Shown piece after piece: positions 1 through 64,000 of a stretch of DNA of 64,000 bases. Below the pieces are notes generated by a model. The model had not been told where the DNA came from. It was given only the letters and a program-made list of their open reading frames with translations, and did no database searches. This DNA is from Callorhinchus milii. Its lineage: Eukaryota. The stretch is from the NCBI RefSeq assembly GCF_018977255.1, contig NW_024704771.1, forward strand, positions 3,534,001 through 3,598,000, in the 5' to 3' direction. Both the position numbers and the translations under genes were made by a program. The first letter of the stretch is position 1; every line of letters starts with the position of its first letter.

Positions 1-635
1 TGCAAAAACAAAACCTTCCTCATCTCACCATTAGGAGATGCCAGAGGATCTGTATTTCTAATGGAGGAAATTGTAGGACAGGTACATCTTGGGTATTTGT
101 AAGAAACAGCACTTTTACACTCTGCTCTTCTTGAAAGATCAGTTCAGAGTTGGAATTTGACTGTCTTAGTCTATATATTTTGTTATATATTTATATATCA
201 CTTGTTAACATAACTGATCCACATAGCGCATTACCACATCTTCAAGACATCAAAGAGCTTATATTGTAAAATGAATTGACTGTGTATTTTGTGGGCAATA
301 TGTGGGAGCAGCCAACTGTACACAGCAAACAGTTGTGGATTGAGTGACCAATTTTTTTCCCCCCTTGGCTAAATGAGATAATTTACTANTTTTTTCCTGG
401 CCAAATAAAATAATTTACTATTATCTTACATGATACAATCTTGTAGTTATCGTACATCACCAAGAACTATTATACAAAATATTTGTGGAAGTTCAAAGTC
501 AAAAAGGTCACAGTAAATTTTACATTTAGTAAAAACGGAACATATTAGAATTCTCAGTCACAGCAGCAAATTAAATAATTATTTAATACTTTTTTTTTTA
601 GTTCTGTTACTCACAATATCTGTGTGTTTACTTAC

Positions 636-743
636 CGAGCCGTCCGCAAAGCAGACCTAATAGTCCAATGATAGACAGATACACAAGTCCTGCAAGAGTG
701 CTTCTCAATGCAAGCCGTTGACCTGGAATGTTACATTTTACAA
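636..743 (-). CDS. Gene A TM5 exon (108 nt): vVKCNIPGQRLALRSTLAGLVYLSIIGLLGLLCGRL
   Basis: TCTACAG acceptor, G|GTAAGT donor, phase 1-1, same length as B/C/D equivalents. Confidence 0.85.
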
Positions 744-1594
744 CTGTAGATAGAATTGTGAGTCTGAATTACATTTCAAATCTTGTATGAAAATATTGCA
801 CTTATCATTATAGGAAGAAGAACAGCAATAATAATTATTCTTGCTTTTGATATAGCGTCTTATCAGGTTGTTGAGACGCCTCAAAGCACTTCACAGATTG
901 ACTGCGTATTTTATGGGTGAAATACGGTAGCCTATTGAACACACCGATTTCCCACAAACAGTCGTGGATTGAACATCCACAGTCAGTTTAAACAGTCAGT
1001 TTAAAGTTGCATTCGAAGAAAAGTGGCTTTGGCAACACCATGTTCCCCCAATACTGCACTGACTCATCAGCGTAGAACGTAGACTCAAAGTCTAAACATA
1101 GGGGCTTCTGTTCCTGAAGCAAAGATGCTACCAAGTGAGTCAGGTCGACAAATAAAGTATTTGAAACAATTTCTATAATAATAATAATCTTGCACGAGAT
1201 ATAGCACATTATAAGGCGTTGAGACACCTCAAAGCGCTTCACAGAATATACTGTAAGTGAATTGACTGTATATTTTGTGGGCAAAACTCGGGAGCCAATG
1301 GCGCACAGCAGTGTCCCACAAACATTCATGGATTGAAAACACATGCATTCATTGCTTTGCACACACCATCAAGTCTTGAAAAATTAGTCACCAAACTACA
1401 ACTCGCCAGTAAGAATGGGTTTGACTATCTCATTGACCTCCAAACTTATTTGTATAACAATGTAATAATTCTTGACCTTGCAAATGTAAGAATTTGGTCA
1501 CCCTCGGTCACTCTCCTACCCGTACCATCCCTGCCCTCCACCCCTCCTGATTTCACACCCAGCTCAGGTCCAAATCCCTCACTGTCCAACATTT

Positions 1595-1923
1595 TAATAA
1601 TAATAATAATAATAATCCTTGCATTTGATATAGCGCTTTTCACGTCAGGAGGACGTCGCAAAGCGATTCACAGAACACACTGTAAAGTGAATTGACTGTA
1701 TATTTGTGGGCGAACGCGGCAGCCAATTGCGCACAGCAATGTCCCACAAACAGTCGTAGATTGAAAATGACCAATTTATTATTGTTTTTGGTTTTGGAGG
1801 GATTATTATTAGGCTCTGTGTGGAGTAAGGAAACTTGCCCAAGGTTTCGCCCTCTGCCTGGAATTGAACTCAGGTCTCTCGCTCGCAAAGCGAGTACTCT
1901 AACCACTGAGCTACAGGACTCCA
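1595..1923 (-). mobile_element. Young full-length tRNA-headed Deu-domain SINE
   Basis: A/B-box tRNA-like head TGGAGTCCTGTAGCTCAGTGGTTAG...; GCTGTGCGCAATTGGCTGCCGCG core; L2-like 3' end and (TTA)n tail. Confidence 0.85.
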
Positions 1924-2100
1924 ATTTTGGGATATTCTCCTGACATGAGAAGCACTGTGTAAATGTTATCTATTGTTGTTGGATGACTCTTAAAGAGCAA
2001 CAAATGGAGCAATGAAAATCAGTTAATTCTACTTTTTGATGACCATATATTTATCCATACTCAATTTTTTGTTTAATATAGTATAATATGAATTACTCAC

Positions 2101-2181
2101 CAATTTTGCTTGTATTGTAAATCGGGACACATGAACACAGGATAGCAAACAATTGATAAGCAAGCAAAATGTTTCGATGAA
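2101..2181 (-). CDS. Gene A TM4 exon (81 nt): lHRNILLAYQLFAILCSCVPIYNTSKI
   Basis: TTGACAG acceptor, G|GTGAGT donor; homologous to C exon HRNTILVYEVIAVFISFIPIYKAKQN. Confidence 0.85.
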
Positions 2182-3623
2182 CTGTCAAGTGAATAAAATT
2201 TGTATAAATAAATAGCAGCTAACTTTTGAAGTAATAATGTATATTTTGGGTGCTCAGAATATGTTGTTCAAACAAGTTGTCGTTAATATCTCTGTCAATT
2301 CACTTTACAGTATATTCTGTGAAGCACTTCGAGACATCTCAATGACGTGATAAGGTGCTGCATCAATTGTGAGTATCATTATTATTATCCCACTTACATT
2401 TTATCTTTTACGTTTTTCTTGTTAAATATTCTCAGACTTTTGCCTCCAAATAATTTAATAGCAATGTGATACGTTCTTCTGAAATAACATTTACAAATCA
2501 CATGTTTTTTTCTTTTTTGGGCCTAATTGTAAATATTCCAAATCAGTATGAATAGTTTAGTAACATGTAGGCTCAATTTTTCAAATTTACTGCTGGCTGC
2601 ATTACATAATAATGTTCATCACATCACTGAGATGTCTCAAAGAAATATACTGTAGTAACTGTGCATTCTGCCAAGTAGTGTCCCATAAACAGTCATGGAT
2701 TGAGTTACCTTTTTTTTAGAAAAGTATTATTTCCCCCGGAAAGCGATCTGCCAATCGACTAACAACTGGGTTCCTACTTGCTACTTGGAGTAAGGAGACT
2801 TGCCTGAGGAATTGACCGTGCCCGTAAATCGAACCTGATTGATTGCAATATGCAGGTCACGTTCAAAATGTCTATTTGCCTATAATAGGTCTATCTAATT
2901 TACTCCACATATATACTGTAGAAAGCAGGTTATCCATGAAACTTCACAAGTGCAGCGATGCTGCAATGTAGCTTTTATTACTGCTGCAAATATATTTGCT
3001 TTGCATAAAGCTTTTCCCTTTGTAGTATTCTGGTTTGTGAAAGACTAATTTCAATCACCTTACGACCTCATCCTCAAACGTAAGAAGACATTGGCTTTTT
3101 GTATCGATCATACTATGCCAAGAAGCGGTGTAGCGGCACAATCCACCATGGGTTTGAAGAGAGAAAATTAGAGGTGTAGGAAAGTTAGCGGCGGAAGAAA
3201 AATCAGAATAATGTTGGACAGTGGAATTGAATGAACAGCTTGCTGAGAGACCTGGTGCAGACTCGATGAGCTGAATGGCCTCCTTCTGTGCTATAAATTT
3301 CTATTCCTATGTTCACTCATAGCCGGAGGAATCTGTCACTTCAACTTGGACAACTGACCCTCATCACAGGATCAGCACTCTGCCCAACATGTTCAGGGGC
3401 TGCCCACACTGATGGAGAAATGTCTGTTTGATGTGTGTCTGTAAGAGTAACCTCACCAACATGGGGTTTGACGAGTTTATTTAATTAGTTGTTTGATGAC
3501 TGCCTGCAGTCTTTCTTTCCCTTTTGCCTCTAACACACATCAATAGGAACAATACAATTTGGATCAGTAGTTTTGGTCTGCGGAGAGGGAGAAATAGCAA
3601 ATCGGGTTTATAAATGAACTCAC

Positions 3624-3752
3624 GCATGTTCAACAATATTGAACTTTCTGATTTACTAGCAAGATACAGAGCGAGAGCACCAGTGTAAACCATCATGACT
3701 AAAACTACAAGTCCGAGGATTCCTGCAAAGATTCTATATCCTAACTCCATGT
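3624..3752 (-). CDS. Gene A TM3 exon (129 nt): dMELGYRIFAGILGLVVLVMMVYTGALALYLASKSESSILLNM
   Basis: TTTTCCAG acceptor, C|GTGAGT donor; YR(I/V)xxG motif shared by all four genes. Confidence 0.9.
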
Positions 3753-4583
3753 CTGGAAAAGATCAAAACAAAGAATTATTATAATTATTATGCAGTGAAA
3801 CAGAGAGTGAGTGTGCAAAACTACAGCAACAACAACTTGCATTTATTTAATGCCCCTCATCAGGGTAGCATCCCAGAGTGCTTGACAGTTGTGGAGCACA
3901 ATGCTAAGCCAGGGGAAGTGACCGCAAGCACGGTCAAAGAGGAACGTCTTCAGGCATGACCTGAAGATGGGTAAGGAGGGAGCAATGTGGAGGGATTGAG
4001 GGGGAGTATTTCAGATTTTTGGGCAGAGTGGCTGAAAGCACAGCACCGATAGTGGAATGGAGGGCATTAAGCACATGCAGGAGCCTGAAGGCAGTTGAGT
4101 GGAGGCAGCAGGTAGTGGGTTGGTGGTTAAGCAGGTCGGAGAAGTAGGGAGGTGCCAGGGTATGAAGAGATTTGAAAGTGTGACAAATGCCCATCTCACA
4201 GTGTCCCACAAACAGTCGTGGATTGAGTGACCAATTTTTTTGGAGGGATTATTACCCGCGGAAAGCAATCCACCAATCAACTAACAACTGGGTTCTTTCT
4301 TGCTGCTAGGTAAACAGAGGCATGTGGAGAAAGGAAGCTTGCTGAACTAATCAGGTATAAAATTAGAGAGTTCAGTCAGGAACGTGCAGATCTGAAGTCT
4401 CCCGGCTGCCTGCTACTCTCACAGGGAGATCACTACTTAATTCTCCTGTTACTTGCCAAAGGTTTTGCCCGGCCTGTAAATCAAACCCTGGCCCTATCAC
4501 TTGAGAGGTGAAAACGCTAACCATTATACTACTCAGTGGTAAATTTAAAGTGCAAATCCAAATTTCAATGAGATGCAACATAC

Positions 4584-4685
4584 CTGCTTTAAAGGTGCTC
4601 AAAAGACATGCAACAAACAGACATTTCACCGAGATTAGTTGTAGGAGTATAAACAATGCAGTGAGCCTCAGGTGGTATTTCTTAA
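4584..4685 (-). CDS. Gene A TM2 exon (102 nt): vKKYHLRLTALFILLQLISVKCLFVACLLSTFKA
   Basis: TTTACAG acceptor, G|GTATGT donor; lies within ORF 4372-4698. Confidence 0.9.
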
Positions 4686-5239
4686 CTGTAAACAACAAAT
4701 AAATATAAATAAATATTTAAATTATTTAAATGAAATATCAGTAAATTAAAATACTAAATTTTGAAATCTGAAATAAAATACAAATTTAAAAATGGAAGTG
4801 GTTTATAAACTCGAGCTTAATATTAATAATAATAATCCTTGTATTTGATATATGATATACAGCAGCCAATTGCACAAAGCAGTGTTTTACAAACAGGGGA
4901 AGGAAGGGGCAAGCCGGAGGGATTGGGGGAGAAAGTTTCAACGCTTTGGGATGTACTGGCTGAAAATGTCCTGTCGATGGCGAAGCAGAGGGCATAAGGT
5001 ACAAAAAGGAGGCTGGAGCCAGCTGAGCGGAAGCAGCGGCAAGTAGGTTGGGGAGTAAGCAGGTTGGAGAGGTAGCGAGATACCAGGGCATGAATGGATT
5101 TGAAGACGAGTGTGAAGATCTTGAAATCGATCCATTCTGTGATAGAAAGTCATTCGAGCCTAGCAAGGACTGGTGTGATGTACGGAGCTTAGAGTGGATG
5201 AGATTACAGGCGGCAGGCTTCATAACATGCATTTATTAC

Positions 5240-5356
5240 CTTTGTATTTCTTCAAACCATAGAAGATTATGAATATTCCAGCAGCAAAGGTAGTTATATT
5301 GCTAATCAGTGCCGTTAAGGATGCAGAAAGCAAATTCTGATATGCATTAAGAGCAC
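5240..5356 (-). CDS. Gene A TM1 exon (117 nt): gALNAYQNLLSASLTALISNITTFAAGIFIIFYGLKKYK
   Basis: TGTTTCAG acceptor, G|GTAATA donor; AL(I/V)SN motif shared by all four genes. Confidence 0.9.
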
Positions 5357-5980
5357 CTGAAACAGGAAACTAAACATATTTAGTTCAAAATCGAGTATTT
5401 AATAAAATGAAGCCAGGTAATAAGAGAAGAGGCAAAACAGATCTAACATTGCAGAGAATAAGCAGAGTGACAAATTAGCAAAAGAGAAAGGAATACACTG
5501 CTAGTGGAAAAAAAAACAAATGCAAACACCACAAAAAAGATATCCAATACACAACGATAGATAAAGTGCAGGAACTATAAGCACATTGCAACCGTGTTAC
5601 AGAAATGGCCAAGGACCATTATCTGAATCTCAATTATAATAATAATCGTTGCATTTGATATAGCGCCTTATCATGTAGTTGAGACGTCTCAAAGGACTTC
5701 ACAGAATATAATGTAAAGTGAATTGACTGTTTATTTTGTGGAAGAAACGCGGCAACCAATTGCACACAGAAATGTGCCGCATACAGTCATTATTATTATT
5801 CATTTTGTAGGGGATTATTATGCCTGGAAAGCGATCCACCAATTGACTAACAAGCGAGTTCCTATTTACTGCTTGGTAACCAGAAGTGTGTGGAGTAAGG
5901 AAACATGCCCAAGATATTTGATTGTGCCATATCTGGCCATTGTCTAATGACAGAATACAAAATCAGGTTAACAAACCTAC

Positions 5981-6232
5981 CGTCAACGATGAGAAAGTAC
6001 GAGCGGTTTCTCTGGCTGACCTGGTTTTTTACATTGCACGTGTACCAGCCACAGTGTGAGATCTTTGGATTATTGAAGACCAATGTGTTTTCATAATCCG
6101 TATTGTTTATAATTTTATCTCCTCTTGTCCACCAAATATTAATGTGTTTGTTTTCTTTAATGATACAGTTCAGTTTAACAACATTAGTCACGTAGATGGG
6201 ATCTTGAATGATCAGTGGTAATGACAAAAGTT
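5981..6232 (-). CDS. Gene A Ig C2 exon (252 nt)
   Basis: TCCCATAG acceptor, G|GTAGGT donor; C...W...HCGWYTCNVKNQVS Ig motif. Confidence 0.93.
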
Positions 6233-6875
6233 CTATGGGAAAAACACAGACAGTATGAAAATTCTAACGAGTGTTAGGCTCTTTAGATAACAATCCAGAA
6301 GGACATTCCTTAATTTACCATCTAAGAAGTGCAATTTCAGAGAATCCTCATGATAATAATTATCCTTTGATATAGCACCTTATCATGTCGTTGAGACGTC
6401 TCAAAGCGCTTAACAAAATATACTGTAAAGTGGATTGACTGTATATTTTGTGGGCAAAATGTGGCAGCCAATTACGCATAGTAGTGTCCCCACAACAATT
6501 GTGGATTTTTTTGGGGGTATTATTAACCCTAGAAAGCGATCTCCCAATCGACTAACAACTAGGTTCTTACGCACCGCTAGGTAAACAGAGGTGACTGGAG
6601 CAAGGAAACTTACCCAAGGTTTCGACCTGTCTGGAATCGAATCTGGTTCCTCTTGCTTGCAAGGCAAGCTCTCTAACTACTACACTACGGGACTCCAAAC
6701 TAGGTCAGGAAGATCATTTAAGTACCAGTTCGATGTGGTAGCCAGAGGTAATCTGGAAAATTTAAATGAGCTAACAGACTCTCCTCGCTCAAAAACGCCT
6801 GTTGTGATAATAAATTGCCTGAAATGTAAATATTACTTTAAATTGAAAAAAGTCTTATACGTTACTATCACTTAC

Positions 6876-7226
6876 TTTCAATTTCCAAGTATATGGTGTT
6901 CGCAGAATAAAGATGGAATCTTTCAGTGATATTGCTTACTTTTTGTATCTGTCCTTCATAAATGCCACTATCGGTCATTTCTAAATGCTGAAGTTTGATA
7001 GATCCGGTCCTTTTATCAAACTTCAGTCGACGTTTATAAAATATATTGATAAGAATTCTGGTTTCAGGAGATGAATATCGCAGGATAACTGTATTCTTCT
7101 CAGGAATGATATAGAACCAATTGACCTTTTCATTTGATTCAAGATATTCGTTATAATATGGATTCATGGTAACAGAAGAATCTAAACTAGCAAAAATAGT
7201 TTCATTGCTCGTCAGGACAGGAGAAT
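6876..7226 (-). CDS. Gene A Ig V exon (351 nt), CD2/CEACAM-like without the B-F disulfide
   Basis: CTTTTCAG acceptor, A|GTAAGT donor; W..., GSIKLQHLEMTDSGIY motif. Confidence 0.92.
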
Positions 7227-8359
7227 CTGAAAGAGATGCACGAAATGTTCATTTGTTGAGTTATTATAAATATAATAATAATCCTTGAATTTGATGTAGC
7301 ACCTTAAAATGGTGAAGAAGGGAACAAGGTGGAGGGATTGAGGGAGAGTATTCCAGACTTTCAGGATGTAGTGGTTGAAAGTGAGGCCACCAATGGTGGA
7401 ACGGAGGGCACAAGGGACAAGTAGGAGGCCAAAGCCAGTCGAGTAGTGGGTTGTGGCATAAACAGGTTGGAGATAGGGTGTCAGGAAAGGATTTGAAGAT
7501 GAGTGTGACGATCTTGAAATCAATCCATTCAGTGATAGAAAGCCAGTGGAGCTTAAACATGGTACACCAATGATCTTTTGCAATCAAACCATTGTTTCCC
7601 ATCACATATATCACATAATCTAATATTTTGTAGGACTTACTTCTTATATTAATGACTTGGTCCTCTTGCTTGTTAATTTGCAAAACTGACTTTAAAATTA
7701 TACTATTGTCAATCACTTTCAAATGCCCTAACAGAAGAGAATAATAATAGTAATAATCTTGCATCTGATATAGCACCTTATCTTGTTTTTAAGGCATCTC
7801 AAAGCTTTCACTGAATTTACTGTAAATAATAATACCTACATTTGACACAGCACCTTATGAAGTCTTCGAGACATTGTCTCATGAATTGTCTGTATATTTT
7901 GTGGGAGAAACATGGTAGCCAATTTCACAAAGCAGTGTCCCACAAACACTTATGGATTGAGTGACCAAATTATTTTCAAATTTTTTGAAGGGATTATCAT
8001 CTCCGGAAAGGGGATCCGCCAATTGACTAACAACTGAGTTCCTACTTACTGCTGGGTAAACAGAGGAGTGTGGAGCAAGGAAACTTGCCCAACATTTCAC
8101 CACGCTTGGTAAACTAACCCAAGTTCTCTTGCTTGCAAGACGAGTGATCTAACCAATGCACTCCAGGACTCCCTTAGGGTTTAATGGGGAAGCGTAATCT
8201 GGGCTTTTGAAAAATTATGTAATTAAAACTAGTATGTACTGTGCAGAAATATTCTTGACTAGACTTCAGTTTAAATCCCATTGTTTTGAATGACTGTTGT
8301 ACATAAACCCCTCTTGGAATGTTCATTGATGTCGAAATGTATTGCTCCAAATTTAATAA

Positions 8360-10100
8360 TACAACAAGAACAAAATGACATTTATAGAGCACCTTTCACG
8401 TCGTGAGGATGTCCAAAGCACTGAACAGTCAGGTGTCGGGGCCCGAGCATGCAGGGCGAGGTGGTGTAGGGGTGAGGGAAGGCAGAGGGGTGGGAGGGAG
8501 ATCCAAGGCACGGTCGAAGAGAAGGGTCTTGAGATCGGCCTTGAAGGAGGCGAGGGAGGAATCGAGGCAAAGGGACTGTGGGATGGAGTTCCAGAGGTTG
8601 GGGGCAGAGAGGCTGAAAGCTCGGCCAATGATGGTAAGGTGGGTTGGGCGGGAGACATGGAGCAGGACGGAGCCCGATGAACGGAGGGAGCGGGCAGGTT
8701 GATAGGGAGTCAGCAGGTCAGAGAGGTGGGAGGGGCAAGGCCATGTGGGGGAGCCAGTGGAGTCAGGTGAGGGTGGGACTGATGGGGTTACGGAGTTGGT
8801 GCGTGAGAGTTCACAAGCTGCAGTTTTCGTTGATCTGCAGCTTGTGAAGGGAAGAGTTGGGATGGCTGATGAGGAGGGAGTTCCCGTAATCAAGCCTTGA
8901 GGTGACGAATGCGTGGGTGAGGGTTTCAGCAGCCTGAGGGGTGAGGCAGTGGCAGAGTCTGGCAACGTTGCGGAGGTGGTGGTAGGCAGTGCCAGTCATG
9001 GGGCGGATGAGGGGGAGAAAGTACAGTTCAGGGTCAAACAAGACACCAAGGTTCCTGACTGGTTTAGTGAGGTTGAGTGTGCAGCCATGGAGGATGATGC
9101 TGCCAGCGCCTGAGGTACGGAGGCGCTGATGCGAGCCAATCAGGAGGGCCTCCGTTTTGCTGACGTTGAGATGGAGAAAGTTGGCTCTCATCCAGGACTT
9201 GATGTCGGACAGGCAGTCAGTCAGGACGCCAGTGGTCCTGGAGTCCAGGTGGAGGCAGAGAGGTAGAGTTGGGGATCATCCACACACGTGTGGAAATTCA
9301 CTCCATGTCTGCAGATGATGTCACCAAGGGGGAGCATGTAGAGGGTGAAGAGGAGGGGACCGAGGACATAGCCCTGAGGAACACCATACGAGACAGTGCG
9401 GGGGCTGGAGGAGAAGACGTTTGCTGCGACGAACTGGAAGTGGTGTGAAAGGTAGGACCTGAACTAGTCAAGGACAGGAAGAGGTGGGAGGAGAGGCGGT
9501 GGAGGATGATCGAGTGGTTCCACGGTGTCAAAGGCAGCGGAGAGATCGAGGAGGATGAGGAGACAGAGGGAGCCTTGGTCACACATGGTCAGGATGTTAT
9601 TTGTGACCTTGACCAGAGCAGTTTCCGTCCTTGGGCAGCAAGGAAACCCGATTGGAGGGGTTCATGGAGGGAGTAAGAGGAGAGGAAAGAGCAAAGCTGA
9701 GAGGCAACGGCTCGCTCAAGGACCTTGGATAGGAAGGGGAGATTTGAGATGGGCCGGTAGCTAGATAGCTGTGATGGGTCGAGGGAAGGTTTCTTCAAGA
9801 TAGGAGTGATAGTGGCTGTTTTGAGGGGGGAAGGAACAGTGCCAGATGACAGGTAGAGGTTAATGATGTCGGCAAATAGTGAGACAAGGAGGTGGAGCTG
9901 GGATTTAAGGAGAGGGGTAGAGATGGGTTCGAGGGAGCAGGTGGTGAACTTCATAGAGGTTACCGTGTTGAAGACAGAGGAGGGGGTGATAGGTTCAAAG
10001 ATGTGGAAGGAGGGATGGGTAATTGTCGGATGGGTATTTGTGTGGGGTGGGGGTAGGGAGGGGCTGGAAGTTGAGGACGCAGTGGTAGTTGAGTAGATTC
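8360..10100 (-). mobile_element. L2-clade LINE, 5'-truncated, RT to 3' tail, frameshifted
   Basis: ORF pieces RANFLHLNVSKTEALLIG, FVTSRLDYGNSLL, YRPISNLPFLSKVLER. Confidence 0.9.
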
Positions 10101-10769
10101 CCTCGATTTAATAATAATTCTTGTATTTGATATAGTGCCTTATCACTTTCTTGAGATGTCGCAAATCACTTCACAGAATATATTTTAAAGTGGATTCCTA
10201 CATCCATCTTGATTGGTTTGCAGAGAGGCAAGCAGCTGCTCCCCGGTCTGCTCCACATCCCCCGCCCTAACCGTCCTACCATCGGTGGCCGGGCCTTCAG
10301 CCTCTCAGCCCCGAGGCTCTGGAACCCCATCCCCAGTGCCTTCGCCGCCTCCTCCCTTTCCTCCTTCAAGGCCGGTCTCAAGACTTTTCTCTTTGACCGA
10401 GCCTTCAGCTCCCCTCTCGACTCTCTGCCCCCTCCTCGCTCCCTCCCTCCCTCACCCTGACCATTTCCCCACTGCTCGGGTCCTGACCCAACTGTCCTGC
10501 GCCTTGGGACGTCCTCCCGACGTGAAAGGCGCTCTATAAGTGGAATCTTGTTGTTGTTGTTGCTTAAACTCCAACTGATGGAACCATCTCTCAGTGGGAA
10601 GGGATGTGTGCCCGAGCTGCGAACAGGAAGATGGTTGCAATGTTCTCATGTATTTCATACTGAGCTGTGATGCCCATCCAAAAACTCGCAGTGAGTTCTT
10701 GAAACCTAGTGAGGCTCAAACCCGCGCTCATCGGATATCAAAGAATAATAATAATTCTTAAATTTGATG

Positions 10770-11092
10770 CAATAATCATAATCCTTGCATTTGATATAGC
10801 GGTTTTCACGTCTTCTCGACGTCTCAAAGCGCTTCACCGAATATGCTGTAAACTGAATTGACTGTAGATTTGTGAGCGAAATGCGGCAGCCAAATTGCGC
10901 ACAGCAATGTCCCACAAATAGTCATGGGTTGAAGTGATCAATTTATCATTGTGTATTTTTTTTCTTGAGGGATTAGTATCAGGCGTGTGGAGTAAGGAAA
11001 CTTGCCCAAGGTTTCGCGCTGCTGGGAATCGAACCCAGGTCTCTCGCTTGAGAGGCGAGTGCTCTAACCGCTGAGCTGCAGGAATTCCATAC
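10770..11092 (-). mobile_element. Older SINE of the same family (similar decayed copies at about 6350-6700, 7740-8170, 13200-13480, 19810-20130, 29105-29462, 32335-32720, 38690-38930, 49915-50230, 52975-53350, 58280-58560)
   Basis: tRNA-like head, Deu core and tail recognisable with substitutions. Confidence 0.75.
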
Positions 11093-11393
11093 CTTATCAC
11101 ATGGCGCCTTATCGCGTTTGTTTAGATGTTGCAAAGTGCTGGAGAGAGTGGACTGTGAGTGTCACGTCTGTATATTTTTGTGGGTGCAAAATGGCAGCGG
11201 AATGACCATCTCGTGACAGCTGTCCTCCAATAAACATGGGGTTCGCGCTTGCGTGTGGAATTCTCAGTTGGGTTCGAATACCCATTGATGGGTTTCCACC
11301 TGTGCCATCAAATGGGTGACCCAAGAAAATGATAGAGCGACACACTGGCGCTCCCCCGCCAGCAGCTGTGCGGCAGCTGCGGCTGGAAGTGGA

Positions 11394-11835
11394 CCTGTGC
11401 TGCAGTTGTAGCTGTGCTGAAGCTGTGCTGTGGCCGTAGTTGTAGCTGTCCCACAGCTGTAGCTGTGCTGTAGCTGTAACTGTGTTGTGGCTGACGTTAT
11501 AGCTGTGCTGAAGCTGTGCTGTGGCTGTAGTTGTAGCTGTCCCACAGCTGTAGCTGTGCTGTAGCTGTAACTGTGTTGTGGCTGACGTTATAGCTGTGCT
11601 GTAGTTGTAGCTGTGGCTGTAGTTGTGCTGTGGCTGTAGTTGTGCTGTAGTTGTAGCTGTAGCTGTAGTTGTGCTGTGGCTGTAGTTGTGCTGTAGCAGT
11701 GGCTGTGGTGTAGTTGTGGCTGTGCTGTAGCTGTAGCTGTAGTTGTGCTGTTGCTGTAGCTGTGCTGTAGTTGTGCTGTAGCTGTGCTGTGGCTGTAGTT
11801 GTGCTGTGGCGGTGCTGTAGCTGTGCAGTGGCTGT
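11394..11835. repeat. Degenerate (GCTGT/AGTTGT/GCTGTG)n microsatellite at the start of gene A intron 1
   Basis: Directly visible. Confidence 0.95.
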
Positions 11836-11844
11836 GCCGCTTAC

Positions 11845-11887
11845 CCTGAGGCGCCAGGAGGAGCAGGAGAGCGGCTGTGAGCAACAT
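11845..11887 (-). CDS. Gene A leader exon MLLTAALLLLLAPQ
   Basis: ATG plus hydrophobic core, CAG G|GTAAG phase-1 donor, splices in frame to the V exon. Confidence 0.88.
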
Positions 11888-12425
11888 TCCCGCTGCCTGA
11901 CTCCAGGGCGAGGGACAAGTCACAAGATGGCGCCCAACGGCAACTCCGCCCTTTTAACGGCCACAGTTCAAAACGAAAGACAAACAAAGCGGCGACTGGC
12001 GCCGCTGTCCGGCTCTCTGGCCCCCGCCCCGCCCCGCCCCGCCCGGGGGCCGCTCGCTCGGTAACGCCGACTCCGCCCGTTCCGCCGCCTTCAGTTCGGC
12101 TCCGAAGCCGCTTCTCCTTCGCCTCTGACAACGGTGTCAGTTTGTCCGCCTCCCGTCCCCCCCGCGCTCACTCACTCACTGCGCAGGCGCCGCACCTCCC
12201 GTCCCCCCGCGCTCACTCACTGCGCAGGCGCCGCACCTCCCGTCCCCGCGCTCACTCACTCACTGCGCAGGCGCCGCACCTCCCGTCCCCGCGCTCACTC
12301 ACTCACTGCGCAGGCGCCGCACCTCCCGTCCCCGCTCCCACTCACTCACTCACTGCGCAGGCGCCGCACCGCCCGTCCCCGCGCTCACTCACTCACTCAC
12401 TCACTGCGCAGGCGCCGCGCCGCCT
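11888..12425 (-). promoter_or_regulatory. Gene A CpG-island promoter/5'UTR: YY1 motif, GC boxes, six NRF1-type sites in a roughly 40-nt tandem repeat
   Basis: CAAGATGGCG at 11923-11932; GGGGCGGGGC repeats; TGCGCAGGCGC x6; high CpG density. Confidence 0.75.
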
Positions 12426-12597
12426 CCTGTGGTGGTGGTGGTGGTTCAGGCGATGAGGCTCTGATGGGCACTGACCCACAGCGCATATTGAGGCTCTTCC
12501 GCTCTGAGAGCTGCCGCTGCTCCTGTCCTCGTTCACCGGCACAACCCACACCGTGACTGGGCGCGCGGTGGCGCCCGAGGATCTGAAAGCTGCACTC

Positions 12598-13135
12598 ACC
12601 ACCAGTGACCACAACAAAGCCACACGGGCGAAGCGCCTTTCACGGCGGGAGGACGTCCCAAGGCGCTGGACGGGCAGCGTTACAACCCGAGCTGCGGGTT
12701 GGGGTGGGGGAGGGCGGGTGCCCGGCGGGCGGGTGCCCGGCGGCGGAGGCAGGGAGATGGAAAGCACGGTTGAGGAGGAGGGTTCCAAGGCGGGTCTTGG
12801 AGCTGGTGAGGGAGGGGCGAGACGGAGGAACTGCGGGATGGACTTCCAGAGGGTGGGAGCAGAGTGGTGGAAGGTCTGCCCGCCGGGACTGGGGTGAGCG
12901 CGGCGGGGGGACAAGGACAAGGCGGGGGGAGCCCACTGAGCGGAGGTAGCAAACAGGGTGGTAGGGGGTGAGGAGGTTGCAGGGTCAGGGGGGAGCACGA
13001 CCGTGGAGGGCTTTGAAGGTGAGGGCCAGGATCTTGAACTGTATCTCCTGTGTGATGGGGTGATAGGGTGGTGGAGCCTCGGGCGGGATAGGACACGGGC
13101 TGCAGGTGACGTGCTGCCATTTGCACGGCCAGCCA
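12598..13135 (-). mobile_element. L2 3' fragment
   Basis: Tail ...GGGACGTCCTCCCGCCGTGAAAGGCGC; ARVLSR-like coding remnant. Confidence 0.75.
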
Positions 13136-13514
13136 CCCTCAACCCCCGAGCCCGGGCGGCCGGAGACGGCTGCGGCAGTTGCTGAGTTCGGACGATACGC
13201 TGCCTCGTGTTTTCTTTTGGGCCAACTTATTAATAATAATTTGGTTACTCAATCCACGACGGTTTCTGGGACCCCGCTGTACACAATTGGCTGCCAATTT
13301 ATAATATACTCTGTGAAGCGCTTTAACACATCTCGGAGACTGGATAAGTCGCAAGCGAGAAGACCCAGGTTCAATCCCTGGGCACGGCGAAACATTAGGC
13401 AAGTTTCCTTACTCCATACGCCACTGTTTACCTAACAGTGAGTAGCAGCCAATTGTTAGTCGATCAGCTATATATTATATAATTATATATTATAGGTTAT
13501 ATTAGATATCATTA

Positions 13515-14985
13515 GAATATACAGGACAGAAACAGACCGTTTGGCCCAACCGGTCTACGCCGGTGTTTATGCTCCACATGAGCCTCCTCCTGCCCTCCCT
13601 CAACTAAGCCTTCAAGTATAACCTTCTATTCCTTTCTTCCTCATGTACCTATCGAGCTTTCCCTTAAATACACCTCTGCTATTTGCCTCAACAATTCCTT
13701 GTGATAGTATATTCCACATTCCCACTACTCTCTGTGTGAAGAAATTTCTTCTAACTTCCCTATTTGATCTATTTGTGACTATTTTATATTGATGGCCCTG
13801 GTTTTGGTCTCCCCCACCAGTGGAAACATCATCCTTATGTCCACCCTAACAAAATCTTTCATCATTTTAAAGATCTCTATCAGGTCACCCCTTACCCTCC
13901 TCTTTTCAAGAGAAGAGTCCAAGCATGTTCAGCCTTTTCTGATAGGTATAACCTTTCAGTTCTGGATCATCCTTGTGAATCTCCTTTGCACCCTCTCCAG
14001 TGTCTCTGCATCCCTTCCATAATGTGGGGACCAGAACTACACACAGTATTCTAAGTGGTCTAACCCAGGTTCTATAGACGTTTACCATGACTTCCCTTTT
14101 CATTTCTATCCCTCTAGAAATGAACCCCAAAGCCCGATTTGCCTTTTTTTATGGCCTTATTAACGTGTGTTGCTACTTTCAGTGAATTGTGTACGTGTAC
14201 CCGTAGATGCCTTTGCTCCTCTATCCCATTTAGGTTTTTATTTTCCAGGCTGTATGTGACTTCCTATTCCTTCTACCAAAATGTACCACCTCACACTTTT
14301 CTACATTGAAATGCATTTGCCATGTAAATGCTCATTCAGCAAGTTTATTAATATCTTGCTGTAATTTGTTGCAGTTGTCTGCAAATTTTTTAATTGTACT
14401 GTTGATCCTTGAGTGCAAATCATTAATGTATATTGTGAATAACAGTGATCCCAATACCGATCCTTGTGGAACACCACTGCTCACCCCCTGCCAGTCTGAG
14501 TAGCTACCCTTTACCCCTATGCTCTGGTTTCTGTTTTGTAACCAGCTTGCTATCCATTCTGCTATTTTCCCCCTGACTCCACATGCTCTGACCTTATTTA
14601 TTAGTCTATTATGTGGTACCTGATCAAACGCCTATTGGAAATCCAAATATATTACATCTACCGCATTACTCTTGTCTACTCTTTCTGTTACCCCTTCAAA
14701 GAATTCATTGAGGTTGGTCAAGCATGACCTTCCTTTTTGAAATCCGTGCTGACTATTCTTTATTATGATTTCTGTTTATAGATGTTTTTCTATTACCGCC
14801 TTCAGTAAGGATTCCATTATCTTTCTTAGCACTGATGTTAAGCTGACAAGTCTATATTTCCCTGGGCTTGTTCTATCTTCATTTTAAATATAGGTAAAGC
14901 ATTAGCTATCCTCCAATCCTCTGGCACTACTCCCTTTTCTAATGAGTTGTTATTATATGTGTAACAATGCCTTTGCTATCTCTTC
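13515..14985 (-). mobile_element. CR1-clade LINE 3' portion (RT end and 3'UTR)
   Basis: YRTWVRP.L..C...W.P remnant in ORF 13906-14130; CR1-type 3' end near 13520. Confidence 0.85.
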
Positions 14986-15463
14986 CTTTGATTATTATTA
15001 ATTATCCCTTCNAAAAAATTAAAATAAAATAATAATTTTGCCACACAATTCACGACTGTTTGTGGGACGCTGCTGTGCACAATTGGCTGCTGTGTTTCAT
15101 CCACAAAATACACAATTAATTCACCTTACATTATATTCTGTGAAGCAGTTTGAGACGCCTCGAATACGTGATAAGGCACTATATCAAATGCAAGGATTAC
15201 TATTGTTATTAGAATTTCCATACTATTGCAATGATTGCCAAGAGTAATGAATTGTTGTGGGGGGCTCTAACTTAAAAAAATCAAGACGCAATACACACTC
15301 AAGAGTGTTTTCTTCCTGGTTTCAGAAGTTCTAAAAGAGAAGAATGATGTGAATCAGTATTGCTGGAACAGCTAATGTTTATTGTAATACAATATGAATT
15401 TGGTAACAATTTTTGTAGCTATGGATGAATTTCCAGATTTTTGTGTATCAATTATGCAAAATA

Positions 15464-15990
15464 CTGCGGAAGCCGTTTAAACCAGGACACATCGGAATCG
15501 ACCGTTTTGTTCAACTTAAGTGCCGTCCGAGGTTAATTGAAGTTCCATTACCTCCTCCTTCCCATTGCCATTTCCACTGAATAGGAAGGGAACCAATTAG
15601 CAGCAGCTCCGAGGTAATTGACAGTCTGGAGCCGCTTGTGTGATGGATGGGCACTTCTCACAAGCGGTTTGAGTTGTCATTCAATCCAGATTTGACTCCT
15701 CACGTTCCCTTCCTTGTGTCTGCCCTGTCCCTTCACTCCCTTGCTGAGTGACAGCCGGAAACCACTGCTTGATGGCTGGAGTCCGCTGCCAATCAATCGC
15801 TATTGTATTCCTCCCATCTCCCTCCCCGAGCCCCTGGTGACACAGTGACTACAAAATGGTGTGGCATTTTGTACGGATTAACCGACGTTTTTAAGACCGG
15901 TGAGATTACAAATGAATCTGATCCGGATGTTTTATCCGATTTACCCAACACCCGGGCTTAATTGGTGTCCTGCTTAAGTGGCTTCCACCG
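15464..15990. mobile_element. Probable non-autonomous Tc1/mariner (pogo/Tigger-like) MITE
   Basis: Imperfect TIRs CTGCGGAAGCCGTTTAAACCAGGACAC / GTGTCCTGCTTAAGTGGCTTCCACCG with TA on both flanks. Confidence 0.6.
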
Positions 15991-17384
15991 TATTCAGAGA
16001 TTGACTGGTGCCTGCACGTCACCCTCCCCAAATCCATCACAACGTGGTCTAAAGATGACCACATTTTCGGAGTGTCAGCAGGCAGGATAACATTGCAAAT
16101 CTGATTTCTAATTGAAGACAGTATCATTAACAATTCAATACTGCAATCTGCAAGCTAGCCATTTTGTCTGTATCCTATCTTATTACTCTTTCTTTAAGGT
16201 GTTAAAGAGGTTAATTTGACATTGAATCTATGCAGGCTTTAAAGAAACAATTTATATAAATGAACACTTTAAAATTCTCATGTCCTACCATGCCAAGCAC
16301 TTGTAAGTCCTTCACAATAGAAAATGGTCAGAATAATTGAATCATTCCAGAAAAGAAGAAAAATAAATTATTGCTTAGAACACTGAGGTTTAAAAGAAAG
16401 GTCATCCTAAAAGTAGCCATAATGATTCCTCCGATATCAGTCACCTGCAAAGAAACAAGTAAATCAGCATATCTGGAAGAATTTGTCTTCACGATTATTA
16501 GTGGAGTCCCGTAGCGTCGTGGTTAGCGCACTCGCCTCGCAAGCGAGAGAACCTGGGTTCGTTTCTTGGGTGGGGTAAAACCTTAGGCAGGTCTCTTGGA
16601 AGAGATATTCGGATGCAGAAGACCAATACAATGGTGTAATAATCCAACGTTTATTATAATACAAGCAGCTTAACTTATTCTTAAAACTAAGACCATAGAT
16701 ATAGTAGAATCAATATAGATTCCAATGGGAAGAGCGCTGACCCTCTATTTCAAAGTTACATCTTTCTTCTACACAACATAGTGTGTTTCTAACTCCACCT
16801 CCCCTTGTCACAGAGATAGCCCTTCGCAGGCTGCTTTGCAGAGAGAGAGATGGGCAACTTCTGGGCAGTCTTTCACACCCTGCGTGTTTCTCAGCCTTGA
16901 TATAGGCAGGTGTCTGAGGCTTTAGGCGTTTCTTTCTGTGGTCCATTGTTATGACATCTATGCTCAAGGATTCGATTGCTCATTATCTCAGAGGAGTCAA
17001 CATCTTTCCAGGACAATATGAAATGTAATCAGAAGCTAAACTCAACCGGACCAGCAAAGCTACTTTTAACTCCTGCTAAGCTAGACATTAAATCAAATAA
17101 ACCTTGTTAAAGGATTATGGGTAGGTTACATTCTAATAAAACTTAATTAAAATCGTTAAAAAACATTAAACATCACAAATATAATCTTACGTTTCCTTAC
17201 TCCACGTTCCTCTGTTTACCCAGCATCAAGTAGGAACCCATTTGCCGGTCAATTGGCAGATTGCTTTGAGGGGGTAATCATCCCTCAAAAAAAATTGGGA
17301 CACTGCTAAGCACAATTGGCTCTCACGTTTCACCCACAGAATGCACAGTCAATCCGCTTTACAATATATTCTGTGAAGCGCTTC

Positions 17385-17670
17385 AGGTGAGATGTTAAGA
17401 GTACCCCCATCTATCTGTCTGTTCAGATGGATGTTAAAGATCCCACGGCACTGTTTGAAAAGAGGAGGAAGTTCCTCTCTCCCAGTGTTCCAGCCAACAA
17501 TCTCACAAGAGAAATTGGTCGTTCACTTTATTGCCTGTTTGTGGGATACTGCTGTGGCTGATCATTAAATTAAATGGCTGATTTAATTATGTCTTGCCGA
17601 CAAAACACAGTCACAACACTTTACAGTACATGCTATGAAGCGCTTTGAGACATCCTCCCGAAGTGAAAAG
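17385..17670 (+). mobile_element. Old DeuSINE fragment retaining the 5' part of the Deu domain (SacSINE1/AmnSINE1-like)
   Basis: GGATGTTAAAGATCCCACGGCACTGTTTGAA...TGTTTGTGGGATACTGCTGTG. Confidence 0.6.
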
Positions 17671-18191
17671 TGTAAACGTAACACTTACTATTATTCACCT
17701 TGGACCGATAAAGCCTGTAGCAATTTTTTAATGTTTCCTTTTGTATTTTTGTGGTCTTACTTTCCAGTTCGACACTGTAATTAAAGTAAATACAGTAATA
17801 GTAATATACAATGTTCTAAATTTGACTTTTGTCAAAAAAATCACAGTATCATAGAATCTTACAGCACAGAATCCCATCGTGCCTGTGCCATCTATTTTTC
17901 CCATAGCCTTGGAATTTTTTTTCAAGTACATATCCAATTCCCTTTTCAAAGTTATTATGGAATCTGGTTCCACCACCCTGTCAGGCAGTACATTCCGGAT
18001 CATAACAACTTGCCTCGTGAAAAAATTTGTCCTGATCAAATCTCTGATTCTTTTACCAATTATTTTAAATCTGTGTCTTCTGGTTACCGATCCACCTACG
18101 AGGAGAAACAGCTTCTCCTTATTTACTCTGTCAAAACCCCTCATAATTTTGAACACCTATAAATATCCCCTGAAACTTCTCTGCTCTAAGG

Positions 18192-18256
18192 CTAACATTC
18201 CAGAAGATATTTGTATGAGTCCTCTTTAACAAGTTTATTTCTGTGCTTACAAAAAC
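18192..18256 (-). CDS. Candidate gene B terminal coding exon: sFCKHRNKLVKEDSYKYLLEC*
   Basis: TCTCCTAG acceptor, phase 1 open to TAG; not supported by paralog similarity. Confidence 0.45.
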
Positions 18257-19082
18257 CTAGGAGATACAGACTCAAAAGAATAGTGTTGGTCCATTAAAGA
18301 CTTTAGTAGTGGGGCGAACATTATCTGGCAAAATATATGAATACGTTTTATGAATTGATGGCTGTGATGTTTTGATATTGCTGATTATAATTCTATTGAT
18401 ACTTAGATGTTGAATGAACCTGGGAAGCAATAGTCAAAATTGTGATATCCCAGTGGAAATCTAAGGCCTTTTCCATTGGATAGAGTGGCACAGGAATACT
18501 CCCCAAAAAAATGCAAACAGACAAGATAACTTGTGCATTTTAATTTATCCACCCAAATTTCTCCCCAATTACACCACTGATCCCTTCATGCCCTGGCACA
18601 TCCCTACCTCTCCAGTCTGCTTACTCCCCAACCCACTATCCGTTGCCTCTACTAAGCCGGCTCTGGCCTCCTGCTTGTCCCTCGTGCCCTCCATTCCACC
18701 ATTGGTGGCCACACTTTCAGTCACTACGTCCTGAAACTCCAACATCTTGCGCTATCCGTCCACCTTGTCCCCTCCTTCCCCATCTTCATGTCGCACATGA
18801 AGACCCTCCTCTTTGAGCACATCTATGGTCACCTCTCCCCGGATCGGCCTTGTGATCCGCCACTGACAAGAGTTATGGGACACTACCCTGGATGATTTAA
18901 TGTCACATTTGCTATGTAATGCATTTAATTTCATCCTCATTGAATCAATGTAAGTATAGAAGGCATTGGACATAGTCAGAATACTTCAAATTCATTAAAG
19001 TCAATAATGCAAAACAATGTGCCTAATATATATTTTAGTTCTGCTAATGATCTGAAAGTATAATTGTATAACTGATACTTAC

Positions 19083-19190
19083 TGAGCTTGACAAAATAGA
19101 GAACCATTACTCCCATGATAGAGATATAGACTTCCATTATAATAATATTGGTTGTTGCTATCACCATACCTGGATCTCTGCATTTGGTAA
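19083..19190 (-). CDS. Gene B TM5 exon (108 nt): vTKCRDPGMVIATTNIIIMEVYISIMGVMVLYFVKL
   Basis: TGTCCACAG acceptor, A|GTAAGT donor. Confidence 0.85.
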
Positions 19191-19318
19191 CTGTGGACAT
19201 AAATTTTAATTACAATTCAAAGCTTAGTTCAAACATATTCCTTTTTTTTGGTCAGTCAGGTGTAGAATGTAGAAACATACTTAAGCAAACTGAGAATTCC
19301 ATGCATTCCACCTACACA

Positions 19319-19654
19319 TGGAGTCCTGTAGCTCAGTGGTTAGAGCACTCGCTTTGCAAGCAAGCGAGAGACCTGAGTTCAATTCCAGGCAGAGGGCGAA
19401 ACGTTGGGCAAGTTTCCTTATTCCACACGCCTAATAATAATCCCTCCAAAACCCAAAACAATAATAAATTGGTCATTTTCAATCTACGACTGTTTGTGGG
19501 ACATAGCTGTGCGCAATTGGCTGCCGCGTTCGCCCACAAATATACAGTCAATTCACTTTACAGTGTGTTCTGTGAAGCGCTTTGGGACGTCCTCCTGACG
19601 TGAAAAGCGCTATATCAAATGCAAGGATTATTATTATTATTATTATTATTATTA
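19319..19654 (+). mobile_element. Young tRNA-headed Deu-domain SINE inserted into an older unclassified repeat
   Basis: Near-identical to the 1595-1923 copy; 4-nt GCAA duplication in the head. Confidence 0.85.
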
Positions 19655-21509
19655 TAAATGCTCACTCATCCATGAGCATGCGCACTCTTTCCCTGAAGGG
19701 ATGTATCCTACTTACTGAATTCCAGAAAGGTTGGCAAAGGTCAAGGCTTGGAGAACCCAGAGGGTGCATTGAGGTAACTGCTGGAGTCTAACCAGCGAAA
19801 ACCGCGTAACTTAAATAATAATAATAATCCTTGCATTTCATATAGCGCTTTTCATATCTTCTAGACGTCTCAAAGTGCTTCCCAGAATAGACTGTAAAGT
19901 GAATTGACTGTATATTTGTGGGAGAAACACAGCAGCCAATTACACACAGCAGTGTCCCACAAACAGTCATGGATTGAAATGACCAATATATTATTGTTTT
20001 TCTTGAGGGATTATTATCAGGAGTATGGAGTAAGGAAACTTGCCCAAGGTTTCACCCTGCCGGGAATCGAACCCAGGTCTCTCGCTTACAAAGCGAGTGC
20101 TCAAAACTACTGAGCTACAGGACTCCACATCGATATTGCTGACTGGCAAGCTTTCCTGGTGCAGTCCATCAGGGACCATCCTACCCATTAGGGCTTTGGC
20201 TTGCAGGGTTAACAGGAGCTGAGTGGGAGGATTCCCTGCCCTAGCGCCGGGTCTATCCTTCCAAATACTGCCGATGATCCATGATGGCTGTGCGGAGGTG
20301 ACAAGGGATAAGCAGGAGGCCAGAGCCAGCTGAGCAGAGGCAATAGGAGTGGAGTGGGAAGAAAAGGTCAACAACAACTTATAACGTTTAGCTCCCTCCA
20401 TTCAGGGTAACACCTCAGAGCACTTAACAGTGGCAGAGCCTGACTCCTAGCCGCGGGGGAGAGGGGAGTTGGCCGTAGGCACAGTCGAAGAGGAAAGGTT
20501 TCAGGCAGGACTTGAAAGAGGGGAGAGAGGGAGCAAGGCAATGGGATTTAGGGAGAGTCTTTCAGAGTCTTTCATAGTGGCTGAAAGCATGACCTTGAAT
20601 GGTAGGGAGGAGGGTGCAAGGAATGCAAGGAACTGGCTGGTGCCAGTTCTGCAGAGGCGCCGGTTGATGGATTGGGAAGTGAGGAGGTCGGAGAAGTAGG
20701 GAGGTGCCAGAGAGTGAATGGATTTGAACACGAGAGTGAGGATCTTCAAGTCGATCCATTCAGTGGAGCCTGGCCAGAATTGGTGACATGTGGGTATGGA
20801 GCTTGGTCCGGGTCAGCTTATGGGCAGCAGAGTTACAAAGGTAGGGAGATGCCAAGGCATTGGATTTGTAGACAAGTGAGAGGATCTTGAAATCAATCCA
20901 TCCTCACCCTCAAAGCTCTCCATGGCCTCATTGCCCCTACTTCTGCGACCTTTTAAGCCCTGCCATCTTCACATCCACCGCGACGCCCGCCCTATCATTG
21001 GTGGGCGGGCCTTCTGCCACTCCGCCCTACCCTCTGCCACCACAGTCCCTCCACCTCACCCTCTCCCTTGCCTCCTTCAAAATCCCAAGACCCTGTCTTC
21101 GACCATGCCTTCGGTCACCCTCCTCCCCCACCCCAGCCCTCCACCCGCCCCGATCCCGATCCCAGCTTGGGTCCAAAACATTGATTGCCCAGTGCCTTGG
21201 CACGTCCTTCTGATGTGAAAGGCACTGTACAAATGTAATTTTGTTGTTATTTGTTGTTCTGTGAGCAATGAAGTAATGGAAATGTGGAAACATAGGAACA
21301 AGTGGAGGCTATTCAGCCCCTCGAGCCTGTTCTGCCATTCTATTAGATTATAGCTGATCTATACCTCAAGTCCAATTATCTGCCTTTGCCCTATATCTCT
21401 TAATACCCTGACGTAATAACTATCTAATCCACCTCAGTTTTGAAAATGTGAATGGATCCAGCCATAATCCACAGCATTTTGGGGAAGAAAGTTCCAGATT
21501 TCCAACAAG

Positions 21510-23260
21510 AAGAAGATTAATTTGTTTAGCGCCTTTCACATCGGGAGGATGTCCCAAGGCGCTGGACAGTGTACAGCCTTTCAGGCTCGTGCTGGGGTAA
21601 GGAGGGGAGGGGAATGGGGATAACTGATGGCATGGTCGAAGAAGAGCGTTTTGAGGCGGGACTTGAAGGAGGCTAAGGATGGGGCGAGGCGGAGTGACTG
21701 GGGGATGGAATTCCAGAGGTTGGGGGCAGAAGTTTGGCTGAAATCTCTCCTGCCAATGGTGAGGTGGGTGGGTCGGGGGCAATGAGCAGGCTGGAGCCGG
21801 CTGAGCGGAGGGAGCAGGTAAGTTGGTAGGGGGTTAGGAGGTTGCAGAGGTAGGGTGGGTCGAGGCCAAGGAGGGCTTTGTAGGTGAGGACCAGGATCTT
21901 GAACTGGATCCTTTGAAGGATAGGGAGCCAATGGAGTCGGCCGAGAATGGGGGAGATGGGGTCACGGAGTTTGGTGTGGGAGAGGACACGGGCTGCAGAG
22001 TTCTGGATTATCTGCAGACTGTGGAGGGAGGAGTTGGGAAGGCCAATAAGCACAACGTTTGCATAGTCGAGCCTGGAGGTGATGAAGGCATGAACAAGAG
22101 TTTCAGCGGCCTAAGGGATGAGGCAGTGGTGGAGTCGGGTGATTTATGGAGGTGTGGGAAGGCAGAGCGGGTCATGGCTTGGATGTTGGGAAGAAAAGAC
22201 AGTTGAGGATTGAACAAGATACCCAGGTTCCCGACTGTCTGGTGAGTTGTAGTGTGCAACCATGGAGGTTGATGCTGCCAGAGCCTGAGGTGCTGAGGCA
22301 CTGGCGTGAGCCGATCAGGAGGGCCTCAGTCTTGTTCATGTTCAGCTGCAGGAAATTTGCCCTCATCTAGGACTTGATGTCCCACCGCAGTCTGTCAGGA
22401 CAGCAGTGGTCCTGGAGTTGAGGGTGGAGGCAGAAAGATAGAGTTGGGTGTCATCCGCATACATATGGAAGTTGACGCATGTCAGCGGATGATGTCACCA
22501 AGGGGGAGCATGTAGATATTAAAGAGGAAAGGGCCAAGGACAGAGCCCTGGGGGACACCAGACGTGACAGTGTGGGTTAGAGGAGAAACCGTTAAGAGGC
22601 AAAAGTGGAGACAGTGAGGGAGATAGGAATCGAACCAGGCAAGGGCAGGTCAGAGAAGATTAAGTAAAGAGGAGAGGTGGTGAATGAGGATGGAGTGGTC
22701 GAAGTGGACAAGGAGGCAGAGGGAGCCCTGATCACAGATGTTCAAAATGTCATTAGTGACTTTGACCAGGCCTGTTTCTGTGCTGTGGGCAGCGTGGAAG
22801 CCGGATTGGAGGGGTTCAAAGAGGGAATGGCGAGAAAGAAAGGAGCTGAGCTGGGACGCGACAACTTGTTCCAGAAACTTGGAGAGGAATGGGAGGTTAG
22901 AGATGGGGGCGGCTGGAGAGGAGGGATGGGTCCTGGGAAGATTTTTTCAAATGGGGGTGATGGCGGCTGTTTTTGGGAGGGTGGGAACTGAATCGGTGGA
23001 CAAGGAGAGGCTGATGACGTCGGACAGGAGAGGGGCTAGAAAGTGGAGCTGAGAGATGAGGAGAGAGATTGGGATAGGATCGAGGGAGCAGGTGGTGGTT
23101 TTGAATTTGTGAACAATTGCGGTGAGGTAGGAGGAAGAGATAGGGTCGAAGGAGTATAGGGGGGGATGGATGGGGGCTGGGGCATGAGGGAGAGGTGGTG
23201 TGGGGGTGGCCGTTGACAGGGCAGAGGTGGCTGAGTGTATCCCCTCGATTTTGGATTCCA
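21510..23260 (-). mobile_element. L2 LINE fragment (RT region)
   Basis: RANFLQLNMNKTEALLIG, IQNSAARVLSHTK, FKTTTCSLDPIP. Confidence 0.88.
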
Positions 23261-23369
23261 CTATCCATTGCGTGAAAAACTGCCTCCTAATTTCACCCCA
23301 GCAGTTAATTATACTTTAGTTTTTTCCTATGACTCTATTCAGAGTTTTTCATTTGTATGAAATACTCAC

Positions 23370-23450
23370 CAATTAGGTATGCTTTTCGTATCAGGTTACA
23401 TGAAACGATTACAGAAAAGGCTCCATTTGAGAGAAAAACGCTCCCAATAT
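23370..23450 (-). CDS. Gene B TM4 exon (81 nt): yIGSVFLSNGAFSVIVSCNLIRKAYLI
   Basis: TTGCTCTCAG acceptor, G|GTGAGT donor, exact paralogous length. Confidence 0.8.
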
Positions 23451-24575
23451 CTGAGAGCAAATGAAATTAGATTATTTTTAAAAATGGAACATCATAGAAT
23501 CTTACAGCACAGAAGGAGGCCTTTTGGCCCATCATGTCTGTGCCGGCTCTTTGAAAGAGCTGTCCAAATAGTCGCACTCTCCCGCTCTTAACCCATAGCC
23601 CTGCAATTTTTTTGTTTTCAAGCACATATCCAATTCGCTTTTGAAAGCTTATCGAATCTGCTTCCACCACACTTTGTATTCCATGTGGAAATATTTGGAA
23701 GAGAATTGTTTTTGTCACAAACAACCCATTCACCTCTCCAATGTAACGATTTGATCCATTTTGCTATATCCTTAAATATTTTCACATTGTGAGATTGATA
23801 TAATTTATATCATGCAATGATTAGATGCAAAAGCTTTTTCTCCATCTTTCTAAGGTGGTATGTACAGAATATAGAATACACTTTGCCCAAATAGAAATCT
23901 TCAAAATCATTTAATATGGTTTAGTAAAGTGTAGGAAGTCACCTGTTTTCCATTGCTTGGTCCAGTCGTCTATATTGCTGACAATCTTTTATAATGGGGA
24001 AATGTAAATTGTACTCCCAAAAACAATTTAACTGACCATTATAATTTAGTTATTAACTCATCAACACCAACAACAAATTACATTTTCATAGCGCCTTTCA
24101 TGTCAGGAGAATGTCCCAAGGGATTTGTACCCGAGCTGGGGGTCCAGATCAGGAGGAGTGGAGGGCAAGGAGAGTGGGGGTAGGAGGGTGACTGAAGCTG
24201 CGGTTGAAGAGGAGGGTCTTGAGAAGGGTTTTGAAGGAGGCAAGGGAGGGAGCAAGGTGAAGTGACTGTGCAAAACATGCAATCATTACTCACAAAGCAG
24301 GTGGGGCAAGGGGAGAGAGGGTTTTAATTTTGCAATTTGAACCCAATGTCCTGACTAGAAAGAGAAACAGAATTTCAAATATCTTGCAGGTGCCAGTTCT
24401 TTGAAAGAGCTGTCCAGCAAGTCCATCATCCCACTCTTACCCCATAACATGCAATTTTTTTCCAGTACATATCGAATTCCCTTTTGAAAGTTAATTTTGA
24501 ATCTGCTTCCACCAACCTTTCAGGCGGTGCATTCCGGATCGTAACAACTGCGTAAAAAAAAATCTCCTCACTTAC

Positions 24576-24704
24576 ATTGGTTTAACAAAAATGAAGCTGT
24601 TAGTCTGATTTGAGGACGCAAGAAAAGGAAACCAGCATAGCTCATGATTCCCAAATTCAATCCGCATACTAATCCTGAGAAAATCCTGTACCCCAAGCCA
24701 ATAT
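24576..24704 (-). CDS. Gene B TM3 exon (129 nt): dIGLGYRIFSGLVCGLNLGIMSYAGFLFLRPQIRLTASFLLNQ
   Basis: CATTTCTAG acceptor, T|GTAAGT donor. Confidence 0.9.
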
Positions 24705-25759
24705 CTAGAAATGACAAGATAAAGTATATGGTCAAATGGAGAGTTTAAAACTGCAATCTGATTCATAGAACCTTACAACACAGAAGGAGGCCTATAGTGC
24801 ACCTATAGTGCCCCTTCCAGCTCTTTGAAAGATTCATCCAAGTAGGCTCACTCCGCTGCTTTTACCTCATAGCCTTACAAATGTTTCATTTTCAAGTACA
24901 TATCTAATTCCCTTTTGAAAGCTGCTTTCAGGTAGTGCATTCCAGATCGTAACACCTCGACGCGTTAAAAAAAATTCATCATCTCCCCTCTGGTTCTTTT
25001 GCCAATTATCTTAAATCTGTGTCCTCTGGTTACTGACTCACTTACCACAGGAAACAGTTTCTCCTTATTTACTCAATCAAAACCTCTCATGATTTTAAAC
25101 ACCTCTATTGAATCTCCTCTTAACCTTCTATGCTTCAAGGAGAGCAATCCCAATCATTATATATCATTCCTGCTGCAAGAAAAACAATCTGTTTGGGTCT
25201 GAAATTTACAATTTACAATCAAATTCTTACAATAACACTGACAATAACAAATTACAAGTACAATGATTTTACTTTGACACAGAATTCACACATTAATTTT
25301 CATGTCGGGAGGTCATCTCAAAGTGCTTCATACAGTATAATGGGAACCTGGCTTGGGGGACAGTGGGGGTGAAGAGAAGATGCCTAACGGTTGATAATCT
25401 TGATTGATAAACAAATATACATCATCAGGCGGGTTTTGAATGTGAGGAGGGAGGGAAGAGACAAGGCAGAGGAACTCTTGGATGGAGTTCCAGAAGGCGG
25501 GAATAGAATGTCCAAAAGTGCACCCACCGATGGTGAGGCAGACAGGGTGAGGTGGAAAGCGCAAGGAACGTGAAGCAGACTACAGTTGAGTATTCAGGCT
25601 CCCACCATCATGGAGGAGCCAGGCAATCTGTAAGGAACTAGGAACTTGGCACAGAAATGAGGCCTGTTTCTAGCACAGTGGCAGCTGGTTAAACCCTCCT
25701 CCCATTGCCTCCCTTGCTTCTTCCTCATTCCTCCACCCCCTCACTGATTGACAGCCCAA

Positions 25760-26420
25760 TATCATTTGTCAAACATGAGTTTTTTGAGGATATTTCCAGT
25801 AAACTGGATAAGGGTGAATCAGTGGATGTGGTCTATTTGGACTTCCAGAAGGCATTCGATAAGGTGCTGCATAAAATGTTAGTCCAAAAGATAAGGGCCC
25901 ATGGAATTGGGGGGAGCATATTAATGTGGATTGGGGAATGGTTAATGGGTAGAAAACAAAGAGAAGTGATAAACGGGTCCTTTTCAGATTGGTGGGATGT
26001 GACTAGTGGAGTACCACAAGGATCAGTCCTTGGGCCTCAGCTATTTACCATCTACATCAACGATCTTAATGAGGACATCGAACTTAATATATCTAAATTC
26101 GCGGATGACACAAAACTAGGAGGAAGTGTCAACACAGAGGATGATATTAAAAAAATGCAGCGAGACATAGATAGGTTAGGTGATTGGGAAGGTAGGTGAC
26201 AGATGAAGTATAATGTAGGGAAGTGCAAAGTCATCCACCTAGAAGGGGTGTTTTTTTTTAGAAGGGGAGAGATTGGAATGTGTTAGCGTCCAGAGGGACT
26301 TGGGTGTCCTTGTACACCAATCACAGAAAGTTAGTCTGCAATTAGGAAGGCGAACGGTATGTTAGCATTCATTATGAAAGGATTAGAGTATAAGAGTAGG
26401 GAAGTCTTGCAACTGTATAG
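25760..26420 (+). mobile_element. CR1 RT fragment
   Basis: VDVVYLDFQKAFDKV...[21 protein letters not shown]...KFADDTKLG. Confidence 0.92.
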
Positions 26421-26533
26421 GTGAATCTATATCTGTGAAGCACTTTGAGGGATTTCACCATATCAAATGCAAGAATGATGTTTTAAATTATAGAAATAGG
26501 TGGAAATTTGAACCATCAAAACAGACAACTTAC

Positions 26534-26635
26534 CTTTGGTTAAGATGGACAACAGAGATGCAATTAATAGACAAACCAAGGCAAATATTTGAAATAGCAT
26601 AAAAATTGCAGTGAATTTCTCATGGTACTTGTAAA
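26534..26635 (-). CDS. Gene B TM2 exon (102 nt): vYKYHEKFTAIFMLFQIFALVCLLIASLLSILTK
   Basis: ATTCATAG acceptor, G|GTAAGT donor. Confidence 0.9.
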
Positions 26636-27345
26636 CTATGAATATAAACAGAAATGAAATGATTTTACAAGATTATCAGTAATGTATAAATTATACATCT
26701 TATATATACGTTATAAGATGTACTTCAAAGCATGGGTGTGTTAGTCAGTTTATTTCACTAATATGGACACATCAACCCCATCCTCGCAAGGCTCCATTGG
26801 CTCCACGGCCTTGCTGCTTCCTACCCCTGGGACCTGCTAATCCCATAACGGCCTGTCTGCTCCCTCCTCTCAGCGAACTCTGGGCTGTTCCACGTCCCTC
26901 AACCTGCCTACCCCATCCTCGGTAGTTGAGCCTTCAGCCTTTCTGCCCCCATCCACTTGAACTCCATTCTACAATACCTTTGGCTCGTCCCAACCCTTGG
27001 CTCTTTCAAGGCCGTCTCAAGATCTTTCTCTTCAACCGTGCTTTCGGTCACCCTCCTACCCCACGCTCCCTGACTGCACCCCTCCTGATCCCAAATCCCA
27101 GCTGGGGTGCACATCCCTGATTGTTCAGAACCTTGGGATGTCCCCCCAACGTAAGTTCAAAGTCCGGATGTAGGCATGGACCCACAACCTTCTGACGCTG
27201 AGGCTACCAACTAAGCTCGGCTGGCACCCAAATTCATATGGAAATACAATGCTCCAAATTGTAAAATTTAAACAATAAAAAAAATGCATTCAAAATTGAA
27301 AGTAGTCCATGAAATGGTAACAGAATGCAAGAAAATGTTTACTAC

Positions 27346-27462
27346 CTTTGTATTTCTTTAGGCCGTGGAACATCATGAAGACAACTGCACCTAAGTTAAT
27401 TAGATTACTAACTAATGCGAAGACAGATGTTGACAGAATGTGACGATAAATAAACACAGCCC
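27346..27462 (-). CDS. Gene B TM1 exon (117 nt): gAVFIYRHILSTSVFALVSNLINLGAVVFMMFHGLKKYK
   Basis: TGTTTCAG acceptor, G|GTAGTA donor. Confidence 0.88.
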
Positions 27463-28693
27463 CTGAAACAGTAAGTTCATGTGAATTTATTTCAATTTTT
27501 TGAGAAGTTCTAAATATTTAAATTATGTTAAATTATTATTAAATTAAAAGGATGGCTGCATAACTAGAGTTTAGATGGTTAAGGGGTTATCTTATTGAGG
27601 TTGATAAAGGGACTTGATAGGGTAGTTACAGAGAAACTACTTCCTCTGGTGCATGGGGGTAATCCAGAATAAGGGGGCATTATTTTAAGATTAGAGAGAT
27701 GCCATTTAGGAGTGAAATTAGCAAGCATTTTTTCATGCAAACGATAGTGGAAGTCTGGAACTCTCGCCCCCGAAAGGATGGGGATGATGACTCTATTCAA
27801 ATTTTCAAGACTGAAATGGGCAGATTTTGTTAGATCAGGGAGTTTAGGGATATGGGGCAATGGTGAGTAAATGGAGCTGAGGTACAGGTCTGCCATGATC
27901 TGATAGAATGACGGAAAACACTTGAGGGGCTAAATGTCCTCCTCCTGTTCCTATGTTCCTATTGACAGGTAAATGGCAATTCACAAGATACTGCACAGAT
28001 AAAGTTCACGCATCCCAGCAAAGTAAAGAAAAAGAACACGATGATTGAATATATACTCTTTCTTTCCCGATTCCCAACTTGTCCAACAAGGAAATTCAGG
28101 CAACACACTACCCCCGAGCCAATCAGAAGGCGGTCACCAAATGGCTCAGGCTCGGCCTGGTAACGGGACTGGCGAATTAGAATAAAATATTGCTTTTTTT
28201 ATTTTTACACAGACGTTTCTCAAATCCGGCCTCCAGCACTCAGTAGTTGGAACCCCTGGTCCAATACCTTGTCCTTAAGACCCTCCACAGCCTTGTACCT
28301 CCCTACCTCTGCAACCCGCTTATCCCATATCAACCTCTCCTCTCCCACCACTCAGCATGCTGTTGCCTGCTCCTCGTACCCCACCCAGCCGTGTCCACCA
28401 TCGGCGGTCCAGCCTTCAGACTTTCTGCCCCCACGTTCTGGAACCCCATCCCACAGCCCCTCTGCCTCACCCTCTCCCTTGCCTCACAAAACAAAAAAAA
28501 ACCCTCCTCTTCGACCGCGCCTTTGGCCACCCTCCTACTCTCCCTGCACTCCACCACCCCAATCCCTACCCCCAGCTCGGCTTCAAATCGCTGACTATCC
28601 AGTGCCTTGGGAAACTCCTCCCGGTGTGAAATGCGCTATACAAATGTAATTTTTGTATTGTAATATAAAAATTAGATGGTTGTAAAAATGTAC

Positions 28694-28945
28694 CGTTGAC
28701 ACTGAGGAAGTGTGAGTTGTTGTTCTGGCTGACGTCGTTTTTGACAATACACGTGTACCAGCCACAGGCTTCTACGTCAGCTTGTGCAATGACCAATGTG
28801 CTTTGAAACATTGTACTGCTAACAACTTTATCTTCCTTTGTCCACCAGATTTCAGTGGCCTTTCCCTCTTTCTCGATACAATTCAATTGAACAAAGTCAG
28901 CTATGTACAAGGGATGTTGAAATATCATTGGCACAGACAAGCTTC
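28694..28945 (-). CDS. Gene B Ig C2 exon (252 nt)
   Basis: TTGATAG acceptor, G|GTACAT donor; C...W...ACGWYTCIVKNDVS. Confidence 0.92.
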
Positions 28946-29551
28946 CTATCAAGGAAATGGGTTGAAAAATTAATATGCATCATGCTCTTTAGGTAGGTTT
29001 CATGTGGTAAATTCCTTCACTTTATCACTTAAGCGGGCTATTGCGCAATTTTCAAAAATCAGATTAAAATCCTATAATATTTGTTGCATTTGAGTCGGGT
29101 GGGTTATAATCCTTGCATTTGATATAGCACTTTATCATGTTGTTGAGGTGGCTCAAAGTGCTTCACAGAATATACTGTAATGTGAACTCACGATATATTT
29201 TGTGGGCAAAAAGCAACAACCAAGCATACAGCAGTTTCCCACAAACAGTCGTGGATTGAGTTACTAAATCTTTTTTTGAAGGATTATCCCTGGAATGCGA
29301 TCGGTCAATTGACTAACTGGGATTGCTGGGATCCTACTTACTGCTAAGTAAACAGCGGTGTGGAGTAAGGAAACTTGCCTAAGATTTTGCCCCACCTGGG
29401 AATTGAACCTGGGTCCTCTCGCTTGTGAGGCGAGCGCGCTAACCACTATGTTACGGGACTCCGATATCAGAATATTGGAAGCATAAATATAATCCTCAGA
29501 ACACCAACTATGGACATAAACCAATGCAATATTTAAAGGTTTAACACTTAC

Positions 29552-29902
29552 GTTCAATTTTCAAGTATGTGTAACTAATACTTTCAATTTCATGGTTCCC
29601 GTTTCGCTGGTTCCATTTGAATGTAGTAGCCTTGTAAAGGCCGTGATCTATCATTTCTAAATTGTGTAGTTGAATTGTTCCATATTCATGGAAAAACTTA
29701 ATTCGATGCTTGTAATATTCAAAAACGTGTAGGTATTTGTGAGGACACTCATACTTCAGAATTTCCAATTCTTTCTCAGGATTTATATAGTTCCATGTGA
29801 CCAACTGTCTGGGTAAAAGCTTCGAGGTTCCAAATATAGTCAGTGAAATGGTGGAATGCAAAGGGGCAAACATATATTTTTCATTCTTCAACATAGGATT
29901 AC
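29552..29902 (-). CDS. Gene B Ig V exon (351 nt)
   Basis: TTTTGCAG acceptor, C|GTAAGT donor; GTIQLHNLEMIDHGLY motif. Confidence 0.92.
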
Positions 29903-32850
29903 CTGCAAAATTGACAAAAAAGAATTAATCGGTTGAGCTTAACATAAAAGCAAGGATATGATTGTGCTTTCTAAGATTCTAAATGGAATGGATAATGTAG
30001 ACCATGCTCAGCTGTCTTACCTGGTCCAGAACAGTAGGACCAGGGGTCATGGCCTACGATTGAAGGGGGTTAAATTCAAAACAAATCTGCGGAAACAATA
30101 TTTCAGTGAGCAAGTTGCAAATGTACTACTGCTCTCCAGGAAGATGGTGGAAGCAGAAAGTATTGATTCTTTCCAGAACAAACTTGGTAGATTTCTGTTA
30201 GGAAATAATATCTTGGGATACAGTTTATAGTTTGGGCCATGACACCTGCATGTGACTGGCAGGATGGCGGAAGGTGAGCTGGATGGACTTGGTCTTCAGA
30301 TAAATTCAATACAGATAAATTCAAGCAAGTAAAAATAGGAGGAACATATACTCCACGGATGGGATGGAACTTGGCAAGGGGGAAGCTGACATTAGAGGTA
30401 ACACTCACCAAGTCAAAATAGTATGATGGAGCAATAAAGAAGGCAAACAGGCTATATTGCCAAATCAGTTGAGTTTAGTTCCCCAGAAATTCTACTCTAA
30501 CCATATTCTGTTCTGGTCAGGTCACATGTACTATGGACAGTTCTGGTTGTCACAGGATAAAAGGGCTGGAAGAGAGCAATAAGGATGATCCCTATTTTTA
30601 GAATATGAGCTATGAGCAATGATCAAGGATGCACACTCCACCTCACTGAGCCAGTCCGGTATCTTGGTGTCATGTTTGACTCTCAACTATCCTTTCTACA
30701 CATTTGTGCCATTCTGCCTTACCCACCTCCGCAACATCACCCAGCTCTGCCACTGTTTCACACCGCAGGCCGCTGAAACCCTCCTACATACATTCATAAC
30801 ATCCAGGCATGACTTTGTAAACTTCCTGCTTGTTGGCCTTCCCAACTCCTCCCTCGATAGGCTGCAGAACATCCAGAACTCTGCAGCCTGTGTCCTCTTC
30901 CGCATCAGGCTCCGCGACCCTATCCACTCCACTGGCTTCCCATCACACCGAGGAACAGTTCAAGATTCTGATCCTCATCTCCAAAGCCGCCATCTCCTTG
31001 CGTCCTCCCTTACCGCTGCGACCTCCTAATTTCCTACCAATCTACCCATTCCCTCCGCTTAATGTAATTTTGTTGTTGTTGATCACACAAGTTAAGGACT
31101 TCCATTTGGAAAGAGACATCTCAGAGAGGACGCTATAGTATATAAATCGGTTTGAGAAAACAAAGATGAACAATACACTAAAACCTCAGCTAGCCAGACC
31201 AATGATTGTGGGAGAAGATAATATACTACTACTAATGATAATAATCTTTGCATTTGATAGAGCACCTTTTCATATCGTTGAGACATCTAAAAGCACTTCA
31301 CAGAATATACTGTAGTGTGTAAAGTGGAGTCCTGTAGCTCAGTGGTTAAAGCACTTGCCTGGCCTGAGTTTGATTCTCAGCAGAGCGAAACCTTGGACAA
31401 GTTTCCTTACTCCACATGCCTGATAATAATCCCTCAAGCAAAAAAACAAATACATTTGTCACTTTCATCCACAATTGTTTGTGGGACACTGCTGTGCGCA
31501 ATTGGCTGCCGCGTTTTGCCCACAAATATACAGTCAATTCATTTTACAGTGAAAAACACTATATCAAATGCAAAGTTTATTATTATTATTTTCACACAGT
31601 CTATTCTTCAGCAGCGCTTACCTGCAGCTTGGATTCTTCTACTTTTGTTTATGTTTTCCTAATGTTGCTCAACTGACTTGAAAATACGACTTCTGTTAAC
31701 TTGCAAATGCTTCAAATAAGAGTCACTTCTTGGATCAAACTGAACTCAGTCAAGATTTTGTATCCCATTCTTATCCAATATTTGTACCTTATGTACAAGG
31801 TACAAATATTGGATAATATTTGAGAGAATCGCCCTCTGAATGGCCTCTATACAACAACAACAAATTACACTTGTATAGCACCTTTCACATTGGTAGGCCC
31901 TGGACAGTCGGGGATTTTTTTACACTCAAACTGTGGTCTTGGATCAGTAGGGCTGGAGGTGTGGAGGAAGTCCTTAAGACCGGCCTTGAAAGAGACAAGG
32001 TAAGAGGCAAGATGTAGGGATTGTGGGACAGAGTTTGAAAGGTGGGGGCAGAGAGGCTGAAGGCCAGACTGCTAATGGTGGGCAGGGCAAGGGACACGGA
32101 GCAGTCCGAAGCCCACTGAGCAGAGGAAGCCCCAGGTCTCGAGTGCACTAGAAGAAGTGGACCGGCGGGAGGTTTTTTTCAAATTTCCAGACCCGATCAA
32201 GCTAATACAATATATTCTGTGACGTGTTTGAGATGACTCAATAAGGCGTTAAATCAAACCTTCCAGGGTTACCTAATTTACAATGAACTTACTGTGGAAG
32301 GAAGCATGTGTGAAGTATCATCACAAGTGGGAATATGATAATAATAATCCTTGCATTTGATATAGCGCTACATCATATCTTCTAGACATCTCAAAGCACT
32401 CCACAGGATACACCGTGGAGACCTGGAGGTCGGTGGTGAGAGGGCTCGCTTTGCAAGCAAGAGGCCTGGGTTCGGTGAAATCGGAGGGTGAAACCTTGGG
32501 CAAGTTTACGTACTCCAAATGCCGATAATAATCCGTCAAGGAAAAAAAAAAACAATAAATTGGTCATTTCAATCTACGACTGTTTGTGGGACACTGCCGT
32601 GCGCAATTCACTGCCACATTTCGCCCACAAATATACAGTCAATTTGCTTTAGTCTATTCTGTGAAGCACTTTGAGACGTCTAAAAGCGCTCTATCAAATG
32701 CAAGGATTACTATTATTATTATTATACCGTAAAGTGAATTGACTGTACATTTTGTGGGGAAGGAAGACACGTGGACAAAACTTGATGGATTTACAAATTT
32801 GGTCCATTTTAATCTGACCCCCACCAGCCCCCACCCCTCGCTCACCCCGA

Positions 32851-33062
32851 TTGTGGCTGTGCTGTAGTTTTGCTGTAGCTGTGGCTGTAGTTGTGCTGTA
32901 GTTGTGCTGTGGCTGTGCTGTAGTTGTGCTGTAGTTGTGCTGTAGCTGTGGCTGTAGTTGTGGCTGTGCTGTAGTTGTGCTGTGAATGTGCTGTAGTTGT
33001 GCTGTGGCTGTAGTTGTGCTGTAGCTGTGGCTGTAGTTGTGCTGTAGCTGTGCAGTGGCTGT
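32851..33062. repeat. Same microsatellite in gene B intron 1
   Basis: Directly visible. Confidence 0.95.
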
Positions 33063-33071
33063 GCCGCTTAC

Positions 33072-33114
33072 CCTGAGGCGCCAGGAGGAGCAGGAGAGCG
33101 GCTGTGAGCAACAT
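33072..33114 (-). CDS. Gene B leader exon MLLTAALLLLLAPQ
   Basis: Identical to the gene A leader exon and donor. Confidence 0.88.
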
Positions 33115-33590
33115 TCCCGCTGCCTGACTCCAGGGCGAGGGACAAGTCACAAGATGGCGCCCAACGGCAACTCCGCCCTTTTAACGGCCACAGTTCAAAA
33201 CGAAAGACAAACAAAGCGGCGACTGGCGCCGCTGTCCGGCTCTCTGGCCCCCGCCCCGCCCCGCCCCGCCCGGGGGCCGCTCGCTCGGTAACGCCGACTC
33301 CGCCCGTTCCGCCGCCTTCAGTTCGGCTCCGAAGCCGCTTCTCCTTCGCCTCTGACAACGGTGTCAGTTTGTCCGCCTCCCGTCCCCCTCCGCGCTCACT
33401 CACTCACTGCGCAGGCGCCGCACCGCCCGTCCCCCGCGCTCACTCACTGCGCAGGCGCCGCACCGCCCGTCCCCGCGCTCACTCACTGCGCAGGCGCCGC
33501 ACCGCCCGTCCCCCCGCGCTCACTCACTGCGCAGGCGCCGCACCGCCCGTCCCCGCGCTCAGTCACTGCGCAGGCGCCGCACCTCCCTGA
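33115..33590 (-). promoter_or_regulatory. Gene B CpG promoter cassette with five NRF1-type sites
   Basis: Same core as gene A; TGCGCAGGCGC x5. Confidence 0.75.
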
Positions 33591-34138
33591 CACTGAGTGT
33601 CACACACTCTGACCCAGACAGTGAGTGAGTGTCACACACTCTGACCCAGACAGTGAGTGAGTGTCACACACTCTGATCCAGACAGTGAGTGAGTGTCACA
33701 CACTCTGACCCAGACAGTGAGTGAGTGTCACACACTCTGACCCAGACAGTGAGTGTCACACACTCTGACCCAAACACTGAGTGTCACACACTCTGACCCA
33801 GACAGTGAGTGAGTGTCACACACTCTGACCCAGACACTGAGTGTCACACACTCTGACCCAGACACTGAGTGTCACACACTCTGACCCAGACACTGAGTGT
33901 CACACACTCTGACCCAGACACTGAGTGTCACACACTCTGACCCAGACACTGAGTGTCACACACTCTGACCCAGACACTGAGTGTCACACACTCTGACCCA
34001 GACAGTGAGTGAGTGTCACACACTCTGACCCAGACAGTGAGTGAGTGTCACACACTCTGACCCAGACAGTGAGTGAGTGTCACACACTCTGACCCATACA
34101 GTGAGTGAGTGTCACACACTCTGACCCAGACAGTGAGT
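33590..34138. repeat. 27/31-nt minisatellite (GAGT)GAGTGTCACACACTCTGACCCAGACA(C/G)T
   Basis: About 19 tandem units. Confidence 0.95.
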
Positions 34139-34749
34139 GAGGCTGGTGATCAGTGTGAGAGCGTCTCCCACACTCTTGTTTTGACCCTCTTCCTTGTCCC
34201 CGAACACTCTGCCCCATCATCGGCGGCTGTGGTTTTAGCCACTGCGTCACGAAGCTGTGGAACTGTCATCCTCAAAGCCTCCACCTTGCCCCCTCTTTCC
34301 CGTGTTCAGATCACACTTGAAGACCCTCCTGATCTGCCCCCCCCCCCCCCCCCGCTCCCTGACTTGGCATCGGGCTCCACCACTGTTAAGCCGTCCGTCC
34401 GGCATGAGAGACTCTAAATGTGGGTGAACTTTTTGTCCTTTGCAGAATTTGGAAGGATAGACCACTCTTGCTTCTATTTACACTACAACAACAACAACAA
34501 GATACCATTTATTGAGCGCCTTTCAAATACACCAGATCCATAGGTCTCATCAGGAGACATCCCAGGCGCTGACAGTTGGGTCAGACCGAGCAGGGGGAAG
34601 GAGGGGAGGGAGGGGGGAGCAGGGGGGAAATGGTCAGGGGAGGGGGGAGGGAGGGGAAAGGTCAGGGGGGGGGAAGGGGGAGCGAGGAGGGAAGGAGTCG
34701 AGAGGGAGCGAAGGCCGTCAGGAGGTGGAGGGGGAGGGGGAGCGCGAGC

Positions 34750-34750
34750 A

Positions 34751-34837
<87 letters not shown>

Positions 34838-34856
34838 AAGGGGGGGGGGGGGGGGA
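34750..34856. repeat. Near-pure poly-G run, probably an artefact
   Basis: About 100 G inside a garbled L2 tail. Confidence 0.8.
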
Positions 34857-35825
34857 GGGAAGGGAGGGAGCGAGGAGGGGGTAGAGAGTCGAGAGGGGAG
34901 CTGAAGGCACTAGAAGTCAAACCTGAATTGTAGGGTAGTCCCAGCTGGACATGCAGCTCGGAGTTTGTTGGACAAGGAACGATTTTAGGAACCAGGCAGG
35001 AAGATTAAGGGGCAGGTTTTTATTTTCAGACATGACATTCAAATATATAATAATCCTTTATTATGTCTATAATCTATAGTATAGAGCCTTATGAAATCTC
35101 AGTGATGTGATGAAGTGCTCTGTGTATAATAATCCTTGCTTTTGACAAGGTGCCTTATCACCTCATCGAAACAGCTCAAAGCGCTTCACAGAATATATTG
35201 TATAGTGCAGTGACTCTGTATTTGTGGGAAAAATGCGGTTTCTTATTTAGTTTATTTTTTATTTCTTTAGTTTTTATTTGTTTATTTGCTTTGAAAATCA
35301 AACATAAGGTTTATTAGTGTTATTGGGTACCATATAGTTTTCAAATCCTATATTTAGCATTGAATACATTTTCCCCTTGTTAAAAAAACAAATGGCATTT
35401 GGTAAAAGACTTTAGATTGTATGTCCACACATGAACAAAACAAAACGTTGAACACTTTCAAACAACAAAAACAGAAACTTGCATTTATATAGCACCTTCA
35501 CGCAGGGTAGCATCCCAGAGTGCTTGGATTTTGCTACAACTAAGATAAATTTATACACGCGCACACATTTATATTACATAGTGGAGTCCTCTTTAGCTGG
35601 ATGCCAGTTATCCCCGGACGCTGCATAGAATGCCCAGCCCTGATTCATTACCTGTTTTAAAACCCCCCCCCGTTAATGCAGATGTTAATTCAGGCAAAAT
35701 AACGCGCTGGTCGCTGGTTACTGTTGAATATACTCACTCGGGCTTTCATTGTTCTCAAGTGGCTCCATTCAGCCACAAGCAGCTCCAAGATAGAGATGAG
35801 AGGAGTTACATTGTGATTGACAATG

Positions 35826-36000
35826 AACCCAGACAGTGAGTGAGTGTCGTACACTCTGACCCTGACAGTGAGTATCATATACTCTGACCCAGACGTGAGT
35901 GTCCCACACTCTGACCCAGACAGCGAGTGAGTGTCCCACACTCTGACCCAGACAGCGAGTGAGTGAGTGTCCCACATTCTGACCCAGACAGTGAGTGTCC
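35826..36000. repeat. Second, degenerate array of the same minisatellite
   Basis: CTCTGACCCAGACAGCGAGTGAGTGTCCCACA units. Confidence 0.9.
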
Positions 36001-37376
36001 CAATGAGATGACACCTTTTGGAGCCGGCAATAATTAGTCGCCTTCCCGTCCAACGGTAATGGCAATGGAGGGAAGAGGCACTCAGCAGAGGAGATGGTGG
36101 GAAGAGAAGAAAAAGGTTAAGAACCTTGGTTACCGGACACCGGGTAAATCAGACAAGGCTCCCTGCCCCATGTATCTGGCTAAAGCGGATTCTGCTGTAC
36201 ATAGGCATTTTTTCGGTTCTTTGTATCATTAATCCCCAAAGAGCAGTCTTCCATTTGCATTTGCTGCATTTCCTGCTTGGAGATGAATGATCCAATTCCC
36301 ACTTCTTAGGTGGCGATACCATTTTCATGTTTAGTAGGTCTTGCTATCAGCTGTGGCTATCTGTTGCTCACCTCTCCACACAACCAAAGTAATATTCGTA
36401 ATTGAAGCCTAGAAAAGCAGTCTAATTTGAGAAGTTCAATCTGATAAATATTTTTCTGATTCCATTTCTGCTCACTCACAACAACAACTTGTACTTATAC
36501 AGCACCCTCCAGGCAGGGTAGCGTCTCAGAGCGCTTAACAGTGACGGAGCCTGACTACGAGTCAGGGAGGGGGCGAGGTGGCGATAAGTACGGTTGAAGA
36601 GGAAGATTTTCAGGTGAGACTTGAAACAGGGAAGACAGAAGGCAAGGTGGATGGATTGAGGGAGTGTTCCAGAGTTTCGGGGTGCAGTGGTCGAAAGCAC
36701 AACCTCCAATGGTGGGTCAGAGGATGCGAGCGACCGCTGCAAGGGAGAGTGAAGGGATTTGAACACGATGTTAGGATCTTGAAGTTGATCCATTCAGTAA
36801 TTGGGAGCCAATGGAGCCTGGCCAAAACTGGCGAGATGTGGGTACGGAGTTTGGTTCAGGTAAGTGTGCGGGCAGCAGAGTTCTGAATGAGCTGGATCTT
36901 TTGAATAGTGGAGCTCAGGAGACCGGAGAGGAGTGCATTTGAGTAATTCAGGTGGGAGGTGAAACGCATGCACAAGGGTTTTGCAGCATTTGGGGTAAGG
37001 TGCGACCGCAAGGGAGGTCGTGAAGGGTGGAAGAACGCGGTCCTAACACTTGCCCAACATTTTGCCCAACATTTTGCCCTGCAGGGAATCGAGCAAGTGC
37101 TCTAACTACTAAGCTATAGGATCCCACACATTGTCAAAATAAACAAAATTAAATGACTTCCACCTTCAAAATGAAAACTTGTTTTGCATTTTGGAGATCT
37201 TTACTTAAATGGCCACTCAATGAATACAAAAACAGATTTTCATCTTAAAATTGTTCAAGCTAGCCATAACATTGATGAGATCTTTAATTAATAGCCGTAT
37301 CCTCTTCCTAAAAGTGAAAATTGCTTTGTATATTTTACCTTCAGAATAAGTCGTGCTACTAAAACCACAGGGATGT

Positions 37377-37417
37377 TCATTTTCTGAAGTGTTTGATGGG
37401 ATGCTGCCATTCCTGCA
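37377..37417 (-). CDS. Gene C candidate terminal coding exon: mQEWQHPIKHFRK*
   Basis: GATTTGCAG acceptor; stop at the same position as the homologous exon in D; alternative frame or acceptor possible. Confidence 0.55.
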
Positions 37418-38032
37418 CTGCAAATCAAATCACAAGCATTCAAAATAAAGTTCTGTTCCAACAGTTCACTGAAAAGTTTGTTATTTGAACTGTTATAAAG
37501 GTTTAAGGGATTATAGGGATTATTAGGGCCAAGCATTAATTAATGACACCACTTGAAAAGAGAATAGGGTTTCTAGTGGGCAGGACAGGCAAGGTGGAGG
37601 GATCGGAGAGTGTTCCAAAGCTTCATGGTGTAGTGGCTGAAAGTATAGCCACTGATAGTGGAGCGAAGGCGACAAGGGACGAGCAGGAAGCCAGAGCCAA
37701 CTGAAGAAAAAGTGGGTAGTGGAGTGGGGGGGAAAGAGGGTAAGAAAGGGGGCAAGATACTAGGGCATGAAGGGATTTGTAGACGAGTATGAGGATCTTG
37801 AAATCAATCCATTCTTTACTAGGGGAGCAGTGGAACACGGTGAGGACTGGTGTGATGGGGGTATGGAGCGTGGGTGGGTATATGGGCAGCAGAGTTTGTG
37901 GGTAGTGGAGCTGGGGGAACTGATAAAAACTAATTTCCCACAGATATAGTCGAGAAACGATTGTGTTCATATACAGTTTCTATTTCTGTGAAATATCAAG
38001 GTGGAAATTTGTTTATAATGATTATTACTTAC

Positions 38033-38140
38033 TCCATTTCACAACTATCGTACAGAGTATTCCTACAGCAACCAAGAAGACAACGATTGCGATAGTAGCG
38101 ACAACTGCCAGTGTAGAGAATGGGACCTTACACATATTCA
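38033..38140 (-). CDS. Gene C TM5 exon (108 nt): mNMCKVPFSTLAVVATIAIVVFLVAVGILCTIVVKW
   Basis: TCTGTCTGCAG acceptor, A|GTAAGT donor. Confidence 0.88.
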
Positions 38141-39132
38141 CTGCAGACAGAAACACAAGTCTGAATTACAAATTACATAAAGGATCACATGACGTTTCGC
38201 CCCCAAAATACACAGTCAATCTACTTTATAATAAATTCTATGCAGCGCTTTGAGATGTCTCAAATATGTAATAAGGCGCTATATCAAATGCAAGGATTAC
38301 TATTATTTTAAGCAAGAAGGTGCCAGTGAAGGTGCCACTTGCACTTGAGTGTGAAGAAATTGAGATCTTGAGAAAGATAATTCTGAGACAGAAACCAGTG
38401 GAGTCTGGTGAAAACCGGGATGATGAACATGTGGAACTTCATGTGGGTGAGGCATTAGGTAGTGGAGGTTTGTATAACATGTGCTAAAAAACAAAAGGTA
38501 AAATACTGCAGATGCTGGAAATCTGAAATAAGAACAGAAGTCTCTGGGCACACTCAGCAGGTCAGCCAGCATCTATGGAGAGAGGAAAGTGGGTTAACAT
38601 TTCAGGTTATCAGAATATACTAGGGCATGAATGGATTTGTGGACAAGTGAGAGAATCTTGAAATCGATCAACTGGAAGGGAGCCGCTTACAATAATAATC
38701 CTTGTTTGTTTACATAGCGCCTTATCAAGTCTTAACGATGTCTCAAAGTGCCTCACAGAACATACTGTAAAGTGAATTCACTGCATATTTTGTGGGCAAA
38801 ATGCGGCAGCCAATTGCGCACGGTAGTGTCCCACAAATAGTCATGGATTGAGTGACCAATTTTTTTTTAAGAAATTGTAACCTCCAGAAGCAATCCGCCA
38901 ATCGACTAACAAACGGGTTCCTACTTACTGCTATATAAACAGAGACAAACAGGAGGAGGTGGGGAAAGAAAAAGGAAGAAATTAGGTGGAGAAACACGAT
39001 CAGGAGATGACGAGATCATAGGTGTTCATGGTGAAAAACAAAAGGCAATAGTGGAAAATATAGAAAGAAAGTGTGCACCTGAGACCCAGATGTGCCAAGT
39101 TCAATGTTTTTCACTTATTTCAAAATACTCAC

Positions 39133-39213
39133 TGTTTTGTTTTGCTTTATAAATCGGGATAAATGAAATGAACACAGCAATTACTTCATATACTAGAATG
39201 GTATTACGATGAT
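39133..39213 (-). CDS. Gene C TM4 exon (81 nt): hHRNTILVYEVIAVFISFIPIYKAKQN
   Basis: TCATCACAG acceptor, A|GTGAGT donor. Confidence 0.87.
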
Positions 39214-40727
39214 CTGTGATGAATAAAATTTGAATAACCATAAGAGAGAAAATGGGGAATGGCGAACAAGGGGGCATCACCTTAAAATTAGAGCTAGGCC
39301 GTTCAGAAAGCATTTTTTCAAGCAAACAGTAGTGGAAATCTGGAACTCCCCCAAAATGCTGTGGATGCGGGATGTATTCAATTTTTCAAGACTAGGGCAG
39401 ACAGATTTTTGCTAGGTTGGGGTATCAAAAGCAAGGTATTTGGAGTTGATCTACAGAATGATCGAATAGAGTGGTGAACAGGCTCGAGGGCCTCAGTGGC
39501 CTCCTGCTGTTCCTATGTTCCAATTACATGCTATGCATGCAAGTCGGTATCTTGGTTTCTATCACTCCAAATAGTTCTTTGTGCCCAAGTTATACAACCT
39601 TTGTCAAATACAACTGCTCATCATACGTAGTTGGATTTTGTGATGGTCAGCCGGGTGTCTGACACATGCGGAAACCCATCACCATGCTCAAGAGTCTCCA
39701 GACCAAGCTGAGATTTCCATGAATCCCACACACGTGGAGATCCCAGAGTTAGATTGTTGGAGTGGAATGTGCACTCTTTCCCTGGAGGGGCGCATGCTGC
39801 TTACCTAATCCTGGAAAGTATTAGGCTATTAGGTGCAGGTTGGCAAGAGCCAAGGCTTGAGGACCCGAGTGTGCACTGGAGTCTAACCATCTAAATCTGC
39901 ATTGCTTGCCATTGATATTGCTATCTGGCAAGCTTTCCTGATGCTTGTCCTGCTAAGACCACCCCACTCATTGGCTAAAGGGTTGACAGGAGCAGAGTAG
40001 AAGGATTCCCTACCCCCAGTGACAGGTCTGCCCTTCCAAATCCTGCTGATAAGGATTTGGGCTCTGCTGTCATCACCAGTGCCTTGGAATACTGTGAACC
40101 TGTTCAGTTCCTGAGATATAGTTGGAGAGCATATAAATCTGCATTAAAATTCCCCTTTTGAGAAAACATCACCAATAGGGAGGAGTAAACAGTGAGAACA
40201 AACTATGGTAAATCTGAGAGATAAATCTAAGGAATAGATTTCCTGGGCAGACGGTGGAAGCAGAAAGTGTCAATTCATCAAATGCAAATTCAATAGATTT
40301 CTTTCAGAAGATAATATTTGGGGATACGGTATAGGAGTAATTTGAGACATGACAAGTATAATAAGCTTAGAAGAACCAGACAACTTTGGATCTGAGGTTC
40401 CCAGAGCTTCCCGCTGAGATGGTGGACTAATCCATACAGAATTAATTGCTATCAACATCTCCATTATTGTGGTATGCGACTACTAGAAGGCAGACTAGAT
40501 GGACCTTGTTCTGTTTTCATCTCGCAACCCCTCCACCCTTTCGTCCCCATTTTCAAATCCCAACTAAAGACCTTTGTTTTTGATCGTGCTCATGGTCACC
40601 TCTTCACTCCTACTCCCCTCGGCTCATTGTCAGACGCCGCCGCGAAGTGCTCTGGGATGAAGGACACTGTCCAAATGAAAGCAGTTGTATGTTTCCATGT
40701 TGATATTCAAGTATGAAAATAACTTAC

Positions 40728-40856
40728 GCTTAGTTAACAAAAATGACCGATTTAGCTCATTTTCAGGGCGCAGGTAAATGAAAGTAATGTAGCAAATCAT
40801 TATTATGACAGCAACAAATGTAAATCCTGAAAGAACTCTGTATCCTACAGCAAATC
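40728..40856 (-). CDS. Gene C TM3 exon (129 nt): gFAVGYRVLSGFTFVAVIIMICYITFIYLRPENELNRSFLLTK
   Basis: TTCTTTCCTAG acceptor, C|GTAAGT donor. Confidence 0.9.
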
Positions 40857-41393
40857 CTAGGAAAGAAAAAAATAAAGTTTAGAGTGAAATGGAGAGAATG
40901 CAAAAATATATGTTCTGAATATGTAACACATAATCAATTCCTATTTGCCAGGATAAAGTTTATTTCAATTTAATTCAAAGTTTATTTCTGGTCATTTTAC
41001 TACAGTGGAGTCCTGCAGTGCAGTGATTAGAGCCTTGCAAACAAAAGGACCTGGGTTTGATTCCCAGGCGTGGTGAAACCTATGGCACCATTCCTTACTC
41101 CATATGCCTCTGTTTATCTAAGGAGAAATATACTAGGAGTGAAAACTTGGCACCTGACAAAGAGTCATGCAAATAATAATAATCCTTGCATTTGATATAG
41201 TGCCTTATCACATGATATTGCGCCTTATCACTCTACTCATATGTAGAGTAATGAAACTTTCCCAACATTTCACCCTGCTGGGAATCAAACCAAGGTCTCT
41301 CACTTGCGAGGCGAATGCTCTAGCCACTGAGCTACAGGACTCCTGTATGTAATGACTGTTGAAATTTAAACAAGGAAAACAAAAAAAACTTAC

Positions 41394-41495
41394 CTATGTC
41401 TAATACACCCAAAATAGATGCAGTTAACATGCAAACCAAGGCGAGCATTTGAAAGAATACACCAATAGCAGTGAGTTGCACGTGGCGTTTGTAAA
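41394..41495 (-). CDS. Gene C TM2 exon (102 nt): vYKRHVQLTAIGVFFQMLALVCMLTASILGVLDI
   Basis: TTTTTCATAG acceptor, G|GTAAGT donor. Confidence 0.9.
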
Positions 41496-41640
41496 CTATG
41501 AAAAAAATAGATGAGTGAAACTACTTTATGAGAAAATCAGATTATTATGTTTCAAATTATGACCTACCTAAAGGCTTAAAATTCAAACACTTAAATAGTC
41601 TATGAACTTGTAATATCTTCTCAGAAAAAACATCCATTAC

Positions 41641-41757
41641 CTCTAAATTCCAACAAGGCAAAGAAGATTAAGTACACCGATGAACCCAAGGATGTTACAT
41701 TGCTGACCAGTGCAATGATATAGGCAATGAAAGTATGTTTGTGAGCAAACAGAATCC
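41641..41757 (-). CDS. Gene C TM1 exon (117 nt): gILFAHKHTFIAYIIALVSNVTSLGSSVYLIFFALLEFR
   Basis: CTCTTTTAG acceptor, G|GTAATG donor. Confidence 0.9.
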
Positions 41758-41839
41758 CTAAAAGAGTAAACACATGTGAATTTAGCTTAGTTTTAACAAA
41801 TGTGTTGAATACTACAGTATATTACAGATAGGTATATCA

Positions 41840-42560
41840 TACATAGAATCATAGAATTATAAAGCACAGAAGTAGGCCATTCGTCCCATCGTGTCTGTGC
41901 TGGCTCTTTTAAAAGAGTTATCCAAATCAATCCCACTCACCTGCGCTCTCCCTATACCGCTGGAAACTTGTCCAAATAATTATCTACTCTCTTAAAAATT
42001 GTTATTGAATCGGCTTCCACCACTCTTTCAGGCAATGCATTCCATATCAGAACAACTTGCTGTGTGAAAAAATTTCTGCTCACCTCCGCTCTGTTTCTTT
42101 TAACAATTACTTAAAATCGCTGTCCTCGGATTAGTGACCCACCCACCAGTGAAAATAGTTTCTCCTTTTTCACCCTATCAAATCCCTCATAATTTTGAAA
42201 ATTTCTATTAAGTCTCCTCTTAACCTTCTCTGCTCCAACGAGAATAACCCAGGCTTCTCAAGCCTCTCCTGTTAACTGAAGTCCCTCATTCCTGTTACCA
42301 TCCTGGTAAATCTTCTTTACACCCTCTCCAATGCCTTTACATCCTTCCTAAAGTGTGGTGCCTGGAACTAAACACTAGTTGAGGCCTAACCAGTGTTTTA
42401 TAAAGGTTCATCATAACTTCCTGACTTTTGAATTCTATGCCCCTATCTATAAAGCCTCGTATCTTGTATGCTTTCTCAACAGCTTCATCTACCTGTAATG
42501 CCACCTTCAAAGAGGTTGCAGTACAATTTGGGATTTTTACCACCAGATTGCCTTGCATCG
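41840..42560 (-). mobile_element. CR1 3' fragment (further CR1 3' pieces at about 17840-18190, 23490-23700, 24770-25150, 27575-27960, 29950-30330, 39240-39520, 48610-49030, 54610-55050)
   Basis: AYKIRGFIDRGIEFKSQEVMMNLYKTLVRPQL remnant and typical 3'UTR. Confidence 0.8.
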
Positions 42561-43277
42561 AATGTTATTACTGACAAATTGTTTCACTGTCACTTTTTTC
42601 TCTCCTATAGAATTTTGTAGGTTTATATTGGTTCAAATACAACCAACATAAACCTACAAAATTAAAAAAAAAAGTTTCTGGCTGAATATAACAACAACTT
42701 GCATTTATATCACACCCCTCATGCAGGATAGTGTCCCAGAGCACTTGACAGTGGTGGAGCCTGACGCAAAGTTGGGAGAGGTGACTGTAAGCACGGTTGG
42801 AGAGGAAGGTCTTCAGGCGCCACCTGAAGATTGGGAAGGAGGGGGTAAGGTGGAGGGATTGAGGGAGTGTTCCAGAGTTTCAGGGCATAGTGGCTGAAAG
42901 TGCAGTAGGCTGGAGCCAGTCGAGCGGGCAGTTGATAATTGCCTCTGAAGCGCTTTGACACATTTCGATGTTACAGGTAATATATCAAATGCAACGATTA
43001 TTATCAGAAGGAACCTCTGTCACAACACAAATTTTCCAGACTGAAGTGGATAGATATTTGTTAGCTAAGGGTATCAAGGGATATGGGGCAAGGGCGGGTA
43101 ATTGGAGTTGAGGTACAGATCAACCATGATCTTATAGAATGGCAGAACATATATTGTAGGTTCAAGGGTTCCAAACTGCATCCAGCACTGAAAATATTCT
43201 ACATAATCTTAAATAGTGGAAAACTATATTGATCACTTACACGAATGCAATACTGTACAAGCTGTTATAACACCTAC

Positions 43278-43547
43278 CATCGATCAGGAGGACACGTGAG
43301 TGTCTGTTCAGGCTGACGTGGTTTTTCACAATGCATGTATACATGCCACAGTCTACGAGTGTTGGATTTGTAATGATCAGTGTGCTGTTGTTAAATGTTA
43401 CATTCAAATGGCTGTCACTGTATAGAGTTTCACCTTCTTTCGTCCAAGACATGTTATAAATCATTTTGTTGTTGAGAAGGCAACTCAACACAACAACATT
43501 GCCCACATAGCTGGGTTCCTTCAGTATGATTGGTATTGGCAGTTTTT
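43278..43547 (-). CDS. Gene C Ig C2 exon (270 nt)
   Basis: CTTCTATAG acceptor, G|GTAGGT donor; C...W...DCGMYTCIVKNHVS. Confidence 0.92.
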
Positions 43548-44503
43548 CTATAGAAGAGATGGTACAATTGGTACAATTGCACTGCATGGAGAACGTGACC
43601 TCAAATTTAAAGAGAGAATAGCTCTCTTTGCAAAAACAAAAAGTACGAGACAGACTGGTGTCGGAATTTTTTTTAATTTCAGTTGATTTTACTTTGGGAC
43701 AAACTGATTATCCATCCAATGTTCCTAAGATATTATCCCAACACAATTCCAACTGTTAAAAATAAAAGAAATGTTTTCTTTTTCTCATGTTGTACATGGT
43801 AAATGCAGGCTCCATGAGCCTATCACCCCTAGGCTCGCTGGCTCTGTTGACTTCCCATCCCCAAAGGGATAGAGTTCAAAATCCTTGTCCTTGCCTTCAA
43901 AGCCCTCCACAGTCTTACTCCTCCCTACCTCTGTGACCTGAACTCCATATTGTCCCATCCTCTCAGTGGACTCTGGCCTACTCCAAGTTCTCCATCCTGT
44001 CCGCCCCACCATTGGCAGTTGGGCCTTCAGCCTTTCTTTCTTTTCTTTCTTTGGAACTCCATCCACAGTCCCTTCTCCTCGCCCGTTTTCTTGCCTTCAC
44101 CAAGCCCCATCTCAAGACTTTCTTTGTCAAGCGCACTTTCAGTCACCCTCCTATTCCTACCCTCCCTGTCCTCACCCATCCTGATCCCAATCCCTAGCTC
44201 ATCCCCAGCACATCCTTGATAGTCCAACAACAACAAAATTACATTTGTATAGCACCTTTCACGTTGGGAGGTGTCCTAAAGCATTGGACAATCAGTGTTT
44301 CGGGCATGAGCTAGGGGGTCAGGATCAGGGAGGGTGGAGGGCAAGGTGGCAAAAGGCCCACCCGCCAATGGTGGGGTGAAATGAAGCAGGCCGGAGTCTG
44401 CAAGGAAGTTATTCTCTCTTTAAATTCCCAGGATTTGGGACGTCCTCCTGGCATGAAAGGCACTGTCTAAATGTAATTTGTTGCTATTATAAATAGCACT
44501 CAC

Positions 44504-44857
44504 CTTCAATTATCAACTCTGTGTAGACCTCATTTATTTCAGTAACCTTGGTTTGAAGATCAAGCTTTTCTGATCTTTTACAATATAGACCACTGTCTTC
44601 TTTTTCTAATTGCTTCAATAGAAGAGATCCTTCACTTATATTTGCTCGATGCCTGTATAGATGATGCAGAGAAGCAGTCTCATAGCGAGTAACATAGCCT
44701 CCGATAATTATCTCACTTTCACGTGTTACATGTTTCCATTGCAGAAAATCAAGTGTGTTGAGAGTTGTGAGTGTGAACCCAGCAAATACAACTGAGGAGC
44801 CCAGTACACGATAAATCGGTTTTCTAAATTCAATGCTCTTCTTTTCATCTGAAGATT
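44504..44857 (-). CDS. Gene C Ig V2 exon (354 nt), absent from the ORF track
   Basis: TTCTTGCAG acceptor, G|GTGAGT donor; open frame ...LQWKHV...GSLLLKQLEKEDSGLYC...; homologous to D V2 (IYRV..SSV.F.G). Confidence 0.9.
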
Positions 44858-45090
44858 CTGCAAGAAATACAATACTACAAATATAATTTTTAGCTGTTAT
44901 TCAATCAGCACAAAAAAGCAAGAAAAAAGTTCAGTTTCAAACAGCAAAGAATAACAGATTTATAATAATAGTTATAATTGCATTCGATATTGAGCCTTAT
45001 CACGTCTTCGAGACGATCCAAAGTGCTATACTATAAAGTGAATTGACTGTATACTTTGTGAGTGAAATGCGGCAGCCAATTGCATATAGC

Positions 45091-45392
45091 TCAGTGGTTA
45101 GAACACTCGCTTTGCAAGCGAGAGACCTGAGTTCAATTCCAGGCAGAGGGCCAAACCTCGGGCAAGTTTCCTTACTCCACAGAGCCTAATAATGATCCCT
45201 CCAAAACCAAAAACAATAATAAATTGGTCATTTTCAATCTACGACTGTTTGTGGGACATTGCTGTGCGCAATTGGCTGCCGCGTTCGCCCACAAATATAC
45301 AGTCAATTCACTTTACAGCATATTCTGTGAAGCGCTTTGGGACGTCCTCCCGACGTGAAAAGCGCTATATCAAATGCAAGGATTATTATTAT
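45091..45392 (+). mobile_element. Young SINE, slightly 5'-truncated, nested in an older antisense SINE (about 44985-45630)
   Basis: TATAGC at 45085-45090 and 45393-45398 (TSD). Confidence 0.85.
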
Positions 45393-45805
45393 TATAGCAG
45401 TGTCCCACAAACAGTCGTGGATTGAGTGACCAATTTATTATTTTTATTTTTTTGAAGGGATTATTACCCCGGAAAAGTGATCCACCAATCGACTAAGAAT
45501 CGGGTTCCTAATTCCTGCTTGGTAAACAGAGTAATGTGGAGTAAGGAAACTTGCCCAACATTGCGCCCAGAAATCGAACCCTGGTTCTCTCGCTTGAGGG
45601 GCAAGTGCTCTAATCACTTAGCTACAGAACTGCACTAGGAGGGTGACCGAAGGAGCGGTCTCAAAGGAATGCAGAACAGTTTTTAGGATTCAGATGTGGC
45701 CACTTTATCATGGCAGGAAATCCACCTGCCTGACACCTCAATACTGTAATGAATTCCAGGGACAGTACCATTGACTCTCCCGTTATAGCAGTCGATTAAT
45801 CTGAC

Positions 45806-46102
45806 CTTTAGATGGTGCAACTTCATCCGTTCCATCTCGTTTTCTTGGTTGAAAATTCATTCTACTGTCATTCATTTCCAAATGCTCCAACAGGAGAGAA
45901 CTGTAACTCGAAGGGTGTATTACATGGCTCCGGAGATTCTTAAAATGGGATGTACCCACTTCATATTCCAAAAACGGTGACATCTCATCATACGTGGGAT
46001 AGTTCCATGAGTTCAGCTCACTGCTTTGATTGTTGTTTTCAGAAAACTGAGGGTGAAGAACAGAGTACTGTTCGAGACCAGATTCATATTTCTTCTGGTG
46101 AC
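45806..46102 (-). CDS. Gene C Ig V1 exon (297 nt), open but degenerate
   Basis: TTCTTGCAG acceptor; LEYEVG and SLLL shared with D V1; DxGxY replaced by DSRMNF; weaker G|GTCAGA donor. Confidence 0.65.
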
Positions 46103-46910
46103 CTGCAAGAAAAAATTGGTTAGTTTTAACAACAACTTGAAATTATATAACGCCCTGCAAGCCAGGAAGTGGCCCAGAGTGCTTGATTGTGACTGAATTT
46201 TGGGATACGGTGGCTCATAACACAGCCACTGAAGGTTGAATGGAGGGCACAGTTTTTGCGCAATACCTAGGAAGAAACACTCTAAAAACAAAATGTTGAT
46301 AAAATGTGCCTGGCCTGCTTTCCGTTTCTGAACTGAATGCATGATTATATGCCCATCCCGCCACCCTCCCACCCCATTATTGATCCTCTCACTTGTCTAC
46401 AAATCCTTTCACGCCCTGGCACCCTCCAGCCTCTGCGACCTGCTTTCTCCCCACTCCACAATCACTGCCTCCACTCCGCTGGACTCCTACTTAACCCTCA
46501 TCCCCTCTGATCCACCATTGGCAGCCGCGGTTTTAGACACTCTGCCATGAAGCTTTGGAACGTTGTCCCGCAATCCCTCCGCCTTGCCCTTCCTTCTCTC
46601 CCCCCAATCCCTCCTCATTGCCCCCTCCACGACTGTAGATGAGTCATCTCCCCCCCAGCTTGGTGTCAGGCTCCACCACTGTTAAGCACTTTGAGACACA
46701 CAAATATACAGACAATTTGCTTTAGTCTATTCTGTGAAGCACTTTGAGCGCTCTATCAAATGCAAGGATTATTATTATTATTATACCGTAAAGTGAATTG
46801 ACTGTACATTTTGTGGGGAAGGAAGACACGTGGACAAAACTTGATGGATTTACGAATTTGGTCCATTTTAATCTGACCCCCACCAGCCCCCACCCCTCGC
46901 TCACCCCGAT

Positions 46911-47337
46911 TGTGGCTGTGCTGTAGTTTTGCTGTAGCTGTGGCTGTAGTTGTGCTGTAGCTGTGCTGTAGTTGTGCTGTGGCTGTGCTGTAGTTGTGCT
47001 GTGGCTGTGGCTGTAGTTGTGCTGTAGCTGCGCTGTAGTTGTGCTGTAGCTGTAGATGTGCTGTGACTGTGCTGTAGTTGTGCTGTGGCTGTGCTGTAGT
47101 TGTGCTGTGGCTGTGCTGTAGTTTTGCTGTAGCTGTGGCTGCAGTTGTGCTGTGGCTGTGGTGTAGTTGTGCTGTAGCTGTAGATGTGCTGTGACTGTGC
47201 TGTAGTTGTGCTGTGGCTGTGCTGTAGCTGTGCTGTAGTTGTAGCTGTGCTGTAGCTGTGCAGTGGCTGTGCTGTAGTTGTGCTGCGGCTGTACTTGTGC
47301 TGCAGCAGTGGCTGTGCTGTAGTTGTGCTGTGGCTGT
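46911..47337. repeat. Same microsatellite in gene C intron 1
   Basis: Directly visible. Confidence 0.95.
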
Positions 47338-47346
47338 GCCGCTTAC

Positions 47347-47389
47347 CCTGAGGCGCCAGGAGGAGCAGGAGAGCGGCTGTGAGCAACAT
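47347..47389 (-). CDS. Gene C leader exon MLLTAALLLLLAPQ
   Basis: Identical to the A and B leader exons. Confidence 0.88.
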
Positions 47390-47850
47390 TCCCGCTGCCT
47401 GACTCCAGGGCGAGGGACAAGTCACAAGATGGCGCCCAACGGCAACTCCGCCCTTTTAACGGCCACAGTTCAAAACGAAAGACAAACAAAGCGGCGACTG
47501 GCGCCGCTGTCCGGCTCTCTGGCCCCCGCCCCGCCCCGCCCGGGGGCCGCTCGCTCGGTAACGCCGACTCCGCCCGTTCCGCCGCCTTCAGTTCGGCTCC
47601 GAAGCCGCTTCTCCTTCGCCTCTGACAACGGTGTCAGTTTGTCCGCCTCCCGTCCCCCCCCGCGCTCACTCACTCACTGCGCAGGCGCCGCACCTCCCGT
47701 CCCCGCGCTCACTCACTCACTGCGCAGGCGCCGCACCGCCCGTCCCCGCGCTCACTCACTGCGCCGGCGCCGCACCTCCCGTCCCCCGCGCTCACTCACT
47801 GCGCAGGCGCCGCACCGACCCGTCCTGGAGCTCACTGCGCAGGCGCCGCG
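47390..47850 (-). promoter_or_regulatory. Gene C CpG promoter cassette: four perfect plus one variant NRF1-type site, one fewer GC box
   Basis: Same core as A and B minus one GCCCC unit; TGCGCCGGCGC variant at about 47760. Confidence 0.75.
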
Positions 47851-49246
47851 CCTCATGTGGGCGTGGCCTTGCTGCTCCGGGCTGTGAGGCTGGAGGTCAG
47901 TGTGAGAGTGCAATGAACCCGTTTCCCCTTAAACAGTCATGAACACAGGACACCGGACTCACAAACCACAGGTGTCCACACACAGCAAATCCTCTGTCAC
48001 AGAGCACACACACCGTACGGTTAACATTTCACTTTATTGAACAGAATAAAGCCGCAGCGATGTGGGATTGTTAACAGATGGGACAAATCACGTTTGGGAT
48101 CCAATAACACTTTCACTTTTTTTTTAAAAAAAACTCATTTTGATATCTGGTTAAAAAAATACTTTGCCCGGATACATTACAGCTCTCGCAACAAATGCAA
48201 CCATCCTTGACTTCAGCAAATATATGGATAGCGAAGAGATTTTACATTTTTTTGTCCATACGTGTGTGCACACACGTTACATAGCAATATACAGGATATA
48301 TACATGTACAGTCCTCTGACAAATGACATACAACATCTCGGAGCTGTGCATTACATTACACAGTCATTGATAAAGTTCATTTGTTCAAGAAAGGCCAAGT
48401 TCCTTGCCATTCCCTGCCCGCTGCTCCATAATTGGCAGCACAGAGCAATTCTCTGTGCATTTTTGGCAAAACGGGGAAATATGCTATCCATCTCCATCTC
48501 TATCTGTGTGTGGGGGGGGTGGGGGGGGGGGGCAGGACAACCAACATTCTCTTGTGATGGTTGCATTGTCCAAGGTGACGCGTATGAAACAGAGTTGAAG
48601 ATGTGCTAACAAGATTTACCAGATTTACCAGATGATATCAGGGATGAGGGACTTCGGTGATGTGGAGAACAGAGAGGCTGAGATTATTCTCCTCAAAGCA
48701 GAGAGGTTAAAGGGAGATTTAATAGAGGTGTTCACAATTATGAGGGGTTTTGATAAGCGTAAACTGTGAGAAACTGTTCCCTATGGCAGGTAACCAAAGG
48801 ACACAGATTTAAGATAATTCGCAAAAGAAACAAGAGGTGAGGATTTTTTTTTAAACTCAGAGAGTTGTTACAATCTGGAATGCACTGCCTGAACGGATGG
48901 TGGAAGCAGATTTGATAGTAGCTTTCAAATGGAAATATGGAATTGGATACGTACTTGAAAAGGAAAAAGGGTAAGAGCGGGGGAGTGGGACTCGTGGGAT
49001 AGCTCTTTCAAAGAGTCTGCACAGGCATCAGCATTCTTTTCAGGAGCTTATTTAAATAAAATAGTTCATTAAATTATAGTCATTCATCTTTAAGTTGTTA
49101 CACATTGTAAATGCAAGGCTGAATGTTGAATTGATATATTCTTCCATTCTCAAAACCCCCCCAACCACCCCCTCCCCACCCAAAAAAGAGCGTGATTATA
49201 TCTATTGCACTTCATCATATGCATTGATGAATCTTCACAGGATTCT

Positions 49247-49287
49247 TCATTTCCTGAATTTTTTGATGGGATGCTTCCATTTCTGCA
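49247..49287 (-). CDS. Gene D candidate terminal coding exon: mQKWKHPIKKFRK*
   Basis: CATTTGCAG acceptor; homologous to the C terminal exon. Confidence 0.55.
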
Positions 49288-49691
49288 CTGCAAATGAAAT
49301 CAACAGACACTTGGTAAGCCCCCAACAGACATAATTGGAAGAATACCCATTTTAGATAATAATAATCCTTGCATTTTGTATAGCGTACTTCACGTCGGGA
49401 GGATGTCTCAAAACACTTCACAGTATTTGATATCAAGTGTAGGGACTGTATATTTTGTAAGCAAAATGACACTATGCTGTGCTGGAAAGCTAGCCAGCAA
49501 TTGACTAACAAGCTGGTTCCTACTTACTGCTAGGTAAGTAGAGGCGTGGGGAGTAAGGAAACTTGCCTAAGGTTTCACCCCACCCTGACTTAGACATTAG
49601 AACTGAGGAAGCATCTCTTCACTCAGAGCGTTGTGAAGACATGGAACTCTCCCCGAAACGCTGTAAATGTAGCTGCATAATTATTACTTAC

Positions 49692-49799
49692 TGAACTTTC
49701 CGAAAAAGAGAAAGAATATTCCAACAGCAACCAAATATACCACCACAGCAACAGTGACAAATACTGCCAGCTCTCCAATAGGAACATTACATGCCATCA
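49692..49799 (-). CDS. Gene D TM5 exon (108 nt): vMACNVPIGELAVFVTVAVVVYLVAVGIFFLFFGKF
   Basis: CTACCTGCAG acceptor, A|GTAAGT donor. Confidence 0.88.
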
Positions 49800-50233
49800 C
49801 TGCAGGTAGAAGTAGGAGCGTCTGAATTACTTACAGTTTGGTATAGAGAGCAAGTAACAAATGCAAATCAAGAAAATAATAGAGGGCAAAGAGGGAATAC
49901 CTAAATTATAATGCTAACAATAATAATACTTGCCTTTTATCACGTCGGTGAGATGTCTCAAAGCGCTTTATAGAGTATACTGTAAAGTGGATTGACTCTG
50001 TTTTGTGGATGAAATGCAGCAGCCAATTGTGTACAGCAGTGTGCCACAAACAGTCATGGATTGAGTGACTACATTTTTTTGAGGGATTATTACCCCCGGA
50101 AAGCAATTCACCAATCGACTAACAACCGGGTTTGTACTTAATGCTAGATAACCAGAGGCATGTGGAGTAAGCAAACTTGCCTAAGGTTTGGTCCTGCTCA
50201 GGAATCAAACGCAGGTACTCAATTGTGAGGCAG

Positions 50234-50275
50234 ACACACGTACACACACACACACACACACACAAACACACATAG
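50234..50275. repeat. (CA)n microsatellite
   Basis: Directly visible. Confidence 0.9.
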
Positions 50276-50307
50276 ATACACAAACGCATTTATTGGAAAA
50301 CACTCAC

Positions 50308-50388
50308 CATTTTGTTTGGCTTGCTGAATTGGTATAGATGAAATTATTATAGCTAATACTCCACATCCAAGAATAACCATGCGGTGCC
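50308..50388 (-). CDS. Gene D TM4 exon (81 nt): rHRMVILGCGVLAIIISSIPIQQAKQN
   Basis: TACTAACAG acceptor, G|GTGAGT donor. Confidence 0.87.
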
Positions 50389-50518
50389 CTGTTAGTAAAA
50401 GAAACAAATCTGAGGACATAGGGAAACTGTCACAGATGGTTGACTGAATTGTGTTGCTAACTCAGCTTCAAGGGCACCCTGCTTATTCCACCACGCCCAC
50501 CACAACAACAACAACTTG

Positions 50519-50842
50519 TGGAGTCCTGTAGCTCAGTGGTTAGAGCACTCACTTTGCAAGCGAGAGACCTGAGTTCGCTTCCAGGCAGAGGGCCAAACCT
50601 TGGGCAAGTTTCCTTACTCCACACAGAGCCTAATAATAATCCCTCCAAAACCAAAAACAATAATAAATTGGTCATTTTCAATCTACGACTGTTTGTGGGA
50701 CATTGCTGTGTGCAATTGGCTGCCGCGTTCGCCCACAAATATACAGTCAATTCACTTTACAGTGTGTTCTGTGAAGCGCTTTGGGATGTCCTCCCGACGT
50801 GAAAAGCGCTATATCAAATGCAAGGATTATTATTATTATTAT
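50519..50842 (+). mobile_element. Young full-length SINE with a 9-bp TSD, inserted in an L2 tail
   Basis: AACAACTTG at 50510-50518 and 50843-50851. Confidence 0.88.
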
Positions 50843-51540
50843 AACAACTTGGATTTATATAGCGCCCTCCAAGTCGGACAGCGTCTCAGAGCCCTTCACA
50901 ATGACGGATCCCAGGGCCCAGGGGGAGGGGGAAGAAGGTGACCAAAGGCGCGGTCGAAAAGAAAAATCTTTAGCTGAGAAATGAAAATAAGAGAGGGGGT
51001 GAGGCGAAGTGAGTGAGGAAGGAAGTTCCAGAGCCTCGGGGTGTAGTGGCTGAAGGAACGGCCACCGATAGTGGAGCAGAGGATTCGGGGGACAAGGAGG
51101 AGACCAGACCCGGTGGAGCGAGGGCAACGGGCACTGTTGTGATGAGAGAGGAGGTCAGAGAGGTTGGGACGTGCAGAGGAGTGGAGGGATTTGAAGACAA
51201 GAGTGAGGATCTTGAAATCGATCCTCTGTGGAATAGGCAGCCAGTGCAGTCTGGCAAAGAGTGGGGTAATCGGGGAGCGGAGTTTGGTGCGGGTAAGAAT
51301 GCGGGCAACAGAGTTTTGAATTACCTGGATTTTATGAATGGTAGTGCAGGGAAGACCGGCGAGGAGGGCAGTTGAATAGTCCAGCCGAGAGGTGACAAAG
51401 GCATGGACAAGGGTTTCAGCAGCTTTTGGGGTGAGATATTAGCGGAGACGGATAATGCGTCGGAGGTGGAAGAAAGCGGTGCTGGTGAGGGACCGGATGT
51501 GGGGGGGAGGAAGGATAATTGAGGGTCGAACCTGACGCCC
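50843..51540 (-). mobile_element. L2 3' fragment (many similar 300-700 bp pieces elsewhere, e.g. 3830-4190, 20370-21250, 28240-28660, 30620-31085, 36478-37050, 43790-44480, 53640-54310, 56080-56400)
   Basis: LHW.P...RIDFKIL coding remnants and (CAA)n tail shared with the long L2 copies. Confidence 0.75.
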
Positions 51541-51559
51541 ACCCCCTCCAAGAATGTCA

Positions 51560-51935
51560 GCCATGCTTAAGAGTCTCCAAACCAAGCTGAGAATTCCATG
51601 CATCCCACCTACGCACGGTAATCCCAGAGACAGATTGTTCAAATGGAATGCATACTCTCTGCCTAATAAATTATTAGGCGCAGGTTGGCAACAACCCAGG
51701 CTTGGGGACCCCAGAGTATGCTTTGGGGTAAATGCTGGAGTCTAACCAGCTAAAACAGCATAGCTTGCCTTTGATATTGCTGTCCGGCAAGCTTCCCCCT
51801 GCTTGTCCAGCTAACCCTACCCATTAGGGCTTTGCCTTGCAGGGTTAACAGGAGCTGAGTGGGAGGATTTCCTGCCCCCAGTGACTGGTCTGCCCTTCCA
51901 AACCGGCTGTGCTGTCATCAGCAACGACCTGGAGT
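51560..51935. repeat. Unclassified interspersed repeat of about 400 bp (copies at 39682-40090, 19283-19800 split by a SINE, 20130-20295)
   Basis: Shared AAGAGTCTCCA.ACCAAGCTGAGA, GGAGTCTAACCA, GATATTGCT...GGCAAGCTT and GGGTTAACAGGAGC blocks. Confidence 0.7.
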
Positions 51936-52383
51936 CAACATACAAAATTCAAGAGGCCTTTAAGATATGTCATATCGACATCAGAATGTGTCAGGAATTC
52001 ATTCCTGTTCCCACGGTATATAAATATGTATATGGTGAACCAAATCCATGACATATCAAAAACAGAAATCGCTGGGAATACTCAGCAGGTCAGGCAGCAA
52101 GGAAAGTGAGTCAACCTTTCGAGTCCATGACCCTTCGTCAGCACTGGAGGTTGCTTGACATGTCATGTCTGAAACTATACATTACATACCAAGAAAGTAT
52201 TTTCCAGCAGAAATCTATCTAATTTGTTCTTGATAACAAACAACACTTTATTTGTACTCAATTAGCAACTATCAGAAAAGATTCCTCTAGAACAGGAATT
52301 ACACATGGAGAGGTATCTTTAGCCTATGGGGAGACAAAAAACAGTTAACAAAATCAACACTAACAATTACTATTTTAACTTAC

Positions 52384-52512
52384 TCTTGTGTAACAAAAAG
52401 GACCTTGTTAGTTCAGTTTCAGGACGCAGGAAGAAGAAGCCAGTATAGATCATTATTCCAACAGCCGTGAGACAGCCAAAACCAGAGATAATTCTGTATT
52501 CAAACGAAAATC
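52384..52512 (-). CDS. Gene D TM3 exon (129 nt): gFSFEYRIISGFGCLTAVGIMIYTGFFFLRPETELTRSFLLHK
   Basis: CTTTTCTAG acceptor, A|GTAAGT donor. Confidence 0.9.
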
Positions 52513-53456
52513 CTAGAAAAGGGACATATTGAAGAATGCGGTGAATGGAGAATGTGAAACAACAACAAATCACATTTACAGAGCGCCCTTCATGTTGGGA
52601 GTACGTCCCAAGGGGCTGAACAGTCAGAGTTTGCACCCAAGCTGGGGGTTGGTATCAGGACAGCAAGGAGGGTAGGGATAGGAGGGTGACGGAACGCATT
52701 GTGGAAAAGGAAGTTCTTGAGACAGACCTTGAAGGAGTTAAGGGAGTAGGTGAGGTGAAGGATCTATGGGATGGAATTCCAAAGGAAAACACTGCATCCA
52801 TCTGAATAAATTTAAATTTCCATTTGGTGGAGAAAATGCATTTTTAGGCATTTCACATTCAAATGAAAAATTACTAAATTTTTCGGATAAACATTCTGTT
52901 TCATTCCTTGCTCGAGGAAATATGAATATCCTAGTTCTCTTTTTTGGATAACTGAGTGTCCGAGATCAATAAAAATAGGAGTCCTATAGCGTAGTGGTTA
53001 GAGCAATCGCCTCGCAAGCGAGAGGACCTGGGCGGGGTGAAACCTTAGGCAAGTTTCCTTCCTCCACACGCCTGTTTACCTAGCAGTAAGTAGGTACCAA
53101 GTGGCTACTTCATTGTAGATCCCTTTCCAGGATCCGCCAATCAAGGGTCCATCCCATAGAAAAACAAAATAAATAATAAGAATTTGGTCACTGAATCCAC
53201 AACTGTTTCTGAGACACTACTGTGTGCAATTGGATGCCGCGTTTTGCCCACAGAATACACTATCACTGCAATTTTCAATATATTCTGTGAAGTGTTTGAG
53301 ACATCTCAACGATATAAGGCGCTACATCAAATGCAAGGATTATTATTTTACTTTAAAAGAAGTAGAATTTGATATCAGCAGGAGCTACAGTTTGGCATCT
53401 GATAAAGCAGTATGAAAATGTGATGACAAAACAAAAGCAAAAAAAAAGAAACTTAC

Positions 53457-53558
53457 CCTCATCTAATACGCACAAAAAACTTGAAAGTAATAGACAAACC
53501 AAGGATAACATTTGAAAGAACACGCAAACAGCAGTGAGCTGGACATGACGTCTGTGAA
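53457..53558 (-). CDS. Gene D TM2 exon (102 nt): vHRRHVQLTAVCVFFQMLSLVCLLLSSFLCVLDE
   Basis: ATTCCTAG acceptor, G|GTAAGT donor. Confidence 0.9.
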
Positions 53559-54390
53559 CTAGGAATAGAAACAAATCAAAGTGAAATTATTTTTAAGGAA
53601 AATAAGCAAATGATCATACTCCAAGTTTTAAGTTCTGTTACATTGCCCCCCTCCGACCGTGACTTACCCCAAACTTAGTAGAAATCCTCGTATGTGCATT
53701 CATCACCTCCCACCTCAACTGCTTCAATACTATATTCACCAGTCTCCCCAGCTCCACTATACACAAATTCCAGTTAATCCAGAACTCCACCGTCTGCATA
53801 CTCAGCCGCACTGAACTCCGTACCCCATCACACCATTCCTCGCCAGTCTCCACTAGTTCCCTATCACACACACTAAACTTTGCACCCCCATCACACCAGT
53901 CCATGCCAGGCTCCACTACTTCCCCATCATTGAACGGATTGATTTCAAGATCCTCATACACGTCTTCAAATCCCTTCATGCACTTCCCTGCCTCTTCAAT
54001 CATTCCCCAATCAATTACCCATTGCCTCCGCACGACTGGCTCTGGCCTCCTGCTCGTCTCTTGTGCCCTCCATTTCACCATCGGTCATTGTGCTTTCAGC
54101 CACTATGCCCTGAAATTCTGGAACATTCTCCCTCAATCCGTCACTTTCCCCCCTTCTTCCCCATCTTCAGGTCTCACATGAAGACCTTCCTCTCTGACTG
54201 TGCCTTCAGTCACCTTCCCTCCTTCAGGCTCGGCATCATGCTCTGCCACTGTCAAGCTCTCTGAGACGCTAACCTGGCGCTATATAAATGCAAGCTGTTG
54301 TGGTTCTTTTGAAACAAAAATGAAATTCAAACTTGAAATAGCTTAGGCTATAATTTTGTAATGGAAGCCTTCCCAGGAAATACACGTTAC

Positions 54391-54507
54391 CTTTATATTC
54401 CTCCAGGGCATAAAAGATTATGAACACGGCTGCAGCAAAAGAGGTTACATTGCTGATTAGTGCAATGATGGACGCCATAAGAGAATGCTGATGAGCAAAC
54501 AGAATTC
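54391..54507 (-). CDS. Gene D TM1 exon (117 nt): gILFAHQHSLMASIIALISNVTSFAAAVFIIFYALEEYK
   Basis: TTGTTTTAG acceptor, G|GTAACG donor. Confidence 0.9.
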
Positions 54508-55314
54508 CTAAAACAAGAAACAGATGTAAATTTATCTTAGTTTTAAAAACATATTGGAAAATGACAATGATTTAGCGGTACTAGAATAGTAATGAGAGCA
54601 TTTTACCGCAGGAAAATTAGGCCATTAGGCCATTCAGCCCCTCGAGCCTGTTCAAACTTTCTATTAGATCGTGGCTGATCTGTAACTCAACTCTAATTAC
54701 CTGCCTTTGCCCCAGATCCCCTGACCTAATAAAAATCTATCCACTTCAGTCTTGACAATTTGAATGGATCCAGCATCCATAGCCTTTTGAGGAAGAGAGC
54801 TTCAGATTTGCACTACGCTTTGCTTGAAAAAAATACTTCCTGATTTCATTTTTAAATGGCCTAGCTCTAATTTTAAGTTAATACCCCCTTGTTCTGGATT
54901 CCCCCACCAGAGGAAATAGTTTCTCTACCTTATGCAATCCATTTGTTATTTCAAACACCTCAATCAGATCACCCCTTAACCTTCTAAACTCAAGGGAATA
55001 CAGAACAAGTTTAAGCAACCTGTAATAATTTAACCCAGTATCATTTTAGTGAAATTTCTTTTAACCTATGTCAAACCTTTTGGTGCTGAGGACTGGCTGC
55101 CCCATTTGGGAAATGTCCGCGAGCCTCATAAGCAATATTTTTGTGTTTCCCTTCCCGAAACATAAGATTTACAGGTTGTGGAGGGAGCGGAGGTAGGCCA
55201 GATGAAATGGTGTGGGAGGGGGTCTGGATGAAATCAGCCTGGGCCGGATGTGGCCCGCGGGCCGCCAATTGGACCACCCTGACCTACATGAATTCAAGAA
55301 CAGACCAAACCTAC

Positions 55315-55581
55315 CATTGATGGTGAGGAAATGTGAGCGGCTGTTTTTGCTGACCACATTTTTGACAATGCACGTGTACCAACCACAGTGTCTAAGATTG
55401 ACTTTTCTGATGATCAGCGTGCTGTTGTCATCCTCCAGTTTCCAATTTTCACTGAATTCAATTCCTTCTTCCCTCACCCAAAGAAATTCATTGGGGGTTT
55501 CATCATTTATAACACAGCTCAGCACAACAGAATCCACCACATAGCTGGGATCCTGAAGGATCATTGGTGCTGACAATATGT
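55315..55581 (-). CDS. Gene D Ig C2 exon (267 nt)
   Basis: CTCTAACAG acceptor, G|GTAGGT donor; C...W...HCGWYTCIVKNVVS. Confidence 0.92.
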
Positions 55582-56461
55582 CTGTTAGAGAGAAAGAAGA
55601 TATATTGGTCGGTGATCCAATTTAAGGGTGTTCTTATGGTAAAGTCAACAACAAGAACAACTTGCATGTATATAGTGCTTCTCACACAGAGTAGTGTCCC
55701 AGAGAGCTTGACAGTGGCAGAGTAAGATGCCGAGTAGAGGGAGGTGATCGTAGCATGGAACCTTCCTCTTTGAGCACCTCAAGATGGGGAAGGAGGGGGC
55801 GAAGGAGGGATTGAGGGAGAGTGTTCCGGAATTTTGGGGTGTGGTACACGATATTTACGGCTTTCATTTACCCACCCAAGACATTATGTTTTTGTATAAA
55901 CTTCATCTGCATTCCCTGCAGTTTAGAACGTTGAGGGGTGATCTGATTCAGGTGGTTACAATGATAAAGGGATTTGATGAGGTAGAAACAGAGAAACTCA
56001 CCCAGTGAGGGTTATTGCTGACAATGGTTTTCAACCATCACAAACTTTATCCCTAAAAATAACAAATTATATTTTCACAGGGCCATTCATGTTGGGAAGT
56101 TGTCCCAAGGCGCTGGACAGTCGGGGATTTGGACCCAAGCAGGGGGTTGGGATCAGGAGCGGTGGAGGGCAAGGAAGATAGGGGTGGGAGGGTGCCCGAA
56201 GGCTCGGTCAAAAAGGAAGGTCTTAAGATGTGTCTTGAAGGAGGCAAGGGAGAGAGCAAGGTGAAGGGACTGTGGGATAGAGTTCCAAAGGGTGTGGGCA
56301 GAGAGGCTGAAGGCCCAATCACCGATGGCAGGGCAAGTCGGCTGGGGGATTTGGAGCAGCTGGAGCCTGCTGAACAGAGGGAGCGGACAGGTCGATATGG
56401 TGTTAGCAGGCCATGTTCTCTTTGTCTCACGAGGTACAACTCGTAGACCAATCACACTTAC

Positions 56462-56818
56462 GTTGGACAATCAACTGTGTGAAGAGTCCAGGGCTATTCA
56501 GCTCATCCAGGTTCACCAAGCTCGGCGATGACACACTCTGATTTGTTGTGGAAATATAAAAGCCACTGTCATGTGTTTCTAAAGCGTCCAGAAAAAGAGA
56601 CCCATCTTCTGTGTTTAATCTCGCTCGATGCTTATAATAGATATTGACACTGGGCAAGGCAGCCCCGAAACCAAACTCTGCAATTTGTATCTCATTGTCA
56701 CGGGTTAAATACAACCAGCGGATAATATCTCCTCTTGTCATCTTTCCGGCATACCCGTGGAATAAAACAGAGGATCGTGTGACACGATAAATGGTTTCTT
56801 TGAAGTTATGTGTTTTAT
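56462..56818 (-). CDS. Gene D Ig V2 exon (357 nt)
   Basis: TTTTTGCAG acceptor, C|GTAAGT donor; GSLFLDALETHDSGFY. Confidence 0.9.
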
Positions 56819-58762
56819 CTGCAAAAAAAATCCGCCAGTTGAGTTAAACACTTTGGAAAAGAGCCACGCATTCACACATACGTTATGCAAGTAACAATAA
56901 TCCTTGTGTTCAATACAGCCCCTTATCACGTCATCGAGACGTCTCAAAGTGCTTCACAGAATATTCTGTAAAGTGTAGTGACTATGTGTTTTGTAGGCAA
57001 AAGGCAGTAGCGAATTGTGCACAGCAGCATCCCAGACAATCGTGGGTTTCCCTTCTCCACTTCTCACAATGCAGACTTATAATTGGATAATAATATTATA
57101 TTAATAATATAATAATAATCCTTGCATTTGATACAGCGCCTACTTACCATCGCTAGATTCTTCCTCATTCTTTGAAAGAAGTTCAACCTCCACATAAAAG
57201 TAGGATCTGCCAACATCCCACAGGCAAAATGAATGAGGAAGTATCCCTTTAAGAACATTTGTGCTCAGTGACCTTTCCCTAATCTGCTCGATCTGAGGTA
57301 CGCCTTCAATTCTTTACTCAGAGGAAGCAGCAGTGTGACCAGTGAAAGTGCTGAAAATATACAGTAACAATACATTTAGCACAGATTTATTTACTTTAAA
57401 CACAGCAAAGTACAGATTATAGCCATGCTATAATATAAATATATAAATATCATATAATATAAATCTAATATTTATATTACATGCTATGGGCGAGGACGTT
57501 TTGTATGAGGAGGTTGAACTTCTTTCAAAGAAAGAGCAAGACAACTATATGTAAAATAAACAAATAGAAGTATGTATAATATACTGTATATATCAAATAA
57601 AATAAACAAATCAAATAATTTATTATTTAAATAAAATTAAAGTATGTATAAAACAAAACAAATAAAAGTATCTATAAAATAAAATAAACAAATAAACGTA
57701 TGTATAAAATAAACATAAAAGTATGTAAAATATACAGTAATAATACATTTAGCACAGATATATTTACAGTAAACCAGTAACACAGCAAAATACAGCTTAT
57801 AGTCATCTTATAATCTAAATATATAAATGTAAATATTTATAGTATAAATATTATAAAATACTACGAAGAGCAACATAATCGGGGCCTCTTATCCCCTCCA
57901 GTCTGCGCAACGGCTGCGCTTTCAGCCACTATGCCCCGAAACTTTGGAACTCTCTCCCTCAATCCCTCGCCTTGCCCCCCCCCCCTTCACCATTTTCAGA
58001 TCACTTCCTTGTCCCCTCTGAGGCATCTCCTTTCAAGAATAAAGAGTGGAGGAGCTGAGCGATGTTGTGGAGGTGGGGGAAGGCAGAACGGTCATGGATG
58101 TGGAATTTGAACTCAAGTGGCAGAGCAACCAAAAAAACAGACACAGGCCACAAATAGTAAATGTGGCAAATTGGGAAAAGGGAGAGGTAAGGTGACAACA
58201 AAGAGTCACAGAATCAATGCAATCATTGCAAATAGGTTTGAAGTGATGAATGGAATTTATGAACTCTGTCGAGGTATATTGACTGTCTTTCTGTTGTGGG
58301 CAAAACGTGGCAGCCAATTGCACACAGCAGTGTCCCATGAATAGTAGTGGATTGAGTGACCAATTTTTATTTTTTTTGAAGGAATTATTACCCCCAGAAA
58401 GTAATCTGCTAATCGATTAACAACTGGGTTCCTTCTTACTGCTAAATAAAGAGGCACGTGGAGTAAGGAAACTTGTCCATTGTTTCGCCCTGCCAGGAAT
58501 CGAACCCAGGTCTCTCTCTCACTTGCGAGGCAAGTGCTCTAACTACTGAGCCATAGGATTGAGACACAGAAGTACAACAATTTGCATTTATATGGCGCCC
58601 TTTAATAGGAGAATGTCTCCGAGTGCTCATTCTATTCATGCTACACAGAAAATCTTTGTGCTACAACTCCCAATATCAGCTGCAAATGAAACATATAACT
58701 ATCGACTAACCCATATCACAATGCACATATGACCTGTTACGTCCTTCACCGGTAGCACTTAC

Positions 58763-59092
58763 AATGAATGTTTAATTGTATGGATTGAGTTCTTTGACCT
58801 TGGTTTAGAGTTGCTTGATAAATGCCACCATCGTTTATTGCCAAGTTCTGCAATAGGAGAGAGCCGTTATCTCGATGAATTTCTATTCGTTTTTTGTAAT
58901 TATCATTGATGTGAAAATCTGACGATCCGACTTCATATTCCAAAATTCGTGTTTTATTTCCATAGATTACGTAATCCCACTGGATCACATCTTCACGTTG
59001 AAACTCATTGACTGGAAATCCGGGCAATAAAACAGAGGAATGTTCAAAGCCAGTCATCTGTTTCACAGTGTTACTAAACACCTTGAAATGAC
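58763..59092 (-). CDS. Gene D Ig V1 exon (330 nt)
   Basis: TTCTTTCAG acceptor, T|GTAAGT donor; IQWDY...NGSLLLQNLAINDGGIY. Confidence 0.92.
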
Positions 59093-59499
59093 CTGAAAGA
59101 AAACCATTGATTGAGTTTAACATAATAATAAGGAACAGCCTTCCAAGTTTTATAAAATGTCAAATTGACAGCTATTCCTGCTTAAATTTCTGAAACTGTA
59201 TATCTCTCTTTTTCTTCCCCAGGTCTCTCCCAAAGTACCAGTCCTTTTCTGTTCCGTCTTCCACGCACAGTGCCAACTGAACCCTAGAAATTTACAACAC
59301 AGAAGAAAGTGATTCAGCCTATTGCATTTTGTGGACTCTTTCAAAGAGCAATCCTTTAAATTGCCTTTACCTGTCTTTTCTCGATATCTCTACAAATGTC
59401 TTCTTTTTCACTACATTGAATTTCATCTGCCATTGGTCTGCCCAATGCTTAAGTGTCTTCATGTCCTGTTCAGCTGTGTGTAATTGACTGTCGCGTTTC

Positions 59500-61840
59500 A
59501 ACAAAAACAACACACAGAGTAGCATCTGAGAGCGCTTAACAGTGGCGGAGCCTAACTCTGAGCCCGGGGGAGGGGGCCATAAGCACAGTTAAACAGGAAA
59601 GCTTTCAGGTGGGACTTGAAAGAGGGGAGTGCGGGCAAGACAGATTGATTGAGGGAGAGTGTTCCAGAGTTTTGAGGCGTAGTGGCCAATGGTGGGGCGA
59701 GGGACGAGCAGGAGGCTGATGTCAGTCTCGCGGAGACGCTGGGTGGTGGATTGGGGAGCAAAGAGGTAGGGAGGTGCCAGAGATTGAATGGATTTGAGAA
59801 TGAGGATCTTGAAGTTGATCTGTTCGGTGAAGGGGAGTCAGTGGAACCTGGTGAGATGTGGGTAGGGAGTTTGATCCGGGTAAGTATGCGGGCAGCGGAG
59901 TTTTGAATAAACTGGATCTTGTAAATGGTGGTGCAAAGGAGACTGGCGAGAAGTGCAGGAGGTAACAAACGCATGAGGGATTTGGCTGCATTTGGGGTAA
60001 GGTACGGTCGGAAGTAGGCAATATGGCAGAGATTGAAGAAGGCAGTCCTGGTCAGCAACCGGATCTGGGAGAGAAAGCACAGTTGGGGTGATTGCATACT
60101 GGTTCAGTGAGTCTGAGGGAGAGCCCAGGGAGGTTGAGGAGTTTAGATCTGCAGGATTAAAGACGTTGACGGGAGCCAAGGAGTATAGCTTCTGTCTTGT
60201 GTGTATTCAGCTGCAGGTTTAAACTCATCCAGGCCTTCATGTCTGCCAGGCTATCTGATATAATCTGGAGGAGGCAAAGTAGATTTGTGTGTCATCCACA
60301 TACATGTGGAAGTTTACCCTGTGTCTGCGATGACATTGCTCAGAGGCAGCATATGGATAAAGAAAAGAAGAGGGCCAAGGATGGAGCCCCAAGGGGGACC
60401 GGGCAGGGGCGGGAGGAGAACCATTTGCTGAGATGGAATGATTTGGTTGGTTAAGTAGGACTCGAACTGTACAGTTATGGTCCCACTAAGGTAAATGAGG
60501 GAGGTGAGCCAATGGAGGAGGATGGCGTGGTTGACTGTGTTGAACGCGGCAGAGAGATCCAGGAGGACGAGGAGGTAGAGGCAGCCATGTTCACAGATAG
60601 AAAGAATGTCGAATGTGACTTATAAGCGCTATCTGTGCTGTGGGCAGGGTGAAAACCAGACTGCAGGGGCTCAAGTAGAGAGTGGAGGGAGAGGTGTGAC
60701 TGAAGTTAACCTGCAACAATGCACACCATGCCTTTGGTGAGGAAGGGTAGGTTGGAGATGGGATGGTAGTGTGCAAGATTACAGGGATCGAGGATGGTTT
60801 TTTGAAGAGGGATGTGATGACAGTGGATTTCAGGGGGATTGGAACAGAACCTGAGGAGAGAGACTGCTTGACTGTGTCAGCCAGCAGTGGAGAGAGAAGT
60901 GGGAGTTGAGTGACCAGCAGCTGGGTGGGAAGGGAGTCAAGGTAGTAAGTGGTGAACTTCATTCGGGTGATTGTGGTTGAGAGGGAGGGAGAAATAGGGA
61001 GTGAAGGGAGGGGGTAGTGGTAGGTGCCGTGGCAGAGGAAGAAGGTTGTGTGGATGGTCTGGGTGGGGTGGAAGGGGACAAGGTGAGGAAGGACAATGCA
61101 GCCAAGTGGATGTTTTCAATTTTTGAGGCAAAGAAGTCTAGGATCTCTTCGCATTTTGACGTTTGATGTGAGGATAGAGGGGACTTAAGGGGGTGCACAG
61201 AGGAGGTGATGGACGGTGGAAAACTGCATCTTTGGATTGTTGTTTGCCTCCAAGATGACTCTGGAGTAAAAGTCAGTTTAGGGCTATGAAAGGAAGCAGC
61301 GGTAGGTGCAGAGGTGTTTGAGCCACAGCAGACAGTGAATCATGAGGCCAGATTTCTCTCATCTGCACTCTAGCGTCCGGGTTGGGAGTTTGAGTGAGCG
61401 GAGATGATTGTTGTACTAGGGGCAGTGGGTAGGTTTGGAAACAACCCTGGATTTCTGGGGAGCCAGGAAATTGAAGGTTGTGGAGAGAGACGGATGTTCA
61501 GCAGCTTAACAGCTGCATCAGTATCATTGCGGGTGGAGGGTCATCAGGTCCGAGGAGGAGAGGGCATATGTGAGGATGTCAGAGGGAAGCTTTTTCTAGG
61601 GGTGGAAAAAAATGGTGGAGGATTTGGGAAGGAGGATTTGGGAGAGGGAAATGAGGAAGTGGTCTGAGATGGCCTTGTCCATGTGTTATGACGAGGTTGA
61701 GGGAATGGCCACGGTTGTGGGCCGGCCAGTTGATGTGGAGGGTGAGGTTTAGGGAGGAGAGGAGGGCAGTGAAATCTAAGGAGGTTGTGCAAGGGGAGTT
61801 TAGGTGGAGATTGAAATCGCCCATTTTGAGCAGCTGCCAG
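59500..61840 (-). mobile_element. Longest L2 fragment, endonuclease to 3' tail, degenerate
   Basis: GDFNLH...GHSLNLV (APE endonuclease), FTTYYLDSLP, IQNSAARILTR. Confidence 0.88.
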
Positions 61841-62316
61841 GTGTAATTAACTATTATTTGTCCACGATATACTCTGTAAAGCTCTTTGAGACACGGCATT
61901 AACATGTTTAGGCAGTAAATCAAATGCAAGGATTATTATCATCATTGAAAGAACACTCCTTTACCCTTATTTTCCCCATACCTCTGCAAATTTCTCCTTT
62001 CGTAGATATCCATCGTATTCCATCTGGAAAGCTAATGTGGATGCTATTATTGATATGGTTGATCTGGATATTACATAATGGTATACATTCACTATGAAAA
62101 AACAAAATCCTCCTAATTTTGCCCTCAACTAACTATCTTAAATTAATATCCTCCCATCGCTTACCAACCAGTGGATATAATTTCTCCCCTATCGATTTCT
62201 CAAAATTGAAGATTCCCTTCAACAATAACTTGTATTTTTGACTTCATGCAGTGCAGGGCTTGATACCAGCACAATACCAGCCAGGGAGAAGTGACCATAA
62301 ATACAGGCACAACCTG

Positions 62317-62621
62317 AATAATAATAATAATAATCCTTGCATTTGATATAGCGCTTTTCACGTCGGGAGGACGTCCCAAAGTGCTTCACAGAACACACTG
62401 TAAAGTGAATTGACTGTATATTTGTGGGCAGACGCGGCAGCCAATTGCGCACAGCAATGTCCCACAAAGAGTCGTAGATTGAAAATGACCAATTTATTGT
62501 TGTTTTTGGTTTTGGAGGGATTATTATTAGGCTCTGTGTCAGGTTTCGCCCTGACCTGGAAATGAACTCGGGTCTCTCGCTTGCAAAGCGAGTGCTCTAA
62601 CCACTGAGCTACAAGACTCCA
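62317..62621 (-). mobile_element. Young SINE with a short internal deletion
   Basis: Same diagnostic body as the other young copies; lacks the GTGGAGTAAGGAAACTTGCCC segment. Confidence 0.83.
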
Positions 62622-63152
62622 CGGGGAAGGAGGGGGCAAAGGAAGAGGGACGGGAGGGAAAGTTTTCTGGAGTTTCGGGGCATATTGGTTGAAAGAACGA
62701 CCACTGATGGTGGAGCGGTGAGCACAAGGGGCAAAGCAGGGGGCCGGATCCAGCCGAGCAGTAGCAGCGGGTATTATGTTGGGCAGTATGTAGCATCATA
62801 TTAATTTGTCTCTGGAGCCGAACGGCCCTTTTCCACACCAACTCATCTTGCGAAATCAAAATGAAAAATTACGATAGCGCTCTTGAAAGCGCTTCACGGA
62901 ATATACTAGAGAGCGCACACTGTGTGCTGTGAGTTGACTGTGTATTTTGCGGGCGAAACGCAGAAGCCAATGGCGCACAACAATTGACAATAAATACCAT
63001 TTATTACTTTGTTATTTTTTTTGTTGTTGTGGCTGTTGGGCCCCGTCACCCACACACACCCCTTACCTTTGGACGCTAAGAGTGTGAAGTGCAGACCGAG
63101 CTGAGCTGTGGCTGTGCTATTGATGTGGCTGTGCAGTGGCTGTGCCGCTTAC

Positions 63153-63195
63153 CCTGAGGCGCCAGGAGGAGCAGGAGAGCGGCTGTGAGCAACAT
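63153..63195 (-). CDS. Gene D leader exon MLLTAALLLLLAPQ
   Basis: Identical to the A, B and C leader exons. Confidence 0.88.
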
Positions 63196-63590
63196 TCCCG
63201 CTGCCTGACTCCAGGGCGAGGGACAAGTCACAAGATGGCGCCCAACGGCAACTCCGCCCTTTTAACGGCCACAGTTCAAAACGAAAGACAAACAAAGCGG
63301 CGACTGGCGCCGCTGTCCGGCTCTCTGGCCCCCGCCCCGCCCCGCCCCGCCCGGGGGCCGCTCGCTCGGTAACGCCGACTCCGCCCGTTCCGCCGCCTTC
63401 AGTTCGGCTCCGAAGCCGCTTCTCCTTCGCCTCTGACAACGGTGTCAGTTTGTCCGCCTCCCGTCCCCCCCCGCGCTCACTCACTCACTGCGCAGGCGCC
63501 GCACCGCCCGTCCCTCCCGCGCTCACTCACTGCGCAGGCGCCGCACCGCCCGTCCCCCGCGCTCACTCACTGCGCAGGCGCCGCACGTGG
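63196..63590 (-). promoter_or_regulatory. Gene D CpG promoter cassette with three NRF1-type sites
   Basis: Same core as A; TGCGCAGGCGC x3. Confidence 0.75.
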
Positions 63591-63654
63591 GTATCGTGTT
63601 GCACGTCACAAATTCAGTGAGTCACGCCTCCCACACCCTGAGCCGCGCCCCCAC

Positions 63655-64000
63655 ACACTGAGCCACACCCCCCCACACACTGAGCCACGCCCTCACACAC
63701 TGAGCCACGCCCTCACACACTGAGCCACGCCCTCACACACTGAGCCACGCCCCCACACACTGAGCCACGCCCTCACACACTGAGCACGCCCCACACACCT
63801 GAGCCACGCCCCCACACACTGAGCCACGCCCTCACACACTGAGCCACGCCCTCACACACTGAGCCACGCCCTCACACACTGAGCCACGCCCTCACACACT
63901 GAGCCACGCCCTCACACACTGAGCCACGCCCTCACACACTGAGCCACGCCCTCACACACTGAGCCACGCCCTCACACACTGAGCCACGCCCTCACACACT
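63655..64000. repeat. 20-nt minisatellite CACACTGAGCCACGCCCTCA, runs off the window
   Basis: Directly visible. Confidence 0.95.

Follow-up and report, generated by a model that had tools for sequence, protein, structure and literature searches.

The window analysed here, that is the whole stretch of 64,000 nucleotides of Callorhinchus milii DNA, contains four tandem paralogs, all on the minus strand, which we call genes A, B, C and D. The exon layout is the same in each: a leader exon (found in all four genes), one V exon or two, a C2 exon, five exons for transmembrane (TM) segments and a short tail. Gene C is LOC103189488, whose 513-residue product (XP_042200799, hereafter P0001) matches the locus at 100%. 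Genes A, B and D, which are themselves absent from the protein databases searched, align with P0001 over their full length at 30-46% identity; for gene D (45% identity) an identical database protein was not retrieved, and a word-index search returned P0001 only. Gene D was delineated by tblastn and splice-site mapping, and all its introns are in phase 1. A pattern search found no tail exon for gene A or gene B; that of gene A may lie beyond the window start. The span 636-55581, given by the earlier note for its observation, runs from the last base of the gene A TM5 exon to the first base of the gene D C2 exon. The gene models are as follows.

49247..63195, minus strand: gene D, whole (tblastn, splice-site mapping)
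63195-63153, about 59063-58827, 56818-56462, minus strand: gene D leader, V1, V2
55315..55581, minus strand: gene D C2 exon, three cysteines (Pfam Ig_3, I-set)
54507-54391, 53558-53457, 52512-52384, 50388-50308, minus strand: gene D TM1, TM2, TM3, TM4
49692..49799, minus strand: gene D TM5 exon
49287-49247, minus strand: gene D tail exon
37377..47389, minus strand: gene C, whole (LOC103189488)
47389-47347, 46103-45807, 44857-44504, minus strand: gene C leader, V1, V2
43278..43547, minus strand: gene C C2 exon, three cysteines
41757-41641, 41495-41394, 40856-40728, 39213-39133, minus strand: gene C TM1, TM2, TM3, TM4
38033..38140, minus strand: gene C TM5 exon
37417-37377, minus strand: gene C tail exon
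19083..33114, minus strand: gene B, whole
33114-33072, 29902-29552, minus strand: gene B leader, V
28694..28945, minus strand: gene B C2 exon, three cysteines
27462-27346, 26635-26534, 24704-24576, minus strand: gene B TM1, TM2, TM3
23450-23370, minus strand: gene B TM4 (scan for AG/81 nt/GT)
19083..19190, minus strand: gene B TM5 exon
636..11887, minus strand: gene A, whole
11887-11845, 7226-6876, minus strand: gene A leader, V
5981..6232, minus strand: gene A C2 exon, three cysteines
5356-5240, 4685-4584, 3752-3624, 2181-2101, minus strand: gene A TM1, TM2, TM3, TM4
636..743, minus strand: gene A TM5 exon

From N- to C-terminus, the encoded proteins would have a signal peptide, a single or double V-type Ig domain, a C2 domain, five membrane helices in a bundle, and a cytosolic tail that is short and basic. 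No B-strand cysteine is encoded in the V exons, which leaves the V-type domains devoid of the usual disulfide, as in CEACAM and SLAM proteins. In all four genes a five-TM region homologous to residues 322-513 of P0001 is immediately preceded by a C2 domain carrying the motif x-C-x-x-[YIF]-x-C.

An exhaustive phmmer run retrieved 36 relatives at E<=1e-3. Examples of this chondrichthyan V-C2-5TM family are LOC103189488, LOC119976437 and LOC116969908. All 20 relatives whose source was looked up come from sharks, rays or the chimaera, and most are labelled "uncharacterized"; NCBI names some members 'CEACAM21-like', while others bear SLAM/CD2 family or HEPACAM labels. A word-index search with a family profile added one further Narcine protein and, beyond it, generic Ig proteins only. 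Literature searches returned no paper on the locus, on a 'CD47-like' protein in cartilaginous fish, on a five-TM IgSF protein in shark or on CEACAM in Callorhinchus. The four genes are members of an undescribed multigene cell-surface family, so far restricted to cartilaginous fish.

Two cysteines of these proteins had caught the eye of the earlier note, which read them as the partners of a CD47-style disulfide linking the Ig domain to the membrane domain. The eight peptide strings on which it relied were all located on the minus strand where the note implies them, and the eight cysteine codons were inspected one by one:

55390-55370, minus strand: HCGWYTC of gene D; EF-turn cysteine codon TGT at 55385..55387
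49797-49780, minus strand: MACNVP of gene D; TM4-TM5 loop cysteine codon TGT at 49789..49791
43353-43333, minus strand: DCGMYTC of gene C; EF-turn cysteine codon at 43348..43350 (P0001 Cys298)
38138-38121, minus strand: NMCKVP of gene C; loop cysteine codon at 38130..38132 (P0001 Cys468)
28769-28749, minus strand: ACGWYTC of gene B; EF-turn cysteine codon at 28764..28766
19188-19171, minus strand: TKCRDP of gene B; loop cysteine codon TGC at 19180..19182
6056-6036, minus strand: HCGWYTC of gene A; EF-turn cysteine codon at 6051..6053
741-724, minus strand: VKCNIP of gene A; loop cysteine codon at 733..735

As the note had it, each C2 exon encodes exactly three cysteines, the extra one standing at an x of the common motif D-x-G-x-Y-x-C. 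The TM5 exon of all four genes starts with a split codon, after which comes x-x-C-x-x-P. Both cysteines are kept in the four paralogs in spite of their divergence (29.5-46.2% identity). This is modest evidence only, because 17.6% of the ungapped columns show no variation between the four genes anyway. Note that a fifth cysteine, in the middle of TM2 and outside the note's account, is likewise shared by all four window genes. Across the family this position varies (C23, S9, F5, L1, T1), and we rejected the cysteine as a disulfide partner since it is membrane-embedded and lacks family-wide conservation.

Conservation across the family, by contrast with that among the four paralogs, is strong evidence. 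The EF-turn cysteine is found in 29 of the 29 retrieved relatives that cover the position and the loop cysteine in 27 of the 27 that have a homologous TM5, and no retrieved relative has lost one without the other. Full invariance is seen in only 13 of the 388 columns of the alignment; four of these are cysteines (C2 B strand, C2 F strand, EF turn and loop), and from TM2 onwards the loop cysteine is the sole residue of this kind. Since both cysteines are invariant, no covariation signal is possible between them; covariation of flanking residues was considered and set aside, the differences between subfamilies merely tracking phylogeny. Parity points the same way: window genes A and D, together with P0010, P0042, P0027, P0054 and P0025, have exactly four cysteines in the ectodomain and outer loops and, the B-F pair being canonical, the EF-turn and loop cysteines are the only possible intramolecular partners of each other in these proteins.

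Such a bond requires that the TM4-TM5 loop be extracellular, as the earlier note had predicted. The loop cysteine is placed outside because it comes after a signal peptide, the Ig domains and then four TM helices. The leader exon, the five TM exons per gene, which appear as five confident helices in AlphaFold2 models (pLDDT 85-86), and the charge bias (K+R of 2.8, 2.9 and 4.5 for the loops on the cytosolic side and the tail vs 1.0 and 2.4 in the outside loops) all agree with an extracellular rather than cytosolic position.

The AlphaFold2 models were made for gene C (P0001) only, one of them covering the C2 domain and the TM region (pLDDT 85.2, pTM 0.76) and the other the TM region alone. In the former, helix 1 directly carries the C2 domain, whose EF turn lies at the base: the G strand runs into the helix with two residues between them and no linker. 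Strand F (68-75) is antiparallel to strand G (80-87) and helix 1 starts at residue 90, which puts Cys67, in the EF turn, beside residues 88-89, just ahead of helix 1. On the other side of the junction, Cys237 opens a four-residue C-K-V-P turn that connects helix 4 (206-236) to helix 5 (241-281), in a block (231-240) modelled with a pLDDT of 83. A rough count of helix lengths gives 38 residues for helix 1 and about 27 for helix 5 down to the cytosolic face. On this estimate the base of the C2 domain might be raised above the TM4-TM5 turn by some 10 Å or more if helix 1 is neither tilted nor kinked, and proximity of the two cysteines is therefore not guaranteed.

We infer from these data, with a probability of roughly 0.6, that the family carries a staple analogous to that of CD47. 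The spare cysteine where strand F begins, in the EF turn at the membrane-facing base of the C2 domain, would bond with the invariant cysteine of the TM4-TM5 loop. The putative bond would tether the ectodomain to the helices at a second point. In this way it would hold the ectodomain at a set tilt and transmit ligand binding to the bundle, which is the part played in CD47 by the Cys33-Cys263 bond. In CD47 itself, the disulfide between the Ig domain and ECL2 is needed for ligand binding and signalling (PMC10902115; PMC8410850), and the interdomain cysteine pair is conserved even in poxviral homologues (PMC8410850). The proposal of the earlier note thus stands as an analogy only, backed by cysteines that are invariant and even in number, by the extracellular loop and by the seating of C2 on helix 1. 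The Ig cysteine differs in position, since CD47 Cys33 lies 8 residues before the B-strand cysteine of the IgV domain (PMC8410850), and homology of the membrane domain to CD47 went undetected.

Could the family nevertheless be a true, very divergent CD47 homologue, with an ancestral staple whose Ig-side cysteine has moved to another loop? The shared design (an Ig domain on a five-TM bundle, a short tail, and a cysteine then a proline in ECL2) speaks for it, as do the splitting of the membrane domain over five exons, considering that exons 1-7 of human CD47 are constant and its tails begin at exon 8 (PMC10902115), and the fact that the three best Foldseek matches in BFVD are CD47 homologues of poxviruses (full-length alignments of 243-299 columns, E 7e-5 to 6e-4). 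The TM-scores of the latter are just 0.23-0.30, however, and profile searches were uniformly negative. Real CD47s all carry PF04549 (CD47 transmembrane region), which gave no match at E<=1 in three full paralogs nor at E<=10 in the TM regions of the four window genes and 21 family members. PF08204 (V-set_CD47) is absent from the Pfam matches of the paralogs, which are to Ig_3, I-set and, weakly, V-set. A PDB profile search with the TM region returned nothing at E<=10. With a CD47 profile built from mammals only, hhalign gave a probability of 5-10%, the weak local match aligning family TM2-TM3 with CD47 TM4-TM5, out of register, and hmmsearch scored 6-8 bits, no better than reversed-sequence controls (up to 6 bits). 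In Foldseek searches of the PDB, the C2+TM model found Ig domains only, and the TM-only model had no match below E=1 (best E 1.1), CD47 being missing among the 50 matches listed (its structure, 7MYZ, carries a BRIL insert). Finally, the ectodomain is CEACAM-like, not CD47-like. We consequently hold common descent with CD47 to be unlikely. As likeness between the membrane domains went undetected and the Ig cysteine is in another loop, the staple is better described as analogous and the family as a separate one; the Ig cysteine not being at the Cys33 position, nothing can be transferred from CD47 by homology.

The two cysteines might also be conserved for reasons other than a bond between them. 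One or both could form intermolecular disulfides, in homodimers, in heterodimers of paralogs or with a partner chain: a need for covalent oligomers would likewise conserve two unpaired, exposed cysteines, a tandem multigene cluster makes pairing of paralogs conceivable, and the loop cysteine is retained, without its partner, in the predicted isoforms that skip C2 (P0006, P0008, P0024 and P0026). We nonetheless find this distinctly improbable: two intermolecular bonds are less parsimonious than a single intramolecular one between cysteines located on the same face and at the same junction, and the only characterised Ig-5TM protein has an intrachain bond (PMC8410850). It is also doubtful that the EF-turn cysteine is a free or buried thiol or part of a redox or metal site, and that the loop cysteine is kept for helix-turn packing or because it faces lipid, or pairs with a cysteine of the TM2 end or TM3 top. 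Many elasmobranch members do have additional cysteines, in the motifs LLCVLD (outer end of TM2) and GxGC (top of TM3), which could act as alternative partners in those proteins, and the helix-length estimate allows a mismatch in height. Yet these cysteines are missing in window genes A, B and C and variable across the family, and hence cannot be the conserved partner of the loop cysteine; in addition, invariant free thiols exposed outside the cell are rare over about 400 My, and many members have an even count of exactly four cysteines.

Taking the analogous staple as the preferred reading, one may tentatively go further, at somewhat less than even odds, and suppose that a second lineage of Ig-on-five-helix receptors, independent of CD47, exists in cartilaginous fish. 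In this lineage a fast-diverging, CEACAM/SLAM-like V-C2 ectodomain would have been stapled convergently to a bundle of a new fold, in tandem clusters that possibly encode recognition receptors. If true, this would qualify the description of CD47 as the sole five-TM immune receptor, its membrane fold resembling that of no other protein (PMC8410850): a separate Ig-5TM family of sharks, rays and chimaera, with its own cysteine pair in equivalent places, would mean that the design is no one-off. It would also offer a natural comparison for the mechanical coupling of an ectodomain to a small helical bundle. The family itself is a set of candidate unstudied surface receptors, with a rapidly diverging CEACAM/SLAM-like ectodomain, in the oldest lineage of jawed vertebrates.

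Four known systems help to place the family. The ectodomain finds its best match in sequence and fold among CEACAMs (CEACAM1; PDB 9gh5, 3r4d and 5vst), CEACAM1 being its top PDB match by both phmmer (1.2e-11) and Foldseek (2.7e-6). In both, the N-terminal V-type domain has no canonical disulfide and precedes a C2/I-set domain, but CEACAMs are single-pass or GPI-anchored and have no five-TM bundle, and their C2 motif, D-[TA]-G-x-Y-x-C, has no extra cysteine, T or A standing where the family has C (CEACAM1). SLAM/CD2 proteins and HEPACAM similarly combine V and C2 domains, the V domain without a B-F disulfide, and are single-pass, unlike the family. SLAM/CD2 C2 domains contain two intradomain disulfides, and hence four cysteines, whereas the C2 domain of the family has three, so that the partner of the third must lie outside the domain. 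The poxvirus CD47-like proteins (goatpox A0A075CIG1, squirrelpox Q1HTQ3 and Yaba monkey tumor virus 128L) have a conserved interdomain cysteine pair (PMC8410850) and share the Ig-5TM design, the BFVD alignment extending over the Ig domain and all helices; at those TM-scores and 12-14% identity, this is a match of architecture rather than a demonstration of a common fold. CD47 (7MYZ) resembles the family in having an Ig domain directly on a five-helix bundle, oriented N-out/C-in with a short cytosolic tail, a membrane domain spread over five small exons, a spare cysteine on that side of the Ig domain which faces the membrane, and an invariant cysteine followed by a proline in a short TM4-TM5 loop. 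It differs in its single IgV domain (V(-V)-C2, CEACAM-like, in the family), in the place of the Ig cysteine (upstream of strand B vs the EF turn of C2), in the loop context (C-x-P vs C-x-x-P) and in the six-residue SWF linker that joins Ig domain and helix where the family has two residues; the family, unlike CD47, is a tandem multigene one found in cartilaginous fish only.

Searching with exon translations (tblastn) revealed four tandem copies of one common gene design in the window, the minus-strand paralogs A to D, whose exon boundaries are clean AG/GT and whose introns are all phase 1, as established by splice-site mapping. Each gene comprises a leader exon encoding MLLTAALLLLLAPQ, one V exon (genes A and B) or two (genes C and D), a C2 exon and five small exons of 117, 102, 129, 81 and 108 nt, each specifying one transmembrane helix; genes C and D also have a 41-nt tail exon, and the divergent TM4 exon of gene B was located by a splice-aware scan. 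The interval 636-55581, in which an earlier note had recognized the cysteine motifs analyzed here, extends from the last base of the gene A TM5 exon to the first base of the gene D C2 exon. The gene C product is 100% identical to that of Callorhinchus milii LOC103189488 (P0001, XP_042200799), and no identical protein was present among the retrieved database proteins for genes A, B or D; the apparently intact genes A (11887-636), B (33114-19083) and D (63195-49247) may lack annotation in the elephant-shark genome. Protein identity among the paralogs is 29.5-46.2%, with 66 invariant positions in 374 ungapped columns.

The remainder of the window consists of SINE/LINE debris and minisatellites. 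A SINE-like element of ~325 bp has many intronic copies, up to 96% identical, and the introns also hold LINE reverse-transcriptase fragments. Minisatellites lie on both sides of every leader exon, with a 39-43-bp GC-rich array directly upstream and an 11/22-bp CTGTAGCTGTG-type array directly downstream; two copies also have 32-bp and 20-bp arrays. The leader exon and its donor are nucleotide-identical in the four genes, and the surrounding 5' region (about 0.5-0.9 kb in each copy) is 88-98% identical, as compared to 30-46% (protein) for the rest of the genes, which points to gene conversion or to strong constraint acting on a common promoter/leader module.

Leader exons and repeats
63195-63153, 47389-47347, 33114-33072, 11887-11845, minus strand: leader exons, MLLTAALLLLLAPQ plus GTAAGC donor
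11395-11835, 32852-33064, 46911-47339: intron 1 minisatellites
12160-12397, 33399-33587, 47658-47836, 63480-63586: upstream minisatellites
33594-34141, 63618-64000: further minisatellite stretches
1595-1923, 19319-19648, 45087-45395, 50519-50842, 62317-62621; 25705-26199 (plus strand): SINE-like/LINE examples in introns

The earlier note held that every C2 domain carries a third cysteine and every TM5 exon a cysteine near its start. This observation is confirmed, and considerably strengthened by family-wide data. Indeed, all eight peptide strings that it quoted occur at the implied positions, on the minus strand, and all eight Cys codons were verified. Every C2 exon encodes three cysteines and no more, those of strands B and F plus an extra one, the EF-turn Cys, at the x of D-x-G-x-Y-x-C (H/A/D-C-G-W/M-Y-T-C), where the C2 domains of CEACAM1, the closest solved relatives, have D-T/A-G instead. 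In every TM5 exon, x-x-C-x-x-P comes directly after an initial split codon and provides the loop Cys. Five of the 17 Cys-containing columns are invariant among the four paralogs; the fifth such Cys, in the middle of TM2, was absent from the earlier list. The V domains retain D-S/H-G-x-Y and are devoid of the canonical B-F disulfide, as are CEACAM N domains and the SLAM/CD2 family. The F-strand Cys of the V domain persists in gene C alone (GLYCK), and the gene B V domain has a single Cys at another place (YECPH). tblastn detected no counterpart of the extra V-like exon of genes C and D in genes A and B, which are nearest to single-V skate proteins (32-38% identity).

TM2 and V exons
53558-53457, 41495-41394, 26635-26534, 4685-4584, minus strand: TM2 exons, with the mid-TM2 Cys invariant in the paralogs
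56818-56462, 44857-44504, 29902-29552, 7226-6876: V exons without canonical B-F disulfide
46103-45807 (gene C), ~59063-58827 (gene D), minus strand: extra N-terminal V-like exon, degenerate, no Cys

A phmmer search of 1.84 billion cluster representatives with the membrane region of P0001 yielded 36 relatives at E<=1e-3. The source was looked up for 20 of them, and all 20 come from cartilaginous fish (Narcine, Scyliorhinus canicula, S. torazame, Heptranchias, Amblyraja, Pristiophorus, Mustelus, Carcharodon, Heterodontus, Rhincodon, Mobula, Stegostoma, Chiloscyllium and Hypanus); a Leucoraja protein clusters with the Amblyraja match. The relatives are labelled 'uncharacterized', 'HEPACAM-like', 'CEACAM21-like' or 'SLAM family member 9-like', and literature searches found no publication on them. 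Co-conservation, which the earlier note had put forward as a check, was observed: the EF-turn Cys occurs in 29/29 covering sequences and the loop Cys in 27/27 with a homologous TM5, a count outside which two relatives, P0018 and P0020, fall owing to a non-homologous alternative 3' end. Only 13 of 388 well-populated columns of the family alignment are invariant, four of them Cys (C254, C298, C303 and C468 in P0001), and from TM2 onward no residue is invariant save the loop Cys, C468; the Pro of C-x-x-P is frequent, though not invariant, and the mid-TM2 Cys is not conserved family-wide (C/S/F/L/T). Many elasmobranch members have a Cys close to the outer TM2 end (LLCVLD), one at the TM3 top (GxGC), or the two together. 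Exactly four ectodomain/outer-loop cysteines are found in genes A and D and in five other members. Note that, because all introns are phase 1, skipping of any exon would preserve the reading frame; NCBI-predicted isoforms without the C2 exon occur in several species (P0006, which is isoform X3 of LOC103189488, P0008, P0024 and P0026) and would retain a loop Cys whose proposed partner is missing.

The leader and Ig domains place the N-terminus outside and four helices precede the TM4-TM5 loop, which is therefore extracellular, as the earlier note had predicted. The K+R content is 2.8, 2.9 and 4.5 for the predicted inside segments versus 1.0 and 2.4 for the outside ones, a charge rule that is weak by itself since ECL2 is fairly basic. 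An AlphaFold2 model of P0001 residues 232-513, computed with 24 family sequences, had a pLDDT of 85.2 and a pTM of 0.76. In this model, strands F (68-75) and G (80-87) are paired, and G continues into helix 1 at residue 90; the EF-turn Cys (Cys67), just before strand F, therefore lies next to residues 88-89, on the base of C2 that faces the membrane. The loop Cys (Cys237) opens the four-residue C-K-V-P turn between helix 4 (206-236) and helix 5 (241-281). The pTM, above expectation for randomly placed domains, weakly suggests that the C2-bundle junction is fixed; a crude helix-length estimate leaves a possible height mismatch of ~10 Å, unless a tilt or kink in helix 1 makes up for it.

Given the invariance of the two cysteines, the cysteine parity, the outward topology and the membrane-facing EF turn, we propose that the EF-turn Cys would pair with the TM4-TM5 loop Cys in an Ig-to-membrane disulfide, the most economical explanation (probability about 0.6). 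That these cysteines make intermolecular disulfides instead appears quite improbable, and that they are unpaired or paired with other thiols, unlikely. The earlier note had likened the putative bond to that of CD47, whose Cys33-Cys263 bond (mature C15-C245) ties ECL2, in a C-I-P context, to the IgV domain, is required for SIRPα binding and signalling and is kept in poxviral homologues (PMC10902115; PMC8410850); its CD47 facts agree with these papers.

True CD47 homology that escapes detection is doubtful. PF04549 and PF08204 had no match in the family in Pfam searches, the TM profile had none among PDB sequences at E<=10, hhalign against CD47 gave a probability of 5-10%, out of register, and hmmsearch scores were no better than those of reversed controls. 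A TM-only model (pLDDT 86.2, pTM 0.80) had no Foldseek match in the PDB below E=1. Together with the CEACAM-like ectodomain, these results argue against placing genes A-D in the CD47 family, a membership that is not supported. In favor of homology are the shared architecture, with a membrane domain spread over five small exons in both, and the Foldseek search of BFVD, whose top three matches are poxvirus CD47 homologues with alignments that cover all helices as well as the Ig domain but TM-scores that reach only 0.23-0.30. D-x-G-F-x-x-x-Y-[RK]-x-x-x-G-x-G is conserved at the TM2-TM3 loop and top of helix 3 (e.g. gene D 52512-52384); it loosely recalls CD47 ECL1 Tyr184 and helix-3 G191-L-G193, with a spacing that fits one Gly only, and no statistical support was found for this likeness.

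The likeness to CD47 is real at the level of architecture; human CD47 has constant exons 1-7 and tail exons from exon 8. The equivalence that the earlier note had drawn holds to that extent and not for the Ig-side Cys, which lies in the EF turn in genes A-D and in CD47 precedes the B-strand Cys by 8 residues. Judging from these sequence positions, the putative bond, if present, is analogous to that of CD47, not positionally homologous. More broadly, cartilaginous fish have an undescribed multigene Ig-5TM family beside the supposedly unique CD47 design.

What the first reader, a model, noticed from the sequence alone, without database searches (positions are those of the whole stretch)
11831..63590. 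Near-identical promoter and leader cassette on four strongly diverged genes (localised concerted evolution)
Seen: about 320 bp from the intron-1 donor through the 5'UTR, YY1 site and GC boxes reads the same in A (11831-12150), B (33058-33380) and D (63138-63460). C (47333-47650) differs by one missing GCCCC unit. By contrast, the best-conserved core of the A and B V domains matches at only 24 of 57 residues by hand count, and non-repeat introns do not align. Inference: recent, repeated gene conversion or cassette copying homogenises the regulatory and signal-peptide module while the ligand-binding exons diversify. This would enforce co-expression of a diverse receptor set.
Basis: partly seen in the sequence, partly recalled or inferred. 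Interest (0 to 1): 0.75.

Follow-up and report, generated by a model that had tools for sequence, protein, structure and literature searches.

The report
Identical promoter-leader block on four paralogs
Four neighbouring elephant-shark genes for very different cell-surface Ig receptors all start with the same 340-base CpG-island promoter and signal-peptide exon, letter for letter; copying between the genes (gene conversion) best explains this, and it is a clean example of a known process, not a new one.

Summary
Four same-strand copies share a block that is 100% identical over 342-350 ungapped bases (A/B/D). Copy C differs only by one missing GCCCC unit. The block holds the splice donor, a 43-nt signal-peptide exon (MLLTAALLLLLAPQ/G, phase 1), the 5'UTR and about 270 bp of promoter. 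It is the gene-proximal part of a CpG island (GC 67%, CpG o/e 1.0). It lies between an intronic (CTGTAG)n minisatellite and an upstream 40-bp tandem array.

The genes are V(-V)-C2 plus five-transmembrane receptors of Callorhinchus milii. Their exons are 21-67% identical in protein, with dS 0.5 to above 2. Their introns align only at transposons. Annotated proteins for A, B and C start with this leader.

B and C share a further 212-226 bases beyond the minisatellite (0.9% diverged) that includes a piece of B's own old SINE. This shows real DNA transfer.

Interlocus gene conversion with at least three events is the best reading (0.8). The cross-species test could not be run. "Enforced co-expression" is untested. 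Identical promoters also fit stochastic promoter choice.

The scan found this same block before in an overlapping window (s1-139585). It found look-alike promoter-leader blocks on other DNA of this genome (s1-139394).

The parts
11836..12160 (-). Cassette copy A (unique block: donor, leader exon, 5'UTR, proximal promoter)
   Evidence: nhmmer envelope. Perfect 350-bp run with B at 11812-12161. GC 67%, 36 CpG, o/e 1.01.
33063..33386 (-). Cassette copy B
47338..47656 (-). Cassette copy C (lacks one GCCCC unit in the GC-box run 47521-47546)
63144..63467 (-). Cassette copy D
11845..11887 (-). Leader coding exon of gene A (ATG..CAG G, MLLTAALLLLLAPQ + 1 nt, phase 1), with donor GTAAGC at 11839-11844. 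The same exon lies at B 33072-33114, C 47347-47389 and D 63153-63195.
   Evidence: The annotated C. milii proteins P0209 (gene A), P0211 (gene B) and P0210/P0215 (gene C) all start MLLTAALLLLLAPQ and continue into the window's V exons.
11924..11932 (-). CGCCATCTT (YY1/initiator-type core) 37-45 nt upstream of the ATG, with TTAAAAG at 11951-11957 and the (GGGGC)n GC-box run at 12019-12049. The same offsets hold in B, C and D.
   Evidence: The 9-mer occurs only in the four cassettes. Motif match only; no binding or TSS data.
11395..11835 (.). Intron-1 minisatellite of A, 11-bp period (CTGTAG/CTGTGG)n, starting 9 nt after the donor. B 32852-33064, C 46911-47339, D remnant 63105-63144.
   Evidence: TRF. 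The arrays are 5-9% diverged between copies with many indels. CpG o/e 0.1-0.3.
12160..12397 (.). Upstream 40-43-bp tandem array of A (CACTGCGCAGGCGCCGCACC[T/G]CCCGTCCCCGCGCTCACT). B 33399-33587, C 47658-47836, D 63480-63586.
   Evidence: TRF. The unit tables show copy-specific T/G variants and unit numbers.
11801..12950 (.). CpG island at A. Islands at B 33051-33700, C 47301-48000 and D 63151-63900. These are the four largest CpG-island-like intervals of the window.
   Evidence: criteria GC>=0.55, o/e>=0.65. The whole window has o/e 0.49.
32626..32851 (.). Extra intron tract shared only by B and C (C: 46699-46910), on the far side of the minisatellite. It has 2 substitutions and 2 indels. Its first ~100 bp are the end of B's old SINE (32415-32725).
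   Evidence: The C fragment matches B's SINE far better than any other SINE copy (<=73%). Left of 46699, C carries an unrelated LINE tail.
628..11887 (-). Gene A: leader, V 6876-7226, C2 5981-6232, TM exons about 5223-5363, 4549-4710, 3628-3762, 2090-2194, 628-762
   Evidence: P0209 = UniProt A0A4W3IIQ8
17731..33114 (-). Gene B (LOC103189487): leader, V 29552-29902, C2 28694-28945, TM exons 27329-27469, 26499-26660, 24580-24714, and later exons to 17731 in isoform X2
   Evidence: P0211 = XP_007908097.1
38034..47389 (-). Gene C (LOC103189488): leader, V0 45807-46103, V 44505-44858, C2 43276-43548, TM1-5 41642-41785, 41392-41502, 40723-40902, 39134-39226, 38034-38141
   Evidence: P0210 exons 100% identical to the window. 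Five hydrophobic segments after C2.
49684..63195 (-). Gene D: leader, V0-type 58763-59092, V 56462-56818, C2 55315-55581, TM exons 54362-54520, 53440-53565, 52376-52528, 50288-50401, 49684-49818
   Evidence: No annotated protein was retrieved for D.

Best explanation
The block is kept identical by interlocus (ectopic) gene conversion among four tandem, same-strand paralogs spaced 14-21 kb apart. A break in one copy's CpG-island promoter is repaired from another copy. The copied patch is about 0.35-1 kb. It covers the splice donor, the signal-peptide exon, the 5'UTR and the proximal promoter. Shown: the identity, its sharp limits, the deep divergence of everything else, and transfer of B-derived intron DNA into C. 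Inferred: (1) the process sustains itself, because only this island keeps enough identity to pair, so patches cannot spread into the diverged intron, the V exon or the far upstream DNA; (2) the two flanking tandem arrays, shared by all copies, are where patches resolve or where identity is quickly erased by slippage; (3) the CpG island may be a meiotic break hotspot, since C. milii has only a partial PRDM9 that was not seen expressed in testis; (4) the signal peptide appears to be encoded essentially within the cassette and is presumably cleaved off, so homogenising it would cost the mature ligand-binding protein nothing, while conversion into the V exons would be blocked by lack of homology or removed by selection. 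The regulatory outcome (co-expression or promoter competition) is unknown.
For: There are zero substitutions in about 324 unique bp across four copies, with perfect runs of 342-350 bp. That bounds pairwise divergence below about 0.9%. Every exon pair has dS 0.5 to above 2 and 21-67% amino-acid identity. The youngest SINE copies in the window differ by 3.4-5.5%. The identity covers synonymous leader sites, the 5'UTR, 9 nt of intron and 36 CpGs. The loci otherwise match only at transposons and weakly at exons. Block identity ignores the coding relationships: A+B have one V exon and C+D have two. B and C share another 212-226 bp beyond the minisatellite at 0.9% divergence. This includes a fragment of the SINE that is complete only in B, while C's far side is an unrelated LINE tail. 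That is direct evidence of a patch of at least 1 kb copied between otherwise unalignable introns. Upstream DNA beyond the 40-bp arrays differs in every copy, so a single unequal crossover cannot explain the pattern. The block is the proximal part of the four largest CpG islands in the window. Baker et al. 2017 report a partial (KRAB-SET), slowly evolving C. milii PRDM9 with no detected testis expression (PMC5519329). Annotated proteins for A, B and C use this leader. One of them, a GI-numbered XP_007908097.1 record, predates the 2021 assembly that holds the window (the dating is my own knowledge).
Against: No other holocephalan sequence could be fetched. Species-specific homogenisation, the classic signature of conversion, is therefore untested. 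All DNA comes from one assembly (GCA_018977255.1, unplaced scaffold MU249860.1). Short-read polishing could have turned about 99% identity into 100%. The hotspot and self-sustaining-island steps rest on inference and on one paper about PRDM9, not on recombination data. With zero differences, neither the direction nor the number of events involving A and D can be reconstructed. Strong constraint on a promoter and signal peptide surely acts as well and cannot be separated from conversion here.
Confidence: 0.8

Rival explanations
1. Purifying selection alone: the block is an ultraconserved promoter and signal-peptide element inherited from the ancestor of all four genes and frozen by constraint, with no copying.
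For: The block holds functional parts: start codon, signal peptide, donor, GC boxes and an initiator-like motif. Ultraconserved non-coding elements of this length exist between orthologues (my own knowledge).
Against: Perfect identity covers synonymous sites, 9 nt of intron and a slippage-prone (GCCCC)n run that C shows is tolerant of change. B and C also share non-functional intron DNA, including a SINE fragment, at 0.9% divergence, which constraint cannot explain. Shark relatives of the same V-V-C2-5TM family have unrelated leaders, and a bamboo-shark locus shows no similarity to the block. That last point is weak evidence, given about 400 My of divergence and 10 kb of gaps.
Confidence: 0.05
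2. A mobile or captured cassette: a transposon-borne promoter plus first exon recently inserted upstream of each gene.
For: The unit is discrete and repeat-flanked, and it appears abruptly in otherwise unrelated DNA.
Against: There are no terminal inverted repeats, the two flanks are different repeat families, and no target-site duplication is evident. The window holds only four copies. Each sits in the same orientation at the 5' end of a gene, 1.2-4.6 kb upstream of the next coding exon, and in A, B and C it is spliced to it. No displaced older leader or promoter was found.
Confidence: 0.05
3. Assembly or polishing artefact: the copies are really more different, and consensus polishing or collapse made them look identical.
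For: All DNA is from one assembly, on an unplaced scaffold. The block is shorter than a short-read insert and is flanked by tandem repeats. Multi-mapped reads could erase small differences.
Against: Each copy sits in unique, different flanks and keeps copy-specific features: the 5-bp gap in C, differing poly-C lengths, and array unit number and T/G variants. Polishing cannot create identity from sequences as diverged as the rest of these genes. Protein models that appear to predate this assembly carry the same leader on genes A and B (the dating of these records is my own knowledge).
Confidence: 0.05
4. Single unequal crossovers in the intron-1 minisatellite created hybrid genes (one gene's 5' end joined to another's body), with no patch-like conversion.
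For: All copies carry a related minisatellite just 9 nt inside intron 1. That is a plausible crossover substrate in a same-strand tandem array.
Against: A single crossover would also carry over everything upstream of the block. Beyond the 40-bp arrays the four upstream regions are unrelated (B has a 32-bp array, D a 20-bp array, and A and C have unique DNA). Exchange on both sides is needed, which is conversion or a double crossover.
Confidence: 0.05

Closest known systems
Gene conversion between paired IgSF receptors: dog CEACAM1/CEACAM28, human SIGLEC11/SIGLEC16
   Same: Both are tandem Ig-superfamily receptor genes in which a patch of a few hundred bases to about 2 kb, including upstream sequence and the leader exon, is nearly identical while the rest differs. 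The dog case is a 2.2-kb fragment with about 1 kb upstream, the leader, intron 1 and the N exon (PMC2832619). The SIGLEC case is PMC5701461 (abstract seen).
   Different: In those cases the ligand-binding V/N exon is the heart of the tract, which keeps ligand specificity shared. Here the tract stops before the V exon and only the promoter and signal peptide are shared. Four genes of two architectures take part, not a pair.
Human gamma-globin (HBG1/HBG2) conversion bounded by a simple repeat (Slightom, Blechl and Smithies 1980; my own knowledge, not checked here)
   Same: It is the classic localised conversion that covers the promoter and 5' part of tandem paralogs, with a boundary at a simple-sequence repeat in an intron.
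   Different: The globin paralogs are young and similar throughout. Here the bodies are saturated at synonymous sites and tandem arrays flank the tract on both sides.
Clustered protocadherin variable-exon promoters
   Same: They form a tandem array of diversified cell-surface receptor units. Each has its own CpG-island promoter with a shared conserved element, and choice among them is stochastic and methylation-dependent (PMC10463633; PMC8787164).
   Different: Protocadherin units are single variable exons spliced to shared constant exons. Here every gene has its own full exon set. Protocadherins share only a short conserved element, not 340 identical bases. No expression data exist here.
KIR gene promoters (my own knowledge, not checked here)
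   Same: Promoters are highly similar across a diversified NK-receptor cluster, with a small CpG island at the start site whose methylation gives variegated expression.
   Different: KIR genes are similar along their whole length because they duplicated recently and recombine. Here only the 5' module is similar.
Conserved 'secretory cassettes' of conotoxins and frog-skin peptides (my own knowledge, not checked here)
   Same: A near-invariant signal-peptide exon sits in front of hypervariable mature domains.
   Different: Those cases are described at the level of the coding signal or propeptide across species. Here the identity is at DNA level, is mostly non-coding, and is within one genome.

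Membership tests
Interlocus (ectopic) gene-conversion tract | Abrupt island of near-identity between paralogs whose flanks are much more diverged | tested here: met
   342-350 bp at 100% identity, against unalignable introns and exon dS of 0.5 to above 2
Interlocus (ectopic) gene-conversion tract | Relationships in the tract disagree with relationships in the rest of the genes | tested here: met
   Coding exons and architecture group A+B and C+D. The block is identical in all four, and the longer tract groups B+C.
Interlocus (ectopic) gene-conversion tract | Transfer of neutral, copy-specific DNA from donor to acceptor | tested here: met
   A fragment of the SINE that is complete only in B lies in C next to the shared intron tract, and C's far flank is an unrelated LINE tail
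Interlocus (ectopic) gene-conversion tract | Exchange on both sides (a patch), not a single crossover | tested here: met
   Upstream DNA beyond the 40-bp arrays and intron DNA beyond the minisatellite are copy-specific
Interlocus (ectopic) gene-conversion tract | Paralogs within a species more alike than orthologues between species (concerted evolution) | not testable with these tools
   No holocephalan DNA could be reached. The only shark locus fetched (L002) shows no similarity but is too distant and full of gaps. Two other shark loci returned no DNA.
CpG-island promoter | At least 200 bp with GC >= 55% and CpG observed/expected >= 0.65 at a gene's 5' end | tested here: met
   Islands of 650-1150 bp start at the leader exon. 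The block has GC 67% and o/e 1.01, while the window has o/e 0.49.
CpG-island promoter | Transcription start site and unmethylated state | not testable with these tools
   No CAGE, RNA-seq or methylation data. The TTAAAAG and CGCCATCTT motifs are consensus matches only.
IgSF signal-peptide (leader) exon | ATG, hydrophobic core, phase-1 donor, spliced to a phase-1 Ig exon | tested here: met
   ATG..CAG G|GTAAGC. V and C2 exons are phase 1-1. Annotated proteins join the leader to the V exons of A, B and C.
Protocadherin-type variable-to-constant array | Variable first exons, each with a promoter, spliced to shared constant exons | tested here: not met
   Each gene has its own C2 exon and five TM exons
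Transposable element carrying the cassette | Terminal repeats, target-site duplication, dispersed copies | tested here: not met
   No inverted termini. There are four copies only, all at gene 5' ends. A genome-wide copy count was not possible.

The most novel reading that the evidence does not exclude
Promoter-plus-leader homogenisation may be a genome-wide habit of the elephant shark and not a quirk of this cluster. C. milii PRDM9 is only partial and was not detected in testis. Meiotic breaks would then fall by default on CpG-island promoters. In tandem families those breaks would be repaired from paralogous promoters. This would create self-sustaining 'homology islands' that keep whole receptor arrays under one identical promoter, whose members might then compete for shared enhancers (stochastic choice). 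The scan's notes of similar blocks in a Siglec pair and other IgSF clusters of this genome fit this idea but are unchecked here.
Probability: 0.25. Interest if true: 0.6.

Novelty: new member of a known kind. Interest (0 to 1): 0.4.

Why it matters
The case shows unusually cleanly that conversion can be confined to the regulatory and secretion module of a gene. Four receptors with different ligand-binding domains, and even different domain numbers, end up under one literally identical CpG-island promoter. That sets up a natural experiment. Any difference in expression among the four genes must come from outside the 340 bp. If they are expressed in a mutually exclusive way, promoter sequence cannot be the discriminator. 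The match between the tract, a CpG island and flanking minisatellites, in a species with a doubtful PRDM9, gives a testable link between where recombination starts and where paralogs are homogenised. There is also a practical point. The identical first exons and repeat flanks make gene models, read mapping and expression counts in this cluster error-prone.

Tried and rejected
Only one useful hit came out, P0131 from a horn shark.

2. I searched the protein index with a spurious ORF that spans the cassette, hoping to find the DNA in other assemblies. There were no hits.

3. A profile led by the horn-shark protein returned 58 elasmobranch HEPACAM/CEACAM/CD48-like proteins but no C. milii ones. 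Re-ordering the alignment so that window exons came first did return the C. milii proteins of genes A, B and C.

4. Fetching DNA for cross-species comparison mostly failed. P0131, P0209 and P0211 are not on record. P0212 (Heterodontus) and P0213 (Chiloscyllium plagiosum) returned no DNA. P0210 returned the window's own DNA. P0214 gave a bamboo-shark locus with no similarity to the block.

5. A search for older, displaced leader or promoter relics found none.

6. A search for terminal inverted repeats around the unit found none apart from array-internal matches.

7. I considered that the B-C extra tract might be older than the core block. With 2 differences in 212 bp against 0-1 in 329 bp, the two are not distinguishable, so I do not claim different ages.

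Full report

**What the block contains.** The genes run on the minus strand. Read in gene direction, the block ends with ATGTTGCTC...CCTCAG G|GTAAGC. This is a 43-nt leader coding exon (MLLTAALLLLLAPQ plus one base, phase 1) followed by a consensus donor. In copy A the exon is 11845-11887 and the donor 11839-11844, with the same offsets in B, C and D. Upstream of the ATG lie a CGCCATCTT core (positions -45 to -37), a TTAAAAG (-70 to -64) and a (GGGGC)n GC-box run, which is where C lacks one unit. The 9-mer occurs nowhere else in the window. These are consensus matches, not evidence of binding. The unique block is 324 bp, GC 67%, with 36 CpGs and CpG observed/expected 1.01. With the adjoining upstream array it forms the four largest CpG-island-like intervals of the window: A 11801-12950, B 33051-33700, C 47301-48000 and D 63151-63900. 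The whole window has o/e 0.49.

**Flanks.**
- Only 9 nt after the donor, intron 1 enters an 11-bp-period (CTGTAG/CTGTGG)n minisatellite: A 11395-11835, B 32852-33064, C 46911-47339, and a 40-bp remnant in D.
- Directly upstream of the block lies a 40-43-bp tandem array: A 12160-12397, B 33399-33587, C 47658-47836, D 63480-63586.
- Its unit number (3 to 7) and a T/G variant differ between copies.
- Between copies the arrays are 4-9% diverged with many indels.
- Beyond the arrays the copies are unrelated. B continues into a 32-bp array, D into a 20-bp array, and A and C into unique DNA.
- No terminal inverted repeats bound the unit.

**The genes.**
- Stop-to-stop ORFs, splice phases and Pfam give, for each cassette, a V-set-like exon and an Ig_3/I-set (C2) exon, both phase 1-1.
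- tblastx between the gene bodies adds five conserved hydrophobic exons per gene.
- A profile search retrieved the C. milii proteins themselves. P0209 (UniProt A0A4W3IIQ8) is gene A. P0211 (XP_007908097.1, LOC103189487) is gene B. P0210 and P0215 (LOC103189488 isoforms) are gene C.
- All start MLLTAALLLLLAPQ and continue into the window's V exons. The cassette's exon is therefore the first coding exon in independent annotations.
- P0210 shows five hydrophobic segments after the C2 domain.
- Genes C and D carry two V-like exons and A and B carry one.
- The Ig part is 30-40% identical to elasmobranch proteins annotated HEPACAM-, CEACAM- or CD48-like.
- P0212 and P0213 are shark V-V-C2-5TM counterparts.
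- The fetched locus L001 is 100% identical to window 27377-57389. This places the window on GCA_018977255.1 scaffold MU249860.1.

**Contrast with the rest of the genes.**
- V exons are 21-33% identical in protein (A-B 38/116).
- C2 exons are 37-51% identical and TM exons 28-67%.
- Nei-Gojobori dS is 0.5 to above 2 in every exon pair. The leader has no difference at all.
- Sensitive blastn between the four loci finds only SINE/LINE copies and faint exon matches outside the block and its arrays.
- The youngest SINE copies in the window differ by 3.4-5.5%.
- Zero differences bound the pairwise divergence of the block below about 0.9%, and the depth of a four-copy star tree below about 0.23%.

**Direct evidence of copying.** B and C share a further tract on the far side of the minisatellite, 32626-32851 = 46699-46910, with 2 substitutions and 2 indels. 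Its first ~100 bp are the end of a SINE that is complete only in B (32415-32725). That SINE is about 20% diverged from the other SINE copies. The C fragment matches B's copy and no other (87% including two gaps, against at most 73%). To the left of 46699, C carries an unrelated LINE tail. So a patch of at least 1 kb of B-type DNA (SINE end, unique intron, minisatellite, block and upstream array) sits in C, inside an intron that otherwise does not align. This cannot be constraint. It shows that patches can cross the minisatellite. The higher divergence of the arrays therefore reflects their own slippage, not necessarily the ends of tracts. With 2 differences in 212 bp against 0-1 in 329 bp, I cannot say the B-C tract is older than the core.

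**Mechanism.** The best reading is interlocus gene conversion among same-strand tandem paralogs, with at least three events needed to make four copies alike. A single unequal crossover in the intron minisatellite would also have carried over the upstream flank, which is copy-specific. Exchange on both sides is therefore required.

I infer, but have not shown, three further points:
- **Self-sustaining island.** Only this island keeps enough identity to pair, so patches cannot extend into the diverged neighbours.
- **No cost to the mature protein.** The signal peptide appears to be encoded essentially within the cassette and is presumably cleaved off. Homogenising it would then leave the mature receptor unchanged.
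- **Possible break hotspot.** Baker et al. 2017 report that C. milii has only a KRAB-SET PRDM9 without SSXRD, with no rapid zinc-finger evolution. It was the sole species in their survey with a putative orthologue but no detected testis expression. Species without a complete PRDM9 direct recombination to promoter-like features (PMC5519329; PMC10463633).

**Rivals.**
- **Pure purifying selection.** This cannot explain the shared SINE fragment or identity at synonymous and intronic sites. Shark relatives have unrelated leaders, and a bamboo-shark locus shows no trace of the block. That last test is weak.
- **A mobile cassette.** There are no termini and no stray copies.
- **An assembly artefact.** This cannot create identity from such diverged genes, and each copy keeps its own marks. 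Polishing could still have rounded about 99% up to 100%. Only long reads can settle that.
- The GI-numbered RefSeq protein for gene B and the UniProt/Ensembl model for gene A carry the same leader. From my own knowledge they predate the 2021 assembly.

**What could not be done.** The one exhaustive protein search was swamped. Three look-ups found no record. Two shark loci returned no DNA. No holocephalan other than C. milii was reachable. No expression or methylation data exist here. 'Enforced co-expression' therefore remains a guess. The protocadherin precedent shows that similar CpG-island promoters can instead serve stochastic choice (PMC10463633, PMC8787164).

**Comparison with known cases and verdict.**
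- Localised conversion that includes the upstream region and leader exon is documented in related IgSF families. One case is dog CEACAM1/CEACAM28, a 2.2-kb fragment (PMC2832619). Another is SIGLEC11/16 (PMC5701461, abstract seen). In those cases the ligand-binding exon lies inside the tract. Here it lies outside.
- The gamma-globin tract bounded by a simple repeat is the classic structural analogue (my own knowledge).
- In mammals, fast-evolving tandem receptor arrays mostly lack CpG-island promoters, with protocadherins as the exception (PMC10463633). An Ig-receptor array with identical islands is therefore somewhat unusual.
- The scan has already reported this same block in an overlapping window with the same conclusion (s1-139585). 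It has also reported look-alike blocks elsewhere in this genome (s1-139394, s1-139634, s1-139597). I did not check those.
It is a new member of a known kind, of moderate interest.

Noticed in passing
window 45807-46103 (-) and 58763-59092 (-): Genes C and D carry an extra N-terminal V-like exon, giving V-V-C2-5TM, while A and B have one V exon. RefSeq isoform X3 of gene C (P0215) skips the C2 exon.
   Followed up: partly
window 46699 (C) and 32626 (B): The left end of the B-C shared tract falls inside B's SINE. In C it abuts the 3' tail of an unrelated LINE that ends in AAGCACTTTGAGACA, a motif that also occurs inside the SINE. C also has an 11-bp deletion next to the second copy of that motif. 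This may mark resolution or template switching at a short shared motif.
   Followed up: partly
window 33594-34141 and 35827-35997; 63618-64000: Further tandem arrays lie upstream of the cassettes: a 32-bp unit (18 copies, recurring 1.7 kb further on) at B, and a 20-bp unit (19+ copies, cut by the window end) at D. Four repeat families are packed around each promoter.
   Followed up: no
window 34588-34879: A G-rich low-complexity stretch with a run of about 109 G (34751-34859) lies upstream of gene B.
   Followed up: no
window 1600-1923, 19319-19648, 45087-45395, 50519-50842, 62317-62621: A young tRNA-derived SINE family of about 325 bp. Copies are 94-97% identical to each other, and Rfam tRNA hits lie at their heads. 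Older copies (about 80% identical) lie at 10771-11083, 19814-20128 and 32415-32725.
   Followed up: partly
window 8362-10107, 21503-23097, 59568-61089: LINE fragments with reverse-transcriptase-like ORFs lie in intron 1 of genes A and D and in the 3' part of gene B, about 60-70% identical to each other. They account for the only long non-cassette match between the loci.
   Followed up: no
Heterodontus francisci gene of P0212 (no DNA returned): The horn-shark counterpart has a gene model spanning 254 kb for a 425-residue protein. This could be a mis-joined model or a distant first exon shared across a cluster.
   Followed up: no
window 11895-12030 (+): The YY1-like motif contains an ATG in good context on the opposite strand (AAGATGGCG). 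It opens an 80-97-codon ORF across the cassette. A protein search with an ORF spanning the cassette on the gene strand found nothing, and this plus-strand ORF was not searched. It is probably a chance ORF in GC-rich DNA.
   Followed up: partly
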